Below, piece by piece: positions 1 through 64,000 of a stretch of 64,000 nt of DNA. The stretch lies in the NCBI GenBank assembly GCA_918797485.1, contig CAKKNE010000002.1, positions 2,604,001-2,668,000 of the forward strand. The letters run 5' to 3'. A program made the position numbers and the translations under genes. Every line of letters starts with the position of its first letter. Within the stretch, counting starts at the first letter, position 1. Source of the DNA: Pelagomonas calceolata (taxonomy: Eukaryota). Under the pieces are notes generated by a model. That model worked only from the letters and a program-made list of their open reading frames with translations. It had not been told where the DNA came from and did no database searches.

Positions 1-1
1 C

Positions 2-106
2 CTGGGCGGCGGCCTCGGCGCCTACCTGTCGCTCCGCAAGGACGGCGTCGGCGAGAAGGCGGGCGAGTTCGGCTCGGCCGTGGTCAACAAGGTCAAGGAG
101 ATCTAA
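2..106 (+). CDS. 3' end of a gene running in from the left edge (…LGGGLGAYLSLRKDGVGEKAGEFGSAVVNKVKEI*)
   Basis: Open frame with GC3-rich codons ending at TAA 104-106, followed by a short AT-rich spacer like other 3' ends here. Confidence 0.6.
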   Translation: MGGGLGAYLSLRKDGVGEKAGEFGSAVVNKVKEI

Positions 107-138
107 ATTAACTATCTTACACACTTGGGGCACATAGC

Positions 139-660
139 TCAGAAGTCGTCGTCGTCGAACTCCTGGTCGCTCTCGGACTCGGCCTCGCCCGTGACGAGGG
201 ACCGCGCCTCGTCCGTCGTCCGCGCCATGATGTCGAAGACGCCCGTGAAGACCTCGCGCACGTGCTCCTTCGCGTGCGTGTAGGCCATCTTGCTGTACGG
301 CGTCGCGTTCGACGGGAACCACGACAGGAAGAACAACTTGTTCGCCGGCCGGCCGTCGTACGTCTTGTAGGCGTGGTCGAAGATGGCGTAGCGCGAGTCG
401 GCGTCCGGTAATGCTCTCAACAAAGCGTCGAGGTCCGCGTCCCTTTCACCAATGGTCTCGACGACGACGGCTTCCGTCTCCGGGTCGATCTTGTACACGA
501 CGTACCGGTGCTTCCTCCGGATCTTAAGCTGCGTGAAGACCTCCTTGCACCGGGGGTCGACGGAGCCGGCGGTCGCCTTGTTCGCGTACGTGATCTGCTC
601 GCCGCCCGTCTTCAGGTGGTTCTCCGTGCCGTCCTCGAGCTTGGCGACGTGCTGCGACAT
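139..660 (-). CDS. Actin-depolymerizing factor / cofilin (ADF-H domain)
   Basis: CKEVFTQLKIRRKHRYVVYKID, RYAIFD, KLFFLSWFPSNA..SKMAY typical of ADF/cofilin; likely ATG at 660 (MSQHVAK). Confidence 0.9.
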   Translation of the reverse strand: MSQHVAKLEDGTENHLKTGGEQITYANKATAGSVDPRCKEVFTQLKIRRKHRYVVYKIDPETEAVVVETIGERDADLDALLRALPDADSRYAIFDHAYKTYDGRPANKLFFLSWFPSNATPYSKMAYTHAKEHVREVFTGVFDIMARTTDEARSLVTGEAESESDQEFDDDDF

Positions 661-984
661 CGTTCCGCGCGCTCGTTTAGAGGGAGTGCTGTTTTTTGGC
701 AGCCTCTTGTGGCAGCGTCGCGGGTCGGTGGCGGGCTGGGTTTCGTTGGTTCTCAATCGTCTCGAGCACGCTGTCAAACGAAACGTGCGCTTTGGTTGAG
801 CTAGCGCCGCGTCGGCGCGCAGTGCTGCCGAGCAAAGCCTGGGCAGGCAGGCAGGCTTGGCAAGCAGTGCAGGAGCTGCGCAAAGCGCCGCCGGTGCACG
901 ACACATTTGTGTGCGTCACACGCGGTTCGTGCAGAACCGCTGCGGCGCACGCGGCCGAACCGCTGCGCGCGCGCCGACACCACA

Positions 985-1818
985 ATGCGGAGCACCATGC
1001 TCACGACCGCCGGCCTCCTCGTCGCCGCGGGCCTGAGGCCGACCACGCGGCTCTCCGCCAAGAGCATTTTTAGGGGCCCGGAGACGCCGACGCGCGAGGC
1101 GCGGGCGGCGAACGCCGCGCTCGCCGAGGCCGGCGAGTTGCTCAACGGCGGCGACGGCGAGGCGGCGGTCCACGCGCTGGTCATGCACGCCGACGCGCTG
1201 TTGGCGTGCGACGGCGCGACGCTCTCCGCGCTCTGTGGCGACGACGCCGCCCTCGCCGAGTTAACGAGCGACGTCCTCGAGGCGGTGTCGGAGGAGGCCC
1301 TCGATTTGGATCATGAGCGCAAAACACTGCTCAAGAAGCTCATCCAGGCGGCCCAGACGTCTGAGGAAGAGGTAGATCAAGTGCTCGAGGAGGCCGGCGA
1401 TCTATTGATCGAGACGGCCTTCGTCGACTATTTGGACGGCGAGGCGCAGCGCCTCGCCGCGGCGTCGGACGCGGAGGCGCGACTGCTCGAGTTGTTGGAT
1501 GCGCTGCGGTTCCGCGTGATCCAGGCCCTGGGCATGCAGATCTTCGGCGCGGGCGCGGAGGCCCTAAAACGCGTCCTGAGCATCGAAGACGCCGCGATGC
1601 GGGAGGAGGCGTTCCGGAACGCGCTGGAGTCCTGCGACGTGGACGCGCAGTGCGACTCGGCGGGCATCTTGGCCGCGCTGGACGAGACGCTGCGCGACGT
1701 CACGCTGCGTGGCGACGCGCACGAGGACCTCGTGGAGGCGCTGCAGAGCCTCGCGGAGATCGCGGCCGAGTACGACTTCGGCTACTCCGAGCCCGCCGAC
1801 GACGACGAGTCCCGATGA
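985..1818 (+). CDS. Hypothetical acidic helical protein with N-terminal signal/transit-like peptide
   Basis: Long ORF with coding-like codon bias; MRSTMLTTAGLLVAAGLRP hydrophobic N-terminus. Confidence 0.6.
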   Translation: MRSTMLTTAGLLVAAGLRPTTRLSAKSIFRGPETPTREARAANAALAEAGELLNGGDGEAAVHALVMHADALLACDGATLSALCGDDAALAELTSDVLEAVSEEALDLDHERKTLLKKLIQAAQTSEEEVDQVLEEAGDLLIETAFVDYLDGEAQRLAAASDAEARLLELLDALRFRVIQALGMQIFGAGAEALKRVLSIEDAAMREEAFRNALESCDVDAQCDSAGILAALDETLRDVTLRGDAHEDLVEALQSLAEIAAEYDFGYSEPADDDESR

Positions 1819-1988
1819 CGGGGTTTGCACGCACTGTCCGGTGTCACTGTACTGGACAATGTCTTTTTAACTAATCTTATGACGTATACTAGTCTCGAAT
1901 ACACCCGGTATTCTACACACAGCCAGCGTCGACGTCGTCTCCGATGCCGTAGCGCACTCGCGTCGTCTCCAATGCCCACATCACAAGA

Positions 1989-2567
1989 CTAAGACGCCTC
2001 ACGCTCGACGAAGACGAGATTGTCGGCGTTCTGGTAGACCTTCGGCTCGTAGCCGTACTCGCTCGCGTCTTCGGGAATCGCGACGTGGCGCGGGATGAGT
2101 TTCAGCGGCACGCTCGAGTCGATGACGCCAGCCTCCGACTGGAAGGGGGCCGTCGCAGCTATCAAGCCGTCCGGCGCCTGCTCGAGCGACCGGTCGAGCG
2201 TCACGCCCATCTTGTAAATAAGAGCTTTTTGGGCCGTCGTAGCACCAGCAACATCACAGCCGCTCTTGCAGGCCGCGTAGCCCGCGAGCCACCATCGCGT
2301 CGGTTGCGCGCGGCTCGCGATCCAGACGTCCGCCGCCTCGTCGTCTTTCCACTTCTCGAAGCCGTTGTGCGCGTCGACGACTTGCGACTTGAACGGCTTC
2401 TCGCTGCGGCCCTTTTCCCGCGGCGCGGCGCCGAAGCCGCCGCCCGCGGCCTTGAATTTCTTCTTGGAGGCCACAGCGATGACACGTCGCGACCGCGTCG
2501 GCGTGAGTGGTGCAAATGCGGCACAGCCGGCTAATGCGCTAAGCAGGAGCGCATTTATGAGCTGCAT
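1989..2567 (-). CDS. Hypothetical plastid-targeted protein
   Basis: MQLINALLLSALAGCAA-FAP: signal peptide followed by ASAFAP-like motif and a basic transit peptide. Confidence 0.65.
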   Translation of the reverse strand: MQLINALLLSALAGCAAFAPLTPTRSRRVIAVASKKKFKAAGGGFGAAPREKGRSEKPFKSQVVDAHNGFEKWKDDEAADVWIASRAQPTRWWLAGYAACKSGCDVAGATTAQKALIYKMGVTLDRSLEQAPDGLIAATAPFQSEAGVIDSSVPLKLIPRHVAIPEDASEYGYEPKVYQNADNLVFVEREAS

Positions 2568-2728
2568 GTTCGCACAGCCACTGCACCAAAAAGCTGCTGG
2601 GGCCAATGTGAGCGCAAGAACGGCAGCGTCGTTCCAGTAGCCACTCCTTCAGATGCTCGAATCGCGTGCGCAATGGTCGCACTGTCGCACAGGGACACTC
2701 AGAGCACTGCAGCCTCGGCCGACTGCAC

Positions 2729-2751
2729 CTAGCGTGCGCGCGACACACTAG
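2729..2751 (-). promoter_or_regulatory. CTAG dyad element, variant copy (rc CTAG-TGTGTCGCGCGCACG-CTAG)
   Basis: Two CTAGs 15 bp apart, TGTGTC...CG arms like copy 42119; about 160 bp upstream of ATG 2567. Confidence 0.45.
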
Positions 2752-2785
2752 CGCTCTTACCGGAACAAAAAGCAAACAAACAGGG

Positions 2786-4597
2786 CTATAAATCAGAGGG
2801 GGAGGAAACAGCCGCCATGGTGTGCGCCAGGTCCACGGGCGCGGCCCGGAAGTGGTGGAACGGCGTGTACGCGTCGAGGTTCGTCACCTTCGCGCAGTAG
2901 ACGTCCGCGTACTTCTCGATCTGGCGCGCGATGTGCGACTTGTCGTCGTGGCCCGCGCGTGTGAGGTAGCCCCAGTGGCGGTTGAAGGCCTCGCCGACGC
3001 GCGCCAACAGCGGCTCGAGCCGGTCGTCGACCTGCTTGACCGCCGCCCTTAGAGATACGACGTCCCTTCTATATTCCTCGGCATGCGCCTCGTCGGCTAA
3101 GCCGGGCGACGGCTGCCGGTCCTGGTCCCACCTTTCCAATGCTAGTCGCTTCACGTTCAGCTCGGACTCGAGGTTGTCCCTCTCTCCAAGTAACGCGTCG
3201 ATCTGCGCCGTCCTTCTCGTTTCTGTGGCCGCGGCTCTAATCTCCAAATCGAGCTCTTGCACGACGAGCGCGGTCCGCCAGCGCATCGATGCTTTTACCG
3301 CGTTCGCGTCCGTAAATAAATGATCGCCCACATACAGCAACTCGTCCTCCTTGCTGTTGAAGAGTTTCTCGACTAAGCGAGCCGACCCGCCGCAGTACAC
3401 CCTTCCACATCTCATCTGCTTCGCTTCCCTCAGTAGAGGCGCGCTCCCCGCGACGCGCTCCCGCGACCCGACCTCGTCCAAGGCGAGTTCGTAGAACGGC
3501 AGTTTTTCGGTGGTGAAGAACGCCGGCTTCCTCGCTGAGCACACGACTACATCGAACAAATCGCGCCAGTCCGCGCCGGACGGCTCGAGGTCGTCGCCGC
3601 AGACAAAACGCATCATCGTGTCTGTGTACCACCAGTCGCTGTTCGTGATGAGCGCGAGCTTCTTGCCCGAGCGGCGCTGGTCCGCGAGCATCCTTCTCAG
3701 CTTCTCGGGCTCGCGCTGCGTGTAGCGCGCCGGGTCCGCGAAGACGGCCTCCTTGATCTCGGACGGACTCGCCTTGCCGCCGTGCGCCCGCGCTAATGCC
3801 GACGAGACCGCTCGGTAGAGGTCCGCGTAGTTCGAGACCTTCGACGCGTCGAAGGGCGGGCTCGCGTCTCTTACTAACGCTCCCGAGTCCAATTTGCTCA
3901 CGAGCTGCGAGTACAGCACGCCCTCCGACACCGAGAACAGCGTGTTGAGGAAGGAGAAGCGCCGATCTCTCAAATCGACGAGTTTCCGGCCGTAGAGCTC
4001 CTCCAGCTCGTCCGGCGCGAGGCGCCGCTTGCCGTGCATCGCTCGACGCACGAAGCCGTGCCTATCTATTTTGAGGAAGTTGCCCCGTTCCGTGTCGATC
4101 ACGAGGCCTCGGCAGGCGAGGTCCGGGTCGTCAAATTCTAAATCCGAGACGGGAAAGCCGAGGTACTCGAGGCACGCCTTCGCGCACGCGTAGGCCAAGG
4201 CCTCCCACTCGCGCCACTTGTAGTGCACGATCGTGTAGTCCATATCATAACCTATAACCTTGATGTTCTCGAGCTTCAGGTCCCGGCTGCAGAACACGCG
4301 CGACTCCCGCTTCGGGGTCTGCGCCGGCGTGGCCGACGCGTACGGCAGCTCGTTCGTCAACGACGTCTTGTCGTAGGTCGTGGACGAGCCGTAGCCGATG
4401 GCGTGCTTCTGGCGCGTCGCGTTCTTCCGGAGGTCCGAAACGAAATCGCTCGACGGCGTCGAGAGCTCCTCGGTCGGCGCCAAAACCTCGTCGCCGTGGA
4501 CGTCCTCAACACTCTTCAGCTGGATGCGGTGGCGGCGCGGCGTCGGGGCGAAGCTCCGCAAACCGGGCAGGAAGGCGAGGCACAGCAGCGCGCGCAT
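2786..4597 (-). CDS. HAD-IG family 5'-nucleotidase (cN-II-like), predicted plastid-targeted
   Basis: VFCSRDLKLENIKVIGYDMDYT (motif I), LITNS, ARKP, LYVGDHLFTD; N-terminus MRALLCLAFLPGLRS-FAP. Confidence 0.9.
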   Translation of the reverse strand: MRALLCLAFLPGLRSFAPTPRRHRIQLKSVEDVHGDEVLAPTEELSTPSSDFVSDLRKNATRQKHAIGYGSSTTYDKTSLTNELPYASATPAQTPKRESRVFCSRDLKLENIKVIGYDMDYTIVHYKWREWEALAYACAKACLEYLGFPVSDLEFDDPDLACRGLVIDTERGNFLKIDRHGFVRRAMHGKRRLAPDELEELYGRKLVDLRDRRFSFLNTLFSVSEGVLYSQLVSKLDSGALVRDASPPFDASKVSNYADLYRAVSSALARAHGGKASPSEIKEAVFADPARYTQREPEKLRRMLADQRRSGKKLALITNSDWWYTDTMMRFVCGDDLEPSGADWRDLFDVVVCSARKPAFFTTEKLPFYELALDEVGSRERVAGSAPLLREAKQMRCGRVYCGGSARLVEKLFNSKEDELLYVGDHLFTDANAVKASMRWRTALVVQELDLEIRAAATETRRTAQIDALLGERDNLESELNVKRLALERWDQDRQPSPGLADEAHAEEYRRDVVSLRAAVKQVDDRLEPLLARVGEAFNRHWGYLTRAGHDDKSHIARQIEKYADVYCAKVTNLDAYTPFHHFRAAPVDLAHTMAAVSSPSDL

Positions 4598-4802
4598 GGT
4601 AGCTTTGTGGTGGCACCGCGTCGGAGGCAGAGGGGCTGCAACCACGTGCAGCTCTGGTGGTCTAAATCTAGGGGTGCGCTCGCCTTGGCAAACGTTAGCC
4701 GTGCGTCTTAAAAACAGCTATTGGAAGCGAACTTCTTGCCTGGCCTTCAGCGAACCAAAAACTCGCGAACGGCGGGTGTGAATCAGCTGCAAATCCGAGT
4801 AT

Positions 4803-4823
4803 CTAGCGGCTGTAAGACACTAG
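4803..4823 (-). promoter_or_regulatory. CTAG dyad element (rc CTAG-TGTCTTACAGCCG-CTAG)
   Basis: Close match to the window consensus; about 205 bp upstream of the nucleotidase ATG; flanked by an A-tract. Confidence 0.7.
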
Positions 4824-4912
4824 AAAAAAAAAAGACGCTCACAGAGGCACCGGGCGAACGTTGCACATTGTTCGGGGGGGTTTGCCGAGGCGGTTCTGCT
4901 TAGAAGGAGGTC

Positions 4913-4947
4913 GCTGTTATGAAAGAAGCGGCCCGCGCCCGCCGCCG
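4913..4947 (+). repeat. Dispersed 35-bp repeat, copy 1 (GCTGTTATGAAAGAAGCGGCCCGCGCCCGCCGCCG)
   Basis: 32/35 identical to 35922-35956. Confidence 0.8.
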
Positions 4948-5062
4948 ATGAATCGGCGACGCGCGGTGTCTCCCCCCCAGGGGCTCCGCCCACTAGTCCT
5001 AGCACCGTAACATCGTTTACTCACAGAGGCAATCAAAAATCAACAAGAAAATAGAAATTAAA

Positions 5063-8000
5063 TCACAGAAGATGCGTCGGCGACCGCGGGCGCGGAGACG
5101 GCGACCGCGGCTCCTCCGGCGGCGCCGTGCTCGTTACCCAGACCTCGCCCTCGTCGCCGAAGTGCTCGAGCACGAAGGACGACTCCGCCTCGAATATTTC
5201 TAGTGTCATGCCCGGCGCCTTGGCTCGCAGCGCCAGCGAGTGTACCTTGCACGTGTACACGCCGACGCCCGGGTGCCGATCTAACGTCTGCCGCGCCGCG
5301 ACGTAGACCCGCGCCAGCAACGAGAGCCCGGCGACGAGGCCCTCCCTCTGGTTCGAGCCCGCTAACGCCCGCACGTTCCGCAACAAGTCCGGCGCATAGT
5401 AGATGAGGATCCCCCACCCGTCGTCGACGCCCGTCGCGTTGAGCTCGCCCATCAATACCGCCTGGACGTCGAGGTCCAGGAGGCCGAACGCGCCCTTCAG
5501 GACGACCGCTTCGCCCGGCGTCGTCAGGCGCAGCATCAGGGCCAGGCGCACCAGGTGCCGCTCGCTCCGATTTTGAGCGTCGAAGGCGAAGTTTAGTAAA
5601 GACGCCCTGATACTAAGGAACTCGTCGTAGACGCGCGCCGCGCCCACCGTGCCGTCTTCCAAGCGCAGCAGCGCCTCGATGGCGCCCCGCATATTTTTCA
5701 GCAGGCCGGGCACGCGCCAGAAGGCAGGAACCCGCAGGATCCAGAGCAACAACGCGAAGCGACACAACCGGGGCCCGTCGCGATCCCTCGCTAATCTTCG
5801 TAATGAAAGCAAGGACGCGGGCAACGATTCGCCCTGGGCGAACTGCATAAGGTTGAAATTAGCGCCGATGACCCGTCGCACCCGATCCTGCAGATGCGGC
5901 GCCAAGCGCCGGTAGGACGGTAGCAATTCAGGACACGCGGCCATGGCGTTTCTCAACGTGCGGTCATGGTCTACAGATTCCAATCTAGTTTCGCGGGAGA
6001 CATCCTCTGCGAAGGCCGAGACTTTGCCCACGCCCGAACCTGTGTGGAAATCAAATGTCGGACGCAGTCGTCCCCGTAGCTGCATCTGCTCGATGGCGTG
6101 TAGATTCCACACCGCCCAAAACAAGCCAATGCAACCAAAAGCGCGTCCAAATTGGCCGCTCGGGCCTCGAGGTAGCTCGTCCGGGCCTCGTCCGGTGCCG
6201 CGGCGACGCCCGCCGTACTCCCGAGCACGGGACCGAAGAGCTCGTGCTTGAGAAACGTCACGTCTTCCCGCGAGAGCTTCTCGACCTCTTTCTCATTGGA
6301 CAGGATGCGCACGACGACTTCGATCGATTGCATACGGTTCTTGTACTCGACGTTCGCCGACGTCCCATCTGTCAGCGTCTGATCCACGAAAAAGGCGACC
6401 TCCGGATACAAGGCGCTACACCGCCGCGCGAGGTACGGCGTGCTGTGGTACTCCCGGTCCTCGTCCTCGACGACGTGGCCACATGCTGTGAGGGCGGCGC
6501 CGCGGATGTCGCCCTTCTTGAGCAACCCCTCAATATCGTCTTGATCGAGCAGATCGTCGTCCAGATCCTGCACGACGGGCGCATGGCTCCTACTCCCCCA
6601 CACCTGGTCCGCATCCACGTCGAACTTGTGCTCCACGCGGTGTTGGAGCTTGGACAGGTTCCCCACGAAGTCGTCCTTCGATCTCTGAAAACAATCGAAG
6701 AAGTAGTTCGACACTTTCGATACCAGATTGTCGCGGTGGTGGGTCACCATGCCGTGCTGCACGAAGCACCAGAACTTTGAGGACCGGTTGTGGGCTTTGA
6801 CGATCTTTTCGGACAGCATGGCGATCAACAACGTCATCAGGAGCAATCCTACGGTCAACAGATAGGCCACGGTCAACGCGGCTCTCGTAGCCGCCCCGGC
6901 GGTGCGCTTCGAGAGGATGTCCCAGTACGTCACTTCGCCGAACGGACTTCCAAATTTCATCCCTAGGGACGTCGCCAGCGACCCGTAGTGGTCGTCGGAC
7001 CACGCATATAAGATGTATTCGGCGGACGCGAAGGCCATACAAGCTAATAAAAAGAAGACGACCCAGACCGCTAACGATCGCACCATAAAAATGATATCCA
7101 GCATCAGGATCGCGGCGCGCCGCCACACCCTCAAATGCTGGAGCAGGCGCGCCCAGGCGACGAACGACGCCGCCGCCAGCACCTGGATGTGCCGGTCGGC
7201 CCATTTGAACTGCTCGTCGGCGGCGACCCAGCCGTCCTCGTCGTGCAACCCAATGCTCCCGTCGGTTTGCTTCATGCGGATCGCGAAGTAGGCCACGCTC
7301 AGCGCGAACAGCGTCCAATCCAATAGGTTCGCCGGGTTCGATAAATAGGTCGTCCGTTCCTTGCGGAACTGCATGATTTCCTGGCCGATGAAGAAGAGTA
7401 CCAGTAAAGCGCAGGCGATTTCCAGGCCGAGCACGGTGTGCTGCGACCCGTCCTCGTCCTCGTTGTCCGCCACGCCGCCGCCGCCGCCTCCTTTCAAATA
7501 GGGCCACGCGCGCGCCGCCCGCGTCTCGACGTAGGCGACGCCGCCGCCGCCCTCCGCGGGGAACTCTATGACAAAATCGACCCTGCAAAATAAATTGGCG
7601 TTCGCATTATATACAGTCAGGCGAATGTCTACGGCTCGCGTCGCGGCGTCGATCCACTGTGAGGTTTGGAGGCGGTCAATCATCAAACGCCGCGCCGTCG
7701 CGTTGACGGACGACAGGTCCACCGCAAAACCGCCCGCGGGGTAGCTCTCCCTTGATAAACGCCGCGAGATGCCCCTCCTATCTAACTTTTTGCCCGATCG
7801 CCACAAGAAGCCCTCCTCCTGGAGACCGTAGGCCGTCTCGGAGAGCATGGACTTCGACCCCCGCCACCACGGCTTCGCGTCGGCCCCCGGCCGGAAACAA
7901 AAGCCCACCACATCATCTAAGCGATCCGGCACGTCACACGTGCTGGATCGGCTGCGCCACTGCGTCAGGCGCGCCCGCCCGAGGACCACGCCGAACCCGG

Positions 8001-10983
8001 GCAGCACCGCCCTGTCGTTCAAGGGTACTTTCGTGGAGCCGTCCCAGCGCACCGGCGCCTCCTCCGCCAGCGCTTCGTGGAACGTCGTCCGCAGAAACGA
8101 ATAGACGTCGTCCGCGGACCGTACGTCGTCAAAGCTCAAGCCATTCGACTTGCGCGCCGCGACCGATTCGCCGTCGAAGGCCTTCGCAAGCCCGGTGGCG
8201 AAGGCCGAGGTCGCGCCCCGCCGCGCGCCGCCTTCGATGCACGCCGTGCCCAGGGCCGTCAAACAGCCCACAAAAACCAAATACAAGAGTAACGTTGCTA
8301 CGGAACCCGCGAAGCACCGTCGCGACCACACCGTGCCCACCGCCTTTTGGATGCGCGCGTCGCCGAACAATAAGTCGTATAAGGCGTCGCCTTCCAGATG
8401 CCGGAGACCGTCGTCGTCGTCATCCGACTCGCGGATGGTCAGGCGACTGCCAAACGAGAAGGGCCGCTTGACGAGCGGTGGCCTCTGCGACTCTTCGTCG
8501 TTCAACGAGCGGCTCGACGTGCCGATGGAATCACTTAAACTTCGGATCCAGCTCCCCGTCCTCGTGACCAGTTCCACGGGCTGGTCGATCTGCCTTCTGG
8601 ACTGGTCCGCGTGGACGCGATCCAACCGCCTCCGGTTAAAGTTGAAGCAGTGCTTCTGGAGCGGCTCCGAGAAGGCTTGGAGTCCGGCCTTATTCCTCAG
8701 ATTCAAATCCGCGCCGTGCTTCAGGAGCTGTTCCACGACGCCCTCGAACACGTAGCGCTCCTTCTGTCTTCTCCTATTAACTCGAGGCGAGTTCGCCCGC
8801 TTCGAATCGACGCGCGGGTTCTCGTCCAATCGCGCGATGCTCCGCTCGTCGATGGACAGACCGCGATCCACCGTGTGGTACCTCAGCAACGCAACATGTA
8901 AGGGCGTGTCCAGCCACTCGTTTGGGGCATTGACGTGGGCCCCATGGGATAATAAAACAGTAAGAGCACCGGTCGCGCCGGCCCGAGCCGCCGCGAGTAA
9001 AGGTGTATTTCCATCCTCGTTCCTCGCGTTCACGTCGGCGTTGTACTCGAGGAGCTTCCGGCAGATCGCGGCGTGCTTCCTATCGGCCGCTAGATGCAGC
9101 GGCGTGTGGCCCCGCTTATCACTCACCCCGACTTCCGCGGCGCCGTGCACACAAAGCGCGGTGATGGTCTCGACTTGTTCTATGTGGCAGAGGGCGGCCA
9201 GATGCAGCGCGGTCCTTTGCTTGTCGGTATCCTTGACGTTCGCGTCGATGTCTTCACACAAGCTTTTCCTATGCAAAGGGTCGCACAAAGCTTCGACGAC
9301 CTTCACATAACCTAACGCGGCGGCGTGCATCAACGCCGTCCTTCCCTCAAGATCTCGCGCATTGATCTTGACCCGCGTCTCTCCCCCGTACCACGCCGCC
9401 GGCCAGCCCTGCGTGTGCAGGGTTAACCTCTTCACGAGCGCGGCGTCTCCGAGAATAGACGCTTCGTGCAACGCCGTCCGTCCCTGGCCGTTCGTCGCCG
9501 AGAGGTCGCAGAGGTGGAAGGACGCGCCGCGGGCGTCCTCGTACGGTCTCAACAGGACTTCCACAACTTCCTTCTTGCGCTTCCGAATGGCGTGCAATAA
9601 CGGCGACCGGTCGGCATCCCCGAGGTCCATATCTAAGGCGTCCCGCCGCCTCGTCTTCAGCACTCGAGCTCGCGCCTCGTACAACGCCTCGACGACTCGT
9701 GTCAGGCCCTTCTCGACCGCCAACCGATACACGTCGCGGGCCCATGCTTCCGTCTCGTCGGTGCGCAACCACGCGCCGTGCTCGAGTAACAGAATAGAAG
9801 CCGCTTCCCGCCCGTGGGCCACCGCGACTTTGAGCGGTCTACTCCCCGCGGCGTCCGCGGTGCGCGCCGAGGCGCCCCAGTCCTCTAATAAAGTCTTCAG
9901 CATGTGGACCTGGTTCCTTAGTACAGCATGCATCACGGCCGTCCGCCCGCGCACGTCCCGCTCGTTCACGATGGTGCTCATCCTCGCTCCACTTAAACTT
10001 CGCAGCGCGTCGGCGACGTTGTCCCTTCCGTAGGTCGCCGCGAGCATCAGCGCCGTGCGGCCCCGGTCGTCCTTCACACCAAGGACGTCCACGCCACTAT
10101 TCACAAATTTTTGCAGGAGGAAGTCGTGGCCGCGGTGGGCGGCCGCGAGGGCCTCGCGCGCGACGAGCGATTGTGCTTTTTGTGATGCGCCCAGCGCCCT
10201 GAAAGCACGTACACGTTCATTCAACGTGGCCCGGTCGTCGGCCCGTGCCAGCGACCACTGCGGCATCTCGTCCCTCAGAAATTGCTCGTCGGTTTCCGGT
10301 AGGGCTATTACTGGCACGTCAAACGTCAAACCTTGAGCTGTCGCTCTTCTAGCGAGCGCCTCCGTCACGACGATTAGTCGAGCGCCGCCAGCTAAGGCTC
10401 TCTTCGCGCGCCTCGCGAAGAGGTCCAAGTTGAGACCCTCGGCCTCCGTCAAGGCGATGCGGTGCGCTCCATCCTCATTCACCTCCGTGTCCTGGGCCAC
10501 GCGCCAGACGCGGCCGTAGATGCCATCCTGAGGCATCGCCGTCCCGATCTCCGCCACGCGGCACGGGTGCGCGATGCCCGTCAGCTCCAGCACGGCGTAG
10601 GTCTGGTCATCGTCTTCGTCGACGCGCGTCAGCGAGTACCAGGACAGGCCCCGCCCGTAGTTCTGCTGTATCACGGTGCGCACCGCCTTCTTGAAATTCA
10701 AACCAGTCGAGAGAGCGCGTACGGCGGGCGGCCGCGGCGGGTCGGGCCTCGTTATTTCCTCGTCGTCGTCCTCGATCGCGCGGCGCGGCGGCGGCGACCG
10801 CCGGCCGGCGCGCAGCTTCTGCACGCGGCGCTTCTCGGGAGAGGTGAGGTCCATGTCCTGTCTTCTGCTCGTGCTCCGGGCGGTCTCGGGCTGCCCTTTT
10901 TGAGTCGAGACGTGAAGACGACGGTCTGAAGCCCTCGCAGCAACCACGACTGGCAACGCTCTCGTCCGCAGCGCCCTATGCAA
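5063..10983 (-). CDS. Large ankyrin-repeat polycystin-2/TRP-like cation channel; PA-like N-terminal domain and extra C-terminal domain; two exons (intron ~6040-6110/6122)
   Basis: >10 ankyrin repeats (GRTALM.AA, GHTPLHLAA, GNTPLLAAA); polycystin-domain signatures (LG..RL.Q.R, YPAGGF.VDL, WIDAATRAV, YNANANLF..V..VIEFP..G); six-TM block ending LLMTLLIAML; GT-AG intron joins the 1670-aa and 353-aa ORFs in frame; alternative start 10854. Confidence 0.8.
6040..6122 (-). mobile_element. Introner-like intron with terminal inverted repeats
   Basis: Minus strand GT...GATTTCCACACAG; TIR GTGTGGAATC / GATTTCCACAC; carries CACGCCATCGAGCAGATGCAG shared with 53658-53678; donor at 6122 or 6110 both restore frame. 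Confidence 0.7.
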
Positions 10984-11108
10984 GCGGAGGCGACTCCCAG
11001 ACTCCAGTCTTGGTTTGATCTCGATGTCGGGTGCGGGAGGGCTGTGTCGAGGAGTCTGAGAGCGACCTTAGCTTTGTCTGATGTCATTTCAACGGGTTGG
11101 GAAGCTTG

Positions 11109-11130
11109 CTAGTGTCTTACAGGCCGCTAG
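11109..11130 (+). promoter_or_regulatory. CTAG dyad element (GCTTG-CTAG-TGTCTTACAGGCCG-CTAG-C)
   Basis: Consensus copy between divergent channel and NAT-fusion genes. Confidence 0.75.
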
Positions 11131-11293
11131 CCCGGTTCAGCTGCTTCTCCCTATCGAGTGATAAAACGCCACAAGTGCAACATTCTGTCGCGTTGAGGTT
11201 AGGAAGATAGCGTGCATTGCTACGGCAGTGCGGGACAGCTCGGCATTTTGAAAGGCTCTCCTTCAGCTACAGGCTGAAGGCTGGCACCGCAGT

Positions 11294-13315
11294 ATGAGCA
11301 GTCTCGCCGACGCCTGGTGCATCGATGCCAGCGATGGCGACGACCTGCAATTCATCGGTCCTCTGCTTTTAGGACAGACGAAATGGCTCGGTGCCGCGAT
11401 GATGCGCGACGGCAGCCTCGTCGGCGTGCCGGGCCACGCGCGGCAGGTTTTGAGGGTGGACCCGCGCTTGCATAGGGTGACGCTGCTCGGGAGAAGCAGG
11501 GGCCAGGACGTGAACCGCAACGGGCGCAACGTCTTCAAGTGGCTGCGGGGAGTTAGTGTAGGAGACAAAGCGTACGGCATTCCGATGCACGGCGACGCGG
11601 TGCTGAAAGTGACGCCGCGCGTCCACATTTCAAAAATCGAATTGCTCGACGTGGAAGCGCCGGGCGACTTCAAGTGGCACGGCGGCCAGCTCGCGCCGAA
11701 CGGTTTTATTTATGGCGTGCCCTGCTACGCGAGCCGGGTTTTAAGAATAGACCCGCGGACGGACGAGGTGTCGTATTTTGGGGATTTGGGCGATGCGAAG
11801 GCCAAGTGGTACGGCGGCATCTTGGGGCCCGACGGCAACATGTACTGCATGCCCTTCGCGGCGACTCGAGTACTCCGCGTGGTGACGGCCGAAGATCGGT
11901 GCGAGCTCATCGGGCCGGAGTTGACGGGGGGCGGCGCCCACGGCGGCTACAAGTACCACGGTGGGTTGCTGGGCCCGGACAACTGCGTGTACGGGTTCCC
12001 TATGAATGCGAAGACGGTGCTGCGGGTGAATTGTCTCACGGGCGACGTATGCGAACTCCCGTTGCCGGAGGACGAGCCGTTCAACGGTGGGAAATACAAG
12101 TGGGGCGGCGGCTGCGTCGCGAACGGCTGCGTCTACGGCGTCCCTTCGGATTCGTGCCGCGTCCTGAAGATCGACTGTCGGAGGGGGACGGTGTCGTTAT
12201 TTGGAAGACTGCCGAAGCAGAAAAATAAATTCCAGGGCGGCGTGTTAGGGGGCGACGGTGGAATTTGGTGCGTGCCCTGCGATGCGGCATACGCGTGTCG
12301 GATCGACCCCGTTACGGACGAAGTGGCCATCGTCGGAACGTTGCCGTCCCAACACGACAAGTACCAGGGCGGCTATGCCGACGGGGACGGCAACGTCATA
12401 TGTATTCCAGAGTGCGGCCGGCGCGTGCTCAAGATTAGATCAGGGCGCGGGCACGAGGACGCGTTCGTCGACGCGTACTTGGCAAGGCTGGGCCTGGGCC
12501 GCGAGGCGCCGTCGTTGACGTATCTTGCCCGACTCGTCGAGCATCATTTAGAACGCATTCCGTTCGAGAACGTCGAGCTCGTGCTGGGCGGCACGCCCGA
12601 CCTGTCGTCGCGCGCTTTACGAGCCAAGCTGCTCGATAGAAGACGGGGCGGCCACTGCGTCGAGCTGAACGGGTTGTTTAGCGAGCTGCTCGCGAAGCTC
12701 GGGTTTGCCGTGCGACTCTTAGCGTGCCGCGTGCTGGCGGGGCCCGAGCGCGGCGGGACCGGCGCGTGGCGGGCCGTGCCGTCGCACGCGGCGATGGCCG
12801 TGCGCCTCGACGACGGCGACCACTTCGTCGACGTCGGCCTCGGCGAGCCGCCGCTCGGGCCGATACCCCTCGTCCTGGGGACGGCCGCTACGACGCCGGA
12901 CGGCCTGGTCCACCAGATAACGGAGGTCGAGGGCGGAAATGACTGGGAGCTGCAATGGCTCCTCGATGGGGCGTGGGCGCCGCGGCTCCGCTGGCGCCGC
13001 GCCGACGGGCCGCGCTTCGACCACCACGCGCCGTCGTGTGGCGACTTTTACGCCGAGACGGAGCGGTGGCGGCGCCAGCCCCTCGGGCGCAAGCTCGTTG
13101 TTTGCAAACTCACGCGGACGACGAAGACGAGCGTCGTCGGCGCGAAGCTTCGGATCACGACGCCGCGCGTAGGCGGCACCGTGACCGTCACGGAGCTGCG
13201 CACGGCCGACGCCGTCCGCGACGCGCTCGAGGCGCACTTCGGCATCGTCTGCGCGGAGACCGAGGGCCTCGTCCTCCGCGGCGATTGCGACGAGGAGGCG
13301 TACGAGCACCTTTGA
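11294..13315 (+). CDS. Fusion: repeat beta-propeller domain + arylamine N-acetyltransferase domain
   Basis: About 7 repeats of KW.GG.L.PDG.IY..P..A.RVLRIDP; then YLARLG..PSLTYL..L...HL.RIPFEN, RRRGGHCVELNGLF, SHAAM, FVDVGLG (Cys-His-Asp triad). Confidence 0.85.
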   Translation: MSSLADAWCIDASDGDDLQFIGPLLLGQTKWLGAAMMRDGSLVGVPGHARQVLRVDPRLHRVTLLGRSRGQDVNRNGRNVFKWLRGVSVGDKAYGIPMHGDAVLKVTPRVHISKIELLDVEAPGDFKWHGGQLAPNGFIYGVPCYASRVLRIDPRTDEVSYFGDLGDAKAKWYGGILGPDGNMYCMPFAATRVLRVVTAEDRCELIGPELTGGGAHGGYKYHGGLLGPDNCVYGFPMNAKTVLRVNCLTGDVCELPLPEDEPFNGGKYKWGGGCVANGCVYGVPSDSCRVLKIDCRRGTVSLFGRLPKQKNKFQGGVLGGDGGIWCVPCDAAYACRIDPVTDEVAIVGTLPSQHDKYQGGYADGDGNVICIPECGRRVLKIRSGRGHEDAFVDAYLARLGLGREAPSLTYLARLVEHHLERIPFENVELVLGGTPDLSSRALRAKLLDRRRGGHCVELNGLFSELLAKLGFAVRLLACRVLAGPERGGTGAWRAVPSHAAMAVRLDDGDHFVDVGLGEPPLGPIPLVLGTAATTPDGLVHQITEVEGGNDWELQWLLDGAWAPRLRWRRADGPRFDHHAPSCGDFYAETERWRRQPLGRKLVVCKLTRTTKTSVVGAKLRITTPRVGGTVTVTELRTADAVRDALEAHFGIVCAETEGLVLRGDCDEEAYEHL

Positions 13316-13576
13316 AGAGTAATCTGTTTTTTGTGTCATCTACACTTCGGAGGGCGCACTACTATGTCTTCTGATTGCGGCTCGCTCGCGCCTCGAGGTG
13401 CGGGGTGAGGACGAACCGTTTGTGCTCAAAACGCGTGTAGCAGGCCAGCACAATCGAAGGGCTGCCGACAGAAGCTCGCGCGAGGGGGTAGAGGTAGCCC
13501 CGAAGGCGCACACAGCGAGGCGTCGTGTGTGGCTGCGCGATCGGTGACCAACCGCCGTGAGGAGCAAAGGAACGCA

Positions 13577-15619
13577 ATGGCCGCCGTAGACAAGCTCACG
13601 CGCCAGATGCTGGCCGGCGAGCAGATGAGCTCCGTGGCGGCTTTAGCGAGGGACGCGCCGGAGTGGGCGCGCGCCTTCGTCGACGCCGCGGAGCGCCGCG
13701 TCCGCGAGCTCGACGACGCGCTCGCGTCGGCGCGCGGCGACGTTGTTAAATTAAGAGCGCGCGCGGAGCAGTTCGTGGCCGAGAACGAGCAGCTCCACGA
13801 GCGACTCGCGGCGGAATTAGAAAGGGAGCCGGCGCAACCGCCTCCTGCTCCATCATCAAATGACCGCTCGGTCATTCAGGGCCCATCCCAAGAACGCGCC
13901 AGAGAACTCGCGGAGCGCGTCGACATCCTCATGGCCGAGAACGCGCTCATGGTCGAGCAGACGGCCGTGCTCCAGGCGGAATTAGATCGGTGCTCCACGG
14001 ATTTAGATAGCAGGACGAAGGAGGCCGCGTCCTTCCGCGACGAGGCCGAGCGCGCCACGGAGAAGTGGCGCGCTTTGGAAGGTGGCGAGGGCCAGTGGCG
14101 CGAGGCGCGGCGACGTCTCGAAGAAAGATATGTGCAACATTCGACGGACATGGCGCAGGCCCAGGCGCAACTCGCCGAATTGAAGGAGGGCCTGACGCAG
14201 TTACATGCCCAGAACTCGACCCTAAGAGAGCAGCTCGACGAGAAGACGCGCACGTGCGCGGATCTGACGGATCGGCTCGAGGCCGACGGCGACGAGCTCT
14301 GGCAGCGCGTCCAGGCGGCCGGCGCGCGGGCGCGGGAACTCCAGACGTCCCTGGCTACACAAACCCAAAGAGGTGACCTCGAAGCGGAGAAGGCTCGGAG
14401 AGCGGAACGCGCTCTCGAGCAGGTAAGGGGAGACAACGCGGGCATGCTGCGCGTCATGAGCGGCATGGAAAAACAACTGGCGTCGTACGCGCAGCGCGAG
14501 GAGGGCGTCGCGCAGAGCGGCCGGGACGCGAAGGAGAAGGCCGAGAACGCGTTGTTGGCTCGCGATAAAGCCCAGGCGAAGTGCGACCAGGCGTTGCGCG
14601 AGCTCGAGCGCTTGCGGGCGGAGCGCGTCCAGGACGCGGAGACGTTCCAGAAGAGATGTAGAGAGGCGGTGGACGTGGAGGCGCGACGGCTGCAGCAGGA
14701 CCTGCGGCGGCGGGACCAGGAGATCCGGGACCGCGACGAGCGGCACGCGGAGGCGCTGGCCATCGCCGAGAGACATGGGAGGGACCTGGCGCGGCTCAAG
14801 GCGGACGCGGACCGCGCGAACGCGGCCCTGAAGCACGTCCAGGCGGCGAACGACGCCGCCGCCGAGGGCCTGGAACGAAGGGCCGCCGACGCGGACCAGC
14901 GGGCCAACGACGCGGTGCGGCGCGCGCGGGACGCCGAGCGACAGCTGGCGAAGAGCGTCGAGCAGCGGGAGGCCGACCGCGAGGAGGCCGAGGCGAAATT
15001 GGTCTCGGGCGTCGTGGGGGGCGACGGCGTCGGCCCGGCGGAGGCGAGAGATACGGCGATGCGTTACAGGGAAGCGCAGTCGTTGCTGGCGCAGCGGGAG
15101 CGGGAATTGGCCAAGGTGCATCGGGAGTTGGAGGCCGAGAAGCAGGGCCGCGCGCGCGACGCGGCGGACTTGAGGCGAGACGCCGACGCCGAGAAGCGGC
15201 GCCTCGAGGAGGCGCTCGACGCGCAGCGCCGGGCCGCGAGTGATGCACACTTTCAGGTTCAGGCAGCGACGGAGCGCCACCGGGCGCAACTCGCCAAGGT
15301 CGCGGCGGACCGCGACGCCCACGCACGAGATGCTGATAAGCGGCTCCGCGACGAACACGAGACCGTCGCTCGGCTAGCCGCCTACGAGCGCGAGCTCGAA
15401 GTCAAGCTGGCTGCTGCGGCCGCGGACCTCGACGCGCAGCGCGATTACAGCGCCCAGCTCGCGGACCGATGCCAGGTGGCGGAACGGCGGGCGGCCGAGG
15501 CCGCGCTCGCGCTCTCGAAGTCGATCGCCGAGCAGGACCTGTTGATCAAGCGATACGCGCGCCAGGGCGCGGGCGCGGCGGCGAAGGCCGTGAGCCCCCT
15601 GGGCGCGTTCAACGAGTGA
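13577..15619 (+). CDS. Long coiled-coil protein, possibly SCLT1-like centriolar protein
   Basis: Continuous heptad-rich ORF; EQFVAENEQLHERL and LQAELDR segments resemble the SCLT1 N-terminal region as recalled (unverified). Confidence 0.55.
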   Translation: MAAVDKLTRQMLAGEQMSSVAALARDAPEWARAFVDAAERRVRELDDALASARGDVVKLRARAEQFVAENEQLHERLAAELEREPAQPPPAPSSNDRSVIQGPSQERARELAERVDILMAENALMVEQTAVLQAELDRCSTDLDSRTKEAASFRDEAERATEKWRALEGGEGQWREARRRLEERYVQHSTDMAQAQAQLAELKEGLTQLHAQNSTLREQLDEKTRTCADLTDRLEADGDELWQRVQAAGARARELQTSLATQTQRGDLEAEKARRAERALEQVRGDNAGMLRVMSGMEKQLASYAQREEGVAQSGRDAKEKAENALLARDKAQAKCDQALRELERLRAERVQDAETFQKRCREAVDVEARRLQQDLRRRDQEIRDRDERHAEALAIAERHGRDLARLKADADRANAALKHVQAANDAAAEGLERRAADADQRANDAVRRARDAERQLAKSVEQREADREEAEAKLVSGVVGGDGVGPAEARDTAMRYREAQSLLAQRERELAKVHRELEAEKQGRARDAADLRRDADAEKRRLEEALDAQRRAASDAHFQVQAATERHRAQLAKVAADRDAHARDADKRLRDEHETVARLAAYERELEVKLAAAAADLDAQRDYSAQLADRCQVAERRAAEAALALSKSIAEQDLLIKRYARQGAGAAAKAVSPLGAFNE

Positions 15620-15652
15620 AGTCTCCCCCGTGCCTAAGTACTTACGCTACTC

Positions 15653-16663
15653 CTACCTAGGCGGCTCGTTACACTGCCATCGACACTTGCCCGGAAGCCA
15701 GTGGCATCCGGGCAAGTGTCGATTGTGTGGGCGGCTGCAGCGGCCCGTGTAACGAGTCGGAGGCCGTCTACTCAGAGTCTTCGTCGGTGCATACGGGGTC
15801 GATGCATTTCGGCCGCCGCACAAGACTCGCCAGACGACGTGGTCCGCGAGGAACACCTCTCTATTGACCCAGCGCCTGTTCTCGTACGAGAGCGTCGACT
15901 CACTTTGCAGCCGCGGGTCGCTATCGATCGCCCGCGCGTGCGCCTGCGGCAGCCTCGCATCCGGATCGCCGAGGACCCGCGTGGCCGCGGCGGCCCAGTC
16001 GTCGGTCAGCGTTTCCGTGCAGAGGGGCACGATTTGTATCGCCTTTCGCCGACAGAGATCGATGCCTCCACGTAGATAGCCGATCTGGGTCCGCATGAAG
16101 TTTTCTTGTATCGCTTTTGGTCGACGGGTCGCGTTGGCGCGCCACGCTGCCATGAGATCGTCGAGCGGCGGCGGACGTCGCACTGAGAAAAGCGGGTGAG
16201 ATGCCATCAACTGGACTGCGTGCCGATAGCCGCTTTCAATTCGCTTCGCCGGCTCTCGCAGGGTCCAGAAGAAGCACGTAGGCCTCCCGACGTCGTTGCG
16301 ACCAAGGAGCGGACGCTTGCGGTACTGTGGCCCACTCATGCCTTTCGGACGACTGTTCCTCGAGAAATCCTTCACGGTGAGCAGCGATGCCACGGTGCGC
16401 GTATGGACGTGTTGCGCCAGCCCACCAGCTAGCATCAACGCCCAATTTACCGCCTGCGAGGCTGCTCCCGCGACGGCGAGGTTCGTGCACTTCGTCGCTG
16501 GCACCAGGCGGCGGCCGCCGCATCCTCTGATAGTTTCTGCGAGGTCCGCAGAGCAGCGTTTTACTTTAAATCGTGAGCCGTCGGCACAGATGCTATTCCA
16601 GCCTTCGAGTGAGGCTCTTGCACAGGCGGCGACGAGCCATAGCTGGATGGGCAGCCTATGCAT
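15653..16663 (-). CDS. Secretory-pathway protein with sulfotransferase-like 3'-PAPS motif
   Basis: Signal peptide MHRLPIQLWLVAACARA; FWTLREPAKRIESGYRH resembles LR(D/E)PxxRxxSxY. Confidence 0.5.
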   Translation of the reverse strand: MHRLPIQLWLVAACARASLEGWNSICADGSRFKVKRCSADLAETIRGCGGRRLVPATKCTNLAVAGAASQAVNWALMLAGGLAQHVHTRTVASLLTVKDFSRNSRPKGMSGPQYRKRPLLGRNDVGRPTCFFWTLREPAKRIESGYRHAVQLMASHPLFSVRRPPPLDDLMAAWRANATRRPKAIQENFMRTQIGYLRGGIDLCRRKAIQIVPLCTETLTDDWAAAATRVLGDPDARLPQAHARAIDSDPRLQSESTLSYENRRWVNREVFLADHVVWRVLCGGRNASTPYAPTKTLSRRPPTRYTGRCSRPHNRHLPGCHWLPGKCRWQCNEPPR

Positions 16664-16814
16664 CTCTCATTGCTGCCCCTAGGTATGCCTATCGATGGAA
16701 CACATGGTCGCAGTGGGCAGCCTGCCTTGTGACGGGCACGAATGCGTCCCTTGAGGTATGGAATGGCCGCACCTAGCAACATAAAAGGCTGCCTGCCCTC
16801 GGCTTGCGTGATTG

Positions 16815-16836
16815 CTAGTGTCTTTCTCGACGCTAG
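16815..16836 (+). promoter_or_regulatory. CTAG dyad element (TTG-CTAG-TGTCTTTCTCGACG-CTAG-C)
   Basis: Between divergent genes starting at 16663 and 17023. Confidence 0.7.
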
Positions 16837-17022
16837 CATCGCAGAGAGGTCGCGAGACGCGTGGAAGCTCTCCGTGCCTCTGCGGCATCGCAAGCACGAG
16901 CGAAGGCACATTCCTGCTCTTGCCGACCAGCGCGAGGTCTGCTGCGGCAGTTCAGGCGCTCCGTTTGCCCACGCGCTGCGCATTGCTCCCGAAACCGAGC
17001 TCGAGTCACTGGCAGCATTGTC

Positions 17023-19311
17023 ATGTGGCGCCTCGCCGCAGCCCTCGTGCTCGCCGCGGCGAGCGCGCTCTACGACGACGTCGAGCACGTCACGAAATTC
17101 ACAACCAGTGAAGATGCGGAAAAGGCCATCTTCGGCGACGACGCGAACGTGTATGTCGTCCACTTCTACCAGGGCCCGAACGACGAGGGTGTGGTAGATG
17201 AGCACTCGCCGACGATCACGGCCGCCTTCGCGGGCGCCGCGAAGGAGCTCGCGGATTTAGGTGTGAAGGCGGCCTGCATTGACGTGGCGGACGAGAACAT
17301 GCTCAAAATAGCGAAGCGGTTCAATTTAAGAACCGTGCCGCACGTCGTCGGCGTCGGCGCCGAAAGTAGAGCGAACCCGTACACCGGGAAAATCGACCGC
17401 GCCGTTGAGGTCTACGAGCCGCTCGCGACGCGCGGGTCGCTGACCAAGACGGAATTTAAAAGATGGGTCTCGTCGAAGGTCTTCCCCGCTGATAGTGTGG
17501 CGCGCGTCGCCACGAAAGACGAGCTGGCGGCGGTGCCGGGGCCGCTCGCGGTGCTGCTCACGGAGCGCGCCACCACCTCGGCGCTGGCCAAGTCGCTGGG
17601 CGTGGCGCTGCGCGGCCGGCTGTCCATCGTCGAGGTGCAGTCGTCGTCGGAGTTGGGCGAGGCGGTCCACGGCGACGAGGCCCTCCCGCGCTTCGTCGCG
17701 TCCAAGGAATCGATGGACGCCGCGTCCCTAAAAACGGCGGACGCCTTCGACGGCGACCTCCGCGACCGTTCTGCTGTTTTAGAATGGCTCGAGATCTTCG
17801 CGCTCAAAGAAAGACGTCCTGCCTCGTCAGCAAAGAAGGAAGAAAAGCCTCAAGAAAACGAGGAGGGCTGGCCCGCGGGATATAGTGTAGAGACGGCTTC
17901 TACAAAAGACGAGCTCGAGAAGATTCTGGAGAGGGAGCCCGCCGTCGTCGCCTACCGCAAGGGCGCGTCCGTCGCTTCCTTCGCTCATAAAGTGGTGGAA
18001 ATGGACGGCGCCGACGCGGTGTCGTGCGTGGAGGTCGACTGCGATGGTTTCAAAGGACCGGTCTGTGATGGAAATGACTACGTCTACTACCCGTATGGCG
18101 AGGACAAGACCCCCGTCGTCGAAGAGGACGGCATGTCAGCTTTCGGCGAGGCGGCGCTGTCGCTGCCCGTCGCGGACGTTTTTCCGGTTTCGGGCAAGCC
18201 GGACATCGAGACCTTTCTGCGGCTGAGCGTGACGCATCCTGATGATGACAATGCACCTGTGGGCCTCGTCGTCTTCGCGAAGAAGCACGACGTGAGTCCC
18301 ACCGTTCGAGCCGCGGCCACGACTCTCGCGAGGCACGCGGGCGTCCGCGTCGCCCAGTGGTCTTCACCTAGCCTTGCGGAAGTCGCCGAGTACGGCGTCC
18401 AGAAGCTCCCCGCGTTATTAGCTTTTTATGCCACCGACGCCCCGGAGGGCGCCGACCTCCCGCCCGGCCAAAAGGCGGTGGGCGCCGCGGCCTACCCGCG
18501 GTCGCAGTTCGGCCCGGTCACGTTCATGTCTCTCCTGTCGTTCATGTCCTCGTTTTTACAACAAGTGGCGCCGGAGACGGCCCAAGAGCTCATCGATGGC
18601 ATCCGCGAAAGTAGTAGAGTCGACCCCTCGTCGATGCGAGGCGAGTCTTCGACGAGCAGCACACCTGTAAGTAAGGGACCGACCTTCGCGGACCTGAACG
18701 ACCCTGCGGCCTGGGACGAGCGGTGCGGCGCGAAGGCGTCCGCCGCGTTATGTGCCGTGGCATTGCTCGACGAGCACGGCCGCGCGGCCTTTGCCGACGA
18801 AAAGGCGATCGCGGAAAGTGTAGCCAAGTCCGAGCAGCCGTCGCCCTTCGCCTTCGGCTGGGTCGACGGCGCCTGCCACGCCGACTTCGCGGCTTCGTTC
18901 GACGTCGACGATTCCAAGCTGCCGACCGTCATCGCCTACGCCCCGAAGAAGGAGCGCTACGCGGCGTTGGTGGGGCGGTACTCGGCGGCGGACGTCCGGG
19001 CGTTCCTGCGGGGCGTCCTGCGGGGCAGCATCGGCACGGCACCGCTCCGGGCGCCGCTTTCATTGACCGAGGCCGACTGCGCCGCGGTGCACGCGTCGAG
19101 ACAGGCGCCCGTCGAGGAGGAGGACGCTCTTGATGATGATTTTATGGCCGAATTATTAGCGGAGGAGGCCGCGGCGAAAAAGGCTTTGGAGGAGGAGGCC
19201 GCGGCCGAGTCGAAGCGGCTCAAGGAGGAGCTCGAGGCGTCCAAGAAGAAGCCCGACGCGCCCAAGAAGAAAAAGAAGAAAAAGAAGAAGAAGAAGTCCT
19301 CGGAGCTGTGA
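17023..19311 (+). CDS. ER multi-thioredoxin-fold PDI-like protein (P5/PDIA6-like C-terminal domain), no CxxC
   Basis: Signal peptide MWRLAAALVLAAASA-LY; Trx-like VYVVHFY..ACID..IAKRFNLRTVP; C-terminal WDERC...LCAVALL, FAFGWVDG; ends poly-K then SSEL. Confidence 0.7.
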   Translation: MWRLAAALVLAAASALYDDVEHVTKFTTSEDAEKAIFGDDANVYVVHFYQGPNDEGVVDEHSPTITAAFAGAAKELADLGVKAACIDVADENMLKIAKRFNLRTVPHVVGVGAESRANPYTGKIDRAVEVYEPLATRGSLTKTEFKRWVSSKVFPADSVARVATKDELAAVPGPLAVLLTERATTSALAKSLGVALRGRLSIVEVQSSSELGEAVHGDEALPRFVASKESMDAASLKTADAFDGDLRDRSAVLEWLEIFALKERRPASSAKKEEKPQENEEGWPAGYSVETASTKDELEKILEREPAVVAYRKGASVASFAHKVVEMDGADAVSCVEVDCDGFKGPVCDGNDYVYYPYGEDKTPVVEEDGMSAFGEAALSLPVADVFPVSGKPDIETFLRLSVTHPDDDNAPVGLVVFAKKHDVSPTVRAAATTLARHAGVRVAQWSSPSLAEVAEYGVQKLPALLAFYATDAPEGADLPPGQKAVGAAAYPRSQFGPVTFMSLLSFMSSFLQQVAPETAQELIDGIRESSRVDPSSMRGESSTSSTPVSKGPTFADLNDPAAWDERCGAKASAALCAVALLDEHGRAAFADEKAIAESVAKSEQPSPFAFGWVDGACHADFAASFDVDDSKLPTVIAYAPKKERYAALVGRYSAADVRAFLRGVLRGSIGTAPLRAPLSLTEADCAAVHASRQAPVEEEDALDDDFMAELLAEEAAAKKALEEEAAAESKRLKEELEASKKKPDAPKKKKKKKKKKKSSEL

Positions 19312-19428
19312 GGGCACTAAGTACATTTAATCTTAGGAGTACTGCCAGTGAGCCCGCGCGGGCGGCGCGGCGCCCGACGGACGCGGCGCGGCCAAGTGCG
19401 CGGCCTGTCGATATAGTTCACAATAATC

Positions 19429-21162
19429 TTACGCAGGCGCCGGCGCCGGCGCCGGCGCATAAGTCGACGGCACAGTAAGGACAGAAGATCCCGCCGCCAA
19501 GGGATGCCGCGACGGGGCCGTCGCGGAAGACCGCCAGGAGGGCTGCTCGTCGGCCGGGCGCCGCACGGAGGGCTGCTCGTCGACAGGGCGCCGCCGTCGC
19601 CGCCGCTCTTTGGTGACGCCCGAGGCTTTGTGCATCGCCGGGGGGTGGTTCAGCGTCGCCGTTAATTTATGACGCGTCCGGCCCAGCACCAGACGCGTCC
19701 GATCCAACTGGCCCTGTAGCGCTCTCTTCTCCGCCTTCTGCTTCCTCACGTCCGTCAAAGTGTCCACATGTCTCGCGAGGCTTCGCTTGGCCGCGGCCTC
19801 GGCCGCTTGCGCCGTCGCGTTCGCGGCGGCGGCGTCGTCGCGGGCCTTTTGGTGCCATTCGCGTACTCGTCTTCGTTCCGCGACCGCGGACTGCAGCGCG
19901 GCCTGCAACGCCTCGCTCCGCGTGTTCGTGGCTTTGACTTGATTTTCCACAACGGCGCGCGCGGCGACGTCGGCAGCGTGGGCGCTATGGGTCTGCTCCA
20001 GCGCCGTCTCCGTGTCTTCCAAATCAGCGACGGCGTTCTCGAGCCTAGCTTCCAGCTCCTCGGCCCTTTCGGTCTCGTCGTTCCGTTGCTCCACCAGTGA
20101 CTCGAACTGATTCTCCAGCCGGTACGCTTGATCTTTAGCGTCTAGCAACTGCGAGGTCAAGACGTACTGGCGCTGGCGCCGTTCATTGAGCTCGTCCTGG
20201 TGGGCCTCCATCTCGGCATCTGTGCGTTTACGCATCTCTTCCCTCTCCGCGACGGCAGTCTTCGACAGTTCCGTAGCTGACATTTTGGCCAGGACATTGA
20301 CCGTGATCTCCTTCTGCGCGCCCTCCAGCGCGCGTCGGAGTCGCTCGTTCTGCTGCGTGGATCTTCTCATTCTTCTTTCCCCGAAGACGTATTCTCTCTG
20401 CAGCTCGCCCTTTAACCTAGCGTTCTCCTCGGCCAGCGTCTGGGCCTTGAGGTTGGCCTCCTGCAGGATTCGCAAAATCTCCCTATTTTGTCTAGCAGCG
20501 ATCTTCATGGCCTCGTCCTTGCCCTCGGACTGGCTCCGGACCACGCTCAGTTGTCGTATTTCGTGGTCGCGATCATCAATACTGATCTGCATCTTCCTTA
20601 CTTCTTTGTCCTTCTCTTGCAACGCCTCCGCTAACGTGGTCAGTTCCCTTTCTAAACGGTCCATGGCGAGGCGCAGCTGCGCGTTCTCGGTCATCACGAG
20701 GTCGATCTCCGTCTGCTTCGTGTGGACCAGTCTTTCATATCCTTTCAGGGAGGGCTTTTCCCCGGGCGGGAAGAGCGGGTGGAAGATTTCCAGGGCCGGC
20801 GCCGGGGCGGCCACGAGGGCGTTCCTTCGAGAACCGCGACTGCTCGCCCGGCTCGCGGGTCTTGATGTAGGAGGACTGCTCGCGCGGCTCGACGGCCGCG
20901 ACGACGGCGGCGTCCGCCGGCTCCCTCTTCTACTAGAGGTGCGCGCGGCCTCCGTCGTCTTCCGGGCGGCCTCCGTTGTCTTACGGGCGGCCTCGGTCGC
21001 GGCCTGGCCCGCGGTCTCGCCGGCTCGTTGCACGGCCTCGGCGCCGCTCTTCGCGGCGGCCTCGACCGACGCCGCGGCCTGGCCAACGGCGGCGGCCGCC
21101 TTGTTCGCCGTCTCTTTGGCCTTGGAGAAGAAGCCCTCGCCCTTCCCTTCGCCTCTGCCCAT
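19429..21162 (-). CDS. Hypothetical coiled-coil protein with low-complexity termini
   Basis: 577-aa ORF, central heptad-rich region. Confidence 0.6.
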   Translation of the reverse strand: MGRGEGKGEGFFSKAKETANKAAAAVGQAAASVEAAAKSGAEAVQRAGETAGQAATEAARKTTEAARKTTEAARTSSRRGSRRTPPSSRPSSRASSPPTSRPASRASSRGSRRNALVAAPAPALEIFHPLFPPGEKPSLKGYERLVHTKQTEIDLVMTENAQLRLAMDRLERELTTLAEALQEKDKEVRKMQISIDDRDHEIRQLSVVRSQSEGKDEAMKIAARQNREILRILQEANLKAQTLAEENARLKGELQREYVFGERRMRRSTQQNERLRRALEGAQKEITVNVLAKMSATELSKTAVAEREEMRKRTDAEMEAHQDELNERRQRQYVLTSQLLDAKDQAYRLENQFESLVEQRNDETERAEELEARLENAVADLEDTETALEQTHSAHAADVAARAVVENQVKATNTRSEALQAALQSAVAERRRVREWHQKARDDAAAANATAQAAEAAAKRSLARHVDTLTDVRKQKAEKRALQGQLDRTRLVLGRTRHKLTATLNHPPAMHKASGVTKERRRRRRPVDEQPSVRRPADEQPSWRSSATAPSRHPLAAGSSVLTVPSTYAPAPAPAPA

Positions 21163-21655
21163 GGTCTACAGCCTCTGGTGGAGATAGCAGCCTCTGGTGG
21201 CTACACCAGTCGTTCGCAACGACTCCTCGGCTCCTTCGCGCTTCACGAGGATGCGCGCAAGGGCTGCCCCTTCCTGCAGCGGCCGGCGCGCACGACGGGA
21301 TGGCAGCCACTCGGCGCTGGAGCCCGAGCCGAGCCCGTACGCTCATGGTCGGGCCGCGTACGCGTCCAGGGCGAGCGCCACCCGTATACGGATCCCACGG
21401 AGGACACTGAACGATCCGAAAAAATAGCCCCTGGTGCATTTCGATGGGTTCCAGTGTGCCGTGCGTTAGGGCCAAAATCGCGCCCAAGGCGACGAGAGCC
21501 GCCGCGGCTGGCCTCGGAGGCGCGGTAGGGCTTAGTTGGACGCTTGTGAAGCCGAAACACGCTTGACTAGGCTGCCCATACGCACATTAGGGACAGGCTG
21601 CCCAGAGGCGCGACCTTGCCAAACGCGTGCCGTGCAGCAGCTGTTGGGGGACACG

Positions 21656-22441
21656 ATGCAGGTGTCCCCGGCCCCGCGTGGCGGCGCGCCCGAGGCCAGG
21701 CCACGCGGTCCGCCCCAGAGGCCGTCGCCGGGAGCTGCGCCCGACGCCGCATCGCGCGGTCCGCCCCAGAGGCCGACTGGAGCCGCGCCCGACGCCCCAT
21801 CGCGCGGGCCGCCCCGGCGGCCGCCGCCCGGCGGCGACGCCACACGACGGAGGCCGCCGCCGCCGAGCAACCCGCCGCCGCGACCACCGGTCGAGGACGA
21901 CGCGCCGCCGGCCGAGGCCTTCTTCGCGCTCATCGAGTCGCGCGACGACCCCGGCGCCGGACCGCCGCTGATAAAACGGCGGCGGACGCGCTGGGCCGCA
22001 CGCCTCACGTACCTCGGCCTACTAGCCGCACCGGTCGTCTTTAGCATGATCATTTTAAACCGAAAGACGTCGTGGTTCACGGTCGAGGAGCGCATGCGCT
22101 ACGACGGCTCCGGCACGTACCCGCGGAATATCTACACGCCGAAACATATCTCGCATTGGTACTTCGTGGCCCTCGGCGGCGCCTTCATCTGGATCATGCT
22201 CACGCTGCTGGCCGTGCTGCAGTTGGAGCCGGGGCCCGGCGAAAAAGTGGACGAGGGCGAGGACGCGGCCTGGGTGCCCGCGCGCGACGTCAAAAAGATC
22301 GCGCCCTTGCCCTACGAGTCGGACATGTCCTGCGACGAGTCGGCCCTCTCCGGCGACGACGCCGCGCACCGGAAGTCGTCCGAGTGGGACAAGCGGCATC
22401 GACGGCGGATAGCGGGCACCAAAGTGCTGCCGACGAGGTAA
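21656..22441 (+). CDS. Hypothetical membrane protein (2 TM) with Pro/Arg-rich repeat N-terminus
   Basis: Hydrophobic segments YLGLLAAPVVFSMIIL and WYFVALGGAFIWIMLTLLAVL. Confidence 0.6.
   Translation: MQVSPAPRGGAPEARPRGPPQRPSPGAAPDAASRGPPQRPTGAAPDAPSRGPPRRPPPGGDATRRRPPPPSNPPPRPPVEDDAPPAEAFFALIESRDDPGAGPPLIKRRRTRWAARLTYLGLLAAPVVFSMIILNRKTSWFTVEERMRYDGSGTYPRNIYTPKHISHWYFVALGGAFIWIMLTLLAVLQLEPGPGEKVDEGEDAAWVPARDVKKIAPLPYESDMSCDESALSGDDAAHRKSSEWDKRHRRRIAGTKVLPTR
21704..21825 (+). repeat. Coding tandem repeat, 48-51 bp unit (RGPPQRP..GAAPDA.S), about 2.5 copies
   Basis: CGCGGTCCGCCCCAGAGGCCG at 21704 and 21755; degenerate third start at 21803. Confidence 0.8.
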
Positions 22442-22468
22442 CATCTAATTGAATGTGACACAAAACTA

Positions 22469-23458
22469 TTAATGAGAATGAGCGTAGCGCCAGGGCCCGC
22501 AGTAGCCATTCGAGCGCCGGTTGGACCCGTGGCACTTCAACTCCGAAGAGAAGCCGTCGTCCGGCGGCGCGTGGATCGACGCGTCGTACGCCTCGGAGTC
22601 CAGGAACCTCGTGGCCGTGAAGGGCGGGTGCGCCTCGAGCAGGTGAATGCCCGGCGTGCCGCCGCCCGTGTGGAGCCGTATTTTGCCGTGGATCTGGGGG
22701 TCCGCGACGATGCGCACGCCTTGTCCATAAAGTTCCTTCACGGCGTAGCAGGACAGGAACCAGCTGTACATGAACCGCGCGCGGTCGAGGGCCGCGCATT
22801 TCCCGTCCCGGGCGAGCGCGTCGACGCGCGCGTACGTCGTGAGGACCCGTTCCGCGCTCTTCCGGCTCCCGAAGAGGAAGACGGCGTCGGGCGGGTCGCT
22901 CGCCGCGTAGACGTACCGCGGCTCCAGGTTCGTGGAATGACGTATAGGTGACGTAAACTCAATATCCGCGCGTACGCACGCGACCCGGTCGAAGGCCTTC
23001 CCCCGTATTGATTCGCGCTTCGTCAGCGCACCATAGGCCGCCTGGAGCACGCCCCACCACGCCTCTATCCGCACCTCCAACGGATCCCGGGAAGACGAGT
23101 GGCGGTAGAGGCAAGATGTTTCTCGTGACCAAATGCACTTGCCTATTCGACTGGCGTTCCGCGCGTAGCCATGGGTAAGCTCGGCGCCGGGCCGGATGTC
23201 TATGAATGAAGGTTCCAGGGTGGCCGCCACCACGTCCCGTAACGCCCGCACCTCCGCCTCATTGTATATGTTTTTGTTGTAGTGCACGCCCTTGAGCAAC
23301 ACGAGCGTCTCGGAGGCGCCAAACGCGTCCACAACAAACTTCTTCGTCGCCCGCAGGCGCGCCTCGTCGACGTCGTAGGCCGCGCCCACGAGCAGGACGG
23401 CGGCCTCGGACGACGCCTCGGCGGCCCGCGCCGCGACGAGCAGGAGCAGTCCTCTCAT
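22469..23458 (-). CDS. Secretory-pathway hypothetical protein, possibly glycosyltransferase-like
   Basis: Signal peptide MRGLLLLVAARAAEA; FDRVACVRADIEF resembles a D.V.R.R.D motif of GT-like proteins. Confidence 0.5.
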   Translation of the reverse strand: MRGLLLLVAARAAEASSEAAVLLVGAAYDVDEARLRATKKFVVDAFGASETLVLLKGVHYNKNIYNEAEVRALRDVVAATLEPSFIDIRPGAELTHGYARNASRIGKCIWSRETSCLYRHSSSRDPLEVRIEAWWGVLQAAYGALTKRESIRGKAFDRVACVRADIEFTSPIRHSTNLEPRYVYAASDPPDAVFLFGSRKSAERVLTTYARVDALARDGKCAALDRARFMYSWFLSCYAVKELYGQGVRIVADPQIHGKIRLHTGGGTPGIHLLEAHPPFTATRFLDSEAYDASIHAPPDDGFSSELKCHGSNRRSNGYCGPWRYAHSH

Positions 23459-23598
23459 CCTATGCTCTCATGACGGCGCATGGATGGGTTGCGGCGCGCC
23501 GGCGGCACGCGCGCGGTGCGCGAGAGAGCACTGCGGCTGCCCGGTGCCGGTAAGGGCAGCTGTGCGGCGCGACAGGAGCTGGGAGCGCAGGCTGCTTG

Positions 23599-23619
23599 CT
23601 AGCGTCTTAAGGCCACTAG
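23599..23619 (+). promoter_or_regulatory. CTAG dyad element (GCTTG-CTAG-CGTCTTAAGGCCA-CTAG-C)
   Basis: Midway between divergent ATGs 23458 and 23747. Confidence 0.7.
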
Positions 23620-23746
23620 CTCTCAAGATGCTTTTGGAACAGGAAGCCGCCCGGAATCCAACGACGGCCTGCGCCAGAAAAAGCCCTCGACGCAGCCTCG
23701 GCGCAGCCCCACGCGCGACGGAGTCAAGGGCTGCCCACGGACGACC

Positions 23747-26254
23747 ATGCCAGATGAAGAAGCCAAGCCGCCCCCGCCGCCCGAGGCCTCCCCGAAAGGC
23801 CGCGGGCCGGCCCTCGCGCGCATGGGGTCGGCCTACACGAAGGCCGGCTCCAAGCTGCTGCTCAGTCCCCAGGAGAACAAGGCCGGCGCTTTACTAAAGA
23901 AAAGGATGCAGGCGCGCGCGTCGTCGGCACTTACACCAAAGGCGGGCGAGAAGCACGACAGCGCGCGCAGCGACGCTTCGAGAAAGCTCACGGGTCTACA
24001 ACGCGTCAACTCCAATTTCAAGGCCATTGTGGAGGGCACGACGGAGGAACATGATAGACTTGTGAAGAGGAGGGAAGAACTTGGGTCGTTATGGTACATG
24101 ATCCACCCTCTAGGCATGTTCAGAATAGTGTGGGATCTGGCGATGCTCTGTTTTGTGTGCTACATCACGCTCACGATGCCTTATCAACTCGCATTCAAGG
24201 CGGAGCCGAAAAATTGCAGCTGGACCTGGCCGGCAAAGACCTGCGAACCTCTAGCCGTCTTCGAGCGGCTGGTGGACTACTTCTTCATGGTTGATTTAGT
24301 AATTAACTTTTTCACGGGGTATGTCCAATCCGATGGCGTGGTCGTGATGTGGCCGGGCCCGGTCGCCAAGAACTACCTCAAGAGCTGGTTCACCCTAGAT
24401 TTCATATCGAGCTTCCCCTGGGACGCAATCCTCACCGCTCCCGGTTTTTCGCGCTTAAATTCGGCGCGCCTCCTGAAAATAGGTAGGTTGCTGAAGTGCA
24501 TGAAGATGTTGAGAATTGGAAAAGTTTTGAAGGTTTCAAGAGATAGCGGCGTGGCGGACTCCATGGAGGAGTTCATGGTGTCGCGGTACGCGATGGCGTT
24601 CGGAAGGGTGGTCGTGGTTATTTTGAGTTGTGGCTTCATCTGTCACCTGATGGCGTGCGGCATGGCCGGGAGCGGTCCTGGATTCTTGAGAAGATATAGA
24701 GTCGACATGCGGGACTGCGACGACCTGGACGATTATGATGCGCATAGCTGCGCCAAGTCCGCGAACGACTGGAGTCCTCGTAGAAGATACTTAGCAGCAT
24801 TGTACTGGGCCATGTCCACGATGACGACTGTTGGATATGGTGACATAACACCAGAATCGGATGGCGAAAGAGCGTATGCCATGGTGGGCATGGTGATCGG
24901 GGGCGGGTTCTATGGCTACGTGATCGGGATCATCGCTACGTTAGTAGCGGTTTCTGACGCGAACGCGCGGGCCTACAACGAAAAGATGGGCGTCGTGAAT
25001 GCGTGGCTCGAGTTTAACGACCTCCCGCGGGACCTGCGGAGGAAGGTGCGCTCTTATTTCAAGACGTTCCTGGCCGAGAAGTCAGCTTTAGACGAGCAGG
25101 CCATCTTGAATGACCTGGATCCGGGGTTGCGAGCGGAGTTAGGGCAACACCTCATCCCGGACGCCGTGCGAGCCGCTCAAGTTTTTAGTGGATTACCACC
25201 AACGGTTCTAGCCAAACTTTCGTCCTTGCTGAGACCGGTCCCGGCCGCGGTAGGAGATGTTCTGCAAGTACGAGGCACGCACGGCGTCACGATGCATGTT
25301 GTGGTGGCCGGTGCTGTAGAATTATCCTCGGACGAAGAGGCGGCCCGCTTGTTGTCGACGGGCCAAGCGCAACTGCATCCCAGTTCTGCACCTCCAGGAG
25401 CGTACTCGCCGACGCCAAACAACCCGGAAAGGCACTTCTTCCACTCGCCCCACGGCTGTTCCCAGCCGAATCCGGAGTCTCCGAGACCGTCCGAAATAAG
25501 ACCGAGGATAGCGAGGGCGGGCGAGACGTTTGGCGAGCTCGTCGTTTTAGATTTGGCGGCGAGCTACGCGGCGACGGCCGTGGCCTGCGAGCCCACTGCT
25601 TTATATATGATCGAGCAGGCTACGCTCTATGATAGATTCGCATCAATGCCCGAGGTCCTGAACAAGATGCGGCAGCGCGCCGCGCAGACGCACAAGGATG
25701 GCGTGTATTCCAAGCTGCCCGAGTCAGGGGAAGAGGCGCCTCAAGTACGAGCCAAGAACATGCGGTCTTCCTTAGTTGGTGGCGGTGGCGCTACCCTGCC
25801 TACGGGCTTCGCGGACACCATGCTTACTTTGTTATCTGATGTGCAAAGGAGACTAGCAACAATAGATCATCGCTTGGACGTGATGGAGCGGCGCATCGAC
25901 GGTGAGGATGAGGCGCCGGTGCCTGCGTCTCCTCAAACGCCGCGCGCCCCAACCTTGCAACCGTCCTCGTCGACGCCGACGACGCCGCGGCCGTCGCTCG
26001 CGGGCGCCGACGCGGAGCACTGGGCCGCGGCCTTGCGCACGCCGGCGCAGTCGCCACGGCCGGGACTAGTGAGAGCCAACTCGTCCTTCGCGCCGGCGTC
26101 GCCGTCGATGCGTCCGGGCGTCACGCGGTCCCAGTCCTACCCGCACCGCCAGGCGCGCCTTGTGCAGGGCGAGTCGATGCTAGGAAGAATAGCGGGCATG
26201 CTCGGGCGGCCCAAGTCGCCCAAGCCCTCGCCGGTCGCCGAGGAGGAGTCATAA
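23747..26254 (+). CDS. Voltage-gated K+ channel with cyclic-nucleotide-binding domain (EAG/HCN/CNG-type)
   Basis: IHPLGMFRIVWD, VAKNYLKSWFTLDFISSFPWD, basic S4, pore YWAMSTMTTVGYGDI, C-linker, GETFGE; probable in-frame intron 25354-25515. Confidence 0.9.
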   Translation: MPDEEAKPPPPPEASPKGRGPALARMGSAYTKAGSKLLLSPQENKAGALLKKRMQARASSALTPKAGEKHDSARSDASRKLTGLQRVNSNFKAIVEGTTEEHDRLVKRREELGSLWYMIHPLGMFRIVWDLAMLCFVCYITLTMPYQLAFKAEPKNCSWTWPAKTCEPLAVFERLVDYFFMVDLVINFFTGYVQSDGVVVMWPGPVAKNYLKSWFTLDFISSFPWDAILTAPGFSRLNSARLLKIGRLLKCMKMLRIGKVLKVSRDSGVADSMEEFMVSRYAMAFGRVVVVILSCGFICHLMACGMAGSGPGFLRRYRVDMRDCDDLDDYDAHSCAKSANDWSPRRRYLAALYWAMSTMTTVGYGDITPESDGERAYAMVGMVIGGGFYGYVIGIIATLVAVSDANARAYNEKMGVVNAWLEFNDLPRDLRRKVRSYFKTFLAEKSALDEQAILNDLDPGLRAELGQHLIPDAVRAAQVFSGLPPTVLAKLSSLLRPVPAAVGDVLQVRGTHGVTMHVVVAGAVELSSDEEAARLLSTGQAQLHPSSAPPGAYSPTPNNPERHFFHSPHGCSQPNPESPRPSEIRPRIARAGETFGELVVLDLAASYAATAVACEPTALYMIEQATLYDRFASMPEVLNKMRQRAAQTHKDGVYSKLPESGEEAPQVRAKNMRSSLVGGGGATLPTGFADTMLTLLSDVQRRLATIDHRLDVMERRIDGEDEAPVPASPQTPRAPTLQPSSSTPTTPRPSLAGADAEHWAAALRTPAQSPRPGLVRANSSFAPASPSMRPGVTRSQSYPHRQARLVQGESMLGRIAGMLGRPKSPKPSPVAEEES

Positions 26255-26262
26255 GATACTTA

Positions 26263-27201
26263 CTAGAGTTCCGTGTGATCGTTCCGGTGGTCGTACGCGA
26301 ATTCGACGGAAGACTTGTGGCACGTCTTGTAGTGCCAGGCCCAGAACTGCGTCGCGACGGCCAGATCCAGATCGGTCAGATTCGCACTATCAGCATCTTC
26401 CAACCCAGGAGCCTTGAGCGACGCCTGCTTTCTACAGCTGCGCGCCACCGGCTTGAACCACGCCGGCTCGCTCGTCGTCGCGTTCGGGTTCGTCAGGACG
26501 TCGGCTGCCGACGGCGCGAACTCGGACACGAGCCAGTCGATCTGCTTTTGAGGTAAAGCGAGCCTGCGCGCGTAGCGCCGCACGCCCTCGAGATCCCTCC
26601 GCGCTCTAGCTACTCTCAGCTCCTCCTGGAGCACGGCGTCCGGCACCTCGTCCACCTCGTCCTCCTCTTCAATCCTAGGGAACGGCGCCATGTCCAGCTT
26701 CATCAGTTGTAAGTCGCTAAACGCTAATCGCGCGGTCTGGAACTTCTTCAGGATAAGATTCGTTTCCTTTTCGCGACACCCGGTCTCCTCCGCGGGGAAC
26801 ATGCGCGACCCGCCCTGCGGCGTGCACACCAAGGACGCCACGAAGCTCTTGAGGGCCCAGATCCTCGGTTTCGAGGGCGTCAGGACCCAGACGCCGGCGA
26901 CGTGTTCGGGCGCGAGTTCGTTGAGGGCGGCGGTCGTAAACGCAGCTAATTCCTTGTTGGTGTTGCGCATCAAGCACGTGTTGATGACCAAACCTTGATT
27001 GATGGGCTCGCAGGGTTTTTGCAGTAAATCCGTCATCTGCTTGGCGTGCTTCTCGCTGAGGTGCTTCGTCAGCAGTTTCTTTACCGCCGGAAAGTGCTTG
27101 CGGCTGTACGGTTCTAGCTCGCAGGGCTTCTTGTCCGCGTCCTTCTTCGGCGGGTCCGCGGCGAGGGCGAGGGCCATCCAGGCCGCGAGGGCAAAGCGCA
27201 T
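26263..27201 (-). CDS. Hypothetical ER-lumenal protein
   Basis: Signal peptide MRFALAAWMALALA; C-terminal HTEL (HDEL-like). Confidence 0.65.
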   Translation of the reverse strand: MRFALAAWMALALAADPPKKDADKKPCELEPYSRKHFPAVKKLLTKHLSEKHAKQMTDLLQKPCEPINQGLVINTCLMRNTNKELAAFTTAALNELAPEHVAGVWVLTPSKPRIWALKSFVASLVCTPQGGSRMFPAEETGCREKETNLILKKFQTARLAFSDLQLMKLDMAPFPRIEEEDEVDEVPDAVLQEELRVARARRDLEGVRRYARRLALPQKQIDWLVSEFAPSAADVLTNPNATTSEPAWFKPVARSCRKQASLKAPGLEDADSANLTDLDLAVATQFWAWHYKTCHKSSVEFAYDHRNDHTEL

Positions 27202-27393
27202 GGCTGCTTGGGGCTCGCTGCCGCGCTGTGTTCGGAGGCTCGCTTGCAGTGGGGTGCTGCAGCGGCTGAGTTACGGCGAAATCGTCGCGCAATGTTGTTC
27301 TAGCGATAAAACAATAACAGATGAGCACAACCACAGCTGCCGAAGCGCAAGCAGGCTCGCAAAAGCACGCTGCAAAAGCTCAGGCTGTGATTG

Positions 27394-27415
27394 CTAGTGT
27401 CTTACAGTCCGCTAG
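27394..27415 (+). promoter_or_regulatory. CTAG dyad element (TTG-CTAG-TGTCTTACAGTCCG-CTAG-C)
   Basis: About 200 bp from each divergent ATG (27201, 27619). Confidence 0.75.
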
Positions 27416-27618
27416 CTCGGTTTTGGCCGCGCACCGCTGTTTCTCGCGACATACCGCCTCGTTGCGCGCTGTGAACAACGTTTGCAGGCGCCGACCCCGG
27501 CGCGGTACGCTGCGTGAACGCTACTCGCTCAAAGACAAGCAGCGGCTGAGTACCAAACGGACGTTGCTCAAGCACTGAAAACGCGCGCGCCGACGCGCAC
27601 ACCAAGAACAGAGCAAGT

Positions 27619-29238
27619 ATGGCCGACACCCCAGCACAAGCGGGCGCCACGACGACCCTCGGCTACCTCGCGGACCGCAGCGCGCAGCTCGCGGCATCGC
27701 TGCGCGAGGTCGAGGCCGAGATTTTGAAGGGCCAGGGCGCGACGTCGCTCGCCGACGCCTCGCGCGGGTCCCACGCGCGCGTCGCGCGGCTGCGCGCCAA
27801 CCTGCGCGAGACCCTGCAGCCTTTGTTGGACGAGGCCGAGGGCGAGGGCCTGAGGGGCGACATCCTGAAGGTCGGCGACGAGGTCCGCGCTTCCGAGAAG
27901 CGCGTGGCGGCGCTGGAGCAGGTCGTAGAGTGCGAAGCGAGCATTGATGGCGCCGAGGCCGAGCTCGGGGCGGGGCGCGTCGTCGAGGCGTGCGCTGCGT
28001 TGGACGACGCCGGGTCGAAGCTGGACGCTTTAGATAGGGAGGCCCCCTACGCCGGGGAATTGAGAAGGCGCTTCGACGCCGCGGCGACGGGCGCCGAGAC
28101 GAGGTTGCGGGAGCTCCTGGCGCACGCGGTCACCGCGGACGAATCGAGGATTGCGGTCGAGGCCGCGGATGGCGTCGTCTGCGGCCGGCTCGCGGACCGG
28201 CCCGTCGCGACGTTCGAGTTGCTCACGGCGGCTCGGGCGCTCGGGTGCAGCGCCGAGGCTAGGATACTCGACGAGGTCGTCGAGCGGTGCTCGCCGTTCG
28301 TTTCCCGGTGTTTGACGGCGGGCAACCGCGACGCCCTCACGTCGGATGGGAGCGCGCGCCGCGTTCTAAAAGTGGACGCCGACGCCGTCACGGAGAATTC
28401 GGTTGATGCGGAGCTTTGTACCAAAAGAGCGCACCAGGTCGTCGCGTTCCTCGACGACGCTTTGCTCGGTAACGACGCTTATTTGCGGTCGAAGTTCCAT
28501 GCGAGTCTGGTGGCTCCATTGATCCTACCGGCCGTCGAGAAAGCGTTGGTGCGGGATCCGAGAGACGTGGCGCCGACTCAAAAACAGATGGCCGCGACGC
28601 GCCAGGCCGTCGAGGGCCTCGAGGCCGATTTGTGCGGGCGGGGCTACGGAAATGCGTCGTTGGTCAAGGCCTTGGACCACGCGGCGACGACGGCCGCCGA
28701 AGCGGCGCGGGCGCGAGTCCTGGACGAGGCGCGCAAGGCGTTGAGGGGCGACTGGCACAACGCGACGGAAGCCGAGTGCGCGCCTTTGGTGGACCGCGTG
28801 AACGAGGCCGAACCCGGCGAGGCCGCGCCGCCGCCCACGTTGTTGGTCTCGGCGGTCGTGCTGGACCTGGCGTCGATCATCGACCGCGCGGCGGACGAGG
28901 CCGCGTCGGCGCCCACGGCCGAAATGGCCTCCACCTTATTCTCGGGCGTGCGCCTTTCATTTGAACTCTTCCGCGGCTTCGCGTCGCTCCAAGACTGCTC
29001 GCGGTCGCCTAGATTAGCGCGGCTCCTGGCGAACGACTGCCTCTTCTGCGCGCGCCTCGCGGCGCGCGTGTCCGTCGACCGCGGGCCGGCCATCGGCCGC
29101 GCGGCGGCGCAGCCGCACCTATCCCTCGTGGACCAGATCGAGCCGCTGCGGGCGCTCGCGGACGGCTTCCGCGCGAAAGCCGACGACGACGTTTCGCCGC
29201 CGGCGCCGCCGGCCCTCCTCTCGGCCATCGCGGCGTAA
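27619..29238 (+). CDS. ZW10/Dsl1-like kinetochore and vesicle-tethering protein (short form)
   Basis: N-terminal coiled coil; SPRLARLLANDCLFCA and LSLVDQIEPLR.LA resemble ZW10 C-terminal motifs. Confidence 0.6.
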   Translation: MADTPAQAGATTTLGYLADRSAQLAASLREVEAEILKGQGATSLADASRGSHARVARLRANLRETLQPLLDEAEGEGLRGDILKVGDEVRASEKRVAALEQVVECEASIDGAEAELGAGRVVEACAALDDAGSKLDALDREAPYAGELRRRFDAAATGAETRLRELLAHAVTADESRIAVEAADGVVCGRLADRPVATFELLTAARALGCSAEARILDEVVERCSPFVSRCLTAGNRDALTSDGSARRVLKVDADAVTENSVDAELCTKRAHQVVAFLDDALLGNDAYLRSKFHASLVAPLILPAVEKALVRDPRDVAPTQKQMAATRQAVEGLEADLCGRGYGNASLVKALDHAATTAAEAARARVLDEARKALRGDWHNATEAECAPLVDRVNEAEPGEAAPPPTLLVSAVVLDLASIIDRAADEAASAPTAEMASTLFSGVRLSFELFRGFASLQDCSRSPRLARLLANDCLFCARLAARVSVDRGPAIGRAAAQPHLSLVDQIEPLRALADGFRAKADDDVSPPAPPALLSAIAA

Positions 29239-29329
29239 GCATACAGAAGATTTGCCCTTCGCACGTCGCGGCGGCTACCCGCAAGTGAGGCGCACTAGTA
29301 AGCCTGCGAGTCGGAACTACTACAGATGA

Positions 29330-30208
29330 TTACACTCCGGCCGTCGGCCGAGCTGCCCGTGGTGCGGGCGTGGCGAAGAGTGGGTGCGCGTCGATGCGCC
29401 CCTCCTTCCGCTCCTTAAAGAGGAGGTAGGTCTGCTGGGCGATCCACGCGCCCATGAAGACCCACATCGCGCCGCCTCGGCCCGTGATGAGCTCGTAGAG
29501 CCCGTAGCCGAAAATGACGAGACCGAAGAAGGCAGACGCGTAGATGCAGTACGCCGCGACCTTGTCTTGAGGTTTGCCGCACATCAATCCGATCGAGACG
29601 GCCATGACCGCCCCATCGAGCGGCCAGCACGGCACTATGGAATTGAAGAGGGCCATCAATATGTTCATATGGTACATCGTCAACGCTAACTCTTCGAACC
29701 AGTCCCAGCCGTACTTCTCCGCTACTTTCCTTTGATACCAGCCTTCTGCTAATTCACCTTCATCATGGAAGCCGGAGAAGGCCCACGCGAGGAATACCCA
29801 GAGTAATGTCATCGGGATATGGGTCAGCGGGCCGCTCACCGCTATTAAGAACCTTTCTCGAGGCGTCTGGCCGTCGACTGCTACGCTTAATAAACCGCCG
29901 AGCGGCCAGAGGAGTAGTTCTTGCGGGGCCGCGCCGCATCGACTGGCGGCCCACGCGTGGCCCAATTCGTGGACCGTCACCGTGATCCAGAGGAAGGGCC
30001 CGTAGACGCAGAGCACCAACAGGAAGCGAGCGAGGTTGCCGCCCGCCGCCAAGACGCCGAGACACGCCAGGCCCGGCACGATTAACAATAAACAGTGGGC
30101 CTTGACCGGGATGGCCTCGCCCTTCCCGCCGATCTTCGGCGAGAGGTGGATGGTCGTGAGCTTGATGCTCGCGCTGCCCAGTGGGACGCGGTCCATCTGG
30201 GCCGCCAT
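29330..30208 (-). CDS. Peptidase M50 (site-2 protease family) intramembrane metalloprotease
   Basis: TVHELGHAW, LWPLGG, IAVSGP, N...ALFNSIVPCWPLDG. Confidence 0.9.
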   Translation of the reverse strand: MAAQMDRVPLGSASIKLTTIHLSPKIGGKGEAIPVKAHCLLLIVPGLACLGVLAAGGNLARFLLVLCVYGPFLWITVTVHELGHAWAASRCGAAPQELLLWPLGGLLSVAVDGQTPRERFLIAVSGPLTHIPMTLLWVFLAWAFSGFHDEGELAEGWYQRKVAEKYGWDWFEELALTMYHMNILMALFNSIVPCWPLDGAVMAVSIGLMCGKPQDKVAAYCIYASAFFGLVIFGYGLYELITGRGGAMWVFMGAWIAQQTYLLFKERKEGRIDAHPLFATPAPRAARPTAGV

Positions 30209-30335
30209 GATGCGAGGTGTTATTCTTCGTCCGGGCTGCCTCTACCTTCTGGAACCGCGTCCTGCGCAGTTTTATTTATGCCGGGCTGCCTCTACTCAGC
30301 AGCACGGGCTGGCGGAAACAAAAAACGAATGCGCG

Positions 30336-30356
30336 CTAGTGTCTTACGGACGCTAG
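30336..30356 (+). promoter_or_regulatory. CTAG dyad element (G-CTAG-TGTCTTACGGACG-CTAG-C)
   Basis: Between divergent ATGs 30208 and 30595; A-tract to the left, T-tract to the right. Confidence 0.75.
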
Positions 30357-30594
30357 CGTCCGTTTTTGCGATGAGAACGATGAGAACGAGGCGTTCACGC
30401 TCTGTGTTATAAGCGTAGGCTGCTAAATCATTCATACCCTCGGCCAGGGCCAGCTCTTTCGTATCGCCGAGAGGCATACGTGCCCCCAACTAGCCTCCGC
30501 AGCACAAGGACATTTTTTGCAGCCCGGACAACGCGGCGCGTAGTCATTAGCAGTCCAGACCTGTAGAGCTGAGCAGTGCAGAGATAAAAAGAAA

Positions 30595-33396
30595 ATGGAG
30601 CCCGACCTCGAGGGCTACGCGCAGCTCACGACGGACGACGAGGAAGTCTCGGACGAGGAGGACTCGATCCACTCCGAGCCATCAATAGAAGAGGAGGAGC
30701 CCAAGATCCTGCTCGAAGTATTATCGCCGGGCGGCGCGCGGCTCGTCTTCCTGCTGGTCTACGCGTGTTGCGCTATTGCGATAGCGCAGTACGCCCTGGC
30801 CGCGCGGGCGACGAAGGCCACGGCGACCGCCTTGTCGGGCCAGACCCTCGACGTGATCAGTCAGGACGATGCTACGATCTGGCTCGCGCGCTTCCCCGCT
30901 TTAGGAGATGTGCAGGGCAACGTGGCGCTGCGTGCCATCTACCCGAACCAGACGGCCATTCATGATTCAAACACCACCGTTGACGACGACGCCACTGTAG
31001 ACGACGACGCCGTGGCCGCGTCCACGCTGCCGGTGACCTACGACATCGACGTGTGGGCGACGCGCTCGCGGAACGCCGGTCTGGGCGACGCCAAGACCGT
31101 GGTACTACAAAGGAATAGTGAGACGGCCTACATGAACACCGCGGGAGACAATGTTCTGGCGACGTCGACGAAGGTCGCGTCGTGGTACCAGCGCTCCGAG
31201 AGCGTGCCGTCGCGGTCGCGCGTCCACGGCTTCCTCGTGCAGCTCACGTACTGCGTACCCGCGAACGCTACCCAAAGGTGCGCGGCCGTCGACGACGCGA
31301 CGCGGCGAACGCTCGCACGTGGCGGCGATCTAACGTTAAAATACCACGACCTCAAGCCGCTCACGACGCCGGCGCGGGCCGCGGCGCGCATCTTGTTATT
31401 GGTCTGGTGGGGCTTGTTATTCACGGCGTGGGCGCCTTACATACGCAGGGGCGGCGCTTTATATTTGTCGCTCCTACTTGTTGGTCTCTTGTTCTTCGCG
31501 GACCCCGTGGATTGTGTGGTCGAGGCGCTGCCGCGTTCTACGAAGATCCCGCCGCTGGTCGCGTTCTGCTCCCGCGTTGGTCGAAGACTGGGCGAGGCGA
31601 CGTTGTTAGCAGCTCTGCTGTTGGCCGCGGACGCCGACGGCCGCGCGGCGCGTTCGTTAGATCCGCTCTGGCGGAGCGGCCGGCCCTACTATCTGCTGGC
31701 GCCCGTGGTCTACGGCTTCTGCGGCGTCTGGGCCGTCTTCCTGCAGTTTCCGACGCTCTGGGGGTCCGATCGACCACCGACGCTCGCGCTCGTTTCGTGG
31801 CCGGCCGGTTCGCTCCGGGCCTTCGCGGCGGCGGCGCTGGGCGCCGTCGCTTCGGGCCTGGCCTGGGGCGTGCTGTTCATATGTCTCATCGTGCGGGCGG
31901 GCCGGCGCCTCGCGGCCGCGCCGTACGCGAGGACGCGGAGGCACCAGCTGGCCTTCCGCTTCTTCGCGCTGCAGGCGTCGTTGGTGGCGCTGTTCGTCGC
32001 GGCGTCCTTCGTGATTGGGTTCGTGGATTTGTGGCGCGATTACAGATCCGACTTCATGGCTTTCGTGAAACATGGAGACGCTCGTGCGGTCAAGGACCTC
32101 GCTGGTGCCTTGGAAGCCCTTGTCACGGACGATGTAAGGGATTTAGCTGAGGCTTATTGTTTTGCGGTCTACGTGGCACTCTTGCTTTATGTGAATCTGC
32201 CGCCGCCGCAGAACAACGACCTCCTCACTAGTCGTGAGGTCGTACGCGACGAGCGCGACGACAAACGTCGCAGACGGCGCCGGCCGCACGCGCGCCCGGC
32301 CTTCGTCGTCGAGACGGCGCGGTGGCTGGCAGAGGTCTCCGACGCGACCTACGGCGACGGGACGAGGGACCTCGAGTGCGGCATGGTGAACGTGACGCGG
32401 CTGGCGCACGACGACACGCGCGGCCTCGTGGCCCTACGGGCGCGGGACCCGTCGCACGTGGTCGTGGCCTTCCGGGGAACTGCGTCCGCGTCGCAAATTT
32501 CGACGAACGCCGACGTGCGCCTGAAGCGCATCGTGACACCCTCCGCTCCAGACGAGCCGCCGCCGCCGCCCGTTTTAAGATCGGAGTCCTCGCTTGAAGA
32601 CGACGACGAGCCCGCGGGAAACGGGCGCCTCGGCCTCGACCTGTTGGTGCGGACCGCCGCGGTCGCCGTGGATGTGACTGCGCGCGGGGGAGACCTGCTA
32701 CAGGACTTCGCGCGCGGGCTCCTCAACGCGTCCGGGGCCGTGGACGTGGCGCCAGGCCTCGCACAAACCGTAGAACCCTGCGTGCACAACGGCTTCTGGA
32801 CTGCCTACGCGGGCGTGCGACCGCAATTGGAACGGGCCTTGTCAGAGGCGCTCGCGACCAACGAAGTGAGGCGCGTCAGCTTCACGGGCCATTCCTTAGG
32901 CGGCGCGCTGGCGCAGCTCGCGAGCGCGGACTTCGCGAGCGGCGCGCTCTGCCCGACGCACGGCCGGCGCGCCGACTGCGTCACGTTCGGGGCCCCACGC
33001 GTGGGCAACGCCGTCTGGGCGCGCGCGTTCTCCAAACTAGTTCCGGAGGCGTGGCGCGTCGTCTGCGACGGCGACGTCATCGCGTTCCTGCGGGGCTGCG
33101 GCTACGTCCACGCGGGCGTCGAGGTCGTGGTCGACGCCTCGGCGCAGACGCCGGGATATGTGGTCGTCGACCCGACGCCCGTCGAGAAGAAGCTGCGCCT
33201 GGGCTGCGGCAAGTCGGTGGGAGCACACAAGCTTGCGGCCTACCGCAAGGGCCTCTGGGGCGCGGCGGGGTGTCGGGGAGACCCGCCCGCGCGACGAGCT
33301 CGGCAATCTGAGTCTCCGGCGCCACCAGTTGCTGAACATACCGTCTCCTGCTGCTGGCGGACGCGTGTCGACGTCGACGCGACGCCGCCCATATAA
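30595..33396 (+). CDS. Multi-pass membrane protein with C-terminal class-3 lipase domain
   Basis: About 8 hydrophobic segments; VVVAFRGT, VHNGFW, FTGHSLGGALA, TFGAPRVGN, RVV..GD, YVHAG. Confidence 0.85.
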   Translation: MEPDLEGYAQLTTDDEEVSDEEDSIHSEPSIEEEEPKILLEVLSPGGARLVFLLVYACCAIAIAQYALAARATKATATALSGQTLDVISQDDATIWLARFPALGDVQGNVALRAIYPNQTAIHDSNTTVDDDATVDDDAVAASTLPVTYDIDVWATRSRNAGLGDAKTVVLQRNSETAYMNTAGDNVLATSTKVASWYQRSESVPSRSRVHGFLVQLTYCVPANATQRCAAVDDATRRTLARGGDLTLKYHDLKPLTTPARAAARILLLVWWGLLFTAWAPYIRRGGALYLSLLLVGLLFFADPVDCVVEALPRSTKIPPLVAFCSRVGRRLGEATLLAALLLAADADGRAARSLDPLWRSGRPYYLLAPVVYGFCGVWAVFLQFPTLWGSDRPPTLALVSWPAGSLRAFAAAALGAVASGLAWGVLFICLIVRAGRRLAAAPYARTRRHQLAFRFFALQASLVALFVAASFVIGFVDLWRDYRSDFMAFVKHGDARAVKDLAGALEALVTDDVRDLAEAYCFAVYVALLLYVNLPPPQNNDLLTSREVVRDERDDKRRRRRRPHARPAFVVETARWLAEVSDATYGDGTRDLECGMVNVTRLAHDDTRGLVALRARDPSHVVVAFRGTASASQISTNADVRLKRIVTPSAPDEPPPPPVLRSESSLEDDDEPAGNGRLGLDLLVRTAAVAVDVTARGGDLLQDFARGLLNASGAVDVAPGLAQTVEPCVHNGFWTAYAGVRPQLERALSEALATNEVRRVSFTGHSLGGALAQLASADFASGALCPTHGRRADCVTFGAPRVGNAVWARAFSKLVPEAWRVVCDGDVIAFLRGCGYVHAGVEVVVDASAQTPGYVVVDPTPVEKKLRLGCGKSVGAHKLAAYRKGLWGAAGCRGDPPARRARQSESPAPPVAEHTVSCCWRTRVDVDATPPI

Positions 33397-33531
33397 TCTT
33401 TGTCTCTGTTTTTCTACTTCTAAGTCCCAGACATGAATATATATACACATTACGCCTTGTGGCGCGACCGCGTGGCGGCCGCTGGTCTTGTCGATCGATT
33501 TTCTGTATGCGTCACCATCGGATGTGGTTTC

Positions 33532-34353
33532 CTACCCGAAGGCGCGGAGGTTGTAGAGCGAGCCGTCCATGTCGTCGAGGCCCGGCGCCGGCTTGCTCGG
33601 CAGCGCGTGGAGCGACCCGTCCATCGTCGCGAGCGCGGGCGCGGCGACTTCCGCTGCCTTCGCGTCGAGTTCGACCTGGGCCACGCGCCGCGCCAGATCA
33701 TCGTCCGCGTCGGCGACGGCCGCCTGCGCCTCCGCCGATCCCAGCCCGCCGCGCTTCCGCTTGACGCCGTCCAGACTGTCCGAGCCCGGCGGGCCCGGCT
33801 CAGCTAACGCCGCGAGGTTGTCCGACGAACTGATTCGAGACTTCGACCCGATGCGCCGGAGCTTTCTTCGTAGCGAGCGGGCCATGAACCACGGGAGCTT
33901 CTCGAGCTGATACAGGGGCGGCAGCGACTTGATGCGCTCGAGCTGCGCCGCCCGTACTAGTTTCCGCGACGCCTCGATGGCCTCCGGCGAGATCCCTTCG
34001 GCGGCGAGGATCTCCCGCCGCCGTTCCGGATGGATCCAGGGCACGGGCCTTCTTGGATAAAAACGCGGCCGGAGCGGCTGGTGCTCGTCGACACTTTTCA
34101 CGATGCAACACACCTCCTCCCGGCCCAACCCGAGTGCGACGCCCGACCGCACCGCCGGGTTGTCGGCGATGGCCATGGGGAAGACGTGGATCGAGACGTC
34201 GCCGAACGCGACGCGGCGGCGCTTCGTCGCCATGAGCGCGTCGTCGATGTGCTCGGAGCGCTGGGCGGGCCGCGGCGCCGACGGCGTGACGCGGCGCGGT
34301 TTCGGTTTCTTAGCGCACGAATTAATTAAAAGAGCTACTTTGTCGCGCGGCAT
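33532..34353 (-). CDS. Hypothetical protein with RVxF (PP1-docking-like) and DNP..SG..LG motif
   Basis: KRRRVAFGDVSIHVFPMAIADNPAVRSGVALGLG followed by ERRREILAAEG. Confidence 0.6.
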   Translation of the reverse strand: MPRDKVALLINSCAKKPKPRRVTPSAPRPAQRSEHIDDALMATKRRRVAFGDVSIHVFPMAIADNPAVRSGVALGLGREEVCCIVKSVDEHQPLRPRFYPRRPVPWIHPERRREILAAEGISPEAIEASRKLVRAAQLERIKSLPPLYQLEKLPWFMARSLRRKLRRIGSKSRISSSDNLAALAEPGPPGSDSLDGVKRKRGGLGSAEAQAAVADADDDLARRVAQVELDAKAAEVAAPALATMDGSLHALPSKPAPGLDDMDGSLYNLRAFG

Positions 34354-34977
34354 CGACGAACCCGCGCGCGGTCGCAGTTTTCAGCGAAATCCCGAAGGAC
34401 TATTTGTTCAGGACTTTTGTCACGAACCGTGGGGTCCTCGCGCTCGCGGGTCGCGCTCGCTAGCTCGTCTGAGCCCTCAATAAAGTGGGTGAGCAGTGTG
34501 TTCAGAGTTTCCTGAGAGTCGCCGCTCAAATCTCGTCGTCCACGCGGATCAGGCGCCCGATTGCACTGGACTTTGACGCACGAGTGTTTCCTCCGCGCGC
34601 GCTGCGGCCAAGGGCAAGAGCTCTGTGATATATATGTTGCCTCTGGCAGGTGAACACACGCCATCTCTGTGCAGAGCGAAGACTCAAAGTGGCTCATGGA
34701 TTGCTCTTTGCAGCTTTAATCGTCGCACTAGCATCCAGCCACTAGCGCTCACAACATCTCAGCTCTCCGGCAAAGGCGCGGGCGCATCGCAGCCTTCTGG
34801 GGGAGGCACGCGCGTGCGGGACGCTCTGAGATCCGCCCTGTTTGCACGCGAAAGCAGGCAGCCCAAGGAACAGGGCCGCACGCCCCAGAGGGCAGCAACA
34901 GCCCAGAGGCGCCACCCCCGCCAACGCCGCCGCGGGACTGCCCAGAGGCAGTCTAACCCCGCGGCGCGGCGGCGAGC

Positions 34978-35835
34978 ATGGGCAAGCTTTATTTCAACTA
35001 CAGTACGATGAACGCCGGCAAGTCGACGGCCCTCCTCCAGGCGGCCTACAACTACGAGGAGCGGGGCATGGCGGTGCTCTTATTGACCGCCGCGTGCGAC
35101 GATAGAAGTGGACGAGGTCGCATCGCGAGCCGCGTCGGACTGGCGAGAAATGCCGAGGTGTTTGACGCCTCTACTGATTTGTACGAGCGGGTCCGAACAG
35201 CTAGAGGCGACGAGGACGCCGACAACACCGTGTCGTGCGTTTTGATCGACGAGGCCCAGTTCCTCACAAAAACCCAAGTCTGGCAGTTAGCTAGAGCGGT
35301 GGACGATGTTGGTGTTCCTGTCCTCTGCTATGGACTAAGGGTCGATTTTAGGGGAGAATTGTTTCCCGGGAGTGCCGCCTTGCTAGCTTGGGCGGACGAG
35401 CTGAGAGAGGTAAGAACAGTATGCTTCTGCGGCAAGAAGGCGACGATGGTCGTGCGGCGAGGTGCCGACGGGAATCCGTTGACGCACGGCGACCAGGTCG
35501 GCATCGGCGGCGAGGAGCAGTACGTGAGCTTATGTCGGAGGCACTTCCGGGCGGCAACTTCCAAAAACGACGACGGCAAGAGCGAGGCCGTGCGCTTCGT
35601 CGAGTCTGCATTAGGTGCGCCTGCTTTGCCGCCCGGCCGCGCGCTGCCCGCGAAGATCCGCGAGCCGCCGCCGCCGCCGCTCATGACGGTGACGCCGATC
35701 AAGGCGCGCGCGGCGTCCCCCGCCGGCCCGGCGCAGCGCGCCGGGCCCGTGGCGGGCGTCTTCTCGGGCCTGCGCCCGGCGCCGCGCGTCTTCTGCATCG
35801 GGGGCCTCGGCGCGGGGCCGCCGAGGTCCTCCTAG
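34978..35835 (+). CDS. tdk: Thymidine kinase (TK1/tdk family, proteobacterial-type) with Pro-rich C-terminal extension
   Basis: KLYFNYSTMNAGKST.LLQ.AYNY.ERG, IASRVGL, IDEAQFL, YGLRVDFRGELFPGS, VCFCG..ATMVVR, YVSLCRRH. Confidence 0.93.
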   Translation: MGKLYFNYSTMNAGKSTALLQAAYNYEERGMAVLLLTAACDDRSGRGRIASRVGLARNAEVFDASTDLYERVRTARGDEDADNTVSCVLIDEAQFLTKTQVWQLARAVDDVGVPVLCYGLRVDFRGELFPGSAALLAWADELREVRTVCFCGKKATMVVRRGADGNPLTHGDQVGIGGEEQYVSLCRRHFRAATSKNDDGKSEAVRFVESALGAPALPPGRALPAKIREPPPPPLMTVTPIKARAASPAGPAQRAGPVAGVFSGLRPAPRVFCIGGLGAGPPRSS

Positions 35836-36971
35836 TAACCACTCTTAGGCTTTTCTCTAGCCAGCGTGTGGGCTTTACTCCACGGCCCTGCACGCCATCG
35901 CCGCGAGACTCGGAGGCTTATGCTGTAATGAAAGACGCGGCACGCGCCCGCCGCCGGATCAGCTGTACTAACACTCTCATACTTCTCCATCGCCCGATCG
36001 AGAGGTGGCTCCGTGGCCTTGACGATCTCCAGGGGGCCCAGCCGACCCCGCTTGAGGCGGACGTGGTGCCGGTCCGCGTAGGCGCAGGGAGGCGCCGTCC
36101 CCGCGCAGAGGTGCCGGGCTACGAGCCCCATGTGCTGGTAGGTCGCCGTCACGAGCTCCGCGCAGTGCATGCTCCGGCAATCGGCGGCCGCCTCCGTGAA
36201 GAGCGCGTGGAAGGGCGCCTCCTTCTCGAACTCCGTGCCCCGCACCTTGGCGATCCACGCCTCGAGTCGTTCTGGGGCTAATCGTGCCTCGCTCAACGAC
36301 CGCACGGCGACCGTCGCGTACTCGTCGTAGGCCGGATCTTCCAGGAGCCGGTGTCTTAGGTCATAGATGTGAACGCCCTCGCCCGACGCCTCCAGCAGTT
36401 GCGGCTTCCCCGATTCGCACACGTGGAAGTGGCGCGGGTCCCGTCGTTTGTGCTTGGCCCAGCGCTTCGGATGTGCGCCGTCTCCGTGGAAGGACTGGTC
36501 CTCTTCCTCGACATCTGTGAGACGGCCGCGCACGACCATGGCGACGTGGTTCCAAGTGCTGTCCGTGAGCACCTGGATGGCGTTGCCGACCCAGCTCATC
36601 GCCGGCCCGGACGAGCACAACACGAGGTCGCCGGTTTTCAACGCGTCGAGTCTTACAGCCACCGTGGCCGGGTACTTGCTTAAGTTCGGGCCCCACCGGT
36701 CGTACGGCGCCGCCCGCTTCGACAGCACGGCGACCATGGCGTTGTGCGTCGTCGGGTCAAGCTTCGAGAGGACGTCGCCGACGACGGCCATGCGCTGTGC
36801 GCTGGCAGCGTCCATAAAGTCGGTCGCGGAGGCGCGCGGCGACGGCTCCCGGTCCGCGAGCGTCGGCAGCGGCGGCGCCCGCGCGGCGAGGACGGCGGCC
36901 GGCGGCGCTCTGGGCTCGTTTGCTGGTTCTATCGGCTTAATGGCGCTGGTTGGCATGCAAACTACGACCAT
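35832..36971 (-). CDS. Permuted papain-like (NlpC/P60, YiiX/YaeF-type) amidase-like protein; 3' end may be spliced (alternative stop 35875)
   Basis: LKTGDLVL, S.WNHVAMV, LLEA, VAVR.L, HCAELV..YQHMGL with His before Cys (permuted order). Confidence 0.75.
   Translation of the reverse strand: MVVVCMPTSAIKPIEPANEPRAPPAAVLAARAPPLPTLADREPSPRASATDFMDAASAQRMAVVGDVLSKLDPTTHNAMVAVLSKRAAPYDRWGPNLSKYPATVAVRLDALKTGDLVLCSSGPAMSWVGNAIQVLTDSTWNHVAMVVRGRLTDVEEEDQSFHGDGAHPKRWAKHKRRDPRHFHVCESGKPQLLEASGEGVHIYDLRHRLLEDPAYDEYATVAVRSLSEARLAPERLEAWIAKVRGTEFEKEAPFHALFTEAAADCRSMHCAELVTATYQHMGLVARHLCAGTAPPCAYADRHHVRLKRGRLGPLEIVKATEPPLDRAMEKYESVSTADPAAGACRVFHYSISLRVSRRWRAGPWSKAHTLAREKPKSGY
35888..35982 (-). mobile_element. 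Repeat-derived segment, probable terminal intron
   Basis: GTATGA...TGCAG borders; contains the 35-bp repeat shared with 4913-4947 and a 15-bp match CACGCCATCGCCGCG shared with the 61818 intron. Confidence 0.5.
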
Positions 36972-37193
36972 TGTGTTGACGGCAGCCTGAATATGCGTCT
37001 AGGGTTGTGTTGCGCTCGTGCGTGTGTTGCGGGCAGCTCCAGTTCGATTGTACGGTTCGTACTGCGCAGCCAGCCAAGTTTTGCACTTTCCCGGCATGAG
37101 CCGGAGACGAGGCGCTCAGAAGTGGAAGGATGCGTAGTCTCAAGTCCTCCCCTTGATATCTGAACAAGCTGAGAGGTCGAAGGGACCCGTGCG

Positions 37194-37214
37194 CTAGCGG
37201 CAGTAAGACACTAG
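37194..37214 (-). promoter_or_regulatory. CTAG dyad element (rc GCTTG-CTAG-TGTCTTACTGCCG-CTAG-C)
   Basis: Between divergent ATGs 36971 and 37390. Confidence 0.75.
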
Positions 37215-37389
37215 CAAGCAACCCTCGACCACAAGCGGCTCAGCTCTTATACGGCACCGCTGTAGCAATAAAACTCGTAAAAGCGCTGCGGAGACATCGT
37301 CTCATTGGCGTTAACCTCCACGCCAAGTCTTGCGCCCAGCCGCGCCGCCGCCAAAGTTTGCCTACCCGACGCAGCAGCATCACTGAACC

Positions 37390-38535
37390 ATGAGCCAGAA
37401 CTTATGCGTACACAACCGCGACTTCGGCATGACCGAAGCCTTGGTGAGAGGCTTCCGCACGGGCTTCCTCAAGGATAGTGATTATCACCACCTGACGCAG
37501 TGCGAAACTCTTGAGGACGTCAAAATGAATTTGGCAGAGACGGACTACGACCAGTTTCTGGCCGACGCGCCCGTCGTGAATCCGGCCGTGATCCTAGAAA
37601 AGGCCACGGGCAAGATGGTGGCCGAATTCAAGTATCTGCGAGCGCAAGCCGTGGAACCCTTGGCTACTTTCCTGGACTACATTACCTACGAGTACATGAT
37701 CGACAACGTCATGTTGTTGCTGAAGGGTACGCTATCTGGGAGAGACGTGGGCGAGCTCATCGAGCAGTGCCACCCGCTCGGGCTGTTTAGGGATAGTACG
37801 ATGCGAAGCATACCAGCCTTCGAGAACTCGCCGAAGGGATACGCTGATCTTTATCAGTTGGTATTAGTAGACACCCCCGTAGGACCCTACTTCTCGCAGT
37901 TTCTCGCGGAGAGCGCTGAACGAATCGGTTCAGCTTCGGAGGTGAGACATGTACTGGAAGAGGTCGAATTGGAAATAGTGAAACATTCATTGATGAAATT
38001 GTATCTGGAAGACTTCGCCGCGTTCTGCCAATCGATCGGTGGCGACACGGCGGAGGTCATGGGTGAAATACTCAACGCGAGGGCCGACCAGAGAGCTATC
38101 AACGTCACTCTCAACTCCTTCGGGACGCCGTTAAACGAACCCCAGATGCGTTCCAGAGAACGTAGAAGATTATACCCGTCCATTGGTTTCCTCTACCCGG
38201 CAGGAACGCATAAATTAGCAGAAGCGTCCGACGAACAAGCCCTAGGCAATGCCATAAACTGGCACCCCATGTACCGCGAGATCTATGCAGCCCACGTCAA
38301 CGAAGGCGTGGATGACCGGTCGATTGATGACGCCTTCTATGAGCGGGAAGTGAGGATGCTCGAATTGGCCTTCGAGGGCCAAATGCATTTCGGGATTTAC
38401 TACGCGTACGTCAAGTTGAAGGAGCAGGAGGTGCGCAACTTGGTCTGGATCAGCGAGTGCATCGTGCAGCAGCAGAAGGACGAGATCAACAAGTTCGTGC
38501 CCTGCTTCTCCAAAAGCGCGCCGTGGCGCTCCTAG
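37390..38535 (+). CDS. VMA6: V-type proton ATPase V0 subunit d
   Basis: EALVRG...LTQCETLED.K, YMIDNV.LL..GTL, CHPLG, LVDTP, YVKLKEQEVRNLVWISECI. Confidence 0.97.
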   Translation: MSQNLCVHNRDFGMTEALVRGFRTGFLKDSDYHHLTQCETLEDVKMNLAETDYDQFLADAPVVNPAVILEKATGKMVAEFKYLRAQAVEPLATFLDYITYEYMIDNVMLLLKGTLSGRDVGELIEQCHPLGLFRDSTMRSIPAFENSPKGYADLYQLVLVDTPVGPYFSQFLAESAERIGSASEVRHVLEEVELEIVKHSLMKLYLEDFAAFCQSIGGDTAEVMGEILNARADQRAINVTLNSFGTPLNEPQMRSRERRRLYPSIGFLYPAGTHKLAEASDEQALGNAINWHPMYREIYAAHVNEGVDDRSIDDAFYEREVRMLELAFEGQMHFGIYYAYVKLKEQEVRNLVWISECIVQQQKDEINKFVPCFSKSAPWRS

Positions 38536-38561
38536 CTTGTGACACTAAGTATACATACATA

Positions 38562-39539
38562 TTACATGATGGCTTGTTCCTCGGTAAACGTCTTTTCGTC
38601 GACGGGCGGCTGCTGTTTCAGTTTGCGTGCTAAATTGAAGCGGTGCCAGTCCGATTTGAAATGTGCCCGATGCGCGGCCGCGTCGGGGAAGGCGCCGCCG
38701 CACGTATTGCAGGCTAGCACTCTAGGTTTCGGCGCGACTGGTCCCTTGGCTGGTTTCGGTGGTTTCTGTACGGGTGGAGGTGGCGGCGGCAGTGTTGGAC
38801 TCGCTTCGCATACAGCGGCGCGCTCGACGACCTCGACGCTCCCTTTACTATCTGTCGCTTTTGCGACCGCCTCGACAATCTCGCGGTAGACGCGCGGCGG
38901 CACTAAACATGTGATAGAGGCGTCCTTGACCGTGCACGTGACGTCGCCGTCCACGGCTTGCAGAGCCGCCACAACATCAGAAGGCTCCGCAGCTCCACAC
39001 ACGACCCGAAGCTCCATGGGCGCGCGCTTCAGCCCGTGGTCCCGTTCCAGCACCTTCATGACGTCCAAAGCCTGGCGCTTCGCGCTCTTTGTGGTAGAAG
39101 GCGCAAATCCTGCGTCATCTCGCAACAACCGCCCGACGGCGTCCGGCGCCAGCCGCGCGCCCGTGGCGGCGTCTATACACATGCTCGCCACGAGGTTCGT
39201 GACTTCGGCCATCAGTTTGTCGGTCTCCGCTTCCCGTTCTTTGGCCGATACTTGGAGTGAGCCTTTCTTCAGAATTTCCTCGCAGATCTGTTCTACACTA
39301 AGTCCGGGGAAGTGCTTCTGGAGCTGCTTCTTTGGCGCGACGACGCCGTGCACCGTGTTCGTAAAGACCTGGGCGACTTGGAGCACCTCGTCGACGTCCG
39401 CCTCGACGCCGGCCCTGAAATCTTTTACTTTGCTGGGATAGGCGGCCACTTCAAAAGTTTGGCTCTTCTTCTTGAGTTTTACTACGCTGACACTTGAAAG
39501 CTCGATGCGGTTCTGCGGCGTGCCGACGCGGCGGGACAT
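38562..39539 (-). CDS. SBDS: Ribosome maturation factor SBDS/Sdo1 with C-terminal C2H2 zinc finger
   Basis: TP.N.I.L..V.VV, FEVAAY..KV..FR.G, DEVLQ..VFTN, ILKKG.LQVS.KER, SAKRQAL; CNTC...HRAHFKSDWHRFNL. Confidence 0.93.
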   Translation of the reverse strand: MSRRVGTPQNRIELSSVSVVKLKKKSQTFEVAAYPSKVKDFRAGVEADVDEVLQVAQVFTNTVHGVVAPKKQLQKHFPGLSVEQICEEILKKGSLQVSAKEREAETDKLMAEVTNLVASMCIDAATGARLAPDAVGRLLRDDAGFAPSTTKSAKRQALDVMKVLERDHGLKRAPMELRVVCGAAEPSDVVAALQAVDGDVTCTVKDASITCLVPPRVYREIVEAVAKATDSKGSVEVVERAAVCEASPTLPPPPPPVQKPPKPAKGPVAPKPRVLACNTCGGAFPDAAAHRAHFKSDWHRFNLARKLKQQPPVDEKTFTEEQAIM

Positions 39540-39732
39540 CGCTGCCGCTTGTTCTTGTTGTGGTTTGGTTGCTGCTGCAGAGGTGTGCAGGAACTGATAC
39601 TGATGCGTTGCACAACTTGTCTTCAATCGCTGCGTGATGCACCGTTCAGTGGTCGCTGCAGTGATGCAAGTGCGGGTCTGCAAAGCGCAGCCACAAGCGT
39701 ATCGCTCGACGACGCCGTGAAAGAGCAGCTTG

Positions 39733-39754
39733 CTAGTGTCTTATAGGCCGCTAG
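39733..39754 (+). promoter_or_regulatory. CTAG dyad element (GCTTG-CTAG-TGTCTTATAGGCCG-CTAG-C)
   Basis: Between divergent ATGs 39539 and 39862; T-tract follows. Confidence 0.75.
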
Positions 39755-39861
39755 CTACGTTTTTTTATGCCAACTTTGACCTTTGCGGGCGCCGTTTGTG
39801 CGTGATCATGAGCCAGGCGTGAAAGCGCCTCTCCAGAGCTGCGCGCAGCCACGCTGTCTCC

Positions 39862-40691
39862 ATGATTCCCGAAAATGTAGCCGCTGCTGCAAATAATTGC
39901 GAAATAAACGCAGTAATGGAGTGGCTGGCCGCGCACCCGCAGTCCGTGAACGACGTCGACTCCGGGGGAGAGTCGCTACTCGTACTGTGCGTAAATGAAA
40001 GCTACGACGGAATTGAGACTAACCAAGACGACCAGCTCGAACTGGTCCGCTACCTTTTGAGTCAAGGGGCGGACCCAAATCTCAGCAGTGGTTCGGACGA
40101 CGAGACGCCATTGTATGCGTCCTGTGGTTCAGGCCGTGCACACCCTTTTCCTCACGCCCAACTACTTGTAGCTTGTTTGCTCCGCGCCGGCGCCGACCCA
40201 AACCTGAAGGTTGCCGAAAATGCCCCTCTCTTCTCCGCGCTCGACTGTTTCCTCGGAGCAGACGAAGGATCATGGATCCTTCCCGTCGTCGCGCATTTGC
40301 TGCGATACGGCGCGTCGCTGGACAATTGCGAAGGGAACCGGTCGGCTGAGGAGGTGATGCAGAGGAGGAGCGGCGTTGGCCCGAGTTGGTCCAGGGAAAC
40401 CTGGAATTTCAAGCTGCTGCGATTCTGATCCGAGGCGTACGCGCCGCGGGCTCGTGGAAAAAATATTGCCGGAGATGGGGCGCGCACCGCGACATCCTGA
40501 GGCTTCGGAGCCTCGTGGTTCGCGGCCGCGGTACGACGAGTGACACATGGCTCGCTGGCATGGTCCGACTGAAGGAGAACGGCCTCGTCTGGAAGGTCCT
40601 GTCGTTCTGGCGCGATCCCGACGACATCGAGGAGGTCGTCCTTCCGCCGGATGAAGAGTGGCCGGAACCCTATTTTGTGAGAGTGTATTAA
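39862..40691 (+). pseudogene. Ankyrin-repeat protein split by a 1-nt frameshift near 40362
   Basis: Ankyrin motifs (LVRYLLSQGADPN, ETPLY, LLRAGADPN); adding one G at ATGCAG^AGGAGGAG gives MQEEERRWPELVQGN... continuous with the 40386-40691 ORF. Confidence 0.65.
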
Positions 40692-40738
40692 GAGTGTATG
40701 ACTAGTAAACCGAATGTGCTTTAAAATACAATGAGTAT

Positions 40739-41848
40739 TTAGTCGTCGTCCCGCGGGTAGCCCGTGTTCCGCAGCGGGAACTTGAACGGCAATCTCAAAG
40801 TTGCGTCTCCGGGGGGCATATTTCGTAAAGGCCGCGCCGGCCTATGAGGCATATTGTGCGCAGAATTCGGGAGCGGGCCCGGGACCCGGTTGTCCGAGGC
40901 CGGCGCCCGGTCGGCGTCCGGTCCCAAACCTGCATATTCGCCCTTGGGATGCGGGAAGATCTTGTCGTACTGGCGCGCGAACCAGACCGGGTGGTCCCGC
41001 CGGATCCCGACCTCGTATTCGTCGATGCGCACGCCTGGATTTTCATGCGTGCCGCGGTGCGCCATGATCTTCGCCGCAGGGTTCGTGTCGAGGTCGTAGT
41101 GGTGCACGTGCAGCCAGCCCGTGCCCGGGACGTAGCCCCGTGCGAAGCGCTGCGGCGTGATCTCCCAGTCGCACTGGCGCCACGTACTACTGCCGGATAT
41201 TCGCTGACCTTCGGCGCAGTCTTGACATTCTTGCACGTCGGCGACGCCCCACTTGTTGCTGAACTTGCCGGCGGGGCAGCTCGCCGTGCATTTATTGGTG
41301 GTCAAACCCATGGTCGCGCCGTATTTACCGGGCGGGCACTCAAAACACTCACTTTCTGACTTTGCACCGGGTTTGTCTCGGTATTTTCCCGCGGGGCAGT
41401 CCGCGCTGCAGAATTCGCTGACCAAGCCCGCGGCATCGCCGTACCGCCCTCGCGGACAGTCGGCGCAGCCGTCCGCTCTTAGTGAAACGAGTCTTTGGAA
41501 GTTGTTGTCCGAGGCCCCCGTCGGGCGGTAGCGCCCGGGCTGGCACGTGATACTCGGCACGACGCCGGCCTTCGTCCTTAAATCTTCCCCGGTAAGCCAG
41601 CTCGCCTTGTTGTCGTAGCCGCCCACGGTGTAGCGTCGCACATACGACGTCGTCATGAGCGAGGGCGTCAGCCGCCGCCGTTGCTCTCCTTGCGTTGTTG
41701 TTAGGTATACGGCGCCGCCGAGGACGAGGCCTCCGGCTATGACGATGACGCGGCGGCGGCGGCGGCGGCCCCGGGGCACCTCTTCGTCGTCCCGGACGAC
41801 GGCCGGGCCGGCCTCGAGGGTCTCTTCTCCTGTGGGGGTGCTCTCCAT
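40739..41848 (-). CDS. Type II membrane protein with Cys-rich GCC2/GCC3-like (ephrin-receptor-like) repeats
   Basis: RRRRRR + single TM, then CADCPRGRY, CSADCPAGKY, CFECPPGKY, CTASCPAGKF. Confidence 0.75.
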   Translation of the reverse strand: MESTPTGEETLEAGPAVVRDDEEVPRGRRRRRRVIVIAGGLVLGGAVYLTTTQGEQRRRLTPSLMTTSYVRRYTVGGYDNKASWLTGEDLRTKAGVVPSITCQPGRYRPTGASDNNFQRLVSLRADGCADCPRGRYGDAAGLVSEFCSADCPAGKYRDKPGAKSESECFECPPGKYGATMGLTTNKCTASCPAGKFSNKWGVADVQECQDCAEGQRISGSSTWRQCDWEITPQRFARGYVPGTGWLHVHHYDLDTNPAAKIMAHRGTHENPGVRIDEYEVGIRRDHPVWFARQYDKIFPHPKGEYAGLGPDADRAPASDNRVPGPLPNSAHNMPHRPARPLRNMPPGDATLRLPFKFPLRNTGYPRDDD

Positions 41849-42118
41849 GCTATATGGGTTTACTCTGTGGGCGTCTCCCAGGGCCTTGGGCAGCAGATCG
41901 TGGGCCGGGGCAGGTAGTGAGCAATGCCTCCGCTGTCTCCTTTGTCTCGCACAAGCCGCGCGCGAGCTGTAGCGGCCAGGGGAGCGCACACAGCGGACAT
42001 CTCCAAGCCAGTGTCTGCGCTGCGGAGCCGTAGCAGACCCACAGCCTAGGACATCTGCCGAGGCGTCGCGATGGGTCCCTCGGCGAACGCGACGCGCTGG
42101 ACTCAATCGACAAAACGG

Positions 42119-42140
42119 CTAGTGTGTCTGTCGACGCTAG
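42119..42140 (+). promoter_or_regulatory. CTAG dyad element, variant (G-CTAG-TGTGTCTGTCGACG-CTAG)
   Basis: Between divergent ATGs 41848 and 42289. Confidence 0.6.
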
Positions 42141-42288
42141 AGTTCGAGCGCAAAACATTTGCGCGGCGCGTCTTAGCCGCTGCTGTGCACGCACACGATC
42201 GCTGGAGCAGCGCACGGCTCGCACGCGACCGCTTTGCAGGAGCGGTGCGCCGCGTGACGACCTCTGCTGCGCGGGCCAGGCCTTGACC

Positions 42289-45200
42289 ATGGAGGAGGCC
42301 GCGGCCGTATGGATCAGAGACGACGACGAGGGCTGGCTGCCGGGCGTGGTGAAGCAGGTCGATGACGATCAAATAGAAGTGGACGTCGTGGACGACGACG
42401 GGACCACCATCGAGGCGATCACGGTCCCGACGCAAGAAATCAAGAGAAGGGACGCGGACGCGAAGCCCGTCGACGACCTGATTTCCTTAGCGGTGCTGCA
42501 CGAGCCGGCCATCTTGCACGCCTTGCGGCGACGGTACGCGAGTGGCGAGATTTATACCTTCAACGGGGCCATTTTAATCGCGGTGAATCCCTTCAGAAAA
42601 CTAGCACTATACACCGACGACATCCTGGAGCGCTACGCAAATAGAGGCCTGTTGCACGCCCAGGGCGTGCCCCAAGCGACGTTGCCTCCGCACGTGTATA
42701 CGGTCGCCGACGCGGCTTATAGAAGTATGTCCGAAGCTATTACCTCAAACGCGAAGCAAGGATCGCAGTCGGTCTTGATTTCGGGAGAGAGCGGCGCGGG
42801 CAAGACGGAGACCACCAAAATCGTGATGAGGTATCTCACGGTAGTAGGAAGAGGGTCCTCGTCCGAGAACGCGGTGACGGATAAGGTATTGCGGAGCAAT
42901 CCTATCCTCGAGGCCTTCGGGAACGCGCGGACCGTGAGGAACGACAATTCGTCGCGGTTCGGGAAGTTCATCGACCTCGAATTCGACGACCGGGGCGCGA
43001 TGCGCGGCGCGGCCATAGATACTTATTTACTGGAAAAAATAAGGCTGCCGCGACATGCCCAGGGTGAAAGGAACTTCCACGTCTTCTACCAGTTAAGTGC
43101 CACCTCCAACAAAGATGATGCGTGGCAGTTACCTCCCTCACCGGCAACCACCTGTACTTATCTCAAGCAGGGCGGCGTGCCTTCTTTAGCTTCCATGGAC
43201 GATGGTAAAGAGTTCGACACGGTCGTGGAGGCTTTGAAAGCATTGGGTGTGTCTGACGGTGACGTGAAGCACGTTTTTGCGTTGGTCGCGGGCCTCACGC
43301 ACTTAGGAGACGTCCTTTTTGAATTTGCCGTTGGTGATGATGGCGGCGGTTCCCACGTCGAAGATCGAACTGTGTTAGATCGGGCTGCATCCTTGTGCGG
43401 CCTAGATGCGGATAAATTGTTACAAGCAGTCACGCAGCGAACGGTCTCCGCGAGAAACGAGTCCTATACCGTTCGCCTGGTGCCGCAGGACGCGTGTCAA
43501 GCGCGGGACGCCGTCGCCAAAGCTTTATACGGCAGATTGTTCGCGTGGTTAGTAAAAGCAATAAACAAAGGCATCCAGAAAAATGATTTCCGGAAGGCGG
43601 CGTCCATAGGTGTATTGGACATCTTCGGCTTCGAGTGTTTTAGTACAAATTCCTTCGAGCAGCTCTGCATCAACTACACGAACGAAACGTTGCAGCAGCA
43701 GTTCAATAGATATGTTTTTAAATTAGAACAGGAGGAATACGAGCGCGAGAAAATTACGTGGAGCTTCGTCGAGTTCCCGGACAACCAGGACTGTCTGGAT
43801 TTGATTGAAGGTACTAGGAAGGCATGTCCCCCTGATGGTGGTTTATTAGTGATGTTAGATGATGAGTGTCGGTTGCCTCGTGGGAGTGATGCGAATTATG
43901 CTGCAAGAATCCTGAAGTCCCTCAAGTCTCATGATCGGTTGTGTGCTTCGAAAAAACAAGTAGTAGACGGTATTTTCGAAGTGAGGCACTACGCTGGTCC
44001 TGTGCCCTACGTCGCGCAAGGCTTCCTCGAGAAGAACAAGGATGAATTACCGAGTGACGCCGTACAACTCTTCAACGACACAAAAGGTTTCCTACAGGAC
44101 TGCTGCGCCGCCTTTGATCAGGAGACCACGGACGTGAAGAAGAAGAAAGTGACCGTCGCGTCCCAGTTCAAAACCCAGCTGAGAAAATTGATGGAGTCCA
44201 TCAGTAGTACCACACCGCATTACGTGCGATGCTTGAAGCCGAACGATAAAAATATACCGGACGAGTTCGTGCGGAAGCGCGTCGCGGAGCAGCTGAGATA
44301 CGGGGGTGTGTTAGAAGCAGTTAGGGTCGCGCGCTCGGGCTTTCCGGTGCGCCTACCGCACGCCGAGTTCGTGCGACGCTACGCGGCGTTGGGGCCTTGT
44401 CCATTACAGGGAGATCGGAAGGGCTGCGCGTCATTAATCGAGGCCTTCGCGTCCGATGACAAAGACGCGTACCAGCTCGGCCTGACCAAAGTTTTCCTGC
44501 GGAAGAACGCCCATGATTCTTTGGAGACGGCGCGGTCGTCCGCGCGGCGGTCCGCCGCCGTGCGGTTGCAATCTTGGGAAAGGAGGCGCCAAGCACTCAC
44601 GAGGGTCGGGTCGAGGCTGCGCGCGGGCCGCGCGTTGTCGCGCTGGGCGTTCGCGGCGCTGGCTTCCATGAGAGTCCGGTCGAAACGGCGCGAGTGGAAT
44701 GCGCTGCGCGTCGAGACGGCCTGGCGCTGTGCGAGGCATCGGAACCGCTTCCGTGCTGTGACGCGCGGCGTCCTCGCGCTGCAGAAGCTCGGCCGCGGCG
44801 TCGGCGCGCGCCGGGCGACGGCCCAGAGGAGACGCGTCGCGGCTACGGTGCGGATCCAGAGCGCCGGCCGCGGTTTAAAACCGCGCCGCTTCCGGACCAA
44901 GACGGTCCGCGCGATAACACAAACCCAAGCTTTCGTAAGGCGGTCCATGGCGAAGCGCGCGGCGCAGCGGGCGCGAAGTGAAATGAAAGACGTCGCCAAC
45001 CTCCAGACGGAGGCCGAGGCCATGAAGGAGGAGATTCAACAGTTGCGCGCGAGGGCCCAGCAAGAGACGCTCGAGCGCGAGCACGCCGCCGTCGGCGCGG
45101 CGACCGCGGAGGTCTCGAGACTCAGGGACGAGCTCGACGCGGTCCTCGCCGTCGGGGACGCGAAACTACGGAGCGCGGAGCGCCTCTGCTCGAAGCTGCG

Positions 45201-46317
45201 CGGCGACGGCGACCGCAAGTCCGCCGCGATCGACACGCTCGAGCTCCGAATCGCCGACGCGGACGCGCGGCGCGACGCCGCAGAAGCTAGAGTGGTGGAG
45301 GCCGAGCGTCTGATGAAGGAGGAGGCGCAGCGCGCCGACCGCCTCGCCGACGCGGCCAAGGACGCCGACGCGGGCCTCGCGCAGCAACTCGAAGCGGAGA
45401 CGGCGCGCCGCGAGGAGGCCGAGGCCGCGCTCGCGTCGCTGCGCTCGGCCTCGCCGCCGCCGCCGCCCGTGCCTCCCCAAGAGCCCCTGCGGCGCGCGCC
45501 GTCGTCGACGCCGCCCACGTCGCCGCGCAACCCGGGGCCGCCGGCCGACCTGGGCGCCGCGTTCCTCGAGGCGTTGCGGCGCGGCATCGCGGCGGTGGCC
45601 TGGGAGGACGGCGCGAGCGAGCCCGTCCAGCTCGAGCTGCGCGCGGGCGCGCCGAGCGCGCCGGGCGCGCCCTTCGCTTTGGCCGGCGCCCAGCTCTGCT
45701 TCGTCGTCAAAAGCACGTCGCTCTTCCGGCGCCGGAAGCCGCCGCCGCCTTTAGCGCTAGCGGCGCTCTACGGCGCGCGCGCCGGGAATGGTGGAGAGGC
45801 GGCCCTCTCTTCTCATTCCATTGCCTTGGCGGCGGAGGGCGACGACCGCCAACAGCGCGAGGTCGTCCTCGAGTTTCCTACCGAGAGTGGCGCCGCTGAA
45901 GCTTTAGCAGGGTTCCGCCACGCGCTGGACGCGCTCCAGCACCACCCTCATCGCTCACCTCCGCCGTCGCCGCCGCCGCCAACCTCGCCGCCGCCGCCGC
46001 CACCAAGGGAGGACATCGCGGACGCCGTCGCCGAGCTAGAAAAACAATTACTCCTCGAGCGCGCGAACAACCAGAAGATGATGCTCCAGATGCTTGAGAT
46101 GCAGAACGACGTCAACCGCGGCAGCGCGAAGATCGTCGAGCTCAAGCAGGAGACGGCGGGCCTGCGGTCGCAGCTCGTCGCGCGCGACCGCATGCACGCC
46201 GACGACGCGCGCATGCGCCTCCAGCTCGGCAAGCGGCTCCAGCAGCTCGTCTTCGACAACGCTGCTTTACGAAGAACGTGCGACGACCTCGAGCGCCACG
46301 CGCAGAAGGCCTTCTAA
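42289..46317 (+). CDS. Unconventional myosin: motor, IQ-like neck, coiled coil, PH-like tail
   Basis: ISGESGAGKTE, NPILEAFGNA.T.RNDNSSRFGK, LDIFGFE, NSFEQLCINY.NE, PHYVRCLKPN; repeated IQ-like motifs. Confidence 0.95.
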   Translation: MEEAAAVWIRDDDEGWLPGVVKQVDDDQIEVDVVDDDGTTIEAITVPTQEIKRRDADAKPVDDLISLAVLHEPAILHALRRRYASGEIYTFNGAILIAVNPFRKLALYTDDILERYANRGLLHAQGVPQATLPPHVYTVADAAYRSMSEAITSNAKQGSQSVLISGESGAGKTETTKIVMRYLTVVGRGSSSENAVTDKVLRSNPILEAFGNARTVRNDNSSRFGKFIDLEFDDRGAMRGAAIDTYLLEKIRLPRHAQGERNFHVFYQLSATSNKDDAWQLPPSPATTCTYLKQGGVPSLASMDDGKEFDTVVEALKALGVSDGDVKHVFALVAGLTHLGDVLFEFAVGDDGGGSHVEDRTVLDRAASLCGLDADKLLQAVTQRTVSARNESYTVRLVPQDACQARDAVAKALYGRLFAWLVKAINKGIQKNDFRKAASIGVLDIFGFECFSTNSFEQLCINYTNETLQQQFNRYVFKLEQEEYEREKITWSFVEFPDNQDCLDLIEGTRKACPPDGGLLVMLDDECRLPRGSDANYAARILKSLKSHDRLCASKKQVVDGIFEVRHYAGPVPYVAQGFLEKNKDELPSDAVQLFNDTKGFLQDCCAAFDQETTDVKKKKVTVASQFKTQLRKLMESISSTTPHYVRCLKPNDKNIPDEFVRKRVAEQLRYGGVLEAVRVARSGFPVRLPHAEFVRRYAALGPCPLQGDRKGCASLIEAFASDDKDAYQLGLTKVFLRKNAHDSLETARSSARRSAAVRLQSWERRRQALTRVGSRLRAGRALSRWAFAALASMRVRSKRREWNALRVETAWRCARHRNRFRAVTRGVLALQKLGRGVGARRATAQRRRVAATVRIQSAGRGLKPRRFRTKTVRAITQTQAFVRRSMAKRAAQRARSEMKDVANLQTEAEAMKEEIQQLRARAQQETLEREHAAVGAATAEVSRLRDELDAVLAVGDAKLRSAERLCSKLRGDGDRKSAAIDTLELRIADADARRDAAEARVVEAERLMKEEAQRADRLADAAKDADAGLAQQLEAETARREEAEAALASLRSASPPPPPVPPQEPLRRAPSSTPPTSPRNPGPPADLGAAFLEALRRGIAAVAWEDGASEPVQLELRAGAPSAPGAPFALAGAQLCFVVKSTSLFRRRKPPPPLALAALYGARAGNGGEAALSSHSIALAAEGDDRQQREVVLEFPTESGAAEALAGFRHALDALQHHPHRSPPPSPPPPTSPPPPPPREDIADAVAELEKQLLLERANNQKMMLQMLEMQNDVNRGSAKIVELKQETAGLRSQLVARDRMHADDARMRLQLGKRLQQLVFDNAALRRTCDDLERHAQKAF

Positions 46318-46387
46318 CTTAGTATGTGTGACTTCAAGTTTCTGTTTTTCACGTCCAAACTTTCCAAACTCACAACAGAACAGTTAG

Positions 46388-47341
46388 TTAGGCAGCAGAC
46401 GAGTCGTTCAGCGCGCAGCACGTCACGGCGAGCGAGTGCCCCGAGTAGTAGCGGATCGCCGCGCCGGACGACAGGTCCCAGAGCCGCGCGCTGTGGTCCG
46501 ACGACGCCGTCACGAGGTACGCCGAGTCGGCGGAGAAGCAGGCGTCCCAGACCCAGCGCTGGTGCTGGGCGAGCGTCTTCTCGAGCGCGAAGCCCCGCCG
46601 CGCGTTCCAGATTTTTGCGGTTTTGTCGCTCGCCGTCGTGACCAATAACCGGGCGTCGGGCGAGGCCCGGCACGACAGGACGTAGGTCCGGTCGGACCCC
46701 GCGTCGTGCGCCGCCTCGATGATATGGTCTAAACCGTGCGCGTCGGAATCGTCGGGCCGCCAGACGTAGACGTCCGCGTCCCTTGTGGCTGCAGCTAAGA
46801 AAGAACCATCATTGGCACACGCGACGGCGCGCACGGGCACGTCGTCGGCCGGCCGCAGCGTCTCGCGGCATTTGTCCGCCACTACGTCCCAGACCCGCAC
46901 CCTGCCACTATCGTCTCCACTGACAATTTCGTCGCCGCCCCGCCGCAGACAGGCCGAGTGGCACGCGACGGCATCACCCTTCCCGTCCGTACAGGAGAAC
47001 GTGGTTTTGCACCGAGGCGGCGCCCGGAGGTCCCATATTTTAACCGTACCGTCCTCGCTCGACGAAAAGAGCCAGCTCCGATCTCTACAAAAGCCGCAGG
47101 CCGTCGCGTTGCCCGCGTGGCTAAACTCGGCGACGGGCGCTGATGTCTGCGTGTGGGCCACGTCGAACACGCGCACGTGGGGGTTTCCTCCCGCCGCCAG
47201 AAACAACTTGTCGTCCGAAATAGCTAAACAGTTCACCTGGCTGTCGGGATAGCGCACGGTCCGCGTGCATACTCTTGAACTAGCCTCCCAGAACCGTATT
47301 TTATGATCATAACCCGCGGTCGCGAGGACGACGGCGGTCAT
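46388..47341 (-). CDS. LST8: TOR complex subunit LST8 (WD40)
   Basis: VVLATAGYDH.IRFWEA, YPDSQVN.L, SSEDGTVKIWDLRA, HQRWVWDACFSADSAYLVTASSD. Confidence 0.96.
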   Translation of the reverse strand: MTAVVLATAGYDHKIRFWEASSRVCTRTVRYPDSQVNCLAISDDKLFLAAGGNPHVRVFDVAHTQTSAPVAEFSHAGNATACGFCRDRSWLFSSSEDGTVKIWDLRAPPRCKTTFSCTDGKGDAVACHSACLRRGGDEIVSGDDSGRVRVWDVVADKCRETLRPADDVPVRAVACANDGSFLAAATRDADVYVWRPDDSDAHGLDHIIEAAHDAGSDRTYVLSCRASPDARLLVTTASDKTAKIWNARRGFALEKTLAQHQRWVWDACFSADSAYLVTASSDHSARLWDLSSGAAIRYYSGHSLAVTCCALNDSSAA

Positions 47342-47662
47342 CGCCTCCTCCCTTTACGAGTCGGTTCCGTCGCCCGGGCGCTCTAGTCCGCCGGCTGGCT
47401 GTTTTGCAAACAAGGGGGAACTTGTTTTGCGCGTGGTCAAGCTACGCAGTCCGCGCGACGCTCGACGTTGTCGATGCAGGCTTGCCTGCAGTTGGGCCTT
47501 GCGAAGCTGTGGCGTCTCTCGCGCGCAGAGAGGGCTCGCGCAGCGATCGATGCCAGCGGCGCCGACGTCTTGGCTCCACACCTAAGCACTACCACAAAAA
47601 CTTGCCCTCGTGCCTTGTTGCCGAGGATCCCTTGCTTGACAACTACAAAAACTTGCTTGCTG

Positions 47663-47682
47663 CTAGTGTCTTACGACGCTAG
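47663..47682 (+). promoter_or_regulatory. CTAG dyad element (CTG-CTAG-TGTCTTACGACG-CTAG-C)
   Basis: Near-perfect inverted repeat around TTAC; between divergent LST8 and KEA genes. Confidence 0.75.
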
Positions 47683-47868
47683 CTTCATAAAAGCTTCACC
47701 TGAGCCAAAACCCACCGTCACGTTCACATTTTACCCACAGTGCACCTCCTCTTGCAGCCCTGAGGGCGGCTGGCTCAAAACTGCTGCAAGCCGGTAGCTA
47801 GACTAGCAAAACACAGCACTGCTACAGCGACTGCTACCGGGCTTGCGCCGCGGTAGCGACAAGACAAG

Positions 47869-50058
47869 ATGCGACGACCACTCGTGCTGCTCACAGCAAC
47901 CACCGCCCTCGCCTGGGCGCCGCCGCCGACGCAATTTGCCGCGGCGCGACGGGGCGCCGCGGCGGCGCTCCCGCAGCTCCGCCCCACCACAACACATAGA
48001 GCCGCACCGGCTGCCGACGCGCCCCTGCCGCCGCCGACGTTGACAACAAAACTCGTGTCGAAGGTAAGGAGAGCGGTCGCACGACCAAAATGGAGGGGCG
48101 CGGCCGCCGTGTCCGCCGGCGCGGTCGCCGCCGCATGGGGTCTGCGCGCGCCCCTCGCCGCGGTCCTGGAGAAGAGTTTTCTCGGAGACGCGTTTGCGAC
48201 GTTATTGAGGGCCGGCGCGCGACGGGACGCTTTAGCTGTATTACTGGCGTTCGCGGTGGCGGTCCCGGGATTCAAGGGCTTCGGAGCATCGCCGGTTTTG
48301 GCCTTCCTCGCTTCTGGTGCTCTACTAGGCCCGCACGGCCTGGCGGTCATCTCTGATGTGGGCCTCACGCAACGCCTGGCGGACCTGGGCGTGTGTTTCT
48401 TTTTGTTCGAGATGGGTCTCGAGCTAAGTCTCGGCCGCCTTAAGGCGCTGCGGCGGGAGCTGGGCCTGGGCGCGGCGCAGGTCGCGGCGACCTCAATCAT
48501 ATTGGCCAAATTGGCGACGCCGGCGCTGCGGCTCACGACTACTTCCCAAGCAGCGGTCGTGGGATCTGCCCTTGCTTTATCGTCCTCGGCCTTTGCGCTG
48601 CGATTGCTGCGAGATAGAGATGATTTAGCGACAGCTCATGGAAGGGCTGCGCTAGGTGTGTTGCTCGCGCAGAATTTGGCGGTCGTACCTTTGCTAGCGG
48701 CGATCCCCGGCCTGGCGGGTCGAAGCGCGGTTGAGGGAACGGTGGGCAAAGCAGTCGCGGCGGCGGCCGCCAAGGGCTTAATTGCCTTGGCGACCGTGGA
48801 GCTCGTGGGAAAACACGTCATGAATTCTTTGTTCTTCATGAGCGCTCAAACCAAGTCGCAGGAAGCGTTTCTCGCAGTTGTCCTACTGAACGTCCTGGGT
48901 ATCGCGTCGGTCACGGAGGCGGCGGGCTTACCTGCCGCTCTAGGTGCTCTATTGGCGGGAGCGTCTCTCTCTCAAACGAGATACCGCTACCAGGTCGAGG
49001 CCGACGTGGCCCCGTTCCGAGGTGTATTGCTAGGGCTGTTTTTTGCCACGGTCGGTTTTTCGGTCGACTTCGGGGTCGTCGCGGCGAGGCCGAGAGCTGC
49101 TCTGGCGGCGACGCTGGGTCTCGTGGCGGCAAAAGCTGCGGCTCTGGTCCCGCTCGGGCTCTTCTTCCGGCTGCCGGCAGCGGCGGCGGCGCGCACTGGG
49201 CTACTATTGGCGCCGGCGGGGGAATTTGGTTTTGTCGCGGTGGGGCTCGCCAAGGCTTTCAAGGTGCTAGATGCCTCGACGGCACGACTATTGACGACGG
49301 CCGCCGCGCTCAGTATGTGCCTCACGCCAGGCTTAGCAGCTCTTGGTGATCGCTTGGCCGAGCCGTTGGACCGGCTGGAGGCCGCGTGGCTGAGACGGTC
49401 TCGAAGAGCGAGAGACGACGCCGCGGTTGGGAGAGCCGTAAAGAACGCCCAGGGCGAGTTGGTGGTGGTGGTAGGATATGGACGCGTGGGACGTGTCGTG
49501 TGCGAGTTACTGGACGCCAAGCTCCAGAGATACGTGGTCTTCGATTTAGATCCCCATAAAGCCACCGACGCGCGGCAGCGGGGCAAGCCCGTGTTCTTTG
49601 GCGATCTGGGGAGACCGGAGGTCCTGGAGTACTTTGGGGTTGGAGCTGCTAGGTTGGTTGTCGTGGCGGTCGCCGACAAACGAGCGACGAATCGCGTGGT
49701 CGTCGCATTGAGGAGGCTATACCCAGACCTCGAGATCATTGCGCGAGCGAGAGACAGCGAACACCAGCGACGGCTGAACAAGATGCTCGGCGTCGTGGCG
49801 ATGGTGCCGACGCTGCCCGAGGACTCGCGGCTGTTGTCGTTGCCGTTCGGCGGCGCCGTGCTCCGCGCTTTGAATTACAAGAAGGAGGACGTCGACGGAT
49901 TGATAGAGGAATCGAGGAGATCCGCTCTGGGCCTGTTCGACGGCGTCTCCGAAACTCTGGTCGCGGAGGAGCAGGCTACATTACTCGAACAGCTCGGCGT
50001 GCCTCAAGATTCAGAGAACTCCGAGGAGCCGGCCGAGGAGGAGGCCGTCACCGTCTAG
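47869..50058 (+). CDS. CPA2 K+/H+ antiporter with KTN (TrkA-N) domain, KEA/KefC-like, predicted plastid-targeted
   Basis: LGVCFFLFEMGLELS, ALSSSAF, VEADVAPFRGVLLGLFF, GEFGFV, VGYGRVG, PVFFGD; signal + transit-like N-terminus. Confidence 0.92.
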   Translation: MRRPLVLLTATTALAWAPPPTQFAAARRGAAAALPQLRPTTTHRAAPAADAPLPPPTLTTKLVSKVRRAVARPKWRGAAAVSAGAVAAAWGLRAPLAAVLEKSFLGDAFATLLRAGARRDALAVLLAFAVAVPGFKGFGASPVLAFLASGALLGPHGLAVISDVGLTQRLADLGVCFFLFEMGLELSLGRLKALRRELGLGAAQVAATSIILAKLATPALRLTTTSQAAVVGSALALSSSAFALRLLRDRDDLATAHGRAALGVLLAQNLAVVPLLAAIPGLAGRSAVEGTVGKAVAAAAAKGLIALATVELVGKHVMNSLFFMSAQTKSQEAFLAVVLLNVLGIASVTEAAGLPAALGALLAGASLSQTRYRYQVEADVAPFRGVLLGLFFATVGFSVDFGVVAARPRAALAATLGLVAAKAAALVPLGLFFRLPAAAAARTGLLLAPAGEFGFVAVGLAKAFKVLDASTARLLTTAAALSMCLTPGLAALGDRLAEPLDRLEAAWLRRSRRARDDAAVGRAVKNAQGELVVVVGYGRVGRVVCELLDAKLQRYVVFDLDPHKATDARQRGKPVFFGDLGRPEVLEYFGVGAARLVVVAVADKRATNRVVVALRRLYPDLEIIARARDSEHQRRLNKMLGVVAMVPTLPEDSRLLSLPFGGAVLRALNYKKEDVDGLIEESRRSALGLFDGVSETLVAEEQATLLEQLGVPQDSENSEEPAEEEAVTV

Positions 50059-50333
50059 CTTTGTCTGCTACCCCTGAACACACCTAACTTATATGTCAGT
50101 TTATCACTAGGCTGGTCAGCAACTGGTTAGTCATAGGGTAAGGACTGGTAAGGTAAGGTATGTAAAACGGGGCACGGGATCAGACCTGCGACTACAGCGA
50201 CGGGGGGTATTCCACCGGACATAGGAACCGTTATTACATTTATGATCGACCGACTTGACCATGCTCCAGTCTGAGAACGGCGGCTCGGGCGGACGACGGA
50301 AATTCCAAGAGGTACGATACTAGTAGTGATAGT

Positions 50334-51803
50334 TTAACACGCCGATACGGCGACGCCCCACCCTTTGCCAGGATCAGCCCAGAACGGATCCACGCCGTCG
50401 ACGTCCACCGCCTTCGCTACGTCAGAGTACGTCTCGAAGGCGGCGCGGAACGTCTTCACCGCGTAGTACACGTCGTCGGCGCCCATGATCTCTCGACAGG
50501 AATGCATCGAGAGCTGCGGCGGGCCGACGTCGACCGTTTTCAAACCTAAACCGGCCGCCGTGATGGGCCCGATCGTCGTGCCGCAGCCGCTGTCGGCCTT
50601 GACGGCGAAGTCTTGCAGCGGGCAGGCCGCCTTCTGCGCGAAGCGACGGATGAGCGCGCACCCCACGGCGTCCGTCGCGTAGCGCTGGTTCGCGTTGTGC
50701 TTGATGACCAGGCCGCCTTGCAACTTCACGGCGTGCTTCGGGTCGTGCCGGTCCGCGTAGTTCGGGTGGAGCCCGTGGGCCATGTCGCTGGAAATCTGAA
50801 AGCTCCTGGCGACGAAGGCGTCGAAGTCAGCACCTCGCAAGCCCTTGTAGGCCCTACGCAGGACGTCTCCAAGAAACGGCGACTGCGCGCCCTGTTGTGA
50901 TAGACTTCCGACCTCCTCGTGGTCGAACATGGCCAAGACCCTCAAAGACGCGTCGCCCTGTAGCGTTTCCAAGGATTCGATCAACGCCGTAGTGCCGCAG
51001 TAGCACGAGCCCTGGTTGTCGAGGCGGCCGCTGCTGACGAATTCGGACCGCGCCCCAATCAGCGCCGCGGGCTGGAAGTCGGCCAGCTGCAGCTCGAGCT
51101 CCAGGATCTCGTCTTCGCCGCATGTCAACGCCTCGGCGGCGAGCTTGACCACGACGTCGTCGTGGCGCTTCGCGACGTCTGATGCAAGAGCGTCCTGGAT
51201 GCCCGTCGCGAGGAGGGGCGGCAGGTGCTGCTGGAGGTTCGGCTTGAAGCTGGACCGCTCGTCGCCCGAAGTTAGATGAATCGCAAGCGTCGGGATGCGG
51301 CAGACGGCCCGATTCAACCGTACCAGCTCCTGCGACACGCGGCCCTTTCGCCTTACTAATGCTCTTCCGACAAGTGTAAGGTCGCGGTCGAACCACGTGT
51401 GCCAGAGGCCGCCGCCGTAGCCTACCACCCCTAACATCGTGTTGCCGCTCTTCTCCAGGCGCGACACGGGCTTGAGCTTGGGGCAGGGCGAGTCCGTGTG
51501 GGCGCCCACACAAATGGCTCCTGATGTTTCGTTGTTGAATTTGCCGCCGACCGCGAAAGCACAAAGGGAGCTGCCGTTCCTTGTCACGATATACTTGCCG
51601 TTCGGTTGCACGGTCCACGCCTTGCGCTCGTCGAGGACCTCGAAGCCGGCTTTGGTTAACCGTGCCGTGACCTCGGCGACACAGTGGAAGGCGCTCTGCG
51701 CGGCGTTCAGGTAGTCGACGACGTCGGCGTCGTATGCGCGCAGCTCTTTGCGCGGCGCGCACTCTTTGCAGGTCTCCGGCGTCGCGGTGCCAGAGGTCGT
51801 CAT
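50334..51803 (-). CDS. DNPEP: Aspartyl aminopeptidase (peptidase M18)
   Basis: GAHTDSP, YGGGLWHTWFDRDL, IPTLAIHL, RLDN, FDHEEVGS, SSDMAH, CGTTIGP, QLSMHSCRE. Confidence 0.95.
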   Translation of the reverse strand: MTTSGTATPETCKECAPRKELRAYDADVVDYLNAAQSAFHCVAEVTARLTKAGFEVLDERKAWTVQPNGKYIVTRNGSSLCAFAVGGKFNNETSGAICVGAHTDSPCPKLKPVSRLEKSGNTMLGVVGYGGGLWHTWFDRDLTLVGRALVRRKGRVSQELVRLNRAVCRIPTLAIHLTSGDERSSFKPNLQQHLPPLLATGIQDALASDVAKRHDDVVVKLAAEALTCGEDEILELELQLADFQPAALIGARSEFVSSGRLDNQGSCYCGTTALIESLETLQGDASLRVLAMFDHEEVGSLSQQGAQSPFLGDVLRRAYKGLRGADFDAFVARSFQISSDMAHGLHPNYADRHDPKHAVKLQGGLVIKHNANQRYATDAVGCALIRRFAQKAACPLQDFAVKADSGCGTTIGPITAAGLGLKTVDVGPPQLSMHSCREIMGADDVYYAVKTFRAAFETYSDVAKAVDVDGVDPFWADPGKGWGVAVSAC

Positions 51804-51936
51804 TTTGCTCGCTGGGAGTGGTTGCTTTTAAAAACTTGGAGTCGACTGCGACGTCGTGAGCTTTTTGTGTACTGTCTCGCGTCAGTGGTCTATTTAGCGC
51901 CCTGGCGGTCTGCTGTGCCCGGATGGCCTTGCAAAT

Positions 51937-51957
51937 CTAGCGTGTCTAAGACGCTAG
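51937..51957 (-). promoter_or_regulatory. CTAG dyad element (rc CTG-CTAG-CGTCTTAGACACG-CTAG)
   Basis: Midway between divergent ATGs 51803 and 52071. Confidence 0.7.
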
Positions 51958-52070
51958 CAGGAGCTCAAAAAAACGTAAGCTCTCAGTCACGCGTTCAAGC
52001 CATCACGCGTGCAACTCTCTCGATGTGCACACGCTGCCGCTGCCAGTAACCAGTGCAGATGTGAAGCATC

Positions 52071-53627
52071 ATGAGACGCATCGCACTCTCTGCACTCATA
52101 AGCCTGCGCCAGGCACGCAGCCTCTCGATCCTGCAGCGCGGTGCGCACCATGCAGTGGTGCGAGGTGTCCTGGACCGCAGCGACGTCGACGCGATACGAC
52201 GGCAGGCGGGACAGGCCGTCGCCGTGAGCACGGACGGCCGCGCGTCACACGTCAATTGCTTCGACCTTCACGAATTGCCGGACGTTTTGAAACGGCTTCA
52301 GGAAGCGATCGGTGTCGTCACGGAGGACCGCTCGTGGCCACCGCTCGCCGAGGACTTCCAGATGTGCGACGCGCAGCATTGTGTTTATAGCACTGGCGGA
52401 CATTTCGACTGGCACCTCGACGACGAGTCGGACGGGGCGCAAGGCTTTCGTCGGCTGTCGGCAGTGGTGCTCATGTCCGACAGTGGTGAATTTGAAGGCG
52501 GCGCGTTCTGCGTGGATCGCTCGGAAGCGTCGGCGTTGCCCCTCGCGAACTGTGGAGACGCGGTAATTTTCCAGGGCGAGCACCTCTGGCACCGCGTCGG
52601 CGCCGTCACGGCGGGCCGCCGCGAGACGCTCGTGCTTGGCACGTTTGATCGAGCGAAACGGACTGTCCGGTTCGCCACGACTGGGTCGGCGGAGGAGACA
52701 ATTCGCGTGCCTGTCGTCTCGAAGATCCGAGGACTTCTGCCGGCCGTCGAGCGCGAGCTAGACGCGTACGCGCTGCCGCCAGTAGACCTGGTGGAGTCCT
52801 CTGGCGACGACGCCGCGTGGCGAGATGCGCACGTCGCGTTGGCGGATCCAGGGGTCATCGCCGGAAAGCTGGATGGCGCCGAGAACCTGGAGTGGCTCCA
52901 GTCGACGTGGGCGGGGACAAACGCGTTGATGGAAGGCCGTAGAGACTTTCGCTGCACGAAACTCTCGGGCTGCTTTGGACCTTTGATTAGCGAGTACGTT
53001 TTTGCCCATCTTTTGGGCAACAGTGCGGGGTCGCGACTCCTGCGGTCGGCACGAGGGTGGGCCCAGAAGGAATTCATAGAGGTGGCACGGCCGCTCAAGC
53101 GCCAGACTCTTGGCGTCCTTGGGACGGGTGACATTGGGACACATGTGGCCGGCGTGGCGAAGGCGTTCGGAATGGAGACGCTTGGCCTCGCGCGAGACGA
53201 AGCTCCAAGGACCAACTTCGACGACACAACCCGAGACGTCGACGAGGTCCTGCGCCAGAGCGACGTGGTTCTCTCCGCGCTGCCCTCGACGCCGGCGACG
53301 CGCGGGCTGCTCGACGGCAGCAGATTACGTGCGTGTACGAAGCGGCCGGTGCTCATCAACGTGGGCCGCGGCGACCTCGTAAGTGCGGCGAGCGTCGTCG
53401 AGGCGCTGGACAATGGCTGGATAGGTGAGGCCGCCTTGGACGTTTTCGAGGTCGAGCCCCTCCCGGCTGATTCACCGCTCTGGGCACGCGACGATTGCTA
53501 CGTGACGCCCCACGTGGCGGCGCTGAGCCGCCCGGAGGACGTTGCGACGGTGTTTGTCGCGAATTTGGACCGGTATTTTCGCGGCGAGCCGCTGCTGTAC
53601 GAGGTGGACTGGGGGAAGGGGTATTAA
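52071..53627 (+). CDS. Fusion: 2OG-Fe(II) oxygenase (prolyl-hydroxylase/PKHD-like) + D-isomer-specific 2-hydroxyacid dehydrogenase (GhrA-like)
   Basis: Y..GGHFDWHLD, RRLSAVV, FEGG, GDAVIF, WHRV.AVTAGRRETLV; then WLQSTWAG, GVLGTGDIG, LPSTPAT, INVGRG, LDVFEVEPLP..SPLW, VTPHVA. Confidence 0.88.
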   Translation: MRRIALSALISLRQARSLSILQRGAHHAVVRGVLDRSDVDAIRRQAGQAVAVSTDGRASHVNCFDLHELPDVLKRLQEAIGVVTEDRSWPPLAEDFQMCDAQHCVYSTGGHFDWHLDDESDGAQGFRRLSAVVLMSDSGEFEGGAFCVDRSEASALPLANCGDAVIFQGEHLWHRVGAVTAGRRETLVLGTFDRAKRTVRFATTGSAEETIRVPVVSKIRGLLPAVERELDAYALPPVDLVESSGDDAAWRDAHVALADPGVIAGKLDGAENLEWLQSTWAGTNALMEGRRDFRCTKLSGCFGPLISEYVFAHLLGNSAGSRLLRSARGWAQKEFIEVARPLKRQTLGVLGTGDIGTHVAGVAKAFGMETLGLARDEAPRTNFDDTTRDVDEVLRQSDVVLSALPSTPATRGLLDGSRLRACTKRPVLINVGRGDLVSAASVVEALDNGWIGEAALDVFEVEPLPADSPLWARDDCYVTPHVAALSRPEDVATVFVANLDRYFRGEPLLYEVDWGKGY

Positions 53628-53657
53628 TTTGTGGTTTGTGTGATGCCGTCGGCGGGA

Positions 53658-53678
53658 CTGCGTCTGCTCGATGGCGTG
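53658..53678 (-). repeat. Intergenic copy of the introner-like core (rc CACGCCATCGAGCAGACGCAG)
   Basis: 20/21 identical to 6080-6100 inside the channel intron. Confidence 0.75.
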
Positions 53679-53692
53679 GGCGCTGACCGGAG

Positions 53693-53738
53693 GCCTAATC
53701 ACGCAAAAAAGAGAGATTGCCTAATCACGCAAAAAAGA
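53693..53738 (+). repeat. Perfect 20-bp direct repeat GCCTAATCACGCAAAAAAGA x2
   Basis: Copies at 53693-53712 and 53719-53738. Confidence 0.9.
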
Positions 53739-53974
53739 TGCGAGAAAAACCCGTTTTTTTGTGGCGCGGCGCGTGACTTTTTTGGCGGCTAGTTTAAATT
53801 GTGCACCACAGCCCGGCCACACGGCTTCAAAAATAAACAGCAGTAGCCTCACTGAGCAGCGCTGTGCAGTTTCGCTCAACGAGAACGACTCTGCACACAG
53901 GGGTAACCCCCAGCTTACCAGCAGCCTCCCGCGCCAGCAGCCGTACGCAAGAGCCGCAGCGGTACGCAGACACG

Positions 53975-54367
53975 ATGGCCGAGATAATCAAGAAGAAGAA
54001 GAAGCAAACGAAACTCAAGGACGACAGCGAGAGCGAGGAGGAGGATTTGGACTTCGTTGTCGCCGACTCCGACGACGGCTCGAGGGACGGCGACGACGAC
54101 CTGGACCGCGCCGAGGGCAAGCGCAAGCGCGACTCGTCGAGCGACGAGGACTCGAGCGACAGCGATAGTGACAGCGACGACGACGACGACATCGACCACG
54201 TCATGTCGAAGGACGAGGTCGCGGCGCTCAAGAAGGACCAGGGCAACGTCATCCCGCGCGCGAAGCGGCGCGCGGCGCTCGCGTCGGGGATTGGCGACGC
54301 GTCCGCGCTCGAGGCCATCCAGCAGGCGAAGCCGGATTCCGACGAGGAGGCGGAGTTCGAGTTCTAG
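53975..54367 (+). CDS. Small acidic low-complexity protein with NLS-like basic clusters
   Basis: MAEIIKKKKKQ, D/E/S-rich tracts, KRKR; GC3-rich codons. Confidence 0.7.
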   Translation: MAEIIKKKKKQTKLKDDSESEEEDLDFVVADSDDGSRDGDDDLDRAEGKRKRDSSSDEDSSDSDSDSDDDDDIDHVMSKDEVAALKKDQGNVIPRAKRRAALASGIGDASALEAIQQAKPDSDEEAEFEF

Positions 54368-54380
54368 AGTAGATAAAACT

Positions 54381-55202
54381 TTAGCATATCGCGTTGACCC
54401 CGTCGTCGCCCCCCTCGGCCGACCCGCCGGCGCGGAGCCAGCGCATCAGCCCGGAGAACGCGCCCTCGCTCCGCGGTTTCGCGCCGACGACGCCGAAACC
54501 GTCGACGAGCGCGACGAGGTCGAGCGCGTCGGGCGACGGCCCCGCGCCTCTCACCAGATACTGCTCCGTCCTTCGTAGTACGGCAGCGACGGCGACTCTT
54601 CCCGGGTCCGCGCACGGCCGCGGGAGCCTCAGCGCCAGCAATGCGACGCCGTGGCCGATGATGCCATCGACGCGGAGCGCGCCCGCGATGGTACATAAAG
54701 CGCAGCACGTCGGCGGCAGCCTTCTCCTTACCGCCGCCCGTAATTCGGGCAGTTGCAGGCGCCAGGGCCGCGCGGCCAGCACCACCACGACGTCCGGTGG
54801 CCCGGCGAGCGACGCCACCGCCCGGCGCGCCAATTCCGCCCCCACGGACTCGGCCGGGTCGCCCGAGCGGTAGTCCTCGGCCTCGTGTTCGGTACAATTC
54901 TTTGAACAGTAGGCAAAGCCCTCGTGGCGCGCGGCGTCGACGGCCGCGACGTTCGCCGCGAGCGCCCGTAAGCTGCGCACCGTCGTCGACAAAGCTAGTG
55001 TAGACCGCAGGTCGCAGAATTCGAGCACCGCCGCCCAGACGCCGTTCAGGGGCTCGGGCGGCGTCTCGGCCGCCTTCGTGTCGACCGTCAGAGCGTAGGT
55101 CGGCGACCGCCACAAGCGAGCGCGGTCGTCGGCGGCGCCCCACGTTAAAGACGGGTCGTCCGGAACGTAGTGCCACTTTCTGGGGTTGTAGTGGAGGCGC
55201 AT
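54381..55202 (-). CDS. F-box-like + FIST-N-like protein (FBXO22-type architecture, apparently truncated)
   Basis: LNGVWAAVLEFCDLRSTLALSTTVRSLR (F-box-like); AVASLAGPPDVVVVLA...RRLPP..., GIIG, GVALLAL (FIST-N-like). Confidence 0.45.
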   Translation of the reverse strand: MRLHYNPRKWHYVPDDPSLTWGAADDRARLWRSPTYALTVDTKAAETPPEPLNGVWAAVLEFCDLRSTLALSTTVRSLRALAANVAAVDAARHEGFAYCSKNCTEHEAEDYRSGDPAESVGAELARRAVASLAGPPDVVVVLAARPWRLQLPELRAAVRRRLPPTCCALCTIAGALRVDGIIGHGVALLALRLPRPCADPGRVAVAAVLRRTEQYLVRGAGPSPDALDLVALVDGFGVVGAKPRSEGAFSGLMRWLRAGGSAEGGDDGVNAIC

Positions 55203-55470
55203 TTTTTATAATGATGCGTCGCGTCGATGGCGTAAGAGCTATCCCGACCTCGATATACGATAGGTCAGGCGCTGCGCCGCTTCACGCGCAACAAGACTGG
55301 AATTTAGCAGGGAGAGCTAATCCAGCTGTGAGAGCACGCTACGTGCGAGGAAGCTTGAGATGCGGCCGTTGCTGCAGGTATACTGTACCCAGCAAGACTT
55401 TTGGCACAGTTATCACCTTCGCACAGCAAGTAACGAGACAGCCAGTGGACGCGTGCTTGCCAGCTGGCGG

Positions 55471-55495
55471 CTAGGGACCTGTAAAGACATACTAG
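55471..55495 (-). promoter_or_regulatory. CTAG dyad element, degenerate (rc CTAG-TATGTCTTTACAGGTCC-CTAG-C)
   Basis: 17-bp spacer but retains TGTCTT(T)ACAGG; between divergent 55202 and 55621. Confidence 0.5.
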
Positions 55496-55620
55496 TCAAA
55501 CTAGCCTGAGCCTAAGGCTTTGGAAAGCGCCATGGCTGCGCCTATCGTGCGGGGATCTCGGACAATGTAAGGCTCTACTTATACTCGCGCGCGGCGGCGG
55601 CGAGCGGCGGCGCGGCGCGC

Positions 55621-56022
55621 ATGCGAGCGGGCGAGCGAGCGAGGGCTGACGCGATGACGGAAGCAGCCAATAGCCTTGCGGCGGCCCTTAGTCGTCTGCG
55701 GCGCTTCGAAGAAGCGAGGTCGCTGCTACGTAACACGATCCCCCTGGCGCAACGCGTTGTTGGTCACCCTATTGTTGGTGAGGATAGAGAACTCACCCTT
55801 ATAATGAAACTTACATACGCGAAGTGCCTCTACAAAGACGACGGCGCCACGCTCGACGATCTCCGCGAGGCCGTGAACACGCTCGAGGACACGGAACGGA
55901 CTGCGCGGCGCGTGCTCGGTGCCGCGCATCCTCTCGTGCAAAATCATATTGGTCGCTCCCTGGGAGAGTCGCGAGCCACGCTCCGCGCCCGCGAGACGCC
56001 GTCGCCAGCGGAGAGTGCGTAA
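55621..56022 (+). pseudogene. Isolated C-terminal TPR-like helical module, probable 5'-truncated member of a larger gene family
   Basis: AANSLA..L..L.RFEEARSLLR...AQRVVG and LEDTERTARRVLGAAHP are kinesin-light-chain-TPR-like; preceded by GC low-complexity sequence rather than a normal N-terminus. Confidence 0.5.
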
Positions 56023-56067
56023 GTTGTAAGCTTTCCCAGCGCCGGGTCAAGATTAAATTCACATATA

Positions 56068-59000
56068 TCAATTACCCAAATGGTACGAGTTCCCCTTCGA
56101 CGACTTCGACCACGAGTACGTGTCCGACCCGCCGGACGTGTGCGACATGTACGTCGCCGAGTCCATTTCCAACAACCTTTGTTCTTCCTCCTCGGCTTTG
56201 ATGCGGTAGTGTTGCGTGGTTAAGTGGCGGTATTCCGAGATGGGCTGTTTGCCGTCTTTCCGCTCCATGGCCTCGAGGACGTCGCGCTGTCGTCGCCGCT
56301 GCCTCCTTTCCTCGATGACGGTCATGAGGACCTGCGTCTCCCGTTGCGTCTTGTCGACTAACTCCGTAGAAGAAAAGGTCTCGGACGTCGTCAGCTCCTG
56401 GGACGTCACCAACTGCTTCAGTGCGACAACTTGATCTTCGTCAGGGCCCTTCAGGGCCCGACCACGAGCGAGCCGCTGCAGTTCCTTCGCTACATAAGAG
56501 GGCTTTGTCGTAATTGAGGACCTTCTGACCGACGCCCTTCGTAAAACTCGATCCTCCTCCTCCTGCCTGCGCCGCTCCGCCTCGAGGGCCAATCCCGTAT
56601 CCTCCAGCTTCTTCAAATCAGCCTCACCAGACTTAGGATCGCCGCCTCGAAGGACCTTAAAGGACATATCATCAACAGCTCGTTTCCCCTCCTTCTCCAG
56701 GACCTTGGCTAGCTCCCCATCATAACACTTCCGACATAGCTTTCGTTTGGTATCATTGCAGTGCAATTCGCAAAAGGCGTCGTCACAAACCTCACAAAAC
56801 ACGGTACCCCGAGGCCTCGTCCACATCATGTCCTGCGAGCACGGGTTGTAGTAGTAGGGAGTTTGCGTTTCGTCCTCGAGCCGCACCCATTCATCGTCGA
56901 CCTTCAGATCGTAGGCGCCGAGCGCGTAGGGCTTGCGCCACGTGATTTCCCTCGTCAACTTATCTCGGTAGAAGTAGCATGTGTGCTCGGCGTCGTATCG
57001 CTTTTCAAACCGCGCATAAGCTCGTCGTCGCAGCTCCACGCGAGATTCATGCAGAGCTCGAATCCTTTGAATCTTCAGCGCCGAAATGTTCTGCATCCGG
57101 ACCCTATCTTTCTCCTTTTCGGCGCGCGCCTCGGCTTCCGCTTTTTCAATGGCCGCGTAGTGCGCGTCGGCCGCCGCTCGGCGCTCCGCGTCGACCACAA
57201 GCTCTTCATCTTGACATCGCTTCAGTAGAATCTCTTCCAGAGCCATCGCTTCACACTCGGGAATCTCGAGATCATGCCCCTGCTTCCCTGCTCGTTTGAA
57301 CACGATCTGCGTCCGAATCCGCACCTCCTTATTTAGTTTTTTGGCTGTACGTCTTTCCTCAGTGGTCTCCGGAGACAGGCGACACCACTCCAAGTGCTTT
57401 CGCAATGCCGCGACTCGCTCAATTTTCACGCGTTCCCACTTCTGGATCCAGCCCGCGATCCTTTCATCATCGAGCATTTCCTGGAGCTTCTTGGCCCGTT
57501 CCTCCTTCTCGAGCTCCGCCTCGTGTTCTTTCCTTCTCCTAAACCTCAAGATCTTGGCCTGTTGCGCGGCATCAAATCCTTCCATCAGCGTACTTTGGAG
57601 GTACTCCTCCTTGCGTTGCCGGTAGTACTCGCTGATGGCGTTCTGGTAGACGCGTTTCTTCCGCAGGTTCTCTTCGTAGAGGCGGTCCATGTCCCTCGCG
57701 GCGGCCGCTTTTGCTGCGGTGTCGTCTCGCGCTTGTTGTACTTCTCTTCTAGCCTTTCTCGCTCGGAACGCTCCTTGAAGAAATCGCGCGACGGCGATTT
57801 CTTGGCGCTTCGCCCACAAGGCGCGCCGTTCTTTCAACTTTCTCACTTCCTTATCGAGCTTCTCTTCCAACCTCCAGAGCGTGATTCTCCGAGCCCGAAG
57901 ACCGCGCGTATGCCTCGCTATTTCCGTCGCCGCCCAGTGCCTTCGTCTTTTCTCCCTAAGGTACTCGTTCTGCAGCAGCCACCGTCTCGCTCGGCACTGG
58001 ATGCCCGTCACAAGTAAATGGATCCGCAGCACCCATCTAGCTTCCAACCTGCCCAAGAAACCTCTTCCCACCCTTTGTAACTCATGCGCCCGCACCTCGA
58101 TCAGCGCTTCCCGCCGCCACTTCACAAAAGAATAGGAGCACCTGATGCAAATACAGCGCTTGATGCCGCGTAGCGTAAACAATTTGATCCTTCTGATGCG
58201 TTGCGCCACCTCCCGCCACTTGAGAAAACGTCGCCGCTGTCGAAACGGGTGCGTGATGGCGAACTGCGTCGCCTCGAAGTCGTGCCTCTGGACCAGTCGC
58301 GCTCGCTTGATCTCCGTGGCGATCATCGGGTGGTACTGCTCATCTTCGATCGCGTAGGTCCACGTCCGCACGTCTTTCAGACCAAACGGTGTCGAACCTT
58401 CCATCAGACGTTTCAGGGGTGGGGCGCTTATGAGGCGCTCGAACAACGGCCTGGTAAGCTTGATGGCGTCCATCGGCGATGCTGCTTCGCACCCTTCCCT
58501 ATCTAACGCCTTCTTGCCGGACGCTTGCAACATCAGCGCCTGCGTTTCCGCGTCTCTCGTCAACGTACTAGCCTCGACGTCTCCTCTTCTAACTAAACCG
58601 GTCCAGGCGTCATCCACTAATTTGGAGAGCATGGGCCGCATCTCGGCGTGGCCCACGGCGTGTAGTAGATACTTGGCATCCGCAATTCTAGCGTCGAAGG
58701 GCGGTTTACATTTCATGTCGAAGGACCCTTCACTCCCGACTAATGCGAAGCCCCACCGCAGGTGGTCCGCCGGTTCTCGCGTCGGGAAGCAGACGACGTG
58801 CAACATTATGAGGATGTTACGCCAGGGCATCTTATCCGAACCATCCTCGTCGAACGCGTCGAACAAGTTATCCATCAGTTTTTTGGTACCTTGGTCCACG
58901 GCACCCCTTACGGGAGCTAGTTCAAACCCAAAAACTCTCCTCATCACTACTAAGAAGCGGGCGCGCTCGCATAATCTTTTTGGGCAGGATCGATGCAATT

Positions 59001-59292
59001 CCTCATAGAGAGCGCCCTCCCGACCCGCCAAGGAGATGTTCCTGCTCGTCACGAGCTGCTGGAGCTTGAGGACGCACCGCCACCGCTCGTCTTCGAGCAG
59101 CGGTTCCCTTTTTCTTCTATACTCGAGATAGCTGTCGAAGGCGGTCTCCAATGCCCTTTGGTCCTTCGGGCCGAACTGCAGCTCGTACTTCGTGTCGCGC
59201 GCGAGGGACTTGACCGGGGACTTCGAGGGCTGCGTGGCGCCGCACGACCCGCGGCCGCTGAGCTGCGGCAGGGCCACCATACCCTTACCCAT
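56068..59292 (-). CDS. EF-hand + IQ + coiled-coil + 2x WW + B-box-like protein
   Basis: LFDAFDEDGSDKM; LQRVGRGFLGR, IQCRARRW, LQGAFRARKAR; YFYRDKLTREITWRKP, PYYYNPCSQDMMWTRP; CEVC...HC..TKRKLCRKC. Confidence 0.8.
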   Translation of the reverse strand: MGKGMVALPQLSGRGSCGATQPSKSPVKSLARDTKYELQFGPKDQRALETAFDSYLEYRRKREPLLEDERWRCVLKLQQLVTSRNISLAGREGALYEELHRSCPKRLCERARFLVVMRRVFGFELAPVRGAVDQGTKKLMDNLFDAFDEDGSDKMPWRNILIMLHVVCFPTREPADHLRWGFALVGSEGSFDMKCKPPFDARIADAKYLLHAVGHAEMRPMLSKLVDDAWTGLVRRGDVEASTLTRDAETQALMLQASGKKALDREGCEAASPMDAIKLTRPLFERLISAPPLKRLMEGSTPFGLKDVRTWTYAIEDEQYHPMIATEIKRARLVQRHDFEATQFAITHPFRQRRRFLKWREVAQRIRRIKLFTLRGIKRCICIRCSYSFVKWRREALIEVRAHELQRVGRGFLGRLEARWVLRIHLLVTGIQCRARRWLLQNEYLREKRRRHWAATEIARHTRGLRARRITLWRLEEKLDKEVRKLKERRALWAKRQEIAVARFLQGAFRARKARREVQQARDDTAAKAAAARDMDRLYEENLRKKRVYQNAISEYYRQRKEEYLQSTLMEGFDAAQQAKILRFRRRKEHEAELEKEERAKKLQEMLDDERIAGWIQKWERVKIERVAALRKHLEWCRLSPETTEERRTAKKLNKEVRIRTQIVFKRAGKQGHDLEIPECEAMALEEILLKRCQDEELVVDAERRAAADAHYAAIEKAEAEARAEKEKDRVRMQNISALKIQRIRALHESRVELRRRAYARFEKRYDAEHTCYFYRDKLTREITWRKPYALGAYDLKVDDEWVRLEDETQTPYYYNPCSQDMMWTRPRGTVFCEVCDDAFCELHCNDTKRKLCRKCYDGELAKVLEKEGKRAVDDMSFKVLRGGDPKSGEADLKKLEDTGLALEAERRRQEEEDRVLRRASVRRSSITTKPSYVAKELQRLARGRALKGPDEDQVVALKQLVTSQELTTSETFSSTELVDKTQRETQVLMTVIEERRQRRRQRDVLEAMERKDGKQPISEYRHLTTQHYRIKAEEEEQRLLEMDSATYMSHTSGGSDTYSWSKSSKGNSYHLGN

Positions 59293-59549
59293 GGGTGTAG
59301 GGGCTGCCCGCGGCTTGTATGAGCGTCGAGGCCGGACGGAGGCTACCGTAGTATTGTTAGCATGGTCCTGGCCGGCCTTTAGGCGTGCTTGGCCCCGCAC
59401 CGGGCGCGCTAAGGCCCTGGTTTTTGACAGCGCCCTTGGTTGGCAAAACCAGGCTTACCCCGCACGCAGCTTGCGGAGTGCTCGCGCGCCGAGGCCTCCT
59501 GGGCAGGGGTCTACGCACGGCGCTTCGACAAGATCGGCAAAAAAATGCG

Positions 59550-59572
59550 CTAGCGCCTGTAAGACACACTAG
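59550..59572 (-). promoter_or_regulatory. CTAG dyad element (rc TTG-CTAG-TGTGTCTTACAGGCG-CTAG-C)
   Basis: About 260 bp from each divergent ATG (59292, 59832); adjacent A-tract. Confidence 0.75.
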
Positions 59573-59831
59573 CAAAGCCCTCCACCCGCCGGCCGGTGCG
59601 CTGAGGCTTAATCTATCCTCCCAGGCCCCGCTCTGCACGCGGGTATATTTTTTGCCATCTCTCGCCGCCAGCCCGGGCCAGACGCCTGCGCCGCGCCGCT
59701 CGCCAGCTGCAGCTGCACCTAGAGGCGCCCGGCCAAAAAAGAAAGAACCCCCGGGACGCCGCCCCGGGCGCGCCACGGAGCGCCGCCGCGGCCGCCGCGC
59801 CCCACTGCTCCGAACAAAACACCAGAACACC

Positions 59832-61238
59832 ATGTCCGCGTCGCTCGTCGCCCACCGCTACCGGACGCACAAGCGCCTAGGAGCCGGTTCCTTTGGGGAG
59901 ATTTTTGTTGGATCCGACGTCAACACGGGATTGCGAGTCGCCATGAAGTTCGAGAAGCACGGCCTGCGGTGTCCCCAGTTAAGGCACGAGTATAAGGTGT
60001 ATCGAGAACTGCAAGGGTGTAGAGGTGTCTGCAAGGTCCAATATTATGGGACCCACAACAACTTCAACGTCATGGTCCTGGACTTGCTGGGACCGTCTCT
60101 CGAAGAATTGTTCACGAAGTGCGGGAGACGGTTCTCGCTAAAAACAACATTGAAATTGGCGGACCAGATGTTGGAGCGGTGCGAAGCGTTGCACGGTAGA
60201 CATCTCATACATAGGGACGTGAAGCCGGCGAACTTCACGATGGGCGACGCTTCTTCCTCGCCGCTAGTTTATTGCATCGACTTCGGCCTGTCCAAAAGAT
60301 TTAGGAACCCGCATACCCTTCAACACATTCCCCATCGAGTGGGGAAAAGTCTCACTGGAACACCTAGATACGCCTCCATTTCCAATCATTTGGGCATCGA
60401 ACAGAGTCGTCGAGATGATTTGGAGGCGGTTGGCTATGTACTCGTATACTTCGCGAAAGGTAGGTTGCCCTGGCAAGGTCTGAAAGCCAAGTCGGCCCAC
60501 AAGAAGTACAAGCTCATCCTAGATAAAAAGCAGGAAATTAGCATTGCGCAACTGTGCCACGGCTGCCCGGCGCAGTTCGCGGAGTACCTGTCGTACTGTA
60601 GAAGCTTGAAATTTGACGCGTCGCCGAACGTGGCTTATCTGCGGAGACTCTTCCGCGACCTCTACTCGACGAGCGGCCACGACGTCGCGCAGATCGCGGC
60701 GAACGACTGGGACTGGATGGCGAATGCCGACGTCCGCGTCGACGCCACTACCGCGCAAGCGTATGGCGCTAGACCAGATACGGCGCAAGCGAGACGGGCC
60801 ACGTCCGCTCGGCCCGGAGCAAGACCCGCACGCCCGCAGTCGGCGTCGGCCCAACGGCCGGCAAACGAGGAGCAGTTCTACGCGCCGCCTGGGCGCAGCG
60901 CGTCGCGGGGCTACGACTACGGCGGCGACCGTTATGCTTCTCGTAGACCGCGCACGGCGACGGCGCGGGTCGGCGAGACGGACCCCGAGCGGCGTTGGGC
61001 CGCGCGCGGCTCGCGCGAGGCGCCCGCGCAACCGGCGCGGCGCGAGCGGCCCCAGTCTGCCGCGGCAGCGCCGTCCTACCAACAAAGACCGTCGGCGTCG
61101 TCGCGCTCGGGTGGTCGGGGCGGCGACGACGGCGCGCACGTCGTCGCCGGCGCGCGGTCCATGATGGGCCTCGCGCGCGCGCGGTCCGCGCGGTCCGCGG
61201 GCGGCGGCGCGCGGCCGCGGACGTCTTCGCGCGGATAG
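59832..61238 (+). CDS. CK1: Casein kinase I with low-complexity C-terminal tail
   Basis: LGAGSFGEIF, PQLRHEY, DLLGPSLEELF, HRDVKPANF, IDFGLSK, KSLTGTPRYAS, EQSRRDDLE, LPWQGLKA. Confidence 0.97.
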   Translation: MSASLVAHRYRTHKRLGAGSFGEIFVGSDVNTGLRVAMKFEKHGLRCPQLRHEYKVYRELQGCRGVCKVQYYGTHNNFNVMVLDLLGPSLEELFTKCGRRFSLKTTLKLADQMLERCEALHGRHLIHRDVKPANFTMGDASSSPLVYCIDFGLSKRFRNPHTLQHIPHRVGKSLTGTPRYASISNHLGIEQSRRDDLEAVGYVLVYFAKGRLPWQGLKAKSAHKKYKLILDKKQEISIAQLCHGCPAQFAEYLSYCRSLKFDASPNVAYLRRLFRDLYSTSGHDVAQIAANDWDWMANADVRVDATTAQAYGARPDTAQARRATSARPGARPARPQSASAQRPANEEQFYAPPGRSASRGYDYGGDRYASRRPRTATARVGETDPERRWAARGSREAPAQPARRERPQSAAAAPSYQQRPSASSRSGGRGGDDGAHVVAGARSMMGLARARSARSAGGGARPRTSSRG

Positions 61239-61303
61239 TAGTAGAGAGACACTCGCGCGTTCCTTAATACTTCCGTCCTATACATGAAATAGATTTTACG
61301 TAG

Positions 61304-63385
61304 TTAACTCGACACCGGGACCCCGAGCCGCTCGAAGTACGCGTCCTCCCGGAACGGCCGGCCCAGGAACGCCTCCATCATCGCGGCGCCGCCGGCCGCG
61401 GCGCCGGGCTCGAGCACGCACTCGCGGAAGCGGCGCCCCGCGGCCGCGTCGAGCTCGTCGCCGAACTGTTTGTACGCGTCGACGGCGTTGACCTCGCTCC
61501 AGAGGTACGAGTAGTAGCCCGCGTCGTACCCGATGCACATATGGTACCACGTCGACGCGAAGTGTGTCCCGGGCGCTTCGGTGAAACCTGCAGTCTCCCT
61601 ATAAATTTCCTGCCAAAGACCACACGCGTCGACGTCGGCGGCTGACGCGAGCGAGTGCATGGCCATGTCGTAGCGACACATCGCAATATACCTCGCGTTG
61701 CCCAAACCGGCTAGGAGGTGCCGGTTCTCCGCGAGCGCCTCGATCGTTTTTGACGGCAGCGAGGCACCCGTCTCCGCGTGCGGCCTGGCAATCTTCGCCA
61801 AGACCGCAGGCGCGTACCTGCGCGGGCGACCCGTGACGCGGCGATGGCGTGGGGGCCGCGTAGAAGCAGACAACGTTTCGGACGCGGCCGCCGCGTACAC
61901 AAACTGCTGCGTGAGCATCGACGGCACCTCCAACATATCCATCTCGACGCCGCCCGGCCAGGGCACCATGGGCCAGGCCCAGCCGAGAATCGACGGCTTC
62001 GGCGCGCCGGCGAGGGCGTGGAAAACGTGGCCCAGTTCATGTAATAATGTTTCGACCTCGCGGAAGCGTAATCTTCCATTCGCGTCGCCCATGTTGCCGA
62101 GCACGGCGCAACAATTCGGCGCGCCGTTCACAAGTGCCGGCCGCAGGGGCACGACCATCTGATGGCCGAACTTGCCGTCCCTCGACTTGAGGTCTAAAGC
62201 CACGTGGCCCACTATGATATCGTCCTTTGCGACCTCATATAATTCGCAGTCGTCGTGCCAGAGTTGTGCGTCGTCGAGCGGGCCGCGCACCGTAAATCCA
62301 AATAAGTCCTCGCCCAAGGCTTTGATCGTCGCGGGGACCACTTCAGACGCGGGAAAGTGGGGCTTGAGCGCCTCCTCGTCGATGCCTTTCGATTCTCGGA
62401 TCTGTCGACCGAAATACGCCGTGTCCCACGGGTCCAGGGCGTCGGCGCCGGGCGTCTCGCTCCTTTTCAACGCGAGGAGCGACGCGTAGTCCTCGTCGCG
62501 CTTCGGCTTCAGGCGCGTGACGACGCGATCCAGGAAGGCGTTCACCTCGTCCGGCGACGAGGCCATGTTGCCCTTTAGCGTCCCTTCGGCGTGGCTCGCG
62601 AAGCCCAGGAGTCCCGCTATCTGGGCGCGCAGCGCTACGACCCTATTCAGGCGCCGCGCGTTCTCCGGGCAGCGCGAGGTTCCTGCAATATAAGCCTTGC
62701 GCCGCGCCGCGGGGTCCCGCGCGTGCTGCAATACGGGCGTGAGGGTGGGGGCTTTGAGTGATACGAGCAATTTGTCGCCGTCTCCGACGGGAAGGGCGTC
62801 CACCAGGGCCGCGGGCACGCCCTCGAGCTCGTCGCGCGTCAGTGCGACAGTAGATGAGTCGCCGTTGATCTCTTGTTCCATGGCGGCGCACTCGGCTCCT
62901 AGCTCTAGCTTCAGCTTCGCGACTTGTTCGCGCGCAGCGGCATCGGCGAGCGCGAGGCCATTCGCCTCGAAGCGCGCAACGTGCTTATCGCGTGCGCGCG
63001 CCAGCAGAGGATCCGTCGTCTCGGACGCCTTGATGGCGTCGTAAAGAGCCTTGCGGCCGTAACAGGTTCCGAACGCATCGATAATGCTTCGTTTCGCCGC
63101 AGCACCAGCATCACGTGCCGCGGCGTCCGTCGCCACGAGCGCCGGTAAGCAAACTTCAGCGGACCCTACTGCGACGGCGTCCGTGGCACGAGTCCACGCT
63201 GCTAGTGCGTCTTGTGCATTGCCGCTTTCTATGTCAGTCGCTGCGGCCTCGAGGCCGCTCACGAGCGCTGCAGCAGTATCTCTAATCTCTGCTGCTCCAA
63301 GCCGCAGTCTGAGCTGCGTGTGCGGGCACCGCATCGCTCGGGCTGCAGTGAGGAGAATGATTGCGCGATGAATTGGGTGCAGCAT
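61304..63385 (-). CDS. Peptidase M3 (thimet oligopeptidase/neurolysin-like); in-frame intron 61818-61898
   Basis: LR.QIA.LLGF.SHA, L.PWD..YF, DL.SRDGKFGH, VETLLHELGHVFH, VEMDMLEVPS, GYDAGYYSYLWSEV. Confidence 0.93.
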   Translation of the reverse strand: MLHPIHRAIILLTAARAMRCPHTQLRLRLGAAEIRDTAAALVSGLEAAATDIESGNAQDALAAWTRATDAVAVGSAEVCLPALVATDAAARDAGAAAKRSIIDAFGTCYGRKALYDAIKASETTDPLLARARDKHVARFEANGLALADAAAREQVAKLKLELGAECAAMEQEINGDSSTVALTRDELEGVPAALVDALPVGDGDKLLVSLKAPTLTPVLQHARDPAARRKAYIAGTSRCPENARRLNRVVALRAQIAGLLGFASHAEGTLKGNMASSPDEVNAFLDRVVTRLKPKRDEDYASLLALKRSETPGADALDPWDTAYFGRQIRESKGIDEEALKPHFPASEVVPATIKALGEDLFGFTVRGPLDDAQLWHDDCELYEVAKDDIIVGHVALDLKSRDGKFGHQMVVPLRPALVNGAPNCCAVLGNMGDANGRLRFREVETLLHELGHVFHALAGAPKPSILGWAWPMVPWPGGVEMDMLEVPSMLTQQFVYAAAASETLSASTRPPRHRRVTGRPRRYAPAVLAKIARPHAETGASLPSKTIEALAENRHLLAGLGNARYIAMCRYDMAMHSLASAADVDACGLWQEIYRETAGFTEAPGTHFASTWYHMCIGYDAGYYSYLWSEVNAVDAYKQFGDELDAAAGRRFRECVLEPGAAAGGAAMMEAFLGRPFREDAYFERLGVPVSS
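61818..61898 (-). mobile_element. 81-nt stop-free introner-like intron with 7-bp direct repeat
   Basis: Minus strand GTACGCG...CGCAG|GTACGCG; contains CACGCCATCGCCGCG; removal restores QQFVYAPAVL after the EVPS motif. Confidence 0.75.
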
Positions 63386-63446
63386 GCACAGCTCACCAAT
63401 GGGCTATGCCGTGCAGAATGCCTTGCTTTGCCGCGGCACTGGCTTG

Positions 63447-63468
63447 CTAGTGTCTTACAGGACGCTAG
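63447..63468 (+). promoter_or_regulatory. CTAG dyad element (GCTTG-CTAG-TGTCTTACAGGACG-CTAG-C)
   Basis: Consensus copy between divergent ATGs 63385 and 63564. Confidence 0.75.
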
Positions 63469-63563
63469 CTGCCTACCGGCGGCCCACGCACGCGCTTTGT
63501 CCGGAGGAGCGTTTGAGACTGCTCTTTGACAGCTCAAACATAGCACGACTCGCTACCGCAGCG

Positions 63564-64000
63564 ATGGCCGCCGAAAAAGCCGCCGACGGCGGCCCACCCA
63601 TACCGGACTGGGCCGCCGGCGACGCGGCGACGGAGGCGCCCTTCGTGCTCGAAGTGATCAAGGACGGCGTGCCCGTCGACGAGATACCATTGACGGCGGC
63701 GCGCTGCCTCGTGGGTCGGGCGGCCGACGCCGTGCAGGTGCCGCTCGCGCACGCGTCCATCAGTCGAGTGCACGCCTGCTTCCAGCGGTCGACGGACGGT
63801 TTGTTGTATGTGGCCGACTGCGCGTCGTCGCACGGCTCGCGGCTCAACAAAGCGCCGTTGCCAGCTCTGAAATATGTGGAAGCGCGCGACGGCGACGTGC
63901 TGCAGTTCGGGGCTTCCACGCGTATCTTCGCGTTACATAAGAGAGGACGGGAGCGCGCCGAACGAGCATTGTTAGACACGGCGACCGCGGACGCGTCCGC
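63564..64000 (+). CDS. FHA-domain protein (kanadaptin/NIPP1-like N-terminus), runs off the window; absent from the ORF track
   Basis: Translated by hand: PPIPDWA...LEVIKDG...LVGR...LAHASISRVHA...DCASSHGSRLN...GDVLQFGASTR. Confidence 0.88.
   Translation, partial: MAAEKAADGGPPIPDWAAGDAATEAPFVLEVIKDGVPVDEIPLTAARCLVGRAADAVQVPLAHASISRVHACFQRSTDGLLYVADCASSHGSRLNKAPLPALKYVEARDGDVLQFGASTRIFALHKRGRERAERALLDTATADAS

Follow-up and report, generated by a model that had tools for sequence, protein, structure and literature searches.

The 64-kb window, by which we mean the whole stretch of DNA analysed here, comes from a pelagophyte, a marine alga with a compact genome, and raises the question of what a two-part word that recurs in its promoter gaps is doing there. 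The element can be written as (GCTTG)CTAGTGTCTTAC-N2-5-CGCTAG(CT) and is 22-29 bp long. Between block A, (GCTTG)CTAGTGTCTTAC, and block B, CGCTAG(CT), lies a spacer of 2-5 nt under loose constraint, these being the only lengths permitted by the search pattern. The arms GCTAGYG/CRCTAGC form an imperfect inverted repeat flanking an asymmetric centre. In the window copies the two blocks together hold about 34 bits of information, 16 of which are fixed by the search pattern itself, and nearly all of the 7-mers most enriched in the promoter gaps of the window come from the element. No description of it was found in the literature searched, in keeping with the first-pass annotation, which had not recognised it as a known motif.

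That annotation had listed 15 copies. All 15 start coordinates carry the described sequence, and a weak 16th copy, absent from the list, was found at 34728-34745 (Table 1). The pattern CTAG-N10-20-CTAG matched 16 times, namely at the 15 listed copies and at the weak one, compared with 3.96 ± 2.01 matches (maximum 9) in 200 dinucleotide shuffles. The 12-mer CTAGTGTCTTAC, with at most two mismatches allowed, occurred 13 times versus 1.71 expected; the shuffle maximum was 7, and none of 100 shuffles reached 13. Eleven of these 13 matches are listed copies, and the remaining two, both with two mismatches, lie in an ORF (5200) and in a convergent gap (50312) and look like chance occurrences.

Table 1. 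Copies of the element in the 64-kb window, with the RNA evidence and annotation recorded at each
Position	Strand	Copy	Location	RNA and other observations
2729..2751	-	degenerate, CTAGTGTGTCGCGCGCACGCTAG on - strand	tandem gap, upstream of gene 1989-2567(-)	left-gene transcript contigs end 2622/2669; no + strand RNA; RNA 3' end of upstream gene at 2787-2799
4803..4823	-	consensus	upstream of 5'-nucleotidase gene 2786-4597(-)	left-gene contigs end 4756/4786; + strand RNA begins ~4851, over dispersed repeat
11109..11130	+	consensus, with GCTTG flank	divergent gap 10855-11293	
16815..16836	+	1 mismatch in 12-mer	divergent gap 16664-17022	
23599..23619	+	variant, CTAGCGTCTTAA..CACTAG	divergent gap 23459-23746	right transcript contig (X5) starts 23646
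27394..27415	+	consensus	divergent gap 27202-27618	X5 contigs end 27384 (left), start 27457 (right); crossed by one X1 contig, 23727-27550
30336..30356	+	consensus, 3-nt spacer	divergent gap 30209-30594; A6 left, T5 right	left read 5' ends 30290; right contigs start 30370/30384
34728..34745	.	weak 16th copy, CTAGCATCCAGCCACTAG	divergent gap 34354-34977	+ strand RNA read 5' ends 34773-34781; left gene 33532-34353 at zero depth
37194..37214	-	consensus	divergent gap 36972-37389	contigs end 37053/37074 (left), start 37234/37239 (right); additional read 5' pile at 37401
39733..39754	+	1 mismatch (TTAT)	divergent gap 39540-39861; T7 right	SBDS contigs end 39704/39712; reads and contigs of other loci also carry the word
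42119..42140	+	variant, TG insertion	divergent gap 41849-42288	left 5' ends 41987/41997; right contig starts 42190
47663..47682	+	consensus, 2-nt spacer	divergent gap 47342-47868	
51937..51957	-	variant	midpoint, divergent gap 51804-52070	
55471..55495	-	degenerate	between 54381-55202(-) and small TPR ORF 55621-56022(+)	
59550..59572	-	TG insertion	divergent gap 59293-59831; A7 adjoining	
63447..63468	+	consensus	62 bp upstream of peptidase M3 ATG (63385, -)	also upstream of in-frame ATG 63564, FHA ORF (+)

To place the copies relative to genes, a map of the window was built from GC3-filtered ORFs and Pfam matches (86.3% coding). On this map 14 of the 16 divergent gaps contain the element, each of them exactly once (P ~4e-5 under a Poisson model); two of the five tandem gaps contain it too, and none of the 15 convergent gaps of the window does. 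Among divergent and tandem junctions, those without the element are the other two divergent gaps and three tandem junctions, of which 13316-13576 and 54319-54380 are true gaps and the third is an ORF overlap. Two of the divergent assignments depend on re-annotation: judged by long ORFs alone, copies 55471 and 63447, both counted as head-to-head in the first-pass annotation, look tandem, and their divergent status rests on the TPR_10 ORF and on the FHA ATG at 63564, respectively. We infer that the FHA gene starts at this ATG, downstream of the element. Provided that it does, no coding DNA in the window holds a copy; with a start at 63384 or 63399, copy 63447 would fall within the first codons and 15 of 16 copies would be intergenic. 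About 30 of the 37 genes have an element upstream, some expressed genes have none, and the density amounts to roughly one site per 4 kb. The flanking genes belong to unrelated Pfam families (myosin head, WD40, V-ATPase d, SBDS, protein kinase, peptidases M3/M18/M50, ion channels, thymidine kinase), and at 10 of 16 copies there is an A or T run of at least 4 within 30 bp. The first-pass annotation had described the element as occurring once per gap in either orientation, as absent from coding DNA and convergent gaps, as adjoined in several cases by an A/T tract and as unconnected with any pathway regulon, all of which held, the absence from coding DNA on condition of the FHA start at 63564. Its two tandem copies stood, its count of 13 of 16 head-to-head pairs rises to 14 with the weak copy at 34728, and the distance to the flanking ATGs, given there as about 60-320 bp, was measured as 57-375 bp.

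At least 125 further exact copies, all distinct, were found in marine-metagenome contigs, and the element has so far been seen in this organism and its close relatives. Since the metagenome copies were picked by exact pattern, the invariance of their core is partly ascertained, and so is the retention of the element in two orthologous-looking pairs of loci (L016/L112 and L052/L094) whose surrounding promoters have diverged. Among the matches listed, in loci of at least 1 kb, one of 81 copies overlaps a called ORF, a weak one; called ORFs make up 70.6% of the DNA of these loci (binomial P ~2e-41 for the single overlap). A further 12 loose copies within the same loci all lie outside ORFs. Where both flanks could be called, 46 of 48 copies among the matches listed were on the promoter side, 23 of them in divergent gaps and 12 and 11 in tandem gaps of the two orientations; the other 2 were in convergent gaps. 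Unidirectional copies thus make up half of the 46, and orientation bias is absent (12 vs 11). Promoter-side ATGs lie at a median of 175 bp from the element (n=91, among the matches listed). Compared by intergenic class, the element is tied to promoters, exclusively so in the window. Of the original proposal of a bidirectional core-promoter element, the promoter part stands, with promoter-bearing gaps as the location and RNA 5' ends nearby, whereas specificity for bidirectional promoters does not (23 divergent, 23 tandem).

The metagenome copies also delimit the element. Conservation in the flank profile of 125 copies ends at -5 and +2 and is down at background by -6 and +3, and no homology past ~29 bp was found in this profile. 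The spacer is diverse (about 40 variants among the matches listed; AGGC in 27 of 125 copies), and the conserved part is the two blocks and not a longer repeat. Around 116 of the copies, the 30 bp next to block B are enriched in TTTT (57 matches), which falls to 0-9 per 10-bp bin farther out; TATA words are scarce (at most 6 per 10-bp bin).

Such numbers bear on the view that the element is a selfish short palindromic repeat (a MITE remnant or bacterial REP-like sequence) or a recombinase target, which accumulates in open promoter DNA without promoter function. The abundance of near-identical copies and the inverted arms would suit it, as would a dispersed repeat that adjoins the element on the same side in three of three cases (window 4851-5015, L070 and L065). 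But similarity stops at -5 and +2 and the flank profile shows no sign of a target-site duplication, no common unit around the element emerged from an all-against-all BLAST of 123 loci, conserved blocks around a varying spacer are not expected of such a repeat, and a single copy per gap in 14 of 16, never two, fits random insertion poorly. Folding of the single strand gives just a weak hairpin (-3.4 to -7.5 kcal/mol), which in two of four copies is no better than in shuffles. We consider a transposon-derived or REP-like origin very improbable, as neither a longer unit nor terminal repeats or duplications were found in the 125 copies and 123 loci, and copy number in the divergent gaps departs from chance.

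At all nine copies examined, the nearest RNA 5' end, as judged from poly(A) RNA reads and transcript contigs, is 10-60 bp away; most of these ends are assembly contig ends and not mapped start sites, and the read piles consist of 5-13 molecules. The individual values are 10, 14, 17, 20, 21, 27, 28, 28, 42, 46, 50 and 60, then 120 and 122 bp, with far-side ends up to 141 bp away. Spacing varies on the block-A and block-B sides alike, and the imprecision of contig ends may mask a preferred distance. Five copies have 5' ends mapped on both sides, and in these the element is positioned inside a short untranscribed promoter core of 65-193 bp (limits 4786/4851, 27384/27457, 30290/30370, 37074/37234 and 41997/42190), and at 27394 and 30336 the divergent 5' ends, with the element between them, are just 73 and 80 bp apart. 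The transcript contigs listed end before reaching it at 8 of the 9 copies. The X1 contig across 27394 and reads from another locus that pass through a copy (loose ends 39724/39754) show that some copies are transcribed. Paired genes differ in RNA depth (68 vs 4-20 around 27394; 0 vs 28-131 around 34728).

Could the element act as RNA, for instance through a hairpin in the 5' UTR or as the gene of a small RNA? Its sequence allows a 7-bp stem and the word is present in reads from another locus, but the contigs that stop short of it, the weak folding, the variant at 23599, which disrupts pairing in the sense orientation, and the zero Rfam families and zero tRNAs in the window make this the least credible of the readings, and a structured RNA element was rejected on the contig ends, folds and Rfam and tRNA results. 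Improbable to a somewhat lesser degree is a boundary or chromosomal site (insulator, cohesin or condensin loading, replication origin) located in promoter gaps but not itself driving initiation. A long, information-rich element (about 34 bits, with the 16 pattern-fixed ones included), present once per gap independently of orientation, would be in line with it, as would the strong contrast in RNA depth within gene pairs at 27394 and 34728. However, a boundary or origin need not shun convergent gaps, which in the window are devoid of the element, and the site is closely tied to RNA 5' ends. Replication origins are expected to be far sparser than the one site per ~4 kb seen here.

More serious, though still unlikely, is a core-promoter element that the basal machinery, in the form of a TBP/TFIID-related or SNAPc-like complex, reads as a TATA substitute, its near-dyad form allowing pre-initiation complexes to assemble both ways. 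The proximity of the closest 5' end to the element edge at nine of nine copies, the narrow divergent intervals at 27394 and 30336, the scarcity of TATA words and the share of window genes with an element upstream speak for such a role. It is harder to reconcile with the apparently unfixed spacing (10-60, then 120 and 122 bp), with expressed genes that lack the element and with copies that have a gene on one side only, as at 2729 and for 23 of the 48 metagenome copies.

Taken together, we think that the element is probably a promoter word and the likely docking site of a sequence-specific protein that would keep the core open and set the start of transcription. The putative factor would do so on one or both sides. 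The two GCTAG-centred blocks of the element may be read by a dimer or by a factor with two DNA-reading modules, and occupancy, aided by T runs that face outward, would delimit a zone free of nucleosomes in which unrelated, TATA-poor genes initiate. Because RNA depth differs widely between paired genes, the element would determine where, or whether, transcription may start and not how strongly a gene is expressed. A bolder version, which we put forward tentatively and regard as rather doubtful, is that at most pelagophyte nuclear promoters initiation is nucleated, genome-wide, not by TATA and Inr but by a lineage-specific factor that recognises GCTTGCTAGTGTCTTAC-N-CGCTAGCT, with several thousand sites per genome and cores of less than 100 bp launching two divergent transcripts. 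We know of no eukaryote in which a promoter architecture of that kind has been described.

Pelagophytes include picoalgae that rank among the most abundant of the open ocean as well as bloom formers, and no description of their promoter grammar was found in the literature searched. If one word of ~29 bp marks most promoters, it would offer a direct way to the protein behind the organisation of initiation in a very compact, TATA-poor genome. It would also improve the annotation of gene starts and 5' UTRs, both in marine metagenomes and in the genomes of pelagophytes, allow contigs to be assigned to the lineage, supply a minimal bidirectional promoter core for genetic tools and provide a natural test case for one site serving two divergent genes.

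Set beside known systems, the element resembles bacterial REP/REPIN sequences and eukaryotic MITE remnants in being a short, imperfect inverted repeat with many copies, all of them strictly intergenic. Unlike these, it is a feature of promoters instead of 3' ends, one per gap, and no terminal repeats, target duplications or parent element were found for it. With the TATA box, the fission-yeast HomolD box and the oomycete INR/FPR it shares a position near the start sites of TATA-poor genes and the rank of dominant sequence signal in promoter gaps, but its distance to the 5' end, as far as contig ends can tell, varies, and it is far longer, near-dyad and common to two divergent genes. The yeast Reb1/Abf1/Rap1 sites are similar in occurring at many functionally unrelated promoters in either orientation, often next to poly(dA:dT), as the element adjoins outward-facing T runs, and within the untranscribed promoter core. 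As for a general regulatory factor, the element is found in promoter regions of many unrelated genes with RNA 5' ends flanking it. The consensus, compared by inspection, shows no match to the Reb1/Abf1 words, and yeast sites of this class measure 7-13 bp, whereas the element is bipartite and ~29 bp long. The earlier analogy to Reb1/Abf1 is not supported as regards position, for in yeast these sites lie farther from the RNA 5' end than the 10-60 bp seen here for the nearest one, and no single yeast factor known to us reaches an occupancy of 14 of 16 divergent gaps. Among animal motifs (the NRF1 palindrome, GABP/ETS, ZNF143 SBS, Drosophila DRE/BEAF-32, M1BP Motif 1) there is the same promoter-proximal, orientation-tolerant placement at housekeeping-type and head-to-head genes, and multi-zinc-finger sites (ZNF143, CTCF) are likewise long and rich in information. 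Lineage and sequence differ, and animal promoters use a mixture of motifs whereas here one word covers most promoters. The element is of a kind already known, a general promoter element, and what is unusual about it is its length and near-universality.

All 15 positions at which the first-pass annotation had reported a CTAG-based dyad carry the element. The 12-mer CTAGTGTCTTAC, with up to two mismatches, was found 13 times in the window (expectation 1.71, and fewer than 13 in every one of 100 shuffles), and the loose pattern CTAG-N10-20-CTAG 16 times compared with 3.96 ± 2.01 in 200 shuffles. The loose match beyond the 15 is a weak copy at 34728, and the two-mismatch 12-mer matches outside the element set, at 5200 and 50312, look like chance occurrences. 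When the gaps were classified using a gene map of GC3-filtered ORFs and Pfam domains, exactly one copy was found in 14 of the 16 divergent gaps (those between head-to-head genes) and two copies in none (P ~4 × 10^-5, Poisson model), in keeping with the claim of one copy per gap; the copy-free divergent gaps are 907-984 (78 bp) and 21163-21655. Two of the five tandem gaps have a copy, and the reported absence from convergent gaps was borne out for all 15 in the window. The gap containing copy 55471 was counted as divergent because re-annotation identified 55621-56022(+) as a TPR_10 ORF. The claim that no copy lies in coding sequence holds provided that the third in-frame ATG, 63564, is the start of the FHA gene; the intergenic placement of copy 63447 depends on this re-annotation. 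That the element is a boundary or origin site is improbable, as this would leave its absence from all convergent gaps unexplained. Still less probable is a selfish repeat, which is at odds with the one-per-gap rule and for which no longer unit was found.

The TPR_10 ORF is small (133 aa) and is missed as a gene if long ORFs alone are considered. It is a member of a multi-copy family: parts of four marine-metagenome loci (L001, L005, L034 and L076) that were found with the exact element pattern share 68-83% nucleotide identity with it.

The exact pattern, which permitted spacers of 2-5 nt only, was used to scan JGI metagenome contigs and yielded at least 124 stretches with at least 125 distinct exact copies, on contigs of 51-73% G+C; viral contigs contained no exact copy. 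None of the 123 loci among the matches listed overlaps any window motif site, thus the metagenome loci are independent sites. The Rab28-like protein encoded beside the copy in locus L037 has 72-73% identity to Aureococcus and 59% to Pelagophyceae sp. CCMP2097, values which indicate that the metagenome loci are pelagophyte, yet from neither of these two organisms. In loci of at least 1 kb among the matches listed, called ORFs make up 70.6% of the DNA, and one of 81 copies overlaps a called ORF, a weak one of 72 codons; none of 12 additional loose copies in the same loci (among the matches listed) is inside an ORF. Both neighbours were called for 48 copies among the matches listed, of which 23 were divergent, 2 convergent and the others tandem, 12 with the element facing one way relative to the gene and 11 with it facing the other, and one neighbour was called for 32 further copies. 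The distance to the ATG on the promoter side had a median of 175 bp (interquartile range 121-221, n = 91 among the matches listed). The neighbour classes and the avoidance of ORFs show that the element marks promoters generally: of the proposed bidirectional promoter element, the promoter part stands, and the restriction to bidirectional promoters does not, with the tandem class as large as the divergent one among the matches listed. The reported occurrence in either orientation is, by the two tandem counts among the matches listed, without preference. A repeat of ~137 bp (80-93% identity), common to five of the metagenome loci, does not adjoin the element; it is possibly a dispersed repeat, of the introner type or another.

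In 125 copies among the matches listed, the core is preceded by G (58%), C (45%), T (68%), T (72%) and G (77%), and followed by C (82%) and T (54%), the profile being at background beyond -6 and +3. The spacer between block A (the GCTTG flank and the first part of the core) and block B, CGCTAG(CT), is most often 4 nt long (76 copies), with 35 copies having 3 nt, 8 having 5 and 6 having 2, and is varied in sequence (AGGC in 27/125, about 40 variants altogether), again among the matches listed. Both blocks are also seen in the window copies, themselves not chosen by the exact pattern, where a TG insertion variant recurs at 2729, 42119 and 59550. Inverted symmetry is confined to GCTAGYG / CRCTAGC, and the centre is asymmetric. 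Within 30 bp of the element, the block-B side is enriched in T runs and the block-A side, less strongly, in A runs; a run of this kind, noted earlier at several copies, is present at 10 of the 16 window copies. The 7-mers most overrepresented in promoter gaps relative to the remaining window sequence nearly all derive from the element.

A hairpin or cruciform was rejected because of the weak fold of the single-stranded DNA (-3.4 to -7.5 kcal/mol, in two of four copies no better than shuffles). The left block, (G/C)TTGCTAG, resembles an RFX X-box half-site; the second half does not fit.

Poly(A) RNA-seq data, comprising raw-read runs X21 and X22 and transcript contig sets X1 and X5, were mapped to 23001-43000 and 1900-5400. 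The comparison covers the nine copies listed in the table. The library is antisense-first (+ strand genes are covered by first-mate-on-minus reads) and piles of read 'begins' mark RNA 3' ends, e.g. at 38544, 9 nt beyond the V-ATPase stop codon; piles of read 'ends' are therefore RNA 5' ends (see table). The nearest RNA 5' end was 10-60 bp from the element at all nine copies. At the five copies with both sides mapped there is an untranscribed core of 65-193 bp within gaps of 386-465 bp, and the probability that all five elements lie inside the core by chance is ~10^-3, by arithmetic from gap lengths and core widths. An X1 contig (23727-27550) running across copy 27394 counts against a strict untranscribed-core reading, and since reads and contigs of other loci contain the element word, at least one copy elsewhere is transcribed. 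RNA depth is very unequal within gene pairs, thus the element does not set the expression level. An element acting as RNA is extremely unlikely, being contradicted by the transcript ends, the lack of any Rfam or tRNA match in the window and the weak fold.

RNA ends at element copies and coordinates of other features
Feature	Left RNA 5' end	Right RNA 5' end	Position	Remark
Copy 2729	2669	none		unidirectional; upstream gene RNA 3' end 2787-2799
Copy 4803	4786	~4851		right side: + strand RNA across repeat
Copy 23599	unmapped	23646		
Copy 27394	27384	27457		
Copy 30336	30290 (7 read ends)	30370		
Copy 34728	none	34773-34781 (5-13 read ends each)		left gene silent
Copy 37194	37074	37234		extra read pile 37401
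Copy 39733	39712	not listed		
Copy 42119	41987/41997	42190		
Short convergent gaps			26255-26262; 38536-38561; 35832-35835	examples
RNA 3' ends			38544; 40742-40745; 2787-2799	
~165-nt repeat			window 4851-5015; L070:2167-2332; L065:837-920	
~137-bp repeat			L007:1422-1561; L022:1783-1922; L039:286-422; L055:2488-2602; L042:853-973	

What was observed is where the element lies, how many copies each gap holds, that neither orientation is favoured, how its blocks are built, and how close it is to RNA 5' ends. We consider it probable that the element is the site of a putative protein which holds the promoter core open for initiation. This sequence-specific protein, with two reading modules or as a dimer, would bind both blocks and, together with the flanking T runs, would hold a short core open, from which transcription would begin toward whichever sides have genes. 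The closest alternative, direct recognition by the basal machinery with the element as a TATA substitute, is favoured by the divergent 5' ends lying 73-80 bp apart at two copies and weakened in that no fixed distance between element and 5' end was seen, and we regard it as unlikely.

Two further observations were made in the RNA data. The ORF 33532-34353(-) (273 aa, high GC3) had zero RNA depth in both raw-read runs, its divergent neighbour, a thymidine kinase gene, is well expressed, and the gap between them has only a weak 18-bp variant of the element. The 3' UTRs look extremely short: RNA 3' end piles are within ~10 nt of stop codons, at 2787 and 40742-40745 at or just inside the stop codon, and the convergent gaps of the window span -4 to 310 bp. 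Polyadenylation may take place at or in stop codons here, as has been reported from another stramenopile.

Two pairs of metagenome loci among the matches listed look orthologous. In L016/L112 the coding part is highly conserved and the promoter diverged, with the element retained save for a 1-nt spacer change; in L052/L094 the retained element is followed by ~35 bp of diverged and then ~150 nt of conserved sequence. Because both members of each pair were motif-selected, this retention is weak support. The ~150-nt block (L052:790-940 / L094:135-287), with diverged sequence after it and no Rfam match, is a candidate for a conserved 5' leader or for a small non-coding gene. The L016/L112 promoter (L016:1430-1480, alignment columns 75-115) has two more kept blocks, CGTTTGCGCTTGACAATTGTCT and the E-box/G-box-like word CCACGTGGG, which suggests gene-specific sites alongside the general element.

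A dispersed repeat of ~165 nt was seen in three places. Each time it lies on the block-A side of the element, 18-82 bp away, with the same relative orientation. The window and L070 copies share 94% identity. The window copy gives + strand poly(A) RNA at a depth of 46-168, and reads from other copies, in the hundreds, match only its 40-nt core 4937-4977. Rfam has no family for the repeat, and Rfam and tRNA searches around 4700-5100 and in L052, L094, L070 and L065 gave chance-level matches only. One possibility is that the element drives it as a family of non-coding transcripts; another is that the repeat targets the element.

The window has ~63% G+C (58-68% by 4-kb slice) and, on the map of GC3-filtered ORFs and Pfam domains, 86% coding sequence, in agreement with the 63% G+C and 11% intergenic DNA given for Pelagomonas calceolata in the main text of the genome preprint (10.1101/2021.10.25.465678). 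Its ORFs are long, mostly unbroken and densely packed, and their Pfam domains are eukaryotic, among them myosin head, V-ATPase subunit d, SBDS, polycystin channel and FHA. Subunit d of the V-ATPase is 100% identical to an unnamed ENA protein; its best named matches, at 82% identity, come from Chrysophaeum taylorii and Pelagophyceae sp. CCMP2097, and the window is accordingly assigned to a pelagophyte nuclear genome. With 16 elements for 37 genes, ~7,000 copies would be expected by extrapolation, not by count, for the 16,667 genes stated in the same preprint, provided that the window is representative. The DUF6829 ORF 5063-6085(-) and the ankyrin/polycystin ORF 5971-10854(-) share 115 bp, read in different frames; one of the two upstream ATGs must be wrong, or an intron joins both. 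Inside ORF 30595-33396, reads and contigs of all four RNA runs join 31652 to 32022 via 12 other letters, and loose RNA ends occur at 31632 and 32039. Within 31632-32039, the strain or transcript that was sequenced departs from the window by a ~370-bp segment, with repeat collapse, unusual splicing or a structural variant as possible causes.

In line with the earlier remark that the motif was not recognised as a described one, no description of it was found in the literature searched on Pelagomonas, pelagophyte, Aureococcus or stramenopile promoters or motifs. The exact words of the element matched only primer or tag listings, unrelated by title, and 'motif' and 'promoter' do not occur in the main text of the Pelagomonas genome preprint (10.1101/2021.10.25.465678).

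The element is functionally similar to the general regulatory factor sites of yeast beside poly(dA:dT) tracts and to the promoter-proximal words of animal bidirectional or housekeeping promoters. In contrast to these, it has its own bipartite sequence of ~29 bp, and differs in its closeness to start sites and its near-universality.
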